64,000 bases of DNA from NCBI RefSeq assembly GCF_040938485.1, contig NW_027272244.1, forward strand, positions 124,001 through 188,000, in the 5' to 3' direction. Origin of the DNA: Diadema antillarum. Its lineage: Eukaryota. A program made the position numbers and the translations under genes. Shown here piece by piece: positions 1-64,000 of this stretch. Numbering within the stretch: position 1 is the stretch's first letter; every line of letters starts with the position of its first letter. The notes below the pieces were generated by a model that saw only the letters and a list, made by a program, of their open reading frames with translations, was not told where the DNA came from and did not search any database.

Positions 1-120
1 GTCTGTAAGAGAGGCTAAGACAACAGTCGACCACACTTGCCAGCCCAGAATCAGACTTCCGAGACCAAATGTGGTCATAACACCACCGGAAAAACCCAGA
101 ACTTTTTGTTGAAATCTCAT
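1..120 (-). CDS. First coding exon (partial, runs off window) of MS4A/CD20-like tetraspan paralogue C: MRFQQKVLGFSGGVMTTFGLGSLILGWQVWSTVVLASLTD...
   Basis: ATG at 120 (gaaaccATG) is open for 40 codons to base 1. The N-terminus aligns with paralogue B (MFRQKFLGFTGGVM) and A (MGFRRSFIGFTGAV). Acceptor tttcttatag precedes base 188. Confidence 0.8.
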   Translation of the reverse strand, partial: MRFQQKVLGFSGGVMTTFGLGSLILGWQVWSTVVLASLTD

Positions 121-1743
121 GGTTTCTATTGCTGCTGCTGTTTCGTCTTCTCTTCTTGTCTCGTTCTCTCTCTCTCTATGGCCAATTCCTATAAGAAATA
201 AATATAAACATAGTTATTAGGATTTTTTTGGTATCTTAATTAAGCTATTTATGTATAATGTGGTCGTCTGTCTGTGTGTCTGCCTCTCTCTCTCTCTCTC
301 TCTCCCTGTCGCCATCTTGCATATTATGAAATGTAAGCTATAGACATTCGTGATGGCACTATACGAGGAATTTCGGTGTCACTTGAATACTGTGGATAAT
401 TTTATCCTCGATCACGTGAAAGTTACATCATTTTCTGACATTAAACCGACCATTTATGCTTGCTCTCAGTCACTTGTAGAGTTGGGCGTCGTATCACTGT
501 GAAAGATTTTTTTTTTCTTTTTGTTGAACCATGCTATTTGGTCTGCACTGTTGGCCAGAAGCCAATGCCTTGATCATATCCTGACCGCTCTCCTTAACCG
601 TGTTAACTTTCTAAAATTCCCTGAAATTCACGTTTACCTTTAGAACCACTGGGTGATATTAAGCTCATACTGGCTTAAATACCCTTGGAATCCTCTGCAG
701 TATAAAAACATTATTTTCCTTTATGTTCTACCACCATCATGACATCCCTATCTCAGGACTGGCAGCAACTCGTTATGATCTAGAGCATGGGCAAGACAGA
801 AGAAGAGGGGACGTATACTGTTTAAAAATGCTAACAATGTGAGAATATTCGAATCCAAGACCCTCCTGTTCAAGTCCATAATAGCGTTTTCATCATACGA
901 CGGGGGTCCCTTGAGCAGTGAGATCAGAGGCACAAGATGAGCAATGCATACCTTTACACACTCTGACAATATCAAGTTTCGGCCAAAACTTCGAATGAAG
1001 TAACTCCCAATTGACGAATGCCCTTTCCATCTGTCTTCAAGTAGCTAGTCGTAAGGTACAAAATCATTTCAAAGTAGTATTACATTTTCTTTACATCATT
1101 TTTTGATACACGAAGTCACGAATTGTTGTAGTTGTCTCGTCCAGCAAAGGCAGCACCGAACCTTAAACAAAGTATAACCTTTAAAAGGATACACCGATTT
1201 TCCTCAAACCTCAATTAAGTTAGTAATTAATGTATGCATAACACTCTGCCTTTCTTAGGAAGTAATATTCTAGATAATATGTATGATTCATCTTTAATGA
1301 ACTTAAGAGTAAGCCTGCTAATGCATACATTGAATAATTGTCAACTGCCTGAATTTCTGGAATCTTTATTTTAGAAAAAAAAATTGAAATAGATCTAATA
1401 TTCAACAAGACAGAATGATATGTATCACATACCCCCAAAGCTAGACTACGAATATTAAAAAAACACTTTGATATTTTTATGGCCCCAAACCTTGAACTTC
1501 TCTTTTTTGTTGACATTGGATGCTTAAAATTCAACTTCGTTTGTCCCAGTACGCTCTTTACAAAAAGAAACAATACATGATGTGAAATCCGCAACATTAA
1601 GACCGACAGCGTGGTTGTTGAACATGGCCTCATTTTTCAATTTCTTAAATTTGTCATAATTTCTTTTTTCTTTGCTGGCACCCTATTTATTTTCTACTAG
1701 ATGCTGCCCCTATAGTCTTGTTAGTGCTTTCTCTGTCTTTTAT

Positions 1744-1996
1744 AAACTCCAAACTCCAAACTCCAAATTTTATTGTCCAAGAAAGGAAATTCTTTTTGCC
1801 CAATTGATCGTGGGCCCGGCAGCCACTGAGCAGCGCCAGATCGACGTTGCTCTAACCTTTTCAACTGTTGAACGGCAAACAAGGTAGCAGCAACTCCCAT
1901 CTTTTAACGTGTTTTGGTATGACGCGGCCGGGGTTTGAACCCACGACCTCCCGATTGTGAGGGCAGCCGCTCTACTCACTGAGCCAACACATCGGT
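1744..1996 (-). mobile_element. tRNA-derived SINE with conserved central domain (Meta-domain-like) and (TTTGGAG)n tail
   Basis: Minus strand shows A box TGGCTCAGTGAG and B box GGTTCAAACC, then GTCATACCAAAACACGTTAAAAGATGGGAG..., ending in about 3 copies of TTTGGAG. Confidence 0.75.
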
Positions 1997-2239
1997 ATGT
2001 TTGATCTGTGTGTGTGTCTGTGCGCGCGAACATGGAAAGTTTTGATATTACATTACGATCTTGTGTGAATACGAGATATGCATCGTCAGACATTTGTATA
2101 CATGTAGGAGTGTCTGGTAGCTCAGTGCTAATGAAATTTGTCATCTCTTTGATCACTTAGCTGAAATATCATAATCTTAAGGTCAAGAAGTACAGGTCCT
2201 TACAGTCCCTTAACACAATTCAGGAAAGAATAATAGAAA

Positions 2240-2650
2240 GTATGATAACATTAGCTAAAAAGAAATATTATGAGAAAACTTTAGCTGATAGTACTGGGAA
2301 TAGTAAAAAAAGACATGGGATGTGATAACTAATGCCTTAGGGAAAACGGGCAATAAGAAAACAACCATTACATATATCAAGTGTGATAATGAAACAATTA
2401 TAAAGGAGAAAGAGATTTGTAATTAATTGAATACATACTTTGTTAATATTAGTTGCGATATTAAGTCGTCTTTTGATGATTCAGATGGGTATGATTATCT
2501 TCAATATGTTACAAAAGTTGAGTCAACCGCATTTTTAAAACCAATTACATGTAAAGAAATAATTGATGTTGTAACGATTTTTAAGAATGATGTCAGTGCT
2601 GGCTACGATAATATTGATATGCGAATTATGAAAAGAGCTATTCTTCTTTG
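2240..2650 (+). mobile_element. Decayed L2/Crack/CR1-group LINE ORF2 fragment (endonuclease-RT linker)
   Basis: AKKKYYEKTLADSTGNSK(fs)KTWDVITNALGK...ICN*LNTYFVNIS...FLKPITCKEIIDVVTIFKNDVSAGYDNIDMRIMK, with a frameshift and a stop. Confidence 0.75.
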
Positions 2651-3494
2651 CTTTGGTGAAATAAAGAAACTTGAAACTTGAAGTATAGATGAGGAAAAGA
2701 AATTGGTGAGAAGAAAATAAAGTATGCGAGGGAAACTTGGTATGCCTTTAATGATGCGGAAATATATTAATGAATTGAAATATTTTAAATAGTTTAGGTA
2801 AAGGTGTGTTCTAACGTTTATCACTTTGATTGATAGTGCGCGACGGGGTCTTTGCGAGGGGATAGATTAGTTTTATAATGGTTCTACTATAAGTAGGCCT
2901 ACGTCTTTCTCTGTGGCTTATTGTTAACGCCTACTCTTTTCTCCATTACTTACTGCTAATGCCTACGATTTGTGATTACATAAATAATAACATGGTACGA
3001 ATATACTAGGGAATCTTATGATGACTAAATGTGATTTATTGAAGTGTACGACTGGGATGTCAGTGGGACCGCAGAACTACACCGAAAGGGAGGAGGTAAG
3101 GAAGGTTATACAAGAAATTTTGTGTATACATCTGAAATGTATGCTATGATTCTCGGGATATGAACCGATTGATGTCCTTTGATTTATCATTGTTCACTGA
3201 CTATTGTTTGTAAACATTCAAGATGAATGTGTTGTTATGTAAAAGATAATAAAGATCGTTGAAAAACAAAAACACAGTTGCTCAGGCAGTGTCAGGTGCA
3301 CTTACTTGCGTGCGTGCAGCAACGAAATCATTCTAATTCCCTCAATGCATACTCTATTGTGGTATACTTTGAACACTTAGAAGACATCATTAAAAAAATA
3401 ACCTTTCTTATAATTGTTGATTACATGTCTGATTAGAGAAGTATATGGCAGACTTTGTTTTCATCTTATGGTACTATGCGTTCTATGAACCAAT

Positions 3495-3578
3495 TATTGT
3501 TATTATCATTATTATCATTAGTAGTAGTAGTGTTATTTTATTATTATTGATATTATTATTATTGTTATTCTTCTTCTT

Positions 3579-3609
<31 letters not shown>

Positions 3610-3645
3610 TTATCATTATTATTATTATTATTACTACTACTACTA
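3495..3645 (+). repeat. Compound trinucleotide microsatellite (ATT/AGT/TTC/TTA/CTA blocks)
   Basis: Directly visible; explains the poly-I/S/F/L ORF 3445-3678. Confidence 0.95.
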
Positions 3646-3869
3646 TTTGGGGCCTACTTCCTCATCCGAAAACAATAGCAGCCTCGGAGTTGTGATGGTA
3701 AATAAAACCATGAAAATAGTTCCGGTGATATTTAAAAGTACAGGCAAAGTGGCAGCCTCTCAAAACATTGTTGGGTTAAATCATCATTTTTATTTTTAAA
3801 TTGAGAAAGCAACAACGTCAACAATCTTGAGTTTTACTAGTGATATTATTCTGTGACATACGTTAACAA

Positions 3870-4655
3870 TAACATACGTTATGCCGACGACACCACGCTG
3901 TTAGACCTGGTATTTGATAAGCTACAAATTTCTACACAAAAACTGGAAGAAGCATGTAAAGCATGGGGAATGAAAATTAACATCTCAAAGTGTCGAATAA
4001 TGTCTAGCGAACAAGGCGACAGCACAATAGATGATGAAGCGATAGAAAAGACAGACAAATTTGTCTTCCTTGGCAGCACTGTCCCATCAGTTACAAATGA
4101 TGTTAAACGAAGGACTACCCTTGCAGCCTGGGCTTTCGGCCGTCTCAAAGGAACAATTATGGTCAAACCAAAACATCTCGAGAACCTTAAAAGTGAGAAT
4201 ATATAAAGCTCTCATCCGACCAATCGCCACTTATGGTGCTGAAACATGGACCCTTACGAAGGCAGACACAAGCAGACTGGAATCCTTTGAGATGAGATGC
4301 CTCAGGACCCGTATTGCAGGCGTTCAGCTTCTCGACCACATCAGGAATGAGGACATCAGGAAGTCTCTGAACGCCAAAAGATCCATCAGCCAAGAAATCA
4401 CCTCACGCAGAATGAAATGGTTTGGGCATGTCATCCGCATGCCAGAGAATCGACTGCCACGTGAAGCTTACTATAATGACTTCCACACAGCACGACCACC
4501 TGGTCGTCCTCCCTCCAGATGGAAAGACCAACTTCGCTGTGATACGGGATCAACTCTACTGAGCCTTGAAAACCATGCAAAGGACAGGAGAGGTTGGGGT
4601 GAGCTCACCCAGAGGAGTGCAAAGGGACACACAGTCCTACGCCTTTAAGTAAGTC
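3870..4655 (+). mobile_element. 5'-truncated RTE-clade LINE, C-terminal half of reverse transcriptase with one frameshift
   Basis: IRYADDTTLL...WGMKINISKC...KFVFLGS continues after an extra base near 4160 into WSNQNISRTLKVRIYKALIRPIATYGAETW...FEMRCLR...WFGHVIRM...PPGRPPSRWKD. Stop at 4648 followed by taagtaagtc. Confidence 0.9.
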
Positions 4656-5491
4656 ATTATTCTGTTTTTCGTCATGACACCTTAAATGATAGGGCCTTTA
4701 TAAGTCAAGAAAAATGTAACAATACGATTGGCAATGAACATCACAATAATAGTTTCAGTATACGACGTACATCACCATTCATTCAAAACGTATTTGCATT
4801 TCAGAATCGATGGCAAGACTTTGAAAATTGGTGCTATTAATTTAATAAAATTCAATAATAACACTAATATAATGTTACGCCTACTACTAGTGAAAATAGA
4901 AGCAGAAGACACAATAGTTGTAGTAACAATTATTCAATATCAATGGTAATGATTATTCAAGTTTTGTTATTATTTATAGTGGCGGTAGAATCATAAGAAC
5001 CAGTATACGTTAACCTAACGTCGGTAAAAAAGACAGTAATTTTAAGATCATAGTCTTGTCATCTGGTGCATAAGATAGGAACCTATTACTGTCGACAGCT
5101 GTGGGGTTGACGTAGGTTGTCAAGATACTTACCTGAATCTTATAAAGAACGGGTTAATAATTATGGTAGTTGTCATGATGACCAGAATACGTCACAAAAA
5201 GAAAACAGGTGTCGTATAGGGTTAGAAGATTTACAACTAGTGTCTTTAGATTCGTAGGTGTTATGAGGGTATTGACTGGTATAAACACTGGATTTACGCT
5301 AATAGACTGGAGTAGTTACACATTGCCGCGAACTGTTGCCGAATGTCAACATTAAATATGTAATAATCTAGCCGTTTGAAAGGAAGTCCTTCAAAAAACA
5401 GTTTACAACATGATGATTATAAAGTAAGGGACTAAACATGCCAATACCAACACTCTGATACTTTTCAGTTTAAATTATCAAAATTTCTCAC

Positions 5492-5648
5492 CTCGAGAAC
5501 TTTTCGATGCCTTGCTGGTGCGGTTCCCTTCTCGTGGTGAGTTGAGCTCTGCTGTACAGGCGTCTAATTCAGTCGTGATACTGATCTGACGCGTGTTGCG
5601 TACATTGTCAAGAGGGCGTGTCGGTGGTGTATTGCGGTTACTTTTATA
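5492..5648 (-). promoter_or_regulatory. Candidate TATA box and non-coding first exon of paralogue C
   Basis: TATAAAAG on minus at 5648-5641, then a GC-richer segment ending in donor GAG|GTGAGA at 5492/5491. This would splice to the acceptor before 188 (about 5.3 kb intron). Confidence 0.45.
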
Positions 5649-6892
5649 GATCGGAACTAACAAACTGAGGGTAGGCGGAATGCGGTCTGATTTGGAAGAA
5701 AAGGCTTGTTGTGAAGAATTAGTAATATTGAATAATCTGTGGCTGTGTATAGGAGCATAATACATTATGAATCATTGAATCTAAATAATTCAAAGCATGT
5801 ATTCCATTACTGTTAATTATGCTACGAAATTCAATATCCTCTATGCATTATATCAAATCGCTTCTCTCTCTCTCTCTCTCTCTCTCTTTCGTGTGTGCTA
5901 TGTATTACAGTCATTGAAATCTAACAGTGCAAGTCTGCCTATGATATCTTACATGTAATTTCGCGTAAACACTTACCTCTTAAATCGGTTTCCACTGGTG
6001 TATGTTTGATTCTACCCCACAGACCAAGATATTGGATTTCACATCACTCTTGGCTCATTCTGATTTAATAAGAGGGGCCCCTTGAACGGTCTGAACAATT
6101 CGTGAATTATAAGCGGGAGCTATGTGATCTCGACTGGTTTGCGAGCACGAACCACATTTTTTATGGTATGTGCCTCCCTCCCCCCCCCCCCATTTCTCAC
6201 AACAGGATCTAAACATCAAGAGATATAAGAAGTAGACGATCTAAAACATTAAAAATAGAACGTTAATCTGCACCTCCCCACACATACATACAAACAATGA
6301 TTTTAATTAAAATGATCTATAGATTTTACAGTTCCTAACAAAGTAATGCCATGTACAACACGTGATCTTGACTGCAATGAACATCATTGTGTCTGTTATG
6401 CTGACTGCATATTCCTTTACCACAAAAATGCTAAGAATGCCAGTTATTTCTATTCACCCCTTTCTTTAGTATATATTTCAATGTATTATATAGACCTACC
6501 CATCTTGTGTGCTTTTTCATAAGGATTGTTGTTTGTGGCAAACCAGTGAACTGCAGAGTGTTAATTATTGTATACTTCTCCTGAATATAATTATTTCATT
6601 AGAAAGCCTCTTGAATAGGTGAACATCATTTTGTTTCGATGTTCTGAAAAGATGAATTGTCCGTTATAATTAGGTGGAATTAGTGACTGAAAAAATAATC
6701 ATATCTACACCATTTATGTTCGTCTTTTGACAGTCATGAAACGATATAAAATTCCATCATTATTTTCATGTTTTCATTGGCCAAACATAATCAGAAGCGC
6801 TTGTCTTACCTTCATAAAAAAGGCAAAACCAATACATGTACTTGTATCCTTGGAGTGCTTCATCTTGATCAGAGGGAATGTGTACCTCCCCC

Positions 6893-6913
6893 ACACACAC
6901 ACCACACACACAC

Positions 6914-6960
<47 letters not shown>

Positions 6961-6962
6961 CA
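6893..6962 (+). repeat. (CA)n microsatellite
   Basis: Directly visible; source of the HT/CV-repeat ORFs at 6727-7075. Confidence 0.95.
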
Positions 6963-7620
6963 CGCCCTAACAAACACACATACATCACAAACATACACAT
7001 ACACACAAAAAACCCACACACATAAAGTTTGGTGGCGTTAGCAATACATGATATATTATCCTTCAAATTGTTCAACTGCTATGGCGTCATTGATTTTTGA
7101 TGGACTATTCATCGATGACAGCACATAAATATGACATGATGCAAGAAATGATTGTACCATAAGTTTGACGGGGGAACAATAATCAAAACAAGACCAAAGA
7201 TATTGGTTGTACATGCGCCAGATTGCCATTACTCACATATGTCTGACGGAAGCAGGGCAGTGTTGTCTCATATTGTGGCATTGTACTCAAAATCTCTTTT
7301 GAATGACAGTCACATATTTTCTATTCTCTTCCAGGAAGTTGAAATTTTCGTTGTTCCGGAAGAAGAACTCAAGCGAGTGATAAATTACTAGCAAAATTTC
7401 TAATATTCCAATCACACAAATTCGGGTAAATACGCCGAAACACGCCCAAAGAATATTGTCTGGTAAGCTATATTTAAAATCGGTGCAGAGGCAAAGAATA
7501 TACGTATATTAATTGACATTAATATTGTGTCCATTATAACGACATTGCTATTGCAAACTGAGACCATTTTCCTCAAAGAGTGTTTGCGGACGATAAGAGA
7601 TGTAGTGTATAAAATATCTT

Positions 7621-7652
<32 letters not shown>

Positions 7653-10600
7653 GAGAGAGAAAGAATAAAGAAACAGAAAGAGAGAACACATTGCTTACAT
7701 TTATAAAATAATTGGAATCTATGGACATTGCTTGATACCAACTATGCAAAGAGCTAGAATGTTTTTAGTCTTAAAAAAAAAAAAAAAAATCGTTTGAAGG
7801 ATCAGAAAGCTGCCTTGAATCAGCCCACTCTCATGCAGTTTGCACGCGTGGTGTGTACAACATCGTATTTCCCACACACTTGTTATTGCCAGTAGGTCCG
7901 CCGGGTCGTACGGTCGCGCCACACTGCATTGCACAATCTTCGCTCATTTTGCTCGTTGAGGCTATATGACAGTACCTCCCAAAATTAAAAGAATTTTCGT
8001 GAGTCAAAAGAATCTGTTCGTTCCAATTGAAGTCTCGTCTATTGTGACGAACTGAAAACTATTGTGTCTGCCAACTCAACTGTGATGCCTGTGGAATAGA
8101 AATGAAATATTTTTGAAGTGAATGGCGCTGCAGAGGTGGGTTATTATTCTTATCGTATACGGCTTCTTTTTTTTTTCTGGTGCAAGTAGAGAACAACGCC
8201 TAGACGACTGCATTCGTTTGGAGCACTGAAAACATCTACTCATCATGAACGCTGTAGGGTTCTACAACAAAGCTGAGCTGCACTGCAGATGCAAAAGATG
8301 TACTAGACAAACATGCACTGGCAGTGTAAGCATTACACTTACTAGTCGTTGTTGAAGAGTTGATGTCAACTCTTTGGTACACCCCGGCGAAATTTGCAGT
8401 CATTCATTAAAAAAAAAAATGCAATCATTTTCGTGATCAGTAATTCTCGTTTTATCGTTTCTCTCTACGATGACTGGACGTTGACGGAAGCTGCTGCAGA
8501 TTCGAATGCAGCAAAATCATAATAAACCATACATGACTGCATTTCATATCGTATTATTTCATTTCATTTCAATAGTAAAGTTCATCAAGAATAAACATGT
8601 AGTTCAGCGTAAGAGCTGACTTTGGAAGAAACCCTATACAAAATGTAATGTTGACCATAAAAGATTCATAGTATGTGAAGTTACATGAAGTATTGTAGTA
8701 CCAATGTATACTGATGATGAATACTATAGAAAAGCAATAAATAAATGCAATAGCACAAGGAGATCGTGAAATCAGTTATCATCATATTGACAATAATACT
8801 GAAATTATGATACTTATACTTTAATTACTTAGAAGTAATCCGAATGCTGACACTAATCTCATTTCCACTAATGGCATTACCATACAAAGTCATGTGTTTC
8901 AATGCAATGACGCTTATGATAGGCCCGCAACTGCTAGCACATATCAATTGCCTTAAGATTACTAACACATACATTTTCGCAAATTATATGAAGAGATGAT
9001 TATTGTAACCGTACCACTAATCTAACGAATACACGTGATTCCGAAAACATGGATTGTGGTTTGTATCATTCATAATCGACCAAAACTATAAATGACCCAA
9101 ATCAATGAACCAGTAATACCAATAAAAACTACATCTAGTTCAAGATACAACAATGATTATGGTTACACCCTTCGGTCAAACTGGCCACACCCACTGAGAT
9201 TTCGAAGATAAAAAGATTCGAAGAAGCTATGTATATCAATGTACCGGAACCACTTCTCACAAAAATAGTCCACGGAACTCTTTTAGTATAGGACGGCAGA
9301 CTTGATACTACTATTCAACCCTCTGGTGCCACATTCATCTCTAGACCTGTCCATGTATACATATGTGTGTGTATGGAATCAGTGCACATTAAACTCATTT
9401 GCTGCGAAAGAGTTCAATGACATAAAAACCCGATGCTCATTTTGCCTCTACATTATGTTGTACATTTTAAAGCTTTCCTTACAGAAATGTCACTTTTCAT
9501 CGTTTTCTACCGAGCAAAGTAAAACTTTATAGCCACCTATATAAATTTCAGTTGATGAACATACCAAATATTTAATCAAGAACATTTGTGCTGGGAAGAA
9601 ATTCAAAGTCAAATTTATCAAAATAGCTTCTAAATCATCATACTGTATACATTGAATGTCATACCTTTTATTAGGCAAAACAATGATTTTGATTAATTAT
9701 TAGTAAACTTTTACTCTAAGTGCCCTTCATCATGACGGAAGAAAAATTTTTTTAACACCTCTTTCTACAGACTTCAGAGACCTTTTCCCTTCTATCGAAT
9801 GCATGTGAAACAACTTTCTATTAAATACACACAGTTTACTTGCCTTATTTCATAAGAACAAATGATGTTTGTTTATGTCGATGTAGGGTTAATTTGTCAA
9901 TCAGTTCCAATTAAGACAATATCTGTGCCACATACTGTTATTTTGCATTCTTACAAATTTCTCCCAGTAAGATTGTATCAATGATGTCTATCCTTGGGAG
10001 TGTACCGTTTAGTTCATTTCACTTTTTCTATAGCAGTCCACTATATAACTGTTTCGTTGTTGTTTTTGTTGTTGTTGGTGGTGATGATGATGCTGTTATT
10101 TTGGTTGTTGATGATGATGTTTTACCATTTTAACATCTTTGAGGGACTGATTTCGTGTGATTTGCTATAAGGGTAATTGGCACAATTTCATTCCCTTTTT
10201 TTTTGCAAACATGTTTACAAAAGACAAGCAGCCTATATATGTTGACAGCATCACTGATAAAGAAAACATGTATTCGTATTTACAATTTATGTAACAACAA
10301 GTCGCATAGCCATGTACATCCAATTCATTTGAATATCCATTTCTTTATTTACTTGTTTCTGTTTGTTTCTTTTTACCTTTCGATAGTGTAAGTAGTGTAG
10401 CTGAGGAACGGGTTAGAAACAAGAATGAAAATACGTTAATTTTGTCTCGTTATCAAAACAACTAGTGGCTCTTATCTCAACTCTTTCCGCTCTCTTCTTG
10501 TGTCTCTTTCTCAAACTTTAATTTTCACTTTAATTTCTATGCACTATTATGATAATGACAGAGTTTACCTATAGCTCTCCCTGTTTCTCACTCTATACTA

Positions 10601-10708
10601 GCCATCTTTCTCCCTCACTAGCAACAATGCTTACACACAAACATAGGAACATGTTAACAGCATAACTGGAATCTATTGTTGGCCTTGTCCTGGGAGTCAA
10701 TCTTTAGA

Positions 10709-10709
<1 letters not shown>

Positions 10710-10747
<38 letters not shown>

Positions 10748-10800
10748 AAGAAAGGTGAGAGAGGGAGAGGAAGAGAGAGAGAGGGGGGGGGGGGAGAAGA
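10710..10800 (+). repeat. (GA)n / polypurine tract with G-run
   Basis: Directly visible. Confidence 0.9.
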
Positions 10801-11267
10801 CATACTAGTACTCATATTGTAAACATACACGAATTGCCCTGTACAGATTAATCTTACTGAATAATAGCGAACAATCTGTGTGAATGGTAATGCAAATATT
10901 TCTTTCTAGTTCGCTGAGTTTGGTGGATACCTTAACAACAATTATGCACGATTTGCCGTGAGTACAGCAAGCGGTCTCTGCACAAAGACATGGAATTTCG
11001 TGGGAAGCAGTCTTTTCAATTCTCACCCTATTCAAATCGGAATATTGCAGAGCAAATGTGAAACGATAGAGTTAATAGGCCGGTAGAGCACCACTGTGCT
11101 TCACCTTGGATTACATTATGCAGTGCAGGATAGGTAGTGAGAAACTCTACAAAGCAAGCTCAAGCTCAAAGGGACATGTGCATGCACTATAGTTATGTGG
11201 TATGCGCTATATAAGCACTGTTAAGTATTATTAATGATAATAATGCTAGTAATATTAAAAAAAAGGA

Positions 11268-11590
11268 AATAATAATAATAATAATAACAACAATAATAAT
11301 AATAGTGAGACTCTTATAAAGCGCACATTTCTACCTAAAAAAGATACTCAAGGCACTATAGAACAGAGTACATATTGTGTCACGTTACAACAGTATCACA
11401 GAAAACATTAAGACAATCAACCAACAAACAATAGGTCTATATACGTACACATATTATACATACAGGTATACAATATAGTCAATTTAAATGGAAAATATAT
11501 GTCTTGAGATTCTTTTTGAAACCATCAATGGAAGATGCTTCTCTAAGAGATTTGGGTAGGCCATTCCATAGTTTGGGGCCCATTATATCA
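11268..11590 (-). mobile_element. 3' end of an L2/CR1-group LINE
   Basis: GPKLWNGLPKSLREASSIDGFKKNLKTYIF terminal motif, then GCGCTTTATAAG and an (ATT)n tail on minus. Confidence 0.75.
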
Positions 11591-13606
11591 TCATCATCAT
11601 CATCATTAGTTTCCTCGTTTACTAGTGCGTATGCTGTGTCGATGACTTCATAGCAGTTAACCTGTTGGTACCCTTTTCGCAAAGTTTAGAAAAGTTCTTT
11701 ACAACTCTAGGTAATATTGCTTTCACGCCAGTCGCAGAGCAACTCCTATTACCTGTGTCACAATCAGGTTGAAAAAACTAGAGCAACAAGGGGAATGAGA
11801 GGGACTAACTTGTGGTCGATCATGACACAGTTTATAAATAATTGGTTTGATATGGGTTGGGTACTTCTATCAGTTAAAGGAGGCTATGGCTTGAAAATAA
11901 TCTTGGATTATCGCAGATTGTGAAACACCAACGGGGAATGTATTAACATGTCTTATTATGTGTGAGCGGGTTTGTGAGTTTGTGGGCTTGCTGTCATCAG
12001 AAGTTTCGTTTGTTTATGTCTCTGTAATAAATCATAATGACTCGGTGTTATGGCGTGGCTTGTCAAACATGATCAATCGTGCCTCTCAGATCTCACGGTT
12101 TGTTTGATTTTTATTTTGTATTTTCCCATTTTCTTCAAGGATAACACTTCATGATTATGTTTACCTAGAATTCAAGGTCCAAATGCTACACCTGCTGTAT
12201 GATGGTGACAGTTTATACAACCATAACTAGAAATTTCACCGCCGTGATCTCTTTAATACTGCTGTTACTTCTCCAACTGATATATGCAACGTCACACTAC
12301 TTACATACCATCTTAACCATCAGATTCCATTGTTTCAAATAGGGCCTACTGCTATAATAATCTAACAGTAACTTCCACTTCATTTCACAGGAAGTGGATA
12401 ATTTCATAGGCTCTGGTGCATCCAGGTGAAGTGCAAAGTAGATATAATCAGTTAATCGCCCTTGCCTACTCAGTGGGGTATATTATATTAGCTGCTGTAT
12501 TTATAAACGTATTGTGTTCGACAAAAAAAAATGGCATTTCGCGAAATGTGGGAATGGATTATTATTTGTCACGCCCATGAGTGAATTCAGAAAACAGGTC
12601 ACATGACGTAGCTCCCGTTTGACACACCCAACTCTTCTAGAAGTTCCAGTCTGCTGAGCAGCGTTGCCGTTTTGACTGATTTGTTTTATGGCGTAGAGAT
12701 TTCGAAAAAAAAAGTATTGCCGTGTCCTCCAAAACTGTGACAATAATTACCGGCAAGCATGTCGCCAGTAGTATAGATAAAAGTATTGTGAGTATAAAAG
12801 GAAGGGCAATAATAGCACATGATTGTTAACGAATATTCTCTATGTTCGTGTTTTTGAAATGTTATTTACAATAATAAGCGGCTAAAACATAATACACTTT
12901 TTGACGGGGTTAATAACTCTTGATGAAAAAGTGTTAAATGTTTAAACTTCATTTCCACAGAGATATCTCCTGTGATGACAACTGCAAAAGTTATTTACAT
13001 AAATGATAAGAGCTTTATAGAAGGTAACAAGTACATGCCATCATTCTTGAATCATCTCTTTCGTACAGTTTCAAGGGTATTCGAGGAAGCTGTGTATCCG
13101 TGTCTATATGAGTTGCAAAGAAATTTTGACATTTGTAATGAGTGAAAATAATAACTTCTGATTCAGGTTAATCGGTATTCTTGGCAATCAGTCATCTACG
13201 ATGATATAAATGTTAATGTCATCATCTTACAATAACATGGAGGATGCCTCAATGTTGCTTACAAGTATGGTCCTTTGCTTTCCAAGTTGTAGTGGATCTT
13301 ATTTCACATGTTTAACGACTTTAATCTATCTTTCACATTGTCTTTTTGCAAGTATATGTCACGTAGATTAATGAAATCTCTTTTTAACCCAATTTTCTTA
13401 CAGAACTTTTTAATAGCAAACTTCACGTTTCCTAATGGCTCGGTCACAAATACCATTAAGAACTGCACGAACGCCGTAAGAACGATTTTTAGACCATTTC
13501 GTAACTTCTTAAGAAGGCCGTAAGAAACCAGCGTTCGTAGACCGTTCGTAAGATTATTCTTAACTTTGTACGAAACTCTCTCATTGTAAAAAAAAAAAAA
13601 AAAAAA

Positions 13607-13822
13607 TGAAGATTTTGAAGTACGGTCTCTATCACAAGGTACAAAATAGTACCTTTTAAATGATATATATATTGGTTACTACATATAAAGGTACATTTTT
13701 TAAGTTATGGTCAAAAGAAGCAAATATGTTCTTATTATTCTTTTTATTTTTTCTTGACCTTTAATCGCAAATATCTCCATTTGGCAAATATGGACTTATC
13801 AGTTTTTGCGAACAAACTCTTC
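13607..13822 (-). mobile_element. Partial copy of the GAAGAG-terminus MITE (family of 54718-54964)
   Basis: Reverse complement of the 54718 element; ends ...aaactcttc|atat; one TIR missing. Confidence 0.8.
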
Positions 13823-14174
13823 ATATGAATTTCTTTTTACTTTTTATAAAGTGATTCATTTGTAAAATAGATCATCATGTCTTCAAAATGTAAAGAGATG
13901 ATGAGAGACTTTACACATTGATAGCATTATAAAAGTCAATGATAAGTACATTTACTGAAATTATGTTGTCTATAAGATTCAATGTAAATCTTTAATTTCT
14001 TTAAAGAGGTGAAACTTCTTGGGTATTACTAGTGTTGTACGATGGCTGAAACAAACAAATTGGTAGCATCTTGCAGCAAATATTCTAGAATTATAGGTAG
14101 ATCACGAAGAGCATTGGATAGTATGCTCAGCACGCATACAATAGGATTTAGGCTGTAGAGTCTTGCCTATATAT

Positions 14175-14862
14175 GTGACTCTGCACCTCAAAACAAACAA
14201 AAAGTCGCACACACTGATTTTGCGTGAGGACTGAAAATAAGTGAAATGGGTCAACCTAACCGAACTTGACTTTTTCATATTTTCTGAAAGAGCGGGTCTT
14301 CTTTTACATTATGTTAAAATTTGGTATCATAAAACGGGAGGGAAAGTGTGTTTTTTAGCAGTTTATCTCGAACATTTTTGGTAGAATAGTGTGATTAGGT
14401 GTGTCTTTGGGATCCCATTTTCATTTCTGAGAAACCTTGTCCACACTCTTCACTTTCAACTCTAATAACTTTTGAAAGGATAGTGCTAATGCTTTGAAAG
14501 TTGGCGTTAATTATGGACAGAATGTGTTAATGAGGCATACTTAATATCAGTTTAATCTGATAATCCCTTCATTGTTGTTACTCTGGTGGTTTACTTCCTG
14601 TTTTTTGTCCCATTCATCGCACAGCCAGCACGGTTTGGTAGAGATTAAGCGCTTGAATAGACACTGTACTTCAGAGCCTCTTTTCTCAGTTCACACTTTT
14701 CCTGAGTTTGCGCTTTCTTTCCAGTATTTAGATAGGTTAGGAGATTCCATTTGATTTGAGTCATACATCATTTTAAAGCTTAAAATCTGCTCTTTCAGAA
14801 TATGGTCTTAACTAAAAATTCATGTCTGGCGACTTTTTGTTTGTGTTGAGGTGCAGGGTCAC
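14175..14862. mobile_element. About 690-bp non-autonomous TIR element (GTGAC termini), copy 1
   Basis: TIR gtgactctgcacctcaaaacaaacaaaaagtcgc / gcgactttttgtttgtgttgaggtgcagggtcac; flanks atat / aatt; inverted copy at 33944-34632. Confidence 0.9.
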
Positions 14863-17633
14863 AATTATACAGGTCAATTGTTCTGTTTTCAACTTGAAAA
14901 AAGAATATTAACTTTATCATAAGAAGCATCTGGAATCATCCACTGAAGTGAAAAATTAGCTCATTCTAAATCCATATTCTGATGTCAAAACATTAATTAC
15001 GATTTCATTATCTTAAAACAGCTAATTCATGCATCAGCGTTATAACAATTTGTTCAAGTTTTGACACATGAAGTAATTTCTCGTTTGAAAGTGGAGACAC
15101 CTAGAAACATGTGAGGATAAGAATCTCAAATGATAATAGAGGTTGTAGTTTGATTTGTGTTAAAAACCTCTATAAATGAATGTTGCATATCCCTAGATTT
15201 CGCAAAAGGGAATACACATTATTTCCCTATGACTGTATGACGGGAAATAAATTAACACGGTTTATCCAGAGAAATCTATGTTTATATTTCTTCAAGAAGA
15301 GGTATAGAATGTTCGAAAGCAAGAAAGTTGTCAAAAACAACAAACACGAATACACAAAGCTTATCTTGAGTGTGTGTAGTAATTTTATTGCATTTTAGGT
15401 TTAGTTTTTTTTTTTCACTCTTGAATATTAATAGCAATATCACTTGACATCTTGCAAAATAGGAGTATAATGAACATGAATATAAACGTATGGGTGCATA
15501 GGTTAAAGTGTGCATGTAGGCGTGTCGATAAATGCACGCATACATACTGTTTTCTCCAAACGATATGCAATGCGATTCATGTTTACCTCTTGAATAAGGA
15601 ATATCATTTTGTTTCCCTTTTTCACGAGAAGAATGCCTCAGAAATCAAAATCACCCAACGCACTAAATATGATTGTAATTTTGTTTTTCTTATAGGGACC
15701 AGTATTAGGAAAGATTGCTCATGTGTGAGAGGTATCAAGTTCGTAATAGGCCCCTATTCATTTATCACACCTGAGAAAAGAAAGAAATCGTACCTCGTAA
15801 TATTCACTAAAATATTTTCGATCGGCAAATTGGCATCGCTTTTCCGATAAGTGTTTGACTGTGGTGAATTTGGCAGTGGGTTTGTGACTTTCGTTTGGGG
15901 AAAGCCTGAATCATAGCACCTGCATCCATTTGGAGACATTATACAACTTCGATATTCTCAGGTAAGTTTAGAACCACAGACAGTTTCACAAAATATGTTT
16001 GCTTGGAGAAAAGCAATCCCCTTTTAACGAGGCTGTTCAATTTTGTTTACGGGGCCAAACGCTTTCTATTTCCAAACGAAATATGTTCGGTTTGCAGAAC
16101 TTTGATGTCTTGCAACTAACCGGCGTATAATGACAGCAATATGAATAAATACATTGATAAGTCAACTTTGATTCCTGGCTTTGCTTGTAACCTCTCTTTG
16201 AACATTTACAGGTCATATTACAGCTCCTGTTCTTTCTCTTCTTGTTTTGTTTCATTTTGTTTTAGGTTTGTTTTTTATAGGAAGAGCTTAACGTCATTCT
16301 TGTTGAGTTGAGATGTCTGCCATTAAATCTGTTAAAAACTATCGATAACGATAGGAATATACGGGCTATTCTTAATCATCAGTTCAAGTCTATTCCTTGT
16401 AACGATGCAAGTGGGGTATCACAGGACAGATTTTATTGTGCCCTATCTGATGATGAACTTACTTTATAACGCTTGAAGTGTGTATTTTGCGATCAAACAC
16501 TAGTCTTTCTATACGCATAGGCGATGTATTGGTCTCTGGCAAATGTTGTCAACAAACTAACTACATGTTTAAGAACTGTATTCTGTCAAATTTGTTTATT
16601 CGATATTTTGTTGTGTTTTCTGTTGACAGCCCAAAGGTATGTCTTGCGTTTCTACATTTGACTTCTTCATTGACATTGATTTTCTTGTCTACATTGCCAC
16701 CTAAGATGGATCGAAAGTTGGAAAAAATTATACAGTAGACAGAAAAATTCTAATTTAGACAGGAAACAACTGCCACAGAAAATACTTTATACTTGGCACA
16801 ATTAGATGTATAGTATATGCATCTGGTTTTACATATAAAACGAGTTGGCCTATACTACACTTAGAAACTCACAGTCATTGCAAGAGACTCAGAAGGAGAT
16901 ATACATTGTGTATGGAAAGGATGAAGTAATGAGAAACGTTACATGTTTCAAATGGTGTCATCCACTTCCTTCAAAACACTGTTGTCAAATTCTCTGATAT
17001 TATCTACAAACACATTTCTTCAATGTGTGTATTGAATTTCATCTCCGGGTTAGCTCTCACAATCCATGGCCTATACGTTTATTGATCTCATCCATAATAA
17101 GCTGGTTAGTCAGTAGGCCTTATAGTGACCATTAACGTCGTAACAAAATTTTGATTTCTCCAACAAAAGAAAAAGGAATAAGATAGGTACTACAGTCTAA
17201 AACGCAAACATTCCGCGACATTTCCAGACGGGCGACGACCTGTAATTGAAACTTATAAGTCCTTATTTAACTCGGGACTTGCGGAAAACTAACTGAGTCT
17301 GTGCAAAGTCTAAGGGTTGTTCAGAATTTCGTAGTGAATTGATTAATCACGTACAGCCTCAGTTTAGGGAATGCTGCAACTTTGTGTCATTGATGGATTG
17401 CTTATTTTCATACACTTCATTTGAAAGACTCGATGGGCTGTACAGTCAAGTTCATTATTACCCCATTCTATGCAAGGGACTTTGGACAGTCTGTTCAATG
17501 TTATCATATTGGTTTTCAATCAGTATTCAAAGACAAACAAAAGGTTAAAAAACGTCAACCTTTTCATAATTGGCGAAACTGACATCATGGAAACTATTGT
17601 CTCACACACGCATTTGATATTTTGCAGCATTAG

Positions 17634-17700
17634 GGAGGCGAAGTGGTTCGATAGCAATCAAATAGCTCGGGTTCGAGTTCTATTGAGCCTAGCGGATCAA
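17634..17700 (+). mobile_element. Decayed tRNA-like SINE head
   Basis: GGCGAAGTGG (A-box-like) and GGTTCGAGTTC (B-box-like); no full cloverleaf. Confidence 0.35.
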
Positions 17701-19779
17701 TGTTATGTTTCATGACGTCTTCTTCTTTAATGTAAAACATTTTGTACCTCGAATAGGACATCAAATTGAAGTTCCATTTATCTGGTAGTTAATGGCCCAC
17801 GCAAAATTACTTCACTCTTCCATAAAGAGCTTGTTGCACACCTGCAAATGTGGTCCACCCCCCCCCCCCGCCTGCAAAAAGTTGACAAAATGATGATGCC
17901 GTCCTCTATGCTTAAGGCTCGACTGTAGAGATGACTAGCAATAGACTGCAAACGGCATAATTTACTCGGCACATTGTGGTTCACAGGAAAAAAAAAAAAA
18001 CGTCTCTAACAATGAAGTATGAGTAGTGATATTGGCATGTGGCAATAGAAATGAACATGAGATACAGAGTATCGTGAAGACAGTTCAGAGTATTCAAGTT
18101 GTTACGCCGTTTTGTTAAACTAAGTCAGTACTTAGTCCTGCGGAATGGGACCATATTATTATGCTTATAGCAGGGACATTCGCAGAGACAGTTCAGACTG
18201 TCCTAGCTTGCAAATCTTCTTGCTAAACTAAGTCAATACAGTCCACCGGAATATGACATCCTTTTTTACAACAGATATTTTTCTCTGCTACTACACGTAC
18301 CAGCACAGGCTCGAGAAAAACGTTGCCGCCAAGCCAAATAGAAAACAGCCAAGTTGAGCGTACGGTTCGACGCTCGTGTGTCAGTGCAGTAGTATTCGAG
18401 TCCTTCCGCGCCCATTTATGGGTGAATGGTTTCGAATCGACACGCAGCAATCAAACGTTTATTTTTTATTCCTCTGTGCGTGTTTCCTTGCTTCTATGTG
18501 CGTTTGTCCTCGTGTAAACAAATTAGTATGTAACTCAGTATTACTAGAGTTTTGCTTGTCATTGAGTGGGCAACAGTACAAACTTGTAGACAGGGAACAT
18601 TTATGGACAAGATGTTCTAAAATCACATTGTTCTCTTTGGGTCTAGGAGTATGAATTAAAATTTTAACAAAAATAAGGTAAACGTAATGTTGATAACAAT
18701 ATCAGTTTCTTGTGAAAAATAGAAAAAAGTGGAGAAAAAAAAAACCGGAAGTAAAAACTCTCCATTTTGAGACTCACAAAGGCCACGCCAGTAATATGGT
18801 CGTATTAAAAATATGTTTAATCTCAAGACATGATGTTGTTGGCTTTTTTTTAATGATTGCTTTTATAATGCTAATTTTCAATTCTTTCCCATCTTTTAGT
18901 CATTTCCATCGGGAAATCCATCATTTCTTTTTTGTGTCTGTTTTCACAGTTTAAGAGAAGGAATAGAGGATAAACGTTCGAGTTAGCCATAGGCTCAACA
19001 GAATTCAAATTCTATATTGTTAGACGATGGTAATAATAATAAAATTACACGTCATGAATGATTCAGTTATACCTGAGACAAGAAATTCTCAGTTTCATGC
19101 CTTGTTTTAACTTCTGATGTTGTCTCCAGTATATGGTAAAAGATAAGCATAATACATGAAATTAAAAAAAAAATTATCTGTTTTCTCTAATGACTATGAT
19201 GTTGAAATGCTCAGTAATAGATACCTTACGTTTGCGATTGTGTATACTATCAGTACTCATATTATGATGAACATGTTTACGTATTATGATATTATATTTA
19301 TGAGTGTGTATCTCCCTTAGATTAACACCCTGGGAAGAATTCAGTATCACTTTTATACTGTTTTCGCTTAATTTTGACTGGTAAGGAGTCTATTTTGAAT
19401 GATTATTATTATCTGTATGCCTTTTAATAGAAATGCACTACAGATGTTTTACAAAAATGGATAGAAATGAGTAAGGAATACAGCCTTTTTTTGGGGGGGG
19501 AGGGAGGGCGATTCTAATAAGAATGAGGTTTCTCTGAAGATATTACTCGGAATGGTCTATGTACGTTCTAAATCATTAAAATGAGAATAAACAACAACAA
19601 TAACAAAAACGTTTCATCTACTTGAAATAACGGAAAGAATATGCGAGAAAAAAAAAATGTTCCGCAGTAGATACTTTTTTAGGCTTCTCCAAACCCAGTC
19701 ACTTACAGCAAACACCTCTACCAAATTTGAATAGAATGACGTGTCGGCCCGGGGTAGGTGTTTGCATTTTTTTTCTCTC

Positions 19780-20010
19780 ATTGAGGAATAATACATATTC
19801 ATATTTTCCTATTGATAGCTTCTTGTATGTTATTATTGCTCTTCTCAACGGTTCTACTTCATTATCGTTACCCCAGCATCAACAGATACCAATTTATACA
19901 CCTGGGTCAAGAGCAATGCTGTGGGCAAAACATTGTTGAACGTACTGGGCAGGATTCTAACCCAAGACAAGCTCTGTTAAATTCCTGACCCTCATCCGCT
20001 AAACCTTCCT
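19780..20010 (-). mobile_element. Decayed tRNA-derived SINE with conserved core
   Basis: Minus strand: GGTTTAGCGG (A box) and GGTTAGAATCC (B box), then CTCTTGACCCAGGTGTATAAATTGGTA core typical of deuterostome SINEs. Confidence 0.55.
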
Positions 20011-20033
20011 GCTCCGTCAGTCTGATGTCGAGT

Positions 20034-20397
20034 GTAAAGGTCTTGATTACCTTTGGGAAAAAGATGTTCAAGATATTACATTTGATGCATTCGTGTAGGT
20101 CAGTTGTATCACAAAAAGAAAAATCCAACTATATAAGATTTTTGTAATAAAACCTGAAATATAAGAAGATATTACTTTTTTTTTTTCATTTAAACGATAC
20201 TGTAGACGGTTACGTCTGGAAAATTTCTGTTAAAGCTATTGTCCATATTTTGTATATCTAACAATATTTAAAATCGATTATACAGGCTCAAATTTTTACA
20301 TTGCTTGTTTCTACGCCTAGCTCACATGTTAGAACTATTTTGAAGCACTAATGCTGGATTTTTGTTTCATCTGCAAATGGTAAATTATTACTTTTAA
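20034..20397 (+). mobile_element. TTAA-type MITE, diverged copy of 30457-30819
   Basis: Shares gtgtaggtcagttgtatca, gtagacggtt and tttttgtttcatctgcaaa-ggtaaat blocks with the 30.5-kb copy. Confidence 0.65.
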
Positions 20398-20900
20398 GAC
20401 TGTTACAACAACAACAACAACAATAACAACAACAAACAATTGTTATTGTTGTTGTTTTGTTATGGGGTTTTTGTGTGGGGGGAGGGGGTCTTTATGATTA
20501 TCATTTTTATCAAGAAAGCAGCATACAATAAGTGTATTGTTCTTTATTTGAGCAGTAAGTGCGGCATGGCATTAAGTGTTTTCTTTTTGCATATTGGATT
20601 GCAAAACGCTCTTTGAATAAACAATAAATTAAATGTACGCAAATGTCGTCACGTAGGTCTTATAGTGTCACTTATCAATGCAAATGGGATCATGCAAATA
20701 TCTGTGCCAAAGGAAAACACAACTGCGTATGCCACTTTTTTCTTTCACTATTGTCTTGTTTGATCTCTTTTTTTTTCTTTGTTTTGCTATTTATAGTTTG
20801 TTCTTCTTTTTCATTTCAAAGTTTTGTTGCCATTCTTGTATTCGTTTTTCAGATTTTCTTCGAAGTGCCGACACGCATTGAGTAAAGTACGCCACCAACG

Positions 20901-21056
20901 ATGGGTTTTCGCAGAAGTTTCATCGGCTTCACGGGGGCTGTGCAGATTCTCCTCACCATGGCCGTATTTTCGCTTACTACTGATGTCGTGCTATCGGTTC
21001 CAGCACCGGCCGAAGAAAACCACGCCAGTGGAATCCCGCTCTGGGGTGGTCTCATT
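20901..21056 (+). CDS. Paralogue A coding exon 1 (MGFRRSF...GIPLWGGLI)
   Basis: ccaacgATG; donor ATT|GTAAGT; upstream acceptor tttttcag near 20852. Confidence 0.85.
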
Positions 21057-22193
21057 GTAAGTTTGTTTGCTGCCCTCCACGACAGCTGATGATCAGAAGG
21101 AGTTGCGCGAGGCATTTAAACAATATCATGTTTACTTTTCTGTTCATGTGCTCGACCTATTTTTATCGTTTTTATACTTTTTTTTTCTTTTGTGGATTCT
21201 TGAGGGTCTTAACTTTTGATTTTTTGTTTTATCATTTTTTATTTTTATTTTCTTTTTAATTCTCACATTTGCGGTGGTAAATGCATTTGTTACTATTATT
21301 TTTTGATTTTATTATTATTTCTTTTTAGCGAGTTCCATTTTTTCTTAGGCCTTAAACATGACGCAAAAGGAAAACATTACAGTTTCTAACATTGGAGGAC
21401 GGTATACGAAGATATCCTCATAATGCTGTTTTATTCGACATAAAAGTAGCGGCTACCAGACATGAAGGAAGCAAATACCAGGTCAATAGCCGACGTTGCA
21501 TATTATGCATGACGTGATGTCTGGGAATGATATAGTAAATAAAGTGTCCATGCAATACTTAACAAATGAACTCACTCTTACTACTGGGAGAGACCTGTTG
21601 AATAGAACACAAACAGTATACACAATCAGTATTTTGAAAAACTTATTTATTTTATCATAAAGTACAATAGATGTACACATTTCCTTTACTAATGTTTCTG
21701 ATGGATGTTAAGGGTGATATCTTTCCCCCTGCTTTCTGGAAGAGGCAATTCAAGTGCTCTTTTTATCGTAAGGGAAAAGTGATCATGTGTTGAATTTTCA
21801 TTATATTTTCCTAGTTTCCTTCTACTCATGTATTGTGACACCACAAACCATAGTAGTCTTCTCATCAAACGGTATGAACACTTAAACTTTAAATCATAAC
21901 CTTTCACCGGTATGTCCGATTTTCCTCAAACTTTCTCTGATGTGTTCTACAATCTAAATATTAATGCATCCTCTCAATCCACCTTCTGCATTAGAAAGTG
22001 AACTTGTCCTTCTTTCGCTAAAGATTATCTCTCGTTGCTTGACTTCCTCTAGATACTGATGTGCGGTGCTGCGAACCTCGTGTCAGTTTTAGGCGGCAAA
22101 AAGAAGAAATCCAAGAACTCGTTTCTACCGGTAAGGAATGATCCATCACAGCAATGAAGTTCAGTCTCTCCCCAACCGCCCCCCTCTCTCTCT

Positions 22194-22244
<51 letters not shown>

Positions 22245-22674
22245 TTATGGATATCATTAAGATATGAAATGTAACTGAAATACATGATGCTTGAACATTT
22301 GCATGCAATAAATAACATAGATAAATCAACAAATGAATAGATAGACATACTTATAAGTAGGCCCATTTATAGGCCCAACGTGGAGTTTATAATTACAATT
22401 ATCATAAAAATTATGAATATGGTTGTGCTTATCATTGGTTCAGGTAAGGCTATCTATCGGTAAAAGGACAGTTTGAAAGAATTCTATGCACTTAAATTCG
22501 AGTAATCTGCAGCCTGAGTACTTTGAGATTCATGCACATGTAAGTTTTGTGATGATTTGTTAGAAATTGTTATCCACACAATTATTCTTTCTAGGAAGCC
22601 AAAGGCCAATGGTGAAATGCTAAACAAGTCGTGAAAATAAATAAATACATAAATATATAGACAAAGAAATGATG

Positions 22675-22714
<40 letters not shown>

Positions 22715-23484
22715 TAATATTAAGTAACAATAAGAAGAAGAATAAAAATAATAAGCATAAGAATTTGAATAGGAAAAAAGAATAAAATAAACAAGGATAT
22801 TTTTGTCAGGTACCAGTAGTGGACAGACCTGACAAGGAAGAAACGGTCATTGTATTACTTTCTAAGTTCTGAGTAGTTTACGACGTCTAGGGAGCTACAT
22901 AATTAATTATACTTTCAAGCTTCTAAACATATCAATACTTAGAAAATACTAGCGCAGTAATAACTTTGCTGTCGCTATGTCATACCAACTGATGGCAGGT
23001 CGCTGCACTTTTCTTGCTCAAACCCAAACAGTCTTTTTTTTTATTATGGTATTTATGAGATTGAAATAATATCACCAAACGGTAGTTGAATACGACCACC
23101 GAACGATACCTTCCTATGGCTAATGCTTTATTACTTTGAAATCGACACAGATCTCACTGTCAAGTTTCATGGCCAATACCGTGGCGTTCCTGACATCCAG
23201 CGTTGTGATTGGTCTCTTCAGTTGGGCTATGGCTGAGGACGTAACAGCCAACTCGAGTGCTGAGGTCAACCACAACATCTACGTGATTTCTTTTGCTACC
23301 GTGATCGCCGCCATGTCTATCATCTGTATCTTGTCTATGATGGCGCTTTTTGCTGACTGCTTCACCGTTTGCTTCAGCACGCCTTCCCTATCGCAGGTAA
23401 TAGAATGCATTGAAAGTGTCGTCTGTTACGATTTTGAGGCGATGCTACAAAATGAAAAAAGAAGAGAAAGGAAGGAATGAAAAC

Positions 23485-23515
<31 letters not shown>

Positions 23516-24374
23516 TGTTGTTGTGCTTTGGTATGCAATCCTAAATCAAAAGAGTACAGTGTAAAAGATTAGCAACAACAATAACAAATCATAATTATGT
23601 AAATTTGCAATTGCCTTATATCACAATGTCATAATGGTTTTACAGGATTTTGAGTAGAATTGAGGTTAGGCAAAATAAGTCATCTAAAAATTGGCAAAAA
23701 GAATAACTTTGGCTTTGATTGTTTTTCTTTGTTTTAGTATTCTTACATAATACAATAATTATAATCATTACGTGAATGATATCGTGGAGGACTGAAACAC
23801 ATTTAGATATGAAATAGAGAATTAGAGAATGAGAAAATCAGAGAAAGGAAAGGAAACACGTATTAATTCGTTCAGGCTGTCATTCACTCAGCAAAGACCA
23901 TAATGTTATGTCACTTTTTTCTCTCACTATTTTCGTTTGACAGCACCCTTACCCCTTGGACGGCTATGATATGCCCCCTCGTTATCCACAGATGCACCCG
24001 GGTGCTAAACTCTACTAGGCGGACCGACGGTTCAACGTGGTGATATCATAATCCTTTCTACATGCTGTCAACTTTGCAAAAATCGAGAAATATGTTAAGG
24101 AGAAGAGATTTATTTTCTTGGGTGGATGCACAAACGTCTTTAACTCTATAACTTTATTGTGTAAGGCGCATTTCACATAAGTCGAAAAAGAGGTCGCGTC
24201 GAGCCCGCAGCACGCTATACCACTGTCGGTCGCACGACTGAGCGACTTCTCATCTGAAATAAACAAGCGCATTTTTTTTTTCATAAGGGTATCGAGATTT
24301 ATTTCGAATCCGAAGTCTATGAGTCGTGCCACCGAAAGTCGTATGGTGAGCGGCGAACTTTAAACTCGACTTAG
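20901..24374 (+). CDS. MS4A/CD20-like four-TM protein paralogue A, join(20901..21056,22053..22130,23151..23396,24288..24374), 188 aa
   Basis: GT-AG exons, all phase 0, four hydrophobic helices, GIPLWGG motif starting TM2, basic loop KKKKSK, DCFTVC after TM4. The last exon is less certain. Confidence 0.8.
22053..22130 (+). CDS. Paralogue A coding exon 2 (ILMCGAANLVSVLGGKKKKSKNSFLP)
   Basis: cttcctctag| ... CCG|GTAAGG; 78 nt; homologous to B exon 2; not in the ORF track. Confidence 0.85.
22197..22241 (+). repeat. (CA)n microsatellite in paralogue A intron
   Basis: Directly visible. Confidence 0.95.
22675..22712 (+). repeat. (TAA)n microsatellite
   Basis: Directly visible. Confidence 0.95.
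23151..23396 (+). CDS. Paralogue A coding exon 3 (TM3-loop-TM4)
   Basis: cgacacag| ... CAG|GTAATA; 246 nt; homologous to B exon 3. Confidence 0.85.
24288..24374 (+). CDS. Paralogue A probable last coding exon (GIEIYFESEVYESCHRKSYGERRTLNST*)
   Basis: T-rich acceptor tttttttttcataag|, open in phase 0 to TAG; no homology support. Confidence 0.5.
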   Translation, partial: GIEIYFESEVYESCHRKSYGERRTLNST

Positions 24375-26056
24375 GTGAGTTTGACATGGCACGAGTTTTC
24401 CACTCTGCTTTAGGCTGAAGAGGACATCGGGCATGTCGGGTGTCACATAAAGACGCAGTCAATCACAATCTTCTCATATGCAAGTCGGCACACAGTACCA
24501 TTTTACACCAGCATGCTATCTTCTTTTGATACGGAGAGTGACAGTTTTGCTGTTTGGAAATCTTGAGGAAAGTAACGCCTCTTTTCTTTTCAATGGATAA
24601 TTACAGATTCGGGTGTTTTTCCCCCTTTAGACAAATATTGAACATTGCAACATCTGCATCTACCGTCATACATGGTAAAGCAAAAAATATACATAGACGG
24701 CGGCTAAATCTTTTCTCAAACTATTGTTAGATTCCAAAATTGTTATTTGCATAGCTTTAACTTGATACCTGCACGTATTAGGTGTTTTCTTTCCTAATTG
24801 TCACTAAAGCAACGTTTACAGGTTACGTACATGCATCGAAAGGTATGAAATGAACTTATCCGAAATCAAGTTGGCATGTGAAACTTGGAAGTACTTTGTC
24901 GATCGCATACTAACAATTATAACTACTATGTTTTGAATAAACTGTGACTGTGTTTGGTTAAAGTAAGATTTTAAATGTTGCACGATTTCTTATGAAATGT
25001 CCAAGTATCAAATTATATGATTTAAAAAAAAATCAAATACTTTAGAACAATATCAAAACTTAATTGTAAGTTCTGTCAAAAGACTTTCATGATATTTTGA
25101 GAATACAATTTTGGTTGTACAATTCTTTATGCCATATCTAGTATATGAAAGTAAACTAAATATAGTATATTGTTGGTGATTTGTCTTTTTGTAGTGTACT
25201 AACGTATATTATTCGTGTAGCCGTCTACATTTTAGGGAAGAAAAAAAAATGTGAAAAAGTGTTTTTCTTGCTTTTATACAAATTGTATACAAAAACTGTA
25301 GTTTAATTGTCAGGTGATCTATTTAGCAAAAAGTATTGATGAAACAGTGTGTATTATGATGTAAAGCAAGCGACTGCTTCAAACTATTTATCTTCCCTCT
25401 GATCAGAGTTTGTATAATAAAACTACTTTCCTTTTTTATTTTCATACAAGCCTTTTTAGCATTTTACCATTTTATCAACGACCCGTCGTTATTCTTCTAT
25501 ATTGACGGCAATTGTACAACACGATTGTTTATGATCAGTCAGGATTAAAATCACCTGCAGTAGGGAACTATTTACTTTGTTTATATTAGGAATATCCCCT
25601 CAGATTAAAGATATTGAACTTGGCTATTGCCGACATGTGGAAATCACAAAATAAAATAAATCTTGTTTTCATAATATTCATCAAAATGTTCACGTTGAAG
25701 GGGAATATTCTGTTGCAGCATCAACTCAAGGATAATTCTCCATCGAAATGTTGTTTTGTCAGTAGATGGTTATTTGAGAGCAATATAAACAGTCTACGTT
25801 GTGATTACGTTGGCTTGTAGTGGTGTTAAATTGTAAGCTTCGGATGATGCATTCTTTTTGAATAAGAGAGAATTAAGACTCAAAGTTCAAACTTGCTAAT
25901 TGTGGAGTTTAAATTTGTATAACGTCTTCCTCCAAAACTGTACTTTGGCCAGGTCCTTTTGGTACACAGGTGAAACAAGAAATATTATATCAATAAATTT
26001 GTAGCTATAATTTATGTTATCACCCTCGTGGTATTTACCGCTTCCTTGTATTAGTG

Positions 26057-26198
26057 NNNNNNNNNNNNNNNNNNNNNNNNNNNNNNNNNNNNNNNNNNNN
26101 NNNNNNNNNNNNNNNNNNNNNNNNNNNNNNNNNNNNNNNNNNNNNNNNNNNNNNNNNNNNNNNNNNNNNNNNNNNNNNNNNNNNNNNNNNNNNNNNNN
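26057..26198. other. Assembly gap
   Basis: Run of N. Confidence 1.
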
Positions 26199-27876
26199 TA
26201 TGCATTTATGTGCTCATGCGTTTGCAGAATGGTACATCAAAAAAAAAACAATAATTATTCGGAAAGAGAGATCTTAATGAAAATATTCTCCACTGTTTTT
26301 TTTTTTCAAAGCAAAGAAATACAACACTTCACTAGAGCGATTTTGTTCTGATATTGGCGCAGACTTTATTAGAAACAGTTAAAATATAAAATCAAAACAG
26401 ACCGTCACCAGTGACGCAATTTTCAGTCTCAAGTCACTCGAATTGCGTAATAGTATTATTCAACAAAAAGGTTCTCTCCCTTTAAAGTATATACACACAG
26501 TGATTATCAATATTGCTTTCCTTTAATAACGTGCACATATTATGAAAGCTAAAAACTGATTATATTTTCACAGAAAGAATGGAAGAGTGTACGATAGGTA
26601 GACGAACATTAGACGCAGGTACATAATGTTTTAGATGTAAGAAAAGAGTGTACAAGTTATACACATATCTTATCAATATTTCTTATATATACACGAAACT
26701 GATTAATAGATTCAAAAGGTTTTAATTGTATTCTAACACGCCGAATGTGAGGTATTCTCCTTTTGTTGAAAGTTTTATTAATACATTCAGCGAAAGACTG
26801 TAGAAAGAGGAATGTTTTAATTACATTTTGAATTTGATTTTCAATTACAAAATAAAATCAACAATCACCTTGTTTCAATTTATTTGAGCTTTATTCAACA
26901 GGAGGCATTTACTGTAGAAGTTTAGCATATATTCTCATTACTCTGTTAAGGCAAATAGTATCCCGAACATTATTTTCTGTCTTTTTAACTTGATATCACA
27001 GTTATACAATGTAAGGAAATGTTAAATGTCAAATCTAGATCAGTATCTACATGTTTAGCGGTACTTTCAATGAATAATTTAAACATTTTCTCCAACCATT
27101 TCTTTTTTTGGTTTGCGAAATATCTTTTTAACATAATTTTTAGCATTCATTGTGGATGTTCGATAATAATGATTGGAGAGTGAAACATTGTGTTTTATTT
27201 GAAGGACAGTTTTGATTTTGCATTATTGTTCTGGTTGCGGAATTTTATAAAGACCTACTTTGATTGCTCAATTTATGACAGATTCTTCAGTATAAGATAA
27301 GATTAAATAATGTAAAAATCAGAGGTTTCCTATTCAATGGTAATACAATCAAGTCTGTTGAAAACTCACTATATACAACTTGATTGCCTGATGATAATAT
27401 TCGGCCTATAACGATGGCGTATCTATCTAATCAGTTGTTTTCCATTTGCTGACGTATCATACAGGTGCAGACCAATCGTTTTATTGTGTGAAATCGGGTC
27501 AATATACCTCCTGTCATTCCTAACCCAGCCCCCGGATTATCTCGACCTCGCTTCCGTAATTCCAACTTCACTTGGGGTCCAACAAGATCTAAAATCTGGT
27601 ACCAACTCTTGAGTCCCAATTAAAAAGAAAACGATGTTGACAATTTGCACTTGCGGCGTTAAATAATTGCAGTAAAGTTTAAGGTAATAGCGAACGCAGC
27701 AATCATTATCATCAAATACTACGCTCACTTCAGCTGTGCGTCTACAAGTTCTTCTTGGTATTTATATCACGAGCTGAAAACTATGCTGGCAGATTTTTCA
27801 GCCTCTAGGGTTGACGTAGCATGGATGTCATGTCGTTGATTTATTACCAGTCGCTCTGTCGGGGATTATTTTTTCT

Positions 27877-27912
27877 TCACACAGCAAAGACACCGCTCAT
27901 AAATTTATTTAC
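27877..27912 (-). CDS. Paralogue B probable last coding exon (VNKFMSGVFAV*)
   Basis: Strong acceptor ctttctttgttcttacag|; phase 0 to TGA. Confidence 0.5.
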   Translation of the reverse strand, partial: VNKFMSGVFAV

Positions 27913-29296
27913 CTGTAAGAACAAAGAAAGTTGAAAAGAATCAAATGAGGACGCGTGGATTTTTGTTTACGGGGCAGTTTAAGAAGTTTTTTTAGTGGGA
28001 TTTAAACAAGTCATTCCTCAATGATAGTGGCACCCCTTCAAACCTTCAGTCAATTCAAGAGTTAGATGAAACAATTACGCACGCTTAAAACAAAGGCAGA
28101 CCGGTCACTCTTTCTTTAAAAGAACAATGTTACTACAATCAAGCCAATCGATCAAGTAATCAATAAATGTAATACAGTCATATACACGTAAACGTCTGCG
28201 CGTGTACATTACAAACCTATATCTTGTCCTTGTTTAAGTTCGTTCATGCTTTTAATCATTCATCTTCAATAATGGTTACAAGATGAAATGTATAAATTAA
28301 GAAAAAAAAGATATGCTTTTATGCGCCATTTGGTTACTCGAACTTAAGGATAATCAGATTATTCAGAGTTTTTTTTTGTGCTTTACTGTTTTGTGCCGCA
28401 ATGTAGAATTGGGCAGACCCATCAGTTGATGGAATTTAGCAGTTAATGTTTCAAATTAAGTCAATCATTGGATTGATTATTACCTGCTTTTTTACGCCTT
28501 GTAAATGGCTGGAACCTGTCGTGGTGGGTAGTCGTAATATGAGGGCCTTGGCTGCAAAGTAAAAGCAAATGATTTTACATGAAATGGTTTTGTCAGTTAT
28601 CGCCTGAAATTATAATTTCACCGCATAATTATTATTAGCATCATCATTCATGGATTATTAATACCATGAAAATGAAATCGCTGAATTGTTCACAATCGCA
28701 GACAAAAGTCATGCATCCATCATAGTTATAACAAAATTGTTTAGTTCTTTGAACTGTGAATACAACCACAAAATTATAATTTGTTGTACATATAAAGTAA
28801 AATGTATGAAATACATACTGTATGAAATCTTGATACTTTGCTGCGATAAAATAGAAATAATATGTATAAATATACATAACCGAGTAGATGCGACACCAAT
28901 GGACTTTGCTGTAAATGCATTATAAACCAGTTTGACAAATTTTCTGGATAGGCTTTTACGTCATAAAAGTCTCTCACCTCGGCAGGGGGGCCGAACGATA
29001 GCGAGCAGCAGTCCACGAACATAGCAGTCATCGACAGCACGAGGATAAAGATGGAGGCGATGACGACGGCGGTGTAGAGCTCGACCGCGGCTTCCTCCCC
29101 GGCTTGCACGCCGTCATCGAGCGTGGCCCACGCACCCCACGTCAAGAAGCCGATGCAGAGGGCAGCAACGAGAAGGGCGACGAAGTTACACAGGATGACA
29201 GTGAAGGAAAACTGCAGGGATAATCGACAAATACAAAGAACACTGATTATCACATGATTCTGTGGTAATGGATAATACAGTAACTAGGGTAAAAGG

Positions 29297-29332
<36 letters not shown>

Positions 29333-31322
29333 CGCACGGGCGGGCACACAAACACAAACAAATACATGCAAACACTGGTCATTACTGTAGTAAAAGTCAA
29401 TATTCAGCTAAGGATAAACCGCTACACACACACGCACATAAATGAAAAAAAAAACGAACAACATTGATTATCACTGTGGTAAAGGTTAACAGTAACTATA
29501 GGCCTACATGAGCAATTAAAGAGGTAAATCACACACACGCACACACACACCCACACACAGAAAGCAAACACACAAAAACACTAATCATTACTGTGATAAT
29601 AGTCAATGTTACTGGAGCAGCTACCCAGCTTTAAACTAAAACAACAACAACGACGAGGAAGACAATTACAACAAACCATTTATTATGTAGCATTTTTCTT
29701 ACTCAATCTTTTCCATTCTTTTCTTATTCCATGTATTGATTGATAACAACACAAAAAAGAACCTGTTAACATATACATCAGGTCTACTTTATGGTCCGAT
29801 TCTGGACACACCGTCATGTCAAGTCCTAGACCAACTTACTAATACTAACAACAGTAGACAAGTTACCTGGCCTAAATAAATTATGTAAAACAAAAGAAGG
29901 TGACTCTTGCAAAAGTATACGACAGCATGGCAGCTTAACTTATCAGTGTTCAAAATAATCACATGCTTAATCAAATACATTTATTTTAAAAGTCATACCA
30001 CTCCTAAACGTGATATTAAAGGGGATTTATTATAATACACAACACTCCGATTTGATAAACTCAGTCATTGAAAAGACGATTTATGTTCCAAAGAGTAATC
30101 TTATTTCGTTTTGTTTTCTTGCTTGTAGTTCGTTTATTTCTTTTCAGCTTAGATTCTCTTCGTGTGTGCGTACAATGCAAGAGTGTGTACAATGTATATA
30201 AACTGGACATGTGTGTCCCTACAATGTACAATGTATGTTTGCTTGTGTCTGTTTGTGTGTGGGGGGAGATAAATCATGCCGAGCGTTTTCAGGCATTTTA
30301 CTTTGTGGAAAATTGCCAAACAGCTCTCTCCCTCGTATTCGACAATAGAGAGTATAGGTGTGTCACGGACGTCTACGAAAGGGAGGCGCCCAAAGTCTTT
30401 GTGTGCAAAATCCCCCTTGAATTATTTAATAAGGCAGGGTGAGTCAACACACTGGTTTAAAGGTATAGTTTAGCATTGGGGGCAGTGATTTTGAAAATGT
30501 TCGATTTATCACATAATGCATATGTGTAGGTCAGTTGTATCAGACAACATCCTGCCATCTAAAGATGTCACAACATAGCCTATAGTAAGGAGATATCACT
30601 GTATTTGGCGATAAACTATTAGTGTAGACGGTTTATTCTAGAGACAATTCTAATAAAATTATTGCTCACATTTTGTATATTTCACAATACTTTACATTGA
30701 TTATACTGAGTTACATTTTTACATTGGTTGTTTCTATTACTATCTCACATTTTAGGAATAATCTTAGGCACCAGAGGAGGGTTTTTGTTTCATCTGCAAA
30801 CGGTAAATAATATCTTTAACAGGAATAAAACAAAAAGGCATGGCGATTCATTGGCGAACAAAAGCAGAAGCAGGGAATGTACCGGTTGAAGATTATGGTG
30901 GCGCCACGTAATGTTTGCAGACGAGTTTAAGCACACAACGAGTTAAATGAATTCTTGGTGATTTGAGATATTTGCAAACACAGGCAATAAGAAAATGTTG
31001 GGTATTATTATCATAACATCTAGAACATTCTGTGTCTATGTAACAATCAAAGGAAGGGATTTATTTTGCTCTATCGGATGGTGGACTTTATACTTGGAAG
31101 TGTTTCAATATCCCGTTNNNNNNNNNNNNNNNNNNNNNNNNNNNNNNNNNNNNNNNNNNNNNNNNNNNNNNNNNNNNNNNNNNNNNNNNNNNNNNNNNNN
31201 NNNNNNNNNNNNNNNNNNNNNNNNNNNNNNNNNNNNNNNNNNNNNNNNNNNNNNNNNNNNNNNNNNNNNNNNNNNNNNNNNNNNNNNNNNNNNNNNNNNN
31301 NNTGATTTATGTACTTATGTAC

Positions 31323-31357
<35 letters not shown>

Positions 31358-33647
31358 TTCATTCATTCATTCATTCATTCATTCATTCATTCATTCATTC
31401 ATTTCCTTACCGGCATCTCATCTACTCGATGCTTCCTCTTTCTGTCGAAAGCCTGCACCAAGTTCGCACAACCTGTCATCACAAACTGGACACAGAGAAA
31501 GAAAGAAAAAGGATAATAGAAGACAGTGCATTCATTTCTGTCTGCATTATTGTTATCTTATACGATGTAATCACACTGTGATATCGAAACAAATTAATTA
31601 TAACAGGTGCATTCAAGACCGGTCATTTCATTTCTATTTGTTGTGAAAAAAAGAAAATAAACAACTGCAAATTCGTCGCACTTGCATCAAATAGAGGCAT
31701 ATGGCAATCAGAGAAGTAATATGCAAACGAAAAGAGCAATAACAAAGTGTATACTGGAAAGGAAGGACAGCACAAATAGCAGAGTTTCAAGAGAGGCACA
31801 AAAAGGGTATTGGCTGATGTGGATGATCCTTGTTAGCTCCATGCTTCAGTGAAGAATGCTTATAGTGACAGTATAACGGTAGTAGCATAAATTATGTAGT
31901 AAACTAGTAGTGGAAGCAACCGCAGAAAGATCAGAAACACAGTCTCACAGTTCCTTGTACCATATACATGTATGTCCGAGGTAACTCGACAAAACATTCT
32001 ACAGTAGCCTGGTTAGATGTGAATACGGCGGTAAACTGTATTCAAATTACTGCAAACGATTTCATCACTTAAGCTTTCATAACCATCATGCAACTTGATG
32101 CTATTCAATATCTGTCATTATGTTCAAGTGAGCGTAAATTTACGTTTTCTTGTCGCTTCATTTTGGGCATTCGTGTTGCCATGTTCTTTGATAAATATCA
32201 CACAGTCATGTTTCGGTGTTTTGTCGGGGAGTGTTGTAGTTGGACTACAAATCTTTGGCATATTTTTCATGAATAAGCCAAACATCGACATAATATTACA
32301 GAATTAATTCGCATACCATGCATGGCATGAACTCGGGGAATGCATAAGCTGTCAAATATACACCCTTGGGTAGCCTACATAGTTATTCCCACGTCTTTGC
32401 CTTCATAATATTCCCGATTGTTGAGCAAACAAGACGGTAAGTTCGAGCGAGTCAACACTTCTGCACTCGACAAATTTGAAGAAGAAAATGGGGATTTTGT
32501 GCAAATACATGCAAATACAATGGACAGTCTGTAGACTGGTATACAAATGGGGTGTGTTACACTGTATGTCCTGAATAATTAATATACAGTGTATGTAAAG
32601 GGCACAGGTATTCTACAATGCCGTGACAGAGCAGACTGAACGAAATTTTTTTACTGTTTCGATGCAGTGAGGTTTAGATGTAATCAACAGTACAGGGGTT
32701 CTTAGCTGTGGATTTCAAAATCAGAACAGGCATATACATGTATCGTGCAAACGCACAATTAATCATGTACTTGAACGTATTTGTTTTGAATGTTGCCAAT
32801 TTGTATGAAAAAAAAGACAAACGTTATCATTAAATTGTACAGCACTGGGAAGTTTCAAGCTTCTGTACTATTTTGCTCACTATATATCTGGCTTAAACAC
32901 TTCTGTTAAAAGTTACATAGCTTTGAAAAGTATAAGCCTACAGAATGATTTATAAAAGGGCTCATGGGTTGCGGAATCGAAATCATGTGGCACACGGGGG
33001 TGGGGGGGGGGGGGTCATATATACACCGTGGCACACAAAGAGTAAGCACATTGGACATAGAATGCACACAAACTCATACTGACAGTCCTTTAACATAGAC
33101 CTAGCACATGCAGTCATAACGCACCTTTAGTCCAGCACTGACGCAATCATGCATGGTGCTGTATATACAGTGTATAACAATGTTGTTTTGTTGAATTTAA
33201 TCAAACAAGGAATGGAAATTTAGCTAATTAGTCGATGTTTATATAAGGGGATGCATTCCACTACAAATGCAAATCACGAGATGTCCTCGCCATGTTTTCT
33301 TAATTACAAGGAATTACAAGGAAGCCAAAACGCAAATATGAATGTGGGGTGAGTGAAAACAGCAATATGAGTAGAATCCGTCAGCTGAAGTATGAAGAAA
33401 ATTGGACAATTCATTTAAATGACATCATTAATGATAACAAACAGAAATGGAATGTAAGGAGAATTCCCCAAATTGTTTCACCGCAACCTGCCAACTGATT
33501 TGCACTCACCAAGAGACCACACCAGAGCGGTACTCCAGCGGCGGCGTGTGAGAATGTTGCCGGGGCATTCGTGCCTTGGATGCTGAGGATGATCCCGTAG
33601 GCGATCATCACGCCTCCCGTGAATCCCAGAAACTTTTGTCTGAACAT
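27877..33647 (-). CDS. MS4A/CD20-like four-TM protein paralogue B, complement(join(33510..33647,31411..31485,28978..29211,27877..27912)), 160 aa
   Basis: Same phase-0 exon layout as A; GVPLWCG motif, GCANLV, basic loop RKRKHR, FVDCC after TM4. The last exon is less certain. Confidence 0.8.
28978..29211 (-). CDS. Paralogue B coding exon 3 (TM3-loop-TM4)
   Basis: atccctgcag| ... GAG|GTGAGA; 234 nt. Confidence 0.85.
30457..30819 (+). mobile_element. TTAA-flanked MITE (ttaaaggta...tctttaa) in paralogue B intron
   Basis: TTAA at both ends with short imperfect TIR; second copy at 20034-20397. Confidence 0.65.
31118..31302. other. Assembly gap
   Basis: Run of N. Confidence 1.
31322..31404 (+). 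repeat. Compound (ATTT)n(ATTC)n microsatellite
   Basis: Directly visible; abuts the donor of B exon 2. Confidence 0.95.
31411..31485 (-). CDS. Paralogue B coding exon 2 (FVMTGCANLVQAFDRKRKHRVDEMP)
   Basis: tctctgtgtccag| ... CCG|GTAAGG; 75 nt; not in the ORF track. Confidence 0.85.
33510..33647 (-). CDS. Paralogue B coding exon 1 (MFRQKFL...GVPLWCGLL)
   Basis: ggcacaATG; donor TTG|GTGAGT; acceptor cactttacag before 33690. Confidence 0.85.
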
Positions 33648-33943
33648 TGTGCCGAGTCTTAGTGATATAAATCAGAAACACAAAGTCCCTCTGTAAAGTG
33701 TTGTCTTGTGTTTACAGAATCAGCCCCCTGAAAGAAAAAGCAAACAAACAAACAATTAAGAAAACTGTATGTCACATAAAACAGTATTTTGTAGGAAATA
33801 CCGCTCACATGAAGAAAAAGACGCCTTCAGAGCCTTCTTCCTCTCTTTATTGCTCGAATGATGAGTATGATGATGATAATGATGGTGATGATCATCATAA
33901 TGATAATCAGGGAAATAATGACAGGGACACTATGATGACAATT

Positions 33944-34632
33944 GTGACCCTGCACCTCAAAACAAACAAAAAGTCGCCAGACATGAATTTTTAGTTAAGA
34001 CCATATTCTGAAAGAGCAGACTTTAAGCTTTAAAATGATGTATAACTCAAATCAAATGGACTCTCCTAACCTATCTAAATATTGGAAAGAAAGCATAAAC
34101 TCAGGAAAAGTGTGAACTGAGAAAAGAGGCTCTGAAGTACAGTGTCTATTCAAGCGCTTAATCTTTACCAAAGCGTGCTGGCTGTGCGATGAATGGGACA
34201 AAAAACAGGAATTAAACCACCAGAGTAACAACAATGAAGGAATTATCAGATTAAACTGAAATTAAGCATGCGTCATTAACACTTTCTGTCCATAATAAAT
34301 GCCAATTTTCAAAGCAGTAGCACTATCCTTTCAAAAGTTATTAGAGTTGAATGTGAAGAGTGTGGACAAGGTTTTTCAGAAATGAAAAAGGGACTCTAAA
34401 GACACACCTAATCACACTATTCTACCAAAAATGTTCGAGATAAACTGCTAAAAAAACACACTTTCCTGCCCGTTTTATGATACCAAATTTTAGCATAATG
34501 TAAAAGGAGACCTGCTCTTTCAGAAAATATGAAAAAGTCAAGTTCGGCTAGGTTGACCCATTTCACTTATTTTCAGTCCTCACGCAAAATCAGTGTGTGC
34601 GACTTTATGTTCGTTTTGAGGTGCACGGTCAC
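33944..34632. mobile_element. About 690-bp TIR element (GTGAC termini), copy 2, inverted relative to copy 1
   Basis: aatt|gtgaccctgcacctc...gaggtgcacggtcac|aatt; the body is the reverse complement of 14175-14862 with scattered substitutions. Confidence 0.9.
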
Positions 34633-35129
34633 AATTAGTCCCAAATCAATGTTTGTGTGATTTAGAGTGGATGACGTACATGTACATGTACGTGTACATA
34701 TTTGTATCTTTTAGTGACTGATTTCAAAAGAAAGTCGGAATAAAACTTATTCAAGTATAACAAAATGATGGATAACATTATCAAAAGCTTGCCATTGTAC
34801 CTGAAAGTCAACTTTCATTGAGGTATCTTTCTCGGAACGAAAATGAATTTGTGCTCAAACAGTGGTCTTTTTGTTACCTGAACTATAATGCTTTAGATCT
34901 TGTAGGTTCAAACATGAACAATGATCTGTTGTGGTCAGCGTTGCACAAAATGTTTTACAGAACTTATTTTCGAGATGTAAACATTATATGAAGTCCAGAG
35001 TTTTTTGTATGATGATTATTGATATTTCGCATGTCATAAATATTTTTCTGCGGATGCATTTCATCGGAAAAAGTTGAAGAAGAAAACAAACGTTGTAGTC
35101 AAGATGAATAGTGTTACAAAATTACATGA

Positions 35130-35261
35130 NNNNNNNNNNNNNNNNNNNNNNNNNNNNNNNNNNNNNNNNNNNNNNNNNNNNNNNNNNNNNNNNNNNNNNN
35201 NNNNNNNNNNNNNNNNNNNNNNNNNNNNNNNNNNNNNNNNNNNNNNNNNNNNNNNNNNNNN
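35130..35261. other. Assembly gap
   Basis: Run of N. Confidence 1.
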
Positions 35262-35316
35262 CTTTGATATATTGCTTTGCTTGTTTACGTCTATTAAGCA
35301 GGCAGAGGTTGATGCT

Positions 35317-35750
35317 TTAAAGGGTGGTGTAGTATTATAGTAGAGATGAGAAGTGGACTCCTAACTTTTTTGCGACATTCCAAGAAACCACCTAATGAAA
35401 TGATACAGAGCATACCACTCTTAGAGGAATTCAAAGATTATTTGATGAAAATCGGTTTTGGAATCGCTGAGAAATCCAAAAACAAAGTAATGCAAAGCGA
35501 TCATATTGAAAGGTGGGACCCAACTTTTATAGTGATTGCTCTGTTTTGGATATCTCAGCCATTTCAAAAACAATTTTTATCAAATAAACATTAAATCCTT
35601 CTTGGAATTACAGTACATGCTCTTTATAGTTGGAATTGCATGCTCTTCCATATTACATAAGAGGTTTCTCATCGTCTCCAAAGAAAAATAAATATGTTTT
35701 AAACCTGAAGTTGCAGTGTAGGTTTCAACCAAAACTATACGACCCCTTTA
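35317..35750. mobile_element. TTAA-type quasi-palindromic MITE (family of 40935 and 45912)
   Basis: ttaaaggg start; internal inverted blocks atttgatgaaaatcggtttt...gctgaga-atcc / ggatatctcagcc...atcaaat. Confidence 0.7.
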
Positions 35751-37680
35751 TACATGTACGTCCAGTGGCATAGATTATTGCAATTAATGCTCAGTCTCGA
35801 ACCCCTTGCATGCACAACCTGGAAAGCCCTGTACACAACCTATTGGGATTATTGGGACCACAGAATCTCCATGTGAGTACATAGTGTACACGCTTTAAGC
35901 CTTCATGCGTGTTATTCACGTGAAAGAACTCTTCTTCCGACTCTCTTTCATTAGAAGCATCTGTCGTGGTAAAGATGGACCGTATACTACAATACAAACT
36001 CGCGTCTCAAAACTAGCAGGTAATTACAAGTTTGCCAATACAATGGCCAGATAAAAATAAAAGAGGAAAATGGTCCTATGTAATAAAAGTAGGGGCGACT
36101 CGTCGCCTGTTTGGAAAATTAGGTGATCGCCGTGTGGAAGTATACAATTGTAGGCCTACATTGTACTATGAATTTTAATCACAGGCCGCTGTATAAACAC
36201 TGGATATTAATCAAATCCAAGGCAACAACATTATGCATTAACAACTAAGTGATTCAGGTTATCGAAAATAATGCGTGATAACCCTTTTGGAACAAATACA
36301 CGGTCACACAATGTGACAATGTCCCAATTTTAAAATGTGTGAGATTTGGACATTTTCACATAAAACACACTGTGTGACCTTGTGTTTATTCCGTAAACAG
36401 AATGCACGCTTACTTGACACAAATTAACCACATTGCTCTCTAAAATAGTAGTGAAAGAAACTGCACCAAACGTGATTGGCATTCTACACAATAAATGGTT
36501 TGCATGAAATGTATTCATGGACCTCATGTCCATTAGTTGCGATTCTTACCAGGAAAAGATATGAGAGCTAAAGCACTCAGCACTAAGTTTGTAAGCAAGT
36601 TACTTTGATGACAGACGTGTAGTTTATACTATTTTTACAGTCTTAAGACAGAACTACTCTCAGATAATCATATTCTCCTTACTAGAAGCCTAATCACGTG
36701 TTAGCTGTCAGAAGGAAGACTAATGGGGTTTGCAAAAAAGTCTAGTCGCAATAATTATATTGATTGCATATACACTGTATCTATTGCAAATTTTGCAAAT
36801 TTTCGATCAATTTTTAAAAGACTTGATTGATTTGGAGGCATGGTAATTGATTGCAACTTTCCTGCAAAGCCTTCTACAATGTCCTGTATGTTGATGGATA
36901 TACACACTTGTACTTCAACAAAATAATATACACTGCACTTGTACTGTCACTGCAATTTGTGTATAATTAAATTATACAGTATCTTATCTCCTATGGCGAA
37001 CAGGGATGACATCTCATAGTGCTCTATATCCAGTTGAAAAGGCGCTCTAAAAATGTCAACCATTGCCTTTATTATAAGTGTAAGATACATTTGAGGGATC
37101 TTTGTTTTTCTGTAAATTGAATCATCGTGGAAGTTAAAAGCGTAGCTCACACACAGACATACGCACACACACGCACACAAACTTGCACATATTATACAGT
37201 GTACATGTATAAGGTATTAAGAGCTTCACTGTAAAATGAGCTACGCGCCATTTCCAAATAGTGCACATGTATGCCCTTCGTCAGATAAAGCAAAATAACA
37301 CCAGTGGTCCTTTATGAGGATACAAATTTACTGTACCTCACTTGTAACATAACAAGGAATATTCAAGAAGTTATGATTAAAAATATCCCATTTGTTCTTA
37401 TTATTTTCTGTTTGTCAGCAGCTTTAATCACAAACATCTCAACATAACAAGGATGGAGTTAGATCCTTTTGCGATAAAATCTTCGTATACTGTATATAAG
37501 ATATTACATAACATCTCTCTCGTTCTATCTCCCACACGTACATGCAAAGTATTCATAAGAGACTATCATGGTCACAACTGCATGCGAAACACAGTTTCAT
37601 TTGCTACAAAAGTCGAAAAGAGCATTCGCATACTACAGCATTAAATTTACACGTAGAGCACGTAGTGATGACTAAGAAAG

Positions 37681-37961
37681 TTAAAGGGGAAGGCTAGTAA
37701 CTGATCAGTGGGAATCAGTGGAAATGCTGGGAGATGATTGTTCCAATCCTTATGGGATTCATTCAAGAGTTCATTGTGTATCTATTGTTGTGTGAAAATG
37801 ATTTGCTTCAGAACGGTCTCATATTCAAGTAATGTGCAGATTAATGCCCCGTCACTGACCAGGGACGCTAACCTGGAAGCATTAAACTGCACATTACTTG
37901 AATATGAGACCATTCTGAAGCAAATCATTTTCACACAACAGTTACTAGCCTTCCCCTTTAA
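37681..37961. mobile_element. TTAA-flanked fold-back MITE with perfect terminal inverted repeat
   Basis: ttaaaggggaaggctagtaactg ... cagttactagccttcccctttaa (23 bp including TTAA) plus an internal inverted repeat of about 50 bp; deletion derivative of 58232-58590. Confidence 0.9.
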
Positions 37962-38330
37962 AGGTAATGAGTGAAAAATAACAAGCTACCTACAGTATAG
38001 TAACATGTTTCAAATGTAAAGATTAACCCTCTCGTGTACAAACATGATGTGCGGTCCGGGAAGGCGAATACGTAATTTCAATAAGAGTGCAACTTGTGAG
38101 TCTCTATGTAAGTCGTGTGAAAATCATGTTACACTTTCACTTGGCTGGAATTTGGGTGCGGTTCACACTGGTCATTGGCCGCATAGTGGAAGTGAAGTAT
38201 ACACAAACTTGCGACGCCTGGTACAAGTGTTGTCCGGCATTCGATTGTAAAGGAAATCGATAGGTACGTGAAGAAGAAACATTCTTTTTTTTTTAGGTGC
38301 ATGGTGAATTGCCTATAGGCTGCTTCTTAC

Positions 38331-38500
38331 CTTCTCTAAAACTCGAGAAACTCAGGCTAGATACGACTTGATGGCTGAGGTCCGAGTCGCTTTTCTTTCT
38401 GGTGATTCACAAGTTTCCTGGCGTCACTTCGCCTAACTTTCCACCGGCAGAACTTGGGACTGGACTTTACCAACGGATCTTTACACTTACAGAGAACAGA
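38331..38500 (-). other. Candidate non-coding first exon of paralogue B
   Basis: GC-richer segment ending in strong donor AAG|GTAAGA at 38331/38330. It would join the acceptor before 33690 (about 4.6 kb), mirroring paralogue C. The 5' end is not defined. Confidence 0.35.
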
Positions 38501-39054
38501 ATAATACGCCGCGTTCGTGACGCTCAAATGCACACACACACACAGCACACACAGTCACTAAACATGCAGTGGGGTAGGAGAGTGCTAGTCTTTGTGTGTG
38601 TGTGTGTGTGGGTTTTTTTTTTTAAGGAATTTCCGTGCGGACACACATAGGCACGCCGGTCTCTCGTTGCCTACTTGCCTTTCTTCAAATGGTCCCGCGT
38701 GTGCGGTCACTCAGAACGGATAAAAGGGGGAACACGCCCTTGTCTACAACCCCAGTAAGAGAATCTCCGTGCATTTATTAAAGAGGTCTGAGCTAAGCCC
38801 CGAGTGCCAGGGAAGAAAAGCGTCTTGGACATAACAAAGCGCGAGACGGGGACAATGAAGGGTTGAGTCTTTTCAAACAATCCTTGTGTTGAGTTACCTG
38901 ACTGGTCATAGCTGTTTCTTGATAATGAGCTTGGGAATGTATTGTAATGTAATGTGTTAGCGTGTGTTTGGCTGTATGCTCAGTATGTCTTTGCCATGGG
39001 TTTCTGTTGTACAATGTACGGGAATGTCTTTCATGCCAAAGCATCTAATACATG

Positions 39055-39055
<1 letters not shown>

Positions 39056-39106
<51 letters not shown>
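39056..39106 (+). repeat. (TA)n microsatellite (a second one at about 39357-39391)
   Basis: Directly visible. Confidence 0.95.
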
Positions 39107-39109
<3 letters not shown>

Positions 39110-39353
39110 GTTGTATCATTGTAGGTAGTATATGATGATGATGACTATCAGTATTAATATTATTAATATTATCATTATTATTATCATTATTATTATTAAC
39201 ATTCAACAGAGGGTCCATCATCAAAGAGAACAAAAAAAAAACATTTTAATGTTGTCTTCTGTGTCATAACAAGGATTATTCTTAAAGTTAAATGGCAAGA
39301 AAATGACAGATTTAATCACAGATATCTCTAATTAATAATACTGGAGGTAACTC

Positions 39354-39395
<42 letters not shown>

Positions 39396-40358
39396 TGTAC
39401 TGATAGATAATACCTATGCATCACTTTCATGCGTCACACTCTCACTCAACCTCTTTCATTTGAACAAATCTCATGCAAACTGTTATGGAAATAAACATTG
39501 AGCATTCACTTTTCCTTTTCTGACTCATGAAGTGGGTTAGTTTATTTGAGATTTCATCGTATACAGAGAAAGAGTGATCCAAGAGGAGTAAAATATTCGT
39601 CCTAACTGTAAAGGCAGGAGTATAGGATTTACAGAAAACATTTCCCAGTAATCACTTATCTACCATTGTCTTCTGCGGAAGATTGCCCTGCGAGCTTAGC
39701 AAAATCAGAACAAGGACTACAGGAATCAAAGTAGCATAACAGACATTAAGTTTCATTCCTGAAGGGGTAATTAGCGTAGGTTTTCAAAGTTAGAGCGTAG
39801 GTAACACTGTTGTCGAAAGTCAACTGTTATAAAGTTCAGATTTAGGCCTATGTGTCATTTGGCGGAATGCAGTAAACGCGGTTGTATGGTTTCCTGCCTG
39901 CTAATCCAGGTATAAAGTTTGTGGTGTTATTTTGGTACAATCTCAGGATTACTGTGTCGAGAAAATGAATTGCTTACAGGTCTTGCTAAAACCATGAAAT
40001 GTACATTGTGTATAGGCGTGCACGCATGTCTCATTACACTTTCATTTTCTTTGCAGATGCAAGAGTACACAATGTTATGGTTGGGGGTGAGCGAAAGATA
40101 TGCTGCAGCATGGTGCAAAGTTTCTTACTCCAAACACGTCACGATCTTTGCACACGGATTTTGAAGTTATGTCATAGGTTTGCGTGATTATCAGAAATCA
40201 GTCCCGCTGGTTACCATGGTTACGATGTTATTGACCAGGCAAGTTTCAAATTGTATCATCCGTGTCGATACAAGATTATTAACTAACCCGTCCCCCCCCC
40301 CCCGAAAAAAGACCATATCCATATGGGTGACTCCTATGACACCCTTTCCTAGTCAGAA

Positions 40359-40504
40359 CTAACCGCTTGAGGGCACTCTAAGTAGCTTGTTGGGAGAACC
40401 CATCTCATCACTGATCTTTCCTTTTGTAGCACCATTGGTCAGTGCAGCGGTCACCTCCCTCCACGTAAAGCCAGGGTTATTCCCGAGTATAAGGGCCGCA
40501 GCAC
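40359..40504 (-). CDS. Subtilase exon 8 (C-terminus, stop)
   Basis: [11 protein letters not shown]...[12 protein letters not shown]; acceptor tattcgcag. Confidence 0.9.
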
Positions 40505-43500
40505 CTGCGAATATTGAACATGGGGAAAGGCGTTACTTCAATAATTATTATCATTGGCAGTGGCAAGTTCTCTTTAAAGTGGGAAGGGAGTGGACATACA
40601 CGGTTTAAGCAGGGTGTTACTTTTCTTTACAAAACTACGACGACATGACATGCTGAAATACGTGCCAAGAAAGGGGAAAACTCCCCAAACTGCCTTTTAA
40701 TGACAAAGAATATACCTATCTCTTCACACAAAAGTACAACCTGTCACCCCCCCCCCCCCCACACACACACACACACAAACACGTGTGGATACATATAATG
40801 TACGCTTATTGCATATGAAATGTACACATTGATTTACTCTGTATTTATAATCATAGAGAAAACGTGATTCTAAACGGTACTGTATCTATCTTATGTAAAA
40901 TAATTATAGTTGTTGATAATTGAATTTTGTCCCTTTAAAGGAAAGACACAGTTTTGGTTGAGATCTAATTTCAGATTTCTTACATTTTTCGGTGAGATAA
41001 TGAGAAACCTCTTAGGAAATATGAAGGAGCATGTAATTCTATCAGGAATTCAACATTTATTTGATGAAAATTGGTTTTAAAATGGCTGAGATATCCAAAG
41101 AAGAGCGATTCCAATAAAGTATGGGACCCACAATTTATTACGATCGCTTTGTTTTACTTTGTTTTTGGATGTTTCAGTCATTCCAAACCCAATTTTCATC
41201 AAATAAACTTTGAATTCCTCTTAAAATGGTATGCTCTCTACTATATCAAAAGTGTTTTCTTGGTATTTCGTAAAGTGATAAAAGCTCAATTCTCATCTCC
41301 ACCAATACTGTACCATCCCTTTAACGACAAAACAAGATGCAGACTGTAACGTGGGTCAATGGCACTGACAAAAAAAAAAAGTTTGGTGCATATCGGAGTA
41401 AAGAATGCCCATAGGTTTGCATATAAAGGAATTATGCCAATAGTTTTTTGTTCTTTTTTCGCTCTGTAAGAATCAAGAAATTCATGAACAGTTAGATGTA
41501 GGTCTAAAAAGAAACAGTAAGAAACAAATATTCTGTTTTTACCCCCTTCCTTTAAATCTTTAGTCGTTGTTGGCATGATGACCACCTGGTGTCCCCTTGT
41601 TCAGTCATCGGCATTATCTGGATTCAGTTTGCCTTAATTCATGTTTAAAAAAAAGAAATACACTGTAGTAACTCTACGTGTTACTCTACGTACCTGAGAC
41701 ATGGGGGCAAGCCATAGAAGTGCCGCTAGCTACGTAAGTTCCATCCACAGTGCTGTGCCAAATGCTGGTGATGTCAACGCCGGGAGCAAAAAGGTCGACA
41801 CAGTCGCCGTAGTTGGAGAAGTACGCCCTCGTATCAGTGTCATCCGAGGCGCCGGCAGTAATTGCCTGATGAGTGCGCAGGAAAATGAACAGTAGCTCAG
41901 TGAGATGAATTGAGTCTGATTTGACTTTGGGTTTAGTTTGATTTGCTTCTGAGTTCAGTTTGATTTGACTTTGCGTTTAGTTTGAATTTATCTCAAGTTT
42001 AGTTTGATTTCAAAGTGAGTTCATTCTGATTTGACTTTGAGTTTGGCTCAATTTGAATTTTAGTTTAGTTTTATTTGACGTTGAGTTTTATAGTTTTATT
42101 TGACCTTGATTTTTTTTTCTCCAGTTTGATTCGACGTTAAGTTGGATTTAGACGAATTGAGTTGTGAATTTACTATAACATAAACGTTGCTTTAGATGAC
42201 CTCTACTTTAGATTAGAGTTGATTTGAGCTAAGCAGAAATAAGCTGATTCTGATTTGGAGATGAGTCAAAGATGACTTGAGTTGAGTTTGGTGTTGTTGT
42301 TTTTGTTTGTATACATTGTAAGATTCCTGACATAAGTTATTAGGAATTTGGCAACCAGCCATCAGCCATAAAATGTTGAACCTATCTGTTTGCAAGCGTT
42401 GATGTAGACTAAGATTTCACCACTTGGATTGATAAGAAAAAAGGTTTGATGTATTTTTGTTTAAACGCCGATATGCTCACTCATCAGAAAGTTTCCTTTG
42501 TATCTGTCACTAATCACTTGTCATTACAAAACAGGACAAAATGATCATGAAGATAATTCAGACTGACTCTCCAACTAGTCTCGTAACTTTACATAACATT
42601 TGGGAAAATTTAATTCTACGATGTCGACGGCAAGTTAAAACACGAACATTAGGTTTGAACAAGCATATGGACGTAAGAGTAACTATTTTATATGTTAGCA
42701 ATCTGATTTCAGGCGAGATGACATGTAAAGAAACAAGAAATCATAAGCACAAAACTCACAAAATCAGAGCTAATACAAACCTATAATTGAAGAGCTTGCT
42801 TCCAAAAGGCGCTAAATCCATCATTTTTCAATGGATTTAGCGCCTTTTGGTTGCAAGCTCTTCAATTATTGGTCATAACCACAATCATAATCATAAATGC
42901 CTCGGCCATTCGACGTCCATATGAATTTGCTGACCTTTCATTTGCTAATTTTTGCGTTGTTTGTTTCTTTTCCGCTGCACTAATGATAGATCCTCTTTCA
43001 CTGTAATCATTGTATCTAATACAAACTCTTATCGTATAGTCTTCTTAGGTTGCTTAATCTTTCTATGATTATCTCCTCCACTTTTGTTTTTTTTCATGAG
43101 CTTGACTCTTTGCGCGCTTTAAGTGAAGATTAGCACAGAAAACCCTACAGTGTTATAACACAACACTTGACTGTTCAGAGACCCTGGCACAGAGAGGAAA
43201 CATTGTCTCTCTCCTTTTCCCCTTACACCGGAGCTGCTCATTTCCCTCTTTCTCAGTTTTCTTCCTTTTCATGATCCTCTTCTGCTCTTTTTTTCTCCCC
43301 TCCCCTTCCCTCCCACCTGAATTTATCCTCATCCATTATATTTATCGCTTAAGATGTTCTTTGTACTCTGGAGCTCATTTCCATCCCCTTCTTGCTCTTA
43401 ATTTCATCATTATTTTCTTCTCTCTCTCTTTTTTCCCCTTTCTTATCGTGGCTGTGAAGGGATTATCTGTTGTGCAGTAAAGTGGGTGTGTCTAAAATTT

Positions 43501-46500
43501 TAATATTACGTGAGTGTACGTCACATTTCTCGAGTAATCAGCCCTGGCTTATCCGCAGCCATAACTTCTCTACTCACATCGGGAACATTCGCGGGGGAGA
43601 AGGTGCAGGCATCCCGATCGCTGTTTCCGGCCGCTACGCTCACCACCACGCCAGCATCGATCAGACCCTGTGTCGCACGGTCTACAAACGGGTTCTTGGC
43701 GCCCCCTAGCGACATAGATGCGACAGCTGGGAATATGGCGTTGTCCGCCACGTACTCGAATCCTGTATGCGTAAATGGACGAATGAATGAATAAATGGAG
43801 GAATGAATGAATGAACGAACGAACGAACGAACGAACGAACGAACGAACGAACGAACGAACGAACGAACGAATGAATGAATGATTGGAAGAATAAATGAAC
43901 AAGAATGAATCGAAAAAAAAAGATGGCCACATTACTAAGTTGATAAGAGCATACTTTAAAGATACAAACCAAATGGATGGATAAACACATGACAAAGTCT
44001 GTAAACAATTTAGAATAGACATTTTACTGAATACCTGCAACCCCTGATTGTGGAATAATACAAATCAGGAGGCAATAGATAAACCAGCCAACGCTTACAT
44101 GCTCCTTCAACTTTCGTTTCTGAATATGTCTTATTATGATATTAATCGATATTCAGTGCATTCAGTTAATCATACCTACAGAATCACGCTGTGTCTACAC
44201 CATTTACAAGGAATTACACAGTGAGATAGTGTTACTGTATATAAAATACAATAATGTAGATATGCGTGGGTAGTGTATTTATGCATAATATGTTTGTATA
44301 ATATACAAACTTTGATTTGATATTTATTCATAAATTAGTCCTGGATTGATATCTGCAACCTTCTGAACTCCGGCAGGAAGGGTCTCATGTCTAATAAAAC
44401 AAAGTGTGCGGACACAGTTATAATTGAGTATATGAATATAAGAACGACCCAAGTCCATGGAAGATCATTTCGAGTAAACTAAAAAAAAATTCTTATCTTT
44501 TTTATTTGTCCAATAATATTCTATTTAACTGTGATGGGAAGGCAACGTTGTATATACAAATTAGAACATATACAAATTAGAACATATATTATTATGACAA
44601 TTAACATTTACATTAATTGTGGAGAGGCCATTTTGTGTGGTGGACTTGGGTCGTTCTTTGATTCATATGGACTTGGGTCGTTCTTTGATTCATATACATG
44701 ATATTCTGCTATAGAGATGGGAGAAGGATGAGAGAGGGCGCTATTATATGAATGTAAGAATGACCCAAGTCCTTCATTCTTACATTAATATAAGATTTAA
44801 CTCATTCATTTCAGGCACTTCCGGGGGTAATTAGGATTTATCATTTACACACAAGATGAGCCCATGCATAAGCTACAATTTCCCATGTCAGACTGAATTT
44901 GGCCAAAAATTGGACTTGGGTCGTTCTTATAATATTATTCATATACTCAATTGCTAATATATACTTTATTTTTTTCTACAGTAATATTATATTACATGAT
45001 TCGTGTCCATACATAATATGCACACATAAACATTATAAAAATCAGATATATTATTTTCCTATTTGAAATCAATCAACAGAGATTTTTTTTTTTTTTTAAA
45101 ATAGCATTAACAATAATACAAATACAAAGACTGCACATATGCACTTGCACTCTAACTCACCGATGCACTGATGCATTTTGTAGCTACCCTATTCGGTTAC
45201 ACAATTTATATGTGTTAAATGATTTGTAAAGCTTCGGCTAAAGATAACGATCTCCTGAATTTTGTATGTATTCATTCGTTTGAATAATCAATGATTTTCC
45301 AATTGTCCTTGTATGATTATAATTCACCTTTACAAGATTTCATTATGGTACACTCTGACTATATCTTATATTCATTTTATGTCGGATAATGTGTACAGTG
45401 TTGGAAAAATGTTTGTTATGTCGTATATACTTTGTGAAAAACGCAGAAATAAATCAAATCAAATCAAGTCAAATCGAATGCATTATTCGCTTGTCTGTAT
45501 GGTAGTGTTTAATTGTCTGTGAATGTATATGAAGGAATGCAGGTCTCCTAACGTTCAAAGATGCCTTACCAGCAGTAATGTCGGTAAGAATACCAAACCC
45601 AACGCAGCTCAAAGCTCGGACTCCGTAGATTGTGGCCTTTTTAGCGACACCATACTTTGTCCCAGCGACCGTCCCAGAACAGTGCGACCCGTGGCCATTG
45701 CAATCAATGCCGTACTGAGGAGTGGAGAGGAGAGAACAAAGAAATTAATCAACAAAACAAAGTAGATAAGCAAACAAATATTGAATACGTAAATGAATGA
45801 GAGAGTGACAGACTGAGACAAACGTAGCATAATATTCTTATTATGATAATTGAGAGAGAATTATATAAACGCAAACATGATAGTCCATGACTTGAAGAAT
45901 TCATTGGTGTCGGACTGTACAGTACTAGTTGAGGTGAGGATTTAGCTTTTAACGTTTTGCGAGATATTCAGAAACCACTCTGTGAGATGTCAAAGATCAT
46001 GCAATTCTAAGGGGTATCAATAGTTTATTTGATGAAAATCGGTTTTGAAATGGCTGAGATATCCCAAAAGAAGGTGAAACAAAGAGATCCTAATAAAAGG
46101 CGTGGCCTGTCGCCTTTTATTGTTATCATTTCTTTGGATATCTCAGCCATTTGAAAACCAATTTTCATTAAATAAACGTTGAATCCTTCTTAAAATGACA
46201 TGCTCTTCCATATGTCATAAGAGGTTTCTCATTATCTCACTTATGAATGCTATAAATCTGAATCCTCACCTCAACCAGTATCGTACAGTCCCTATAAAGA
46301 ATAATACACAACCCACTGCGTATACCCTGAAATCACTTCAGTTCTGCACTTCATATTTTTTTTTTGTCTGCCATGATAATAACATATTAATATGAAATGC
46401 AAAGGTATATGCATAAACACACATACACAACCTATATCAATTGAAGAGTGTAAATGAAAAAAAACCGATATATGCCTTTTCATTAACTTGGTATATTTGA

Positions 46501-47464
46501 GATGGAAGCTTCTGAAAAGCAAAATCAAAATATGAATCAAAATTTTGCAAAAATGTAAGTAATTTCTGCAAAAATGATTATTGTTTTTTAACGAATGAAG
46601 TATCACTGACAAAGCTAATTCTTCTCTGCTGAGTGATGACCTTAAAATAAAAATTTGAAAATGGAATTTATNNNNNNNNNNNNNNNNNNNNNNNNNNNNN
46701 NNNNNNNNNNNNNNNNNNNNNNNNNNNNNNNNNNNNNNNNNNNNNNNNNNNNNNNNNNNNNNNNNNNNNNNNNNNNNNNNNNNNNNNNNNNNNNNNNNNN
46801 NNNNNNNNNNNNNNNNNNNNNNNNNNNNNNNNNNNNNNNNNNNNTCATAATATAATAATCATATCTTTACATATCTTTGTATACGTACATGTATGCATAT
46901 GTATGTATAATTATGTATATGCAAACAGATATATCCATATTTTATCTGTTATCATATGTGCGGGAAGCTATGGGCGATGTAATTCCTTCAGCTTACTTCA
47001 GGGTCGTCGCGGTTATCTGTTCGGGAGTCATACCCAACGAAAGCGCGGCCTTCAAGGTCCTGGTGCATCGTATTGACGCCTGTGTCTATCACGTAGACGT
47101 TGACACCTTCTCCATCTACATTCATCATCACAACAACGTCAAATAAAAACAACAATGTATAAATTTAAAGTTCAAATTTAGACAAATAAATCAATGGCAG
47201 TAGATCGAACATAAATCTTGGTAATAGGAAAAGTGAATGTAGAGTAATCAGGAAGTGCATTCCAGGTGTACATTGATTTCGAAAGAATGAATAAATTGAC
47301 TTGTCCGATAGATACATTATGAATTATGATATAAACATGGATACAAACATATTAATCAATCAGTTGATAATAGAAAGAGATGTAAGTGTGTAAAGCCATG
47401 TTGAAATTGAAACCCTTTTGAATAATTCGCTTATATTTGATTGCTATGAAGTCGTTTCAGTCAC

Positions 47465-47512
<48 letters not shown>

Positions 47513-48159
47513 ATGGAAACCATTACTCCTGGTAAAATAAAAGATCGTGGCGATTTATTGATATGACACACACACTGTTGAAGAAAAGAAGATAAAGTGG
47601 AGTGGCAATTTTAAAACCAAAAAGACAAAATCATCCCTTGATTTTGTTTTCATGTTTAATTTTTGCTTCGTAGTTCCCACAATCTTATCCCAGAAAATAA
47701 GAAGTTGACTGATGTGAAAAAAATTGTCTTAATTTATTTCTTATCTCTCTCTCTCTCTCTCTTATATATCCATTGACATATATTTTGTCATTTGCATGTT
47801 TCTACATTCATTAATAGCGTTAATATTTTTTCCTTCATTCCCATAGATTTCTTGTATTCTTTCTCATAATTACATGGACTACACGGACGGTTATTCCTCT
47901 TGGCAAAAGTCCACATAATCAGCCAATTTTAGCAAGCCCGAACTCCTCTTTAACCTGACCCAGCGAAGTCATTGTCATTCAGTCATTATCAAATGGCAAC
48001 TCTAAAGTGAACTGCGTTATACATACTAGTGCAGATTCTGAATGTTTTTGATTGGGTTCTATCCTATCTGTATACCGCACACGGCAGTCTCGCACACAAC
48101 GCCAGCCTGTGCTTTCATTGCTGGAGTTGGTGGTGATACCCCGAGAATTTGCACGCCCG

Positions 48160-48191
<32 letters not shown>

Positions 48192-51100
48192 TATTACAGG
48201 GAGGATAGAATCCAATCAAAAAATTTCAGAATCTGAACTTAATATATACTGGAGAAAGATTGCATTTAATTCATAGATTTCATTGAATATGTAGAGTCCC
48301 CCCCCCCCCCAAAAAAAAAAAAAATATATATATATATGGGTATGTATATGTACAATAAATGAATAAACACAAAAACATGAATTGAAAGCACCAAATCCAT
48401 TTCAATATAAAAAAGAAATACAAAGAAAGAGAAACTTTAACTTCTTAAATGTGTTGTCACTAAATGAACTCGCTCTACTTTGAGCAATTAACAGGCATTT
48501 GAAAATTCTGAAAGTGAACAAACAATCATGTATTATATAAACACCAAAAGCACAACTGGTAAGAACGTTCTTATTTTACTTTACAAAACGCTAAAGGAAA
48601 TATTCAGAAGCAAAATACTGCACTGACACACAGAAATTATGGTCTCTTGGACTTCGTGGGATAATGAATTACCACTATTAAAACTAAAATTTGGATAGCT
48701 GTGAATCAACAAGGCGTAGAGAACAACATTTAGTAACACCGAGAGTCCCCTGTACCTGAATGCTCCCGTATCTTACTGAATACTCTTCGTTCGCATAAGA
48801 ACTTACCAGCAACAACGCTCTTTACCTGTTGAAGATAAAGAGCTTAATGTTTGCTATGTAAATATCATATCTGTCTGTTAATCTATATTTCAGTGGGCTT
48901 CCAGACTTCTTCCTTTTTTACGGTGCTTCAATTTATCTTTCCATCAATGTTCTCTTCCAGAGGGGCCCACATCACACAAGCTCTGCTGTTTAGTGGTTTA
49001 GCGGGTCCCTCCATTTTTCGCACTTTACGCAAGGTTATACATGTATTTTATTTCAACCACTTCTGTTTCTTTCTTTTTTTACTACAATGTACAATAACTA
49101 TAAGTTTCCTCAATTACTATATAGTCTTTTCATTCTACAATGTTCTCCTTACTTTATTCTCTTTTAATCAAAGGAAGTGAAAAATACATGTTCTGTCGGA
49201 ATATAAAACAACCTTTGAATTTAATTGAATGGAAATTAATTGTATTACCGACAAAAAAAAAAAGTTAATCATCTTGCAGCACTCGCAAAAATCTAACTCC
49301 CTATATAGTAATGTTTTCGTATGAGCAATGAGACAGGGAAATTTAAAAAAGGAAAAAGAAAAATGACTATGGGATATGTAAATAAGGAGAACAGAACAAG
49401 AAGAACTAATGACAAATAGTCAGAATCAGAAAAAAAAACACAGGAAAATGCATAAGAATTAGAATGAAATAAGATAGAAAAAGGAAAAAAAAAGGAGATG
49501 AGACTACAAAGAGTTAAAGAGAAGAGTAACGAGGATGAGGAGGACGAACAACAGGGTGTGTGTGTGTGGGGGGGGGGGGGGGGTTGACAATGTCTAAGAA
49601 CAGTAATATAATAGTTTTGTGATTTTACCTCCCTCCGGAGCGTACATATCATCGAGGGGGAGATTGTCTTGATCAATTCGATCGAGGCCCCACGATGCTA
49701 CCGACTGTGTCCTGAATACCGTGTCCTGGTGGATGTACTCGACGCCTTCCAAACCACGCACCTGTCAAAAATAAGGTTTGATTTGGGTCCAAAAGCAAAT
49801 TTATCTCTTTGACTTTTAATACGTCTCCGTCTTTATTTGTCTACCCTCTCCCTCTCCCCCACTTTCTCTCTCTCTCTCTCTCTCTCTCCCTCACTCGCTT
49901 TCTCTTCCTCTCTCTTCCTCTCGTTCTTTACTTCATTAAAATCAACAGGTTATTCATTGTCCACAGGAAAATATAAAGGGCACAACTAATTTCGATTATG
50001 ATAACGCATGATGATGATGATAATGATGACTAGAAAGTTGTTGGCCATTTTTTTTCTCACTTTCATGAACATTGTTATCATTATATTGGTAATAGTAGAA
50101 TTGGTTCAAAATTAAGAGTGGTTTTAAGAAGAATTACAATGAAAAATAGATCAAAACTTTTTATCAGGATTTTTTTTCTCGAATATCTCATTATATCAAA
50201 ACTATACCTTCATTTAAATAACATTGAATTTCTCTTATAATAAAATGCTCCTTCGTATTACATAAGATGTTTATTGTTATCTAACAATTAATAATTTTAG
50301 AAACCTGAAGTCCCATTTCCATTCAATCTTTGTCATCCCTTTAATCTTTTTTTTCTGATGCAGGAAATGTAGAAAAAAAAAGTGTCGGTTGCCAATTCGC
50401 TGAGGGTGACGATTTCTGCGGAAAATTTAATGGAGTAATTAATTGGTAAGCGAAATGAGATAACACACAAAGATTGTTATTTTTCAAGTCCCATTATCGC
50501 ATTAACGAGTATTTACTTCGCGATATCGCTATCGTAAGGTATAGAAACAGCCTTGCGTGTTACACGAGCATTTGGTCTTCTTCCCAGGGGGCGAGGAAGC
50601 CACGGATAATAACGTGTTCTCTGAATAATGACACGTGTGCAACGTGATGCTTATGAATATTCATGCATTCTTATGCCCCCAGCCGAAATATGAATAATTT
50701 TAGTCGACGTGATGAGGTAACTAACTGCAGACTTGAAAAGTGCGGCGTATAACACAAAATTATTTACATGCCACGAAGAGCTTGCTTCCAAAAAGCACTA
50801 AATCCTTAAAAAATGATGGATTTAGCCATGGACTATCAGATTTTGTTCCTGGGTTCGAATCCTTGTGTTCAAATAATTTGTCTGTTGAACACTTTCTTTG
50901 ACAAAATGGTCCAAGGAACTATAACTTCCTGTTGTTTTATGTTCACCTCATGACTATCTTGACAATGCTGCGATACGATAAAACGATAAAGGAAGATGCT
51001 ATCCTAACTATCTGTCGGACAATACGGCGAATACGTTAAAGGCTGCAATGGATTAAATAGGTCATAATTTTCCCTACTTTGTCTCAAAGGCCCTACAACG

Positions 51101-52050
51101 AATTCGTATTCTTTTTTGTTTGGATACTTACAATTTCCACCAACTCGTCACTGAGTTTAGCGCTGAAGCCCTTGATGACTTTGTAGTAGCGATGGAAGAT
51201 CTTTCCCTTCAGAAGTCCAAACGACGGCAGACTGGCCAGCTTGTCGACTACGGAATCGACGTCGAAATCGTCCTTAGAGATACAAAACAATGAAATGAAG
51301 TAAAAGCGTATCAACTTTGGTACATACTTGGAAGTTATAATTTAGTTTCTCGCGAGCCCAACATCTATGACATAAAGTGGTAATGGGTGGAATGGCATTT
51401 TGTTTTCACAATGTCATAAATTCAGGAGTCATGATGAAAAAGGAATATCCGAACATGTTGTTCTTTTTTTATTTTTGCAATCATAATGGCCGAGCACTTA
51501 ATTGCTTCCTTTTCAGGCTGAGAAAACAATATTATTTGGACATGCATCAACAGGTCAGCTATCTATATAAAAACATGTCATTCTGAGACTCTCTTGATGT
51601 TTTATCAGTATAATTATAATCTTGACGATACCTATCATTGTAGCCGTCTCATCCAGCAAAGACCGACCACATTTTATTTACACTTTCCATGCCAATGAGT
51701 CCAATTTTCACAAAACTGGTGTGGCAAGAACAGGGTTAATTCTCACTGATGTGCTGTATACTATCTACATTCACAAAATACACAAAATACTCGAGAAAAT
51801 CCTTTTGAGTACAAATTACGCCGTTCGTACCACTCACGAAGATAGATAATGTACATTGACTTGAAAAGTATATTGAGCACTATAATCTGATTGAGTATAC
51901 ATAAACGCATTAAAAAGTGTCGATATTTACCTTGATTTTGATGGCGAAACGGCCTCTCACCCCATCGTTCGCTTCATCCACACGATAGACCGGTGCCAGT
52001 GCAGAGACGGCGGCTAAAGCCGACAACAAAGTAGCGGCGAAAAGTTTCAT
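40359..52050 (-). CDS. Secreted S8A subtilase with I9 prodomain (proteinase K/aqualysin/PCSK9 group), complement(join(51931..52050,51132..51272,49629..49761,46997..47115,45570..45714,43578..43762,41694..41865,40359..40504)), 386 aa
   Basis: Eight GT-AG exons join in frame (1161 nt). Signal peptide, I9-like GFSAKL, catalytic IDTG (D142), HGSHC (H179), AAGN (N266), GTSMACPH (S331). Confidence 0.93.
40935..41324. mobile_element. TTAA-flanked quasi-palindromic MITE in subtilase intron 7
   Basis: ttaaagga...ccctttaa; internal inverted blocks shared with the 35317 and 45912 copies. Confidence 0.75.
41694..41865 (-). CDS. Subtilase exon 7 (catalytic Ser)
   Basis: AITAGAS...[14 protein letters not shown]...[11 protein letters not shown]; donor G|GTACGT; not in the ORF track. 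Confidence 0.93.
41905..42165 (+). repeat. Degenerate T-rich tandem repeat built from ttgatttgactttg / agtttagtttg units
   Basis: Recurring 5-mer-derived units visible by eye in intron 6. Confidence 0.7.
42789..42863. mobile_element. 75-bp hairpin mini-MITE (GAAGAG termini, AATT flanks)
   Basis: aatt|gaagagcttgcttccaaaaggcgctaaatccat-catttttca-atggatttagcgccttttggttgcaagctcttc|aatt. Confidence 0.85.
43578..43762 (-). CDS. Subtilase exon 6 (oxyanion Asn)
   Basis: ...VASMSLGG...[19 protein letters not shown]; donor GAT|GTGAGT. Confidence 0.93.
43782..43882 (+). repeat. Compound (GAAT)n(GAAC)n(GAAT)n microsatellite
   Basis: Directly visible just upstream (in transcript orientation) of the exon 6 acceptor. 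Confidence 0.95.
44426..44948. mobile_element. TIR element with GAG termini, AATT flanks and five internal 17-bp motifs
   Basis: aatt|gagtatatgaata ... tattcatatactc|aatt; AAGAACGACCCAAGTCC in both orientations. Confidence 0.85.
45570..45714 (-). CDS. Subtilase exon 5 (catalytic His)
   Basis: [27 protein letters not shown]...; donor G|GTAAGG. Confidence 0.92.
45912..46296. mobile_element. Quasi-palindromic MITE in subtilase intron 4
   Basis: ggactgtacagtactagttgaggtgaggatt / aatcctcacctcaaccagtatcgtacagtccc termini; same internal blocks as 35317 and 40935. Confidence 0.75.
46672..46844. other. Assembly gap (inside subtilase intron 4)
   Basis: Run of N. Confidence 1.
46997..47115 (-). CDS. 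Subtilase exon 4 (catalytic Asp)
   Basis: [24 protein letters not shown]...; donor GAA|GTAAGC. Confidence 0.92.
47461..47513 (+). repeat. (CA)n microsatellite
   Basis: Directly visible. Confidence 0.95.
49629..49761 (-). CDS. Subtilase exon 3 (prodomain end, SWGLDRIDQ)
   Basis: ttttgacag|[31 protein letters not shown]...; phase 1 donor G|GTAAAA. Confidence 0.92.
50775..50827 (+). mobile_element. Truncated copy of the hairpin mini-MITE, followed by a tRNA-like B-box fragment
   Basis: gaagagcttgcttccaaaaagcactaaatcc...ggatttagc, then gggttcgaatcc near 50850. Confidence 0.65.
51132..51272 (-). CDS. Subtilase exon 2 (I9 prodomain)
   Basis: DDFDVD...[18 protein letters not shown]; donor ATT|GTAAGT; phase 0. 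Confidence 0.9.
51931..52050 (-). CDS. Subtilase exon 1 (signal peptide, start of prodomain)
   Basis: [17 protein letters not shown]|LAPV...IKIK; donor AAG|GTAAAT; phase 0. Confidence 0.9.
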
Positions 52051-53382
52051 GGCGAGCCTGGTAAGCAGGGATGGATAAAGGACAACAGATCTGAAGCAGA
52101 AGTTAATTAAAACCAGGTAAAATGTTTTTAGATGTGAAATCGAAGAGACGAAAGAAAGGGGGAAGTCCACATTCATATACATGTGAATTGAGTGAATGCA
52201 GCAATATTAGGAGGACACATCGGTGAAAGCTTGGGGAAATCGGAAAACCAAGTCAAAAGTTATGAATTTTTAAAGTGTCTTCGCAGTCACGTCTGGATGA
52301 GAAGACTACTGATGTCTCACGGGTCGAACGATATAAGGAATATAATAAAGAGAATTTCACACCACAAGCTGTACTCTTCTCATCCAACAGTGATGGCGCA
52401 GAAACTTTAAGCAACCGATGTACATGTATTGTATGATGGTGAACTGCCCTTTAATTGCCTTTACACAAAGGATGAATCCTAATTTTGTATCTTAAATTAC
52501 TATTATAAGAATTCGGCGAAGCAAGAAAAACAAAACAAGACTTTTATTACTTGCACATTGTGGGAAGGAGGTAAAACATTTAGTGTGATGACATGACAGT
52601 CAAAACAGCTTCTAACTGAAGGTTTCAGACATCTGAAAAGGAAAGGAAAATAGAAATAATAACAACAACAACAACAACAACAACGTTGGCGCTCAGCGTG
52701 GTGAAGGTAGGATGCAACATAAGGATAAACATTGTCGTGGTACTAAAACAAACAGGATTTAAAAATGAAAAATTTATATAGATGATGATGATGATAGCAA
52801 TGAGGAGGAGAAGGAAAATACATGTACGTCCAGAATTTTGTAATGACAGCATTATGCTTTACATCGTGCGAATTCTTTATCAAATGTAATGATGTCTAAG
52901 GTGTATTCCATTGTTTCATGAACCACCATTACTTCCAATAAGGTCATACCTCCTTTGTCGATTTGTTGTTACATCTTCAAATAAGCTTAAATGTATTAGG
53001 ACTTTCAGAAGTGTGTTGTTGCTGTTTAAAAAAAAAAATGATAAAATTCATTGTTCTTTTCCGCTTCAAGGGTAATGTCTGTTTGGAAACAGGGCTATAT
53101 CATATTTTACACTCTACAGGTAGGCCCTATCTGAAATAGGCTGTCCAGAATTTTTGTTTTATTGGTTGTGCTCCAAAACACCTTCCATGACAGTCAAGTT
53201 CCTGCTTCATGGCATGTAATAGTACTTGTTTATACAGTGCCGGACTCAGTGCGAAAGAATGGTAGGTGATGCGAAGGAGTTTGAAGCTTATGATAGTAAT
53301 TACAATTGCTCAAAAGCTTATGATTTGCTAAAAAAGTGCCAGACAATTGCATGTGAAGATATAGTAGAAGGAGAGAGCTTAC

Positions 53383-53475
53383 CTGTTTTGATGACAGAAG
53401 CTTGCTTAGGCCTACAAGGAATTCCCTGTCTCGAGCCAAATTCCTGCAAGTGTGTTCACCTAATGACGAGAACGT
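53383..53475 (-). other. Candidate 5' UTR exon of the subtilase
   Basis: gttattacag| 93 nt |CAG-GTAAGC; acceptors lie just upstream of the ATG (before 52090 or 52057), so the ATG exon is probably internal. Confidence 0.35.
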
Positions 53476-54717
53476 CTGTAATAACAGCGATAATATGAGA
53501 AGCTGACACCGTCTCGGTCATGCTCTCTGTACACTCGTTGTTTGTTACCCGCTAAGGCTGATAATAACACCGTTATCTCCGTAGACACGTGTGCATTACC
53601 CACATTAATTCTACTTAAAAGGGAATTAATTTCCAAAAGTTAGATATGAAAATGCGCTGATGGTTTATCAGTTATCGGGTCACCTTGACAAGTATTTAAA
53701 CATGGAGGTAATTCTGCATTCTTATCAAAAAGGCATTTGGTAATTACGGAATTTATTAGCAATTATTTTTCTCGTTCAATTCGCTGTCCCTGAAAATACC
53801 AAGTGCCTGTAAGCGTGCCCACAGCGCGAGTGAAACATGGAGGTCTGTAACATTATTCTACACTTGCATTTGAAGTAGGCCTACATCTGCGTTATTACGT
53901 TGAGTCTTAAGTAGATTTGACTGTCCTGTATTGATAAGGTTGTGATACCCCGCACTTTTAAGTTTTTCCCATCTGTCTGGAAAGAAAATGCACACTTAAT
54001 ATGGGTATGTTCATCTGATGACATCAATCAATTTCATCTATCTAGTATCGAAAGCGAATGGTTTGCTTCGGATATGCCTAAGTTTATGACATGTTTTGTT
54101 GGACAGACACAAATTGAACATTTCGCGTGTTATATTGTAGTTGATTTTCATGTTTTGAACATGGATCATATGAAGCTGAAAAGTGATTCAACTGTTTTAT
54201 GAAATTATACTACTAGTGAAAAGTAATTTATATTTTAAGAATGGGACAGTATAATTTTGCTTTTTAGTCATTGAAGGGAAAATATCTGTTGGTGGAACTT
54301 TGGCAAAGAGTTTAATAGAAAAGAGCGCTGTATTTTTTTATTTTAGACAAAGGAAGAGAAAACAATTATGAAACTGTCGGAAAGCTCATATTTGTTGAGT
54401 GTTTAGGCTGATAATACAGATAGGTTGATATGCCCATCACAGGTGATTTAGGTCTCACCGCTTCCCATGCTTTTTTTAAAGAGTGAAAACTGTTCACAAA
54501 ATTATTAAAATGAGCACTTCACCTGTTGTTTACATCTTTATTTAACAATTGTTCAATATGGCGTTAAATTTAAAAAAAAAAGTTTAGGAAAACAGACAGG
54601 AAAGTGAATTTGAATTGAAATCAGCAATAAACTTTGACTTTTATAATGTTTCCAAGAGGCAGTGACATTACACATGATTTAATGATACATATTGCACAAT
54701 CCGTTGAGGTTCTAATT

Positions 54718-54964
54718 GAAGAGTTTGTTTGCAAAAACCGATAAGTCCATATTTGCCAAATAGAGATATTTGCGATTAAAGGTGAAGAAAAATAAAGAGA
54801 ATAATAAGAAAAATTTTGCTTCTCTTAACCATAACTTCAAAAATGTACCTTTATATGTAGTGACCAATATATCATTTAAAAGGTGTTATTTAGTACCTTA
54901 TGACAGACAGCGTACTTTAAAATCTTCAAAAATGAACTTATCGGTTTTTGCAAACAAACACTTC
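54718..54964 (+). mobile_element. About 247-bp MITE, GAAGAG termini, AATT flanks
   Basis: aatt|gaagagtttgtttgcaaaaaccgataagt ... acttatcggtttttgcaaacaaacacttc|aatt. Confidence 0.9.
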
Positions 54965-55896
54965 AATTATTCATCTGCTTTCCCACATGTTTATGAATGA
55001 GATACCATAAATGAATCGTATTCGTCGATGTTACAGGAAGTTTATTCGTTCTCCATCAAACTGGCATCATTATGATTCTGTCAACACATTTTAATCTTAA
55101 GCACGTAAATACTGTTCCCTTTGTTTATGCAGGCATCGTTGATGACTTGTCTATTATGGCAATTATCAGTAGATTCGTTATTGAATAAATTATGCATTTC
55201 ATCCTAATTTCAACCACTATACTTTGCTAAAAAGCACAGTGGCACATTACTGAGAATTTAAAAGTTAAGGAACACTATTATGCAACTGTCAGAATTGCAA
55301 GGGGCAAGACTTGACTGGCATTGATGTTATCTTCTCGTTGCTCATACCATTGTCATTTCTGTGTACTAGATATACATGTAACACATTTATGTAGAATTCG
55401 TATTATTGTGTTTGATGACAAACTCAATCATTCTCCTTTTCTCATTATCTTTCTCAGTTGTTTTTTTTTTTCTTTTCTCTCATTCCTTTTCTTTTGGGCG
55501 CAGTCTCAATGCTCGTGGACAGAACAAAAATGATATCAATAAGCAGGAATGGTTGTAAGCAAATTCTGGAGACACGCCACTGTTCTTCGGTCACGTCTCC
55601 ACCCTAGACTATTCTTGAAAACTCGATATAGCAATAGCGATATGCACAGTGACATAACGTCGTTTGCCACGCCCTACTTTACTCGAACAACCAATCAAAG
55701 AGTGTCTCCCTCGAGTATCTCCTTGGATCGACAAGACAGTGCGACGTGAGCAGCTGCAGCTCACCATGATACGAACTTGAGTAAACTCTTTGAGCGCTAC
55801 CACTTAGTGATGTTCACATTACCGTAACTGCATTGTTCAATCGTTGAGAACAACGCATTCGGGGGAATCCTTGATAATTATGCGACTAAATCAACA

Positions 55897-56862
55897 ATGC
55901 TTCGAAATATTCGGGAAAATTCTTCATCGAGAGATTTGACCTTTACCCTTTTTGTAACTGTGGTGTTGACATGCCATCAAACAGCTTCAATCCAGGTTCA
56001 CAACCTGTGCATGGGAACAGAGAATGACATAATATTTCGCCCATCTCTTAAAGTCGATTTTGAATATGGATATGAAATATATTCTGGGCACTTTGACTGC
56101 TTATTCTATGGAAACGGAGCGTTTGTCGAGGAGAAGTGTTTGAAAAATGGACAGGCGGAAAGATTTACGGTAAAAGAGAACAACACCAATAATAACTTGA
56201 CTGTTACTCTCACTGTCAGAGACGTCCGGACGACAGATAAAGGTGTCTACATATTACTTATTGCAGGACGTAGGGACAGGGAAAGGTATCATGACGTTGT
56301 AGATGTGTACATCGATGTCATCACTCCACCTGAACCCGCTGAATGTAACAAAGCGACATCATCATATTCTTCACTCTGGATAGAGATACACTGCTCTGCT
56401 TCGCTTGGAATCGATTGGAATTCACCGGGATCAATCGCCTGCTTTCAAAATGGTAAAAAGGCGCCATACCTTAGCCAGCCCGAACAACTGGTAGACCAAA
56501 TTCAAGCTGCTTTCTGGATGGATGTTGAGTCTTCTATCAACTGCTGCTCTTATGCACCACAATGTGAGAAAGTTCCTGGGTTTTGCCTCGACTTCACATA
56601 TTCCAAAGTGGTGCCATCGAGGCCTGTTCATGTTTATGTCACTGAAAAGAAAGAAGAAACAACCTCGCAGCAGCCTGCAACAAGTCTGACAACATCAAAC
56701 CACACAGAGGGCCTTCATGACCTCGAGAGCAATAGAAAGATAATATGTAGGAACAGCAGTGGGAACAGCAGGCCTGATATCAATTTTGTGGCACTATTTT
56801 CTCTCTTATGTATTTCTTTGTCTTTTCCTGTGTTAAACATGAGAAGACACGTTTATGCATGA
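55897..56862 (+). CDS. Intronless 321-aa cell-surface protein: signal peptide, V-type Ig-like domain, Cys-rich second domain, S/T stalk, C-terminal hydrophobic anchor
   Basis: By far the longest ORF in the window; tcaacaATG; LTVTLTVRDVRTTDKGVY matches the Ig E-F strand signature; hydrophobic LTFTLFVTVVLT and FVALFSLLCISLSFPVL. Confidence 0.8.
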   Translation: MLRNIRENSSSRDLTFTLFVTVVLTCHQTASIQVHNLCMGTENDIIFRPSLKVDFEYGYEIYSGHFDCLFYGNGAFVEEKCLKNGQAERFTVKENNTNNNLTVTLTVRDVRTTDKGVYILLIAGRRDRERYHDVVDVYIDVITPPEPAECNKATSSYSSLWIEIHCSASLGIDWNSPGSIACFQNGKKAPYLSQPEQLVDQIQAAFWMDVESSINCCSYAPQCEKVPGFCLDFTYSKVVPSRPVHVYVTEKKEETTSQQPATSLTTSNHTEGLHDLESNRKIICRNSSGNSRPDINFVALFSLLCISLSFPVLNMRRHVYA

Positions 56863-58231
56863 GTGTATAAAAAAAAAAGAAAACCCAGAGAATTAACATC
56901 TCTTTTACTTTGATTCATATTCAACGGTGCTTCCATTTTTTTGGAAAAGACAATCTTCGACATACTATTCATATGGTATAGCGGGAAGTCTATTCTATTT
57001 CGAGGTGCAACATCTCTCTTTCATTTTGCACTATTTGTCTTCCGGGAATGACAAGGTCGAATGGACAGGCATGTCTGGGAGTGGTTGAACTACTGCCTGC
57101 CCTTGTTTGATGTATTCTGAAGTACTGAAAGATATGGTTAAAATACATACAATATGTTTTCCTCTAAATGTATGCGAATGCTGGAACTCTCGCAACCGGA
57201 AAGGCAACGCAAATTTAATAGAGACTGGCACATATCCTTTGTTCACTCGAATTTAGATTTGACAGATGATATTGTGAAAGCGCTTAGTCCCTAGAGTTAA
57301 AATGGAATGAAAATGGTTATCAAAAGCCAACCCCTTAAAGAATTATATTACCCAAGAAACATAAGGTCATGCTAGTAATCACACATTCACAATACAAATA
57401 TGGAATTTTCAATTACCTATGAACTTGGCATCAAGATGAGACTGTTATCAAAATGATTATAGTTAGCCATTTGCAACATTCATTTTCAAATACATTGAGT
57501 TTGTTTTGTTTAGATATTGTCAAACTGTAAATTAATAACATACATGATTTGTGGTATCTAATTCATTTCTTTTTTTTCTGTTCTTCACTTCCCATGCAAA
57601 TACGCATAAATTGAACGGCTTGATAGCAACTATACGGTTTTGACTTTGTTGCCAATATTGTAATTTTCCATAGACATCTCTTTGTCTCTTAAACTCCATG
57701 TTCATTGTCACCAGTATTTTTTTCTCGTAACGCAGTTGTTTACGTTTAAACTTGTATTCTTTTTATATTTTTGTTTTCTTTGAACATCTCCTTAAGAGTT
57801 GATTAGTATGGTCTTTCATTAACATGCAATAGGTTTACTTGGGTGCATTAAAAGGGAATTTCCTAAACGTTCAATCTCTTCAGAAACATGTATCCTCCAT
57901 TCATATATTGCCTCCATAATGGCGATTTTGTAACGTTGGTTATCACTATATTATCTTCTATAGAAAAAAAAAATGATATGAGGCCTTTTAACATAACTTC
58001 ATCTGTTTTTGGTTTCCTCTCCGTCTTCTCTTTGTTAGTATCATAAAAAATTATTTTGTTGTCAGGTTATGTGAACCAAATATGGGATTTTATTTTTTCA
58101 ATAAAACCAAAACCAGAATCTGGTCACATTTTCATGTGAAAGAATGATTATCATAACGTTGTAATTATTGTTTGGTTGAGCAATCGAAAGTTCATTTACA
58201 GTTTCAAACTACATGTATATCAGAATGCATG

Positions 58232-58590
58232 TTAAAGGGAATGGCAAGTAACTGATCAGCCGGAATCAGTGGGAATGCTTGGGGATGATTGTTCCAATCC
58301 TTGTGGGATTCATTTAAGAGTAGGCCTACATTATAATATCTATTGTTGTGTGAAAATTATTTGCTTCAGAATGGTCTCATATTCAAATAATGTGCAGTTT
58401 AATGTTTCCAGGCTAGCATGCCTGTACAGTAGCGGGGCATTAGACTGCACATTACTTGAATATGAGACCGTTCTAAAGCAAATAATTTTGACACAATAGA
58501 TATATAATGTACTCTTAAATGAATCCCACAAGGATTGGAACAATCATCCCCAGCATTCCCACTGATACAGTTACTAGCCATCCCCTTTAG
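58232..58590. mobile_element. About 360-bp fold-back MITE (TTAA type)
   Basis: Left arm 58232-58404 pairs with right arm 58438-58590; same family as 37681-37961. Confidence 0.9.
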
Positions 58591-58694
58591 TGGAAGACAT
58601 CAAACTGCATGTTAAAGAGGGTATTGTAAGTACAAATGAAATTTCAAACTTTTTCAATTTTTCGGAAGATTTACTCTAAACCTCTACTACAAAA

Positions 58695-58858
58695 NNNNNN
58701 NNNNNNNNNNNNNNNNNNNNNNNNNNNNNNNNNNNNNNNNNNNNNNNNNNNNNNNNNNNNNNNNNNNNNNNNNNNNNNNNNNNNNNNNNNNNNNNNNNNN
58801 NNNNNNNNNNNNNNNNNNNNNNNNNNNNNNNNNNNNNNNNNNNNNNNNNNNNNNNNNN
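58695..58858. other. Assembly gap
   Basis: Run of N. Confidence 1.
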
Positions 58859-59667
58859 TCTTTCTGCTTTAAATTGATATATAACACATCTTATGAAAAT
58901 AATCGGCTGCAGAGATATCGATGTTTAAAAGAGAGCATGTCGAGACGTATGGGAAATCACTGTTTCGAGAAAAGCGCCCTAAAAGTTTTCCTTGCGACGC
59001 AATCGCGATCAAGGGACATGCTAGTCAATTTTCACCTCCGGACAATAGAAGGTAAACCCTAGCAACCCCCGAAATGCTCATTCAATCACAGCGTCGGCGG
59101 TCTCCTCACCGACCAATCAGTGACCAGGATGCCAGGAGAAGCGGCTGGGCATAGCGCACCCCGCCCGCACGCACCAGTCGACTTGGCAGTGTGCGAGCTT
59201 CACGCTTCGGTTAGCGGCAAGCAGCAAACTGACCAATGAGATCACTCCGGTCGTTGTTAGGGGCGGAGCATCTGTGGCGCTCAATCCAAATTTTCGAACC
59301 GGTTTCTGCTTGGTTGAAACGCCAAAAACATGGCCCAGAAAAACGCTATTTTTTGGTCTTTCCTTTCATCATTTTGCTTCAAAATTTCGACAGATGATAG
59401 AAGACATGTCAGACTCCAATAATATGTCAAAATCAGAAAATCGTAAGTTTTGACCAATTATGATGCTCCAACTTCAAACTCGATTTTCACGGCTTCGACC
59501 GTGCGCGACTTTAGGACCTTTTTGTTGTAGCGGGTCACAAATTTTTGAAGTTATGGTCAAAAGAAGCAATATTTTTCTTATTATTCTCTTTATTTTTCTT
59601 GACCTTTAATCGCAAATATCTCCATTTGGCAAATATGGACTTATCGGTTCTTGCGAACAAACTCTTC
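58859..59667 (-). mobile_element. Longer member of the GAAGAG-terminus family with GC-rich interior containing CCAAT boxes; far end lost in the gap
   Basis: 59535-59667 matches 13607-13822 and the reverse complement of 54718; ends ctcttc|atat. The extent of the interior is inferred. Confidence 0.55.
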
Positions 59668-59879
59668 ATATATATATACTGATAGATATATATATACATA
59701 TATATGCACTGATACATACGTAGTAATGGTGCAATGCAATGGCAAATACAACAGTTTCAGAGAGCGGTTCCTCGCCGCAATATTTTCCGATCGTAGTCAT
59801 GATAATAAAAATAATGCAGACGTCATATCTAGGAAACAGTGCAGATTGCATGTATCGACCGAGCTATCCATGTATACGT

Positions 59880-60125
59880 GGTCATCCAACTAGACCGACT
59901 CCCACGAGTCGTACAGTCCACGAGTTAGATATTGAAAACAGGTCCATGACTCATATAGCTTACGAGTCATACAGCCAATGAGTTCGACACTAGGTAAAAA
60001 CAGCCAACGAGTTCGACAGATACAACACTTGGCGTAATGTGTCGGTGTCATGGGCTTAGTGTCAAACTAATGGTCAGTATGACTCATGAGCTGTATGACT
60101 TAGTAGGCTGTATGACTCGTGGGTG
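59880..60125. repeat. Short element with inverted arrays of a GAGTCATACAGC-like motif
   Basis: cacgagtcgtacagtc, acgagtcatacagcc, acagccaacgagttcgac on the left; gctgtatgact, ggctgtatgactcgtg on the right. Confidence 0.55.
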
Positions 60126-61588
60126 ACGGTCTCGTGACGTGCAACCATGTCTACAGCTGTCCATGCGAAATCGCACATGATAGATGTTACTGTTTGGAAG
60201 GATTATTGTTTTGCAAATTAATGCAGTTTGAGTGGGATATGTTACGATTTCTACAGTAGGATAAGGAATTTATAGTTCTGAAAATTACCGCCATGCCAGT
60301 TTCAACTGGATTGTTGGTGGATAAACTAGGAACAAGGAGAAAAATCAGAGGCGTTTTCCTGACTTCTTTTCCAATGATATTTTTTTAAGTTCTTGTGTGA
60401 TTTTGAAAGTTAAAGAAGCCTGATAGCTGATAAACACAAAGTCCATTTCACCAACTTTAATCGATACTACACATTATACAAATTTCTGTTTTAGTAACAT
60501 GATTTCAAATCCGTGTTTTGCGTGTAATTGCAGTATTGAAGTAGGGCAAGTTTATGTCCAGTGTCCAATATCAAAACCACTTTTAAATAATACTAATGAT
60601 TTAACTTGAAGAGCGATGTAACGAGGGGAAAGTAGCTAATTGAAGCATATCTACAAACAACGTTGACATTCTAACTATCCACCAAGAGCTATCAACTGTT
60701 GACTATCAACAATTTGCACACCATTAACTATCCTTTAGCAGCCTCAACACATAATTATCATTAATCTAGATATCGATAACTATTTTTGTACCTTAAGTCA
60801 CAGGATTGAAAAATTGTGTTTGAAGATTGCAGAACTTGGACTTGAAGAAGCAGATTAGTAGAATTCCTTACAGTGTGTTTTTGATTTAAACAAGCTATTG
60901 ATGAATACAATCAATAAAATATTTCAAGTCCCGTTTGTCACGTAAGCTGATAAAACGCCATGCACAGTTGTTGAATTTTTGTCCAATAGGCTTGCATGAT
61001 TGCTGTCTCGATACAGTAGACACAAAAAAGAAAAGTCATTTCACTGCCTAGCAAGGCAACTCGAAATAAGATTAAAGGGGAAATACAACTCAGTTTTATC
61101 CACAGAATTTTATCACAAAAGAAGCTAAAAAACGCATGGGAATGACATTATCGTACGCTATCTATCGTCTTATTCATGCATGTGGCACTCTTATCTTTAA
61201 ACCATTTATCGCTGTCAACTGTTAAAACAAAATATTCAATCCCCGACCCAATCTGGTGGAAAGATTGTAACTGCATAACATTTGTATGGAAGAAATATGT
61301 ATTTCAATATGCAGTGAAGTGACGGACATCATGTATACCGCCGTGGGCACTGCATGGGCACGCAGTGTGGCAGGATAAGGTAGACTCGGTTTGCACTTTG
61401 AAGACACCGGTGATATGCAAAGTACTCAGTATTCATGAGGGCTGTTAACAATTTTTGTGCACGGATTCCCAGTCTGAGTGAAAACACCTTAGCACTGTAC
61501 ACATTGTCCAAAGTCCGTGATAAGGAAAGGGTTTCGGTACCAGAGAAGTTAATGAAAACAGCTGGTTCATTTCTCATGCATGGCATGT

Positions 61589-62097
61589 ATATGAAGACCT
61601 GAATACAAGAACGACCCAAGTCCAATAATTTTTGGCCAAATTCAGTTTGACTTGGGAGATTGTAGCTTATGCATGGACTCATCTTGTGTATAAATGATAA
61701 ATCCTAATTAATCCCGGAAGTGCCTGAAATGGATGAGTTAAAAACTTTGATATGAATGTAAGAATGAAGGACTTGGGTCATTTTTACATTCATATTATAG
61801 CGCCCTCTCTCATCCGTCTCTCATCTCATATAGCAGAATATCATGTATATGATCTAAAGAACGACCCAAGTCAATATGATTCAAAGAACGACCCAAGTCC
61901 ATCACACAAAATGGCCTCTCCACAATTTATGTAAATGTAAATTGTCATATGTTCTAATTTCTATACACAATGTTGCCTTCCCATCACAGTTAAATAGGAT
62001 ATTATTGGGCAAATAAAAAAGATATGAAGTTTTTTTTTTTAAAGTTTACTTGAAATGGTCTCCCATGGACTTGGGTCGTTCTTATATTCAAATACTA
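61589..62097. mobile_element. Inverted, diverged copy of 44426-44948
   Basis: Same five 17-bp motifs and spacers in reverse complement. Confidence 0.85.
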
Positions 62098-64000
62098 TGT
62101 TATATTATTATTTACGGCACCAACGGGAAAACGTCTTATTGCATTGATCTTACATAAACAGTGACTTTACTCTGTGTAGCAGGATGACTGCGAATAATAA
62201 GGGTGCAGACAAAGAAACAGAGCAGTAAGGTTTCATTAGAATTCACCTCAGAATTATAATTTAAAAAAGAAGAATACTTCTTTAAGTTTTTCATGTTTCA
62301 CGAGTTTTTCAGTTTTGCATGATTAATATATATGCATGCGTGTCAGGGATTGCCGGGAGCATAATTATATTCAGTGAATTTATTACGTTCTATACACATT
62401 GTCCTTCATAGGTCCACTTTCAGTATTCCTATTGTTCGTGTAATAATTTCTCAAACATGTCCTTTCCCTCTCTACAGGACTGTATATCGAACAAGTCTAA
62501 ATTTCATAGTCCCTTTAGATTCGATGAAGGCGAGGTTGACCACAATTTATAATTTGTTCCCTGAAACATGATTCCTAATCATGTATATTGCATATCTGAG
62601 ATAAGATCCTGATTTTAATTGCTCGCGTTTATGATTCAGTGATATATGTTTTGTGGATGATATTTCAAATTATGTCTGCATATTACACTCACTTTTTTAT
62701 CGCGCAAATAAAAAAAAACATGGTATGACAGAATTGTTAAATTCTGAATACGAAAAGAGGATGATTGTTTTGTGACAGGTAAACTCACAATAGATTTAGA
62801 AAAGAAATGTATGAAAAGGTATTTGGGCCAAGCACTGTAAAAAATAGGTCCTAGTTCATTGGCTGTAATATATCTTAAAATGAAATAATAGTGTTTTCAC
62901 TGCAATGATGATACACAATATGTCTTATGACATATCTAAAATTATTGGTATTTGAAAATATATTTAAGACGCTTTTATCACTGCTCATTTTAGTGAATTC
63001 ACATCTTTTTGTTACACTATGAACATGCATTTATGTACCATGTTTCATTCTGTATTTCTGCGTTGGAGAACAGTGCATTGTATTGTTTTGATTGAGTATA
63101 TTTTACAGAAAAAAATATGCAATCCGTGTAACAACTATTCCCTTTTTAGCACTTACTGGTTTTCTTTGTAAGAGGTAGAACATCCTTATAGTAAATGATC
63201 TCTACTTTTCTTATGTTCACAGTTTTTTCTTTAAATACAGAGAAAGTCTTTGCCTCAAACCTCTTCAAGTGTATAGGCCTATATGAAACGCGAAGTTCGT
63301 ATAATACATAGGCCCTATGTTTTATGTTATGGATATAGAATATGCAGAAGCATCATAATGTTTATTGTTCCAAAACTGTGGAACAATAATAAATATGATT
63401 CATTTCTACGTTACTGTGTTGATGATTGTTTTATTCTGTACATAATGCAAAGCAAAGTTTCACATCTATTTCATTTCTTTGTGAGTGTTGAAATATAAAC
63501 TTGAAACGTTATTTATTCATAGATGAATAATGTATTGAGAGGAATAGATGAAATAGCTGAATAGAATGTATCAAAGAGAAATGAAGCGAGGAAAGGTAAA
63601 AGAAGAAGAGAGAATTCGAAGAGGGAAGTAACGTAAGAAAGGAAACAGCGCGTGATAAAAATGTATTTCATTCTGGATGACTTCATTTTTCAGGTCGATC
63701 TGAATCTCAGATTTGTAAATAGCATCATGTACACTTACTTGTTTACATCGCATTCATATACTTTACAAAGATGACCATGAGGCCATGAAAATGTATTTCT
63801 TACGTCACTGGCATAATAATTCCGCTGGTCTAGCTTGAAGTAGTATCATTATAACAAAGGGTAATTAAAACGGCAATGATAAAACTTTTAATAGGTGGAT
63901 ACAGGTACAAAGAAGAACAGAGAGACGGAGAGAGAGGAAAAGTCAAGTCAAGGAAATGAAAAAGTTCGCAGGAAGAGAGTGAGGGAGAGGAAAAAGGAAA

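What the first reader, a model, noticed from the sequence alone, without database searches (positions are those of the whole stretch)
1..33690. Tandem cluster of three divergent MS4A/CD20-like tetraspan genes in an invertebrate
Seen: paralogues A (+), B (-) and C (-, partial) share an M-x-F-[RQ]-x-[KS]-[FV]-[LI]-G-F-[TS]-G-[GA]-V start. A and B share G-x-P-L-W-x-G, G-x-A-N-L-V, a basic inner loop, D-C after TM4 and identical phase-0 intron positions, while the extracellular loops differ completely. Established: G-x-P-x-W-x-G at the start of TM2, clustering and fast-evolving loops characterise the MS4A family (CD20, FcERI-beta, necklace chemoreceptors), which is mostly studied in vertebrates. 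Inference: a lineage-specific expanded receptor or chemosensor array. The short exons mean most of it is invisible in the ORF track.
Basis: partly seen in the sequence, partly recalled or inferred. Interest (0 to 1): 0.75.

Follow-up and report, generated by a model that had tools for sequence, protein, structure and literature searches.

The report
Sea urchin CD20-like tetraspan gene cluster
The window (sea urchin Diadema antillarum) holds two complete genes and one cut-off gene for very small four-pass membrane proteins that are distant relatives of the vertebrate CD20/Fc-epsilon-RI-beta (MS4A) group; they belong to an old family of a few genes, found only in echinoderms, not to a recently expanded receptor array.

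Summary
Observation confirmed, with corrections. All introns are GT-AG and phase 0. Gene C (-) starts at 120 and runs off the window. The exon translations equal the NCBI proteins XP_071478257.1 and XP_071478250.1 ("uncharacterized protein", Diadema antillarum). Both assembly gaps lie outside coding sequence.

The CD20-like reading is supported at superfamily level:
- A family profile finds only Fc-epsilon-RI-beta (E 1e-6) and CD20 (E 4e-4) below E 0.1 among solved structures.
- One long paralogue passes Pfam's CD20 cut-off. A and B themselves do not.
- Predicted folds rank Fc-epsilon-RI-beta, CD20 and the dystrophin-complex four-pass chain (sarcospan by inference) first.

Membership of MS4A proper is not shown. 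The proteins have almost no N-terminal tail, and no phylogeny against TMEM176, sarcospan or ENTREP could be run.

The "lineage-specific expanded chemosensor array" is not supported. Diadema has four clustered genes plus one distant long paralogue. A and B have orthologues in Lytechinus (A also in Strongylocentrotus), with conserved gene order, and relatives occur in all five echinoderm classes. The outer loops do vary most.

No RNA reads were available for this species. The function is inferred: probably a small membrane adaptor.

The parts
20901..21056 (+). Gene A exon 1 (52 codons): short basic N-terminus, TM1, outer loop 1, start of TM2 with G-I-P-L-W-G-G
   Evidence: Sequence and GT donor. 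Equals residues 1-52 of P0030. On its own it hits Pfam CD20 at E 0.008.
22053..22130 (+). Gene A exon 2 (26 codons): rest of TM2 (G-A-A-N-L-V) and lysine-rich inner loop
   Evidence: AG/GT borders, phase 0. Identical to P0030.
23151..23396 (+). Gene A exon 3 (82 codons): TM3 with the invariant Asn, outer loop 2 with an N-S-S sequon, TM4, D-C after TM4
   Evidence: 95% identical to D. setosum P0001.
23944..24018 (+).
   Evidence: tblastn at 100% identity to the P0001 tail. AG acceptor.
33510..33647 (-). Gene B exon 1 (46 codons): N-terminus, TM1, outer loop 1, G-V-P-L-W-C-G
   Evidence: equals P0032.
31411..31485 (-). Gene B exon 2 (25 codons): rest of TM2 (G-C-A-N-L-V) and basic inner loop
28978..29211 (-). 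Gene B exon 3 (78 codons): TM3, outer loop 2, TM4, D-C-C
28492..28551 (-). Gene B exon 4 (19 codons plus stop): tail Y-Y-D-Y-P-P-R ... I-Y-K-A
1..120 (-). Gene C, first 40 codons of exon 1 (ATG at 120). The rest lies beyond the window start.
   Evidence: 85% identical to exon 1 of a complete 183-aa gene at the matching place in D. setosum.
26057..26198 (.). Assembly gap in the spacer between the 3' ends of A and B. Not coding.
   Evidence: Position relative to the stops at 24018 and 28492. The spacer is 4.47 kb here and 4.46 kb in D. setosum.
31118..31302 (.). Assembly gap inside B intron 2, beside microsatellites. Not coding.
   Evidence: The exon 2/3 junction is uninterrupted in P0032, P0002, P0004 and in the cDNA-like contig L004.

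Best explanation
A, B and C are members of a small, old, echinoderm-wide family of minimal four-pass membrane proteins, 168-186 residues in the short members. The family is a divergent branch of the CD20-like (MS4A / sarcospan) superfamily.

Shown:
- The exon structure.
- Identity to the annotated proteins.
- Four long helices, with basic residues only on the N-terminus, inner loop and tail. This gives N-in/C-in topology.
- TM helices that are far more conserved than the outer loops.
- Profile-level and fold-level similarity to Fc-epsilon-RI-beta, CD20 and sarcospan.

Inferred mechanism, about 40% likely: like Fc-epsilon-RI-beta and sarcospan, the protein does not bind a ligand itself. It acts as a membrane adaptor or auxiliary subunit.
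- The conserved helix bundle (invariant Gly in TM1 and TM2, Asn in TM3) packs against itself or against partner receptors.
- The cysteines just after TM4 are likely lipid-anchor (palmitoylation) sites.
- The short Pro/Tyr-rich tail recruits cytoplasmic WW/SH3/PDZ-type partners that control trafficking or turnover. Its motifs are P-P-x-Y in some members and a conserved aromatic-Lys C-terminus.
- The short outer loops (4-25 residues in the short members), free of basic residues, evolve at about the neutral rate or faster.

The confidence given (0.7) is for the identity: real four-exon genes of a CD20-like echinoderm family. It is not for the adaptor mechanism.
For: Gene models:
- Canonical phase-0 introns.
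- Exon translations equal P0030 and P0032 piece by piece.
- Single-ORF, cDNA-like contigs exist for a B-like homologue and for a near-identical relative of the Holothuria protein.

Family spread:
- 14 representatives at E <= 1e-3 among 1.84 billion proteins. The ten looked up are echinoderm or unlabelled; the named ones cover all five classes.

CD20-like relation:
- Pfam CD20 scores A at E 1.4e-4 across profile positions 3-147 of 156.
- Long paralogue P0011 scores 32.5 bits, above the 27.9 cut-off. It is related to A at E 1.1e-7.
- The family profile against the PDB improved as sequences were added. With 13 sequences: Fc-epsilon-RI-beta E 1.1e-5, CD20 E 8e-3. With 19 sequences: E 1.2e-6 and 4.2e-4. 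Nothing unrelated scored below E 0.08.
- Foldseek's top six hits for A and top four for B are Fc-epsilon-RI-beta or CD20.
- In the wide structural search, the dystrophin-complex four-pass chain scores Z 15-16 and Fc-epsilon-RI-beta Z 13.7-15.4. These rank first for both models.

Topology and conservation:
- In A, B and their sea-urchin orthologues, K+R is 2-5 in the inner loop and 2-3 in the N-terminus, and 0 in the outer loops of all but one.
- B orthologues keep 16-20 of 21-27 residues in each TM but only 2 of 12 in outer loop 2.

Age:
- The A clade has support 97/97 and the B clade 100/99, across sea-urchin orders.
- The order protease-B-A is kept in Lytechinus.
Against: - A and B themselves are below Pfam's CD20 gathering score. 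Some family members give no CD20 hit at all.
- Structural Z scores are only 1-3 units above unrelated helical bundles. Foldseek E values are about 5e-3.
- No RNA evidence from this species: the only runs found were DNA contigs.
- The adaptor function is inference only. P-P-x-Y is not conserved across the family (B lacks it). No partner, location or expression site is known.
- Zuccolo et al. 2010 (PMC2826416) judged invertebrate similarities to MS4A to be unspecific, although on different sequences.
Confidence: 0.7

Rival explanations
1. The genes are true MS4A-type chemosensors or immune receptors. In this reading it is a fast-evolving array whose variable outer loops bind ligands, as the first reader proposed by analogy with mammalian necklace-neuron MS4A receptors.
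For: - The outer loops are the most variable regions between paralogues and between orthologues.
- Between D. antillarum and D. setosum, 4 of 5 amino-acid changes in A fall in the outer loops. A shows 5 replacement changes against 1 silent change.
- One loop-2 site is also polymorphic between the two D. antillarum scaffolds.
- The genes are clustered.
Against: - Only four clustered genes plus one distant paralogue per Diadema genome.
- Clear orthologue clades and conserved gene order across sea-urchin orders.
- B is under strong purifying selection, dN/dS about 0.07.
- The loops are very short: 4-25 residues in the short members, and only 4 in loop 2 of the Strongylocentrotus and Lytechinus A orthologues.
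- A's replacement rate (1.2%) is still below intron divergence (2-4%). Relaxed constraint therefore explains the loops.
- No expression data.
Confidence: 0.1
2. The likeness to CD20/MS4A is convergence of small four-helix membrane bundles. In this reading the family is an echinoderm orphan with no common ancestry with CD20-like proteins. This is the view Zuccolo et al. 2010 took of invertebrate candidates.
For: - A and B score below Pfam's cut-off. B also gives equally weak hits to unrelated membrane families such as DUF308 and DUF373.
- Helical-bundle Z scores of 12-14 also appear for designed proteins and TTYH.
- PMC2826416 reported that short TM similarities recur in unrelated membrane proteins.
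Against: - The profile hits are full length and in register, at E 1e-6. They improve with more sequences and are exclusive to MS4A proteins among 177,635 PDB sequences.
- A paralogue passes the curated Pfam cut-off over 149 of 156 profile positions.
- The family's invariant residues (Gly in TM1, the P-x-W-G Gly in TM2, Asn in TM3) align with the same residues of Fc-epsilon-RI-beta.
- Two independent structure searches put CD20-like proteins first for both A and B.
Confidence: 0.12
3. The proteins form or regulate a cation conductance, as has been claimed for CD20 and TMEM176B. In this reading the conserved polar residues in the helices line a pore in an oligomer.
For: - TM helices are unusually conserved, with an invariant Asn in TM3 and an acidic residue at the end of TM4.
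- The proteins are related to CD20. The claim about CD20 conductance appears in the reference list of PMC2826416.
Against: - There is only one polar invariant residue within the membrane.
- From my own knowledge, the CD20 cryo-EM structures showed no pore.
- Nothing in the sequence was tested for conduction here.
Confidence: 0.08

Closest known systems
Fc-epsilon-RI beta subunit (MS4A2)
   Same: - Best sequence-profile match (E 1.2e-6, full length) and best Foldseek match for both A and B.
- Four helices, N-in/C-in.
- Shares Gly in TM1, P-x-W-G in TM2 and Asn in TM3.
- It is an auxiliary subunit rather than a ligand binder, which is the model proposed here.
   Different: - The urchin proteins have a 5-6 residue N-terminus instead of about 50 residues.
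- They have no ITAM in the tail. The tail is Pro/Tyr-rich and ends in aromatic-Lys-x.
- Identity is only 14-18%.
CD20 (MS4A1)
   Same: Profile match at E 4.2e-4. Foldseek ranks 5-6 for A and rank 4 for B. Same topology and TM2 motif.
   Different: - CD20 has a long outer loop 2 with a disulphide (my knowledge). Here loop 2 is 4-16 residues in the short members, without cysteines.
- The structural Z of 11-12 is no better than unrelated bundles.
Sarcospan (four-pass subunit of the dystrophin-glycoprotein complex)
   Same: - Top structural match for A and B: Z 15-16, rmsd 2.7-3.2 over 143-150 residues.
- It is a scaffold tetraspan (PMC11173052).
   Different: - No sequence-profile hit at E <= 10.
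- That the matched chains are sarcospan is inferred: it is the only four-pass subunit of that complex.
- Sarcospan has longer termini and a larger loop between TM3 and TM4.
ENTREP/FAM189 proteins (CD20-like domain plus P-P-x-Y tail that recruits the ligase ITCH; from my own knowledge)
   Same: - A CD20-like four-pass domain combined with proline/tyrosine motifs on the cytoplasmic side.
- P-P-R-Y in A, P-P-Q-Y in the brittle-star member, P-P-P-Y / L-P-P-Y in the crinoid N-terminal extensions.
   Different: - ENTREP tails are hundreds of residues long. Here the tail is about 30-40.
- P-P-x-Y is absent from B and several other members.
S. purpuratus 'outgroup' protein of Zuccolo et al. 2010 (GI:72131538)
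   Same: A sea-urchin protein found in searches that started from MS4A sequences and used to root the MS4A/TMEM176 tree (PMC2826416).
   Different: It is a 311-residue protein with a long Pro/Gln/Gly-repeat N-terminus. It is not this family, which starts its first helix at about residue 7.

Membership tests
CD20-like superfamily (Pfam PF04103) | Match to the Pfam CD20 model at or above its gathering score (27.9 bits) | tested here: inconclusive
   A scores 22.3 bits (E 1.4e-4, profile 3-147 of 156). B scores 18.3 bits. Both are below the cut-off. Long paralogue P0011 scores 32.5 bits, above the cut-off, and is linked to A at E 1.1e-7. 6 of 13 members hit CD20 at E < 1.
CD20-like superfamily (Pfam PF04103) | Four transmembrane helices with both termini in the cytoplasm | tested here: met
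   AlphaFold models have four helices of roughly 25-35 residues, pLDDT 77-79. Basic residues are confined to the N-terminus, inner loop and tail.
CD20-like superfamily (Pfam PF04103) | Family profile recognises experimentally solved members by sequence | tested here: met
   Fc-epsilon-RI-beta at E 1.2e-6 and 6.9e-6, CD20 at E 4.2e-4, full length. Nothing unrelated below E 0.08.
CD20-like superfamily (Pfam PF04103) | Fold closest to solved members | tested here: met
   Top ranks for both models in two search methods. The margin over generic helical bundles is small, 1-3 Z units.
MS4A proper (vertebrate MS4A1-MS4A18 type) | P-x-W-G-[GA] motif at the start of TM2 and L-G-x-x-Q-I-type TM1 | tested here: met
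   G-[IV]-P-L-W-x-G in A and B. It aligns with G-Y-P-F-W-G of Fc-epsilon-RI-beta, and F-T-G-A-V-Q-I aligns with L-G-A-T-Q-I.
MS4A proper (vertebrate MS4A1-MS4A18 type) | Cytoplasmic N-terminal domain of tens of residues before TM1 (my knowledge of the family) | tested here: not met
   TM1 starts at about residue 7 in A, B and C. Only the crinoid members and one long-paralogue model (D. setosum) have a 25-32 residue extension.
MS4A proper (vertebrate MS4A1-MS4A18 type) | Phylogenetic placement inside MS4A rather than with TMEM176, sarcospan or ENTREP | not testable with these tools
   No reference sequences of those families could be obtained by id. Both wide protein searches returned echinoderm proteins only.
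MS4A proper (vertebrate MS4A1-MS4A18 type) | Intron positions shared with vertebrate MS4A genes | not tested
   The urchin introns lie inside TM2, before TM3 and after TM4, all phase 0. No vertebrate gene structure was available, and a literature search gave nothing usable.
Expanded chemosensory receptor array | Large, lineage-specific gene expansion with rapid turnover | tested here: not met
   Four clustered genes plus one distant paralogue in D. setosum. Orthologue clades span sea-urchin orders. Gene order is conserved in L. variegatus.
Expanded chemosensory receptor array | Variation concentrated in extracellular loops under positive selection | tested here: inconclusive
   The loops are the least conserved parts. 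A has 5 replacement changes against 1 silent, and 4 of the 5 are in loops. The counts are tiny. A's dN is below intron divergence and B has dN/dS 0.07.
ENTREP-type ligase adaptor | P-P-x-Y motifs in the cytoplasmic tail | tested here: inconclusive
   Present in A (P-P-R-Y), in the Amphiura member (P-P-Q-Y) and in the crinoid N-termini. Absent in B, D and the Lytechinus and Strongylocentrotus A orthologues.

The most novel reading that the evidence does not exclude
The family could be the echinoderm sister group of vertebrate MS4A genes: a stripped-down ancestral form with no N-terminal tail. MS4A/CD20-type tetraspans would then predate vertebrates and adaptive immunity. That would contradict the published conclusion that invertebrates lack MS4A-like genes (PMC2826416). 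Its neutrally or adaptively evolving outer loops could mark a role as co-receptors at the cell surface of immune or sensory cells.
Probability: 0.2. Interest if true: 0.55.

Novelty: new member of a known kind. Interest (0 to 1): 0.35.

Why it matters
MS4A proteins (CD20, Fc-epsilon-RI-beta, the Alzheimer-linked MS4A4/6, olfactory MS4As) are medically important, yet their origin is unclear. The only dedicated phylogenetic study concluded that invertebrates have none. This work gives a clearly delimited, pan-echinoderm family of "uncharacterized proteins" with no Pfam assignment on record. It is tied to the CD20-like superfamily by profile, by one paralogue above the Pfam cut-off, and by fold. 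That supplies a concrete invertebrate outgroup for the superfamily and a minimal version of the fold, about 170 residues, for structure-function work. It does not by itself change what is known about how such proteins work.

Tried and rejected
- Pfam on single exons by reference. Only exon 1 of A gave a weak CD20 hit, so exons are too short to decide.
- The joined spliced models were never typed or sent to a search. That step was left out. The database proteins P0030 and P0032, which equal the exon translations piece by piece, were used by id instead.
- RNA evidence. The one run search returned three runs of unknown type. Laid on 20600-24400, they proved to be DNA contigs that cover introns and carry D. 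setosum-type alleles, with no splice joints. They left 22632-23520 uncovered, so they say nothing about expression.
- Profile search in the word-indexed database. It returned only echinoderm proteins, so no MS4A, TMEM176, sarcospan or ENTREP sequences were available for hhalign or a joint tree.
- Literature. No paper mentions the LOC identifiers of the orthologues. Searches for invertebrate CD20-like proteins and for MS4A gene structure gave nothing usable.
- More copies in the rest of the window. tblastn with three family proteins found none beyond A, B and C.
- The idea that the S. purpuratus 'outgroup' of Zuccolo et al. is this family was rejected. It is a different, 311-residue protein.
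- Positive selection on A was considered. It is not claimed because there are only six differences and dN is below intron divergence.

Full report
**What is in the sequence**

G-x-P-L-W-x-G and G-x-A-N-L-V each occur in the first two genes.

Reading the DNA gives these coding exons:
- Gene A (+): 20901-21056, 22053-22130, 23151-23396.
- Gene B (-): 33647-33510, 31485-31411, 29211-28978.

All borders are GT-AG and phase 0.

Both third exons end at a good donor rather than at a stop.
- A: 23944-24018.
- B: 28551-28492.

Gene C starts at 120 on the minus strand and leaves the window after 40 codons. tblastn with three family proteins found no further copy anywhere in the 64 kb.

**Identity of the genes**

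- The ORF holding exon 3 of A matched a 184-aa "uncharacterized protein" of Diadema setosum at 95% identity.
- That of B matched a 168-aa D. setosum protein at 99% identity, and also a Lytechinus variegatus protein.
- The 90% clusters of these proteins contain Diadema antillarum entries XP_071478257.1 (P0030) and XP_071478250.1 (P0032).
- Exon by exon, these two are identical to the window's translations.

So the window is D. antillarum. Both genes are already annotated with the four-exon structure derived here.

The joined step with typed letters was left out. P0030 and P0032 served as referenced stand-ins.

**Assembly gaps**

- Gap 26057-26198 lies in the 4.47-kb spacer between the two stop codons. 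The same spacer is 4.46 kb in D. setosum.
- Gap 31118-31302 lies in B intron 2, 108 bases past the donor of exon 2 and directly after (GAAT)n/(AAAT)n repeats.
- The exon 2/exon 3 junction is uninterrupted in the annotated proteins of D. antillarum, D. setosum and L. variegatus, and in a single-ORF Logan contig.

No coding sequence is therefore affected. I did not look up or fill the gap letters.

**Evidence for splicing and expression**

Laid on 20600-24400, they turned out to be DNA contigs. They span intron 1, carry the D. setosum alleles (for example T>C at 20986) and show no splice joints.
- There is thus no direct RNA evidence for this species.
- Indirect evidence comes from two short Logan contigs that each carry a complete family ORF without introns. 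L004 (SRR6173504) has a 169-aa B-like protein. L005 (SRR27504761) has a 173-aa protein that clusters at 90% identity with the Holothuria leucospilota family member.
- Each behaves as spliced mRNA, with the junctions where the window's introns lie.

**The cluster and its age**

On D. setosum chromosome OZ188188.1 the layout is:

| Gene | Strand | Length | Position |
|---|---|---|---|
| D | + | 186 aa | 44.955 Mb |
| C | - | 183 aa | 44.964-44.967 Mb |
| A | + | 184 aa | 44.987 Mb |
| B | - | 168 aa | about 44.994-45.003 Mb |

- That is four genes in about 50 kb, in alternating orientation.
- A fifth, long paralogue (339 aa) lies 1.7 Mb away.
- In L. variegatus the B orthologue is flanked by a Peptidase_S8 gene on one side and by the convergent A orthologue on the other.
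- The long Lytechinus paralogue sits 0.5 Mb away.
- A maximum-likelihood tree of 21 family members gives an A clade (Diadema, Lytechinus, Strongylocentrotus; support 97/97), a B clade (Diadema, Lytechinus and one unlabelled sample; 100/99) and a long-paralogue clade (100/100).
- The A/B duplication therefore predates the split of these sea-urchin orders.

An exhaustive HMMER search of 1.84 billion representative proteins found only 14 with E <= 1e-3. Ten were looked up. Eight are echinoderm proteins and two are unlabelled Logan assemblies. Together with later hits, the named ones come from sea urchins, a sea cucumber, a sea star, a brittle star and crinoids.

This is a small, old family found only in echinoderms, not a recent expansion.

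**Relation to CD20/MS4A**

Pfam:
- Singly, A scores 22.3 bits against Pfam CD20 (E 1.4e-4, profile positions 3-147 of 156). That is below the 27.9-bit cut-off.
- B scores 18.3 bits, alongside equally weak unrelated hits. The Lytechinus B orthologue shows no CD20 hit.
- The long paralogue P0011 scores 32.5 bits, above the cut-off. It is homologous to A at E 1.1e-7.

Family profile against all PDB sequences:
- The 13-sequence profile found Fc-epsilon-RI-beta at E 1.1e-5 and CD20 at E 8e-3.
- The 19-sequence profile improved these to 1.2e-6 and 4.2e-4.
- The alignments are full length and in register, and nothing unrelated scored below E 0.08.
- In that alignment the family's invariant Gly (TM1), the P-x-W-G motif (TM2) and Asn (TM3) face the same residues of Fc-epsilon-RI-beta.

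Predicted folds:
- AlphaFold models of A (pLDDT 79) and B (pLDDT 77) are four-helix bundles.
- Foldseek ranks Fc-epsilon-RI-beta and CD20 first for both, at E about 4e-3 and TM up to 0.63.
- The Foldseek-independent wide search ranks the four-pass chain of the dystrophin-glycoprotein complex first (Z 15-16), then Fc-epsilon-RI-beta (Z 13.7-15.4). Unrelated bundles follow at Z 12-14.
- I infer that chain to be sarcospan, the complex's four-TM subunit.

Each line of evidence is modest, but all point the same way. I accept a distant CD20-like relationship with about 0.8 confidence.

Membership of MS4A proper is a different claim:
- The N-terminal cytoplasmic domain is absent.
- No tree against TMEM176, sarcospan or ENTREP could be made.
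- Intron positions could not be compared.

**Protein features**

- Lys+Arg counts are 2-3 in the 5-6 residue N-terminus and 2-5 in the inner loop of A, B and their sea-urchin orthologues. They are zero in the outer loops of all but one of these. This gives the N-in/C-in topology of MS4A proteins.
- Between B orthologues the four helices keep 16-20 of 21-27 residues. Outer loop 1 keeps 6 of 11 and outer loop 2 keeps 2 of 12. In the A orthologues loop 2 shrinks from 14 to 4 residues.
- Just after TM4 every member has [DE]-C, usually [DE]-C-C.
- The tail is Pro/Tyr-rich and, in most short members, ends in aromatic-Lys(/Arg)-x.
- A true P-P-x-Y occurs in A (P-P-R-Y), in the Amphiura member and in the N-terminal extensions of crinoid members. 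It is absent from B.

**Divergence between species**

Between D. antillarum and D. setosum:
- A has 5 replacement changes and 1 silent change. Four of the replacements are in outer loops, three of them consecutive in loop 2.
- B has 3 replacement and 12 silent changes (dN/dS about 0.07).
- The contrast is nominally significant (Fisher p = 0.014).

A's dN (1.2%) is still below intron divergence (2-4%). Relaxed constraint on the loops is therefore the safer reading.

**Mechanism**

- Shown: a compact CD20-like four-helix membrane protein with a strongly conserved membrane core and short, poorly conserved outer loops that carry no basic residues.
- Inferred, about 40%: an adaptor or auxiliary subunit in the manner of Fc-epsilon-RI-beta or sarcospan. 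The helix bundle associates with itself or with partner receptors. The juxtamembrane cysteines are lipid-modified. The Pro/Tyr tail recruits WW/SH3/PDZ-type cytoplasmic proteins that control trafficking or turnover.
- Less likely: a ligand-binding chemosensor or immune receptor (10%), a cation conductance (8%), or a convergent orphan unrelated to CD20 (12%).

**Comparison with the literature**

- Zuccolo et al. 2010 (PMC2826416) searched S. purpuratus, noted "possibly related" invertebrate genes and concluded that invertebrates lack MS4A-like genes.
- Their sea-urchin outgroup is a different, 311-residue protein.
- No paper in the library mentions the LOC identifiers of this family.
- The family is thus annotated but uncharacterised, and no Pfam family is on record for its short members.

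**Verdict**

- The CD20-like reading is supported at superfamily level.
- The expanded-chemosensor reading is not supported.
- This is a new, divergent member group of a known kind, of moderate interest.

Noticed in passing
window 3853-4203 (+), wider 2400-4650: A decayed retrotransposon fragment lies in the 20-kb spacer between genes C and A. The ORF matches reverse transcriptase RVT_1 at E 1.4e-7, and neighbouring ORFs continue the reading in other frames.
   Followed up: partly
window 21616-21996 (intron 1 of gene A): A very high-copy interspersed repeat. Summed contig depth reaches 10^4-10^5 times the flanks in all three DNA runs, with many loose ends at 21913-21950.
   Followed up: no
window 20901-24018 versus 28492-33647: Silent-site divergence from D. 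setosum differs about tenfold between neighbours. A has 1 silent change in 131 sites and B has 12 in 121. Introns differ by 2-4%, up to 9% in B intron 3. This is unexplained. Possible causes are small numbers, deep haplotypes or local rate variation.
   Followed up: partly
window 28552-28977 (B intron 3): This intron is 426 bases here but 3.3 kb in D. setosum, so there is a large insertion or deletion between the two species.
   Followed up: no
window 23151-23396, codon 116 of gene A: D. antillarum has two scaffold copies of the locus (228,653 and 585,809 bases), probably haplotypes. Their A proteins differ only at residue 116 (Glu/Gly) in outer loop 2. The same stretch differs from D. setosum.
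   Followed up: partly
window 31303-31410 and 6880-7000, 22150-22330, 29290-29370: Microsatellites. (GAAT)n/(AAAT)n abuts the gap in B intron 2, and (CA)n/(TG)n runs appear in several introns and spacers.
   Followed up: no
L007 1-2915 and window 40359-52050: The Peptidase_S8 (subtilase) gene next to B is also next to the B orthologue in Lytechinus variegatus. The order protease-B-A is therefore conserved.
   Followed up: partly
L003 262-6313 and 23788-27788 (D. setosum): The distant long paralogue (339 aa) lies between a TIR-domain gene and a RIC3 gene, 1.7 Mb from the cluster.
   Followed up: no
proteins P0017, P0029 (crinoids): Crinoid family members carry a 25-32 residue N-terminal cytoplasmic extension with L-P-P-Y / P-P-P-Y. 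The sea-urchin short forms lack it.
   Followed up: no
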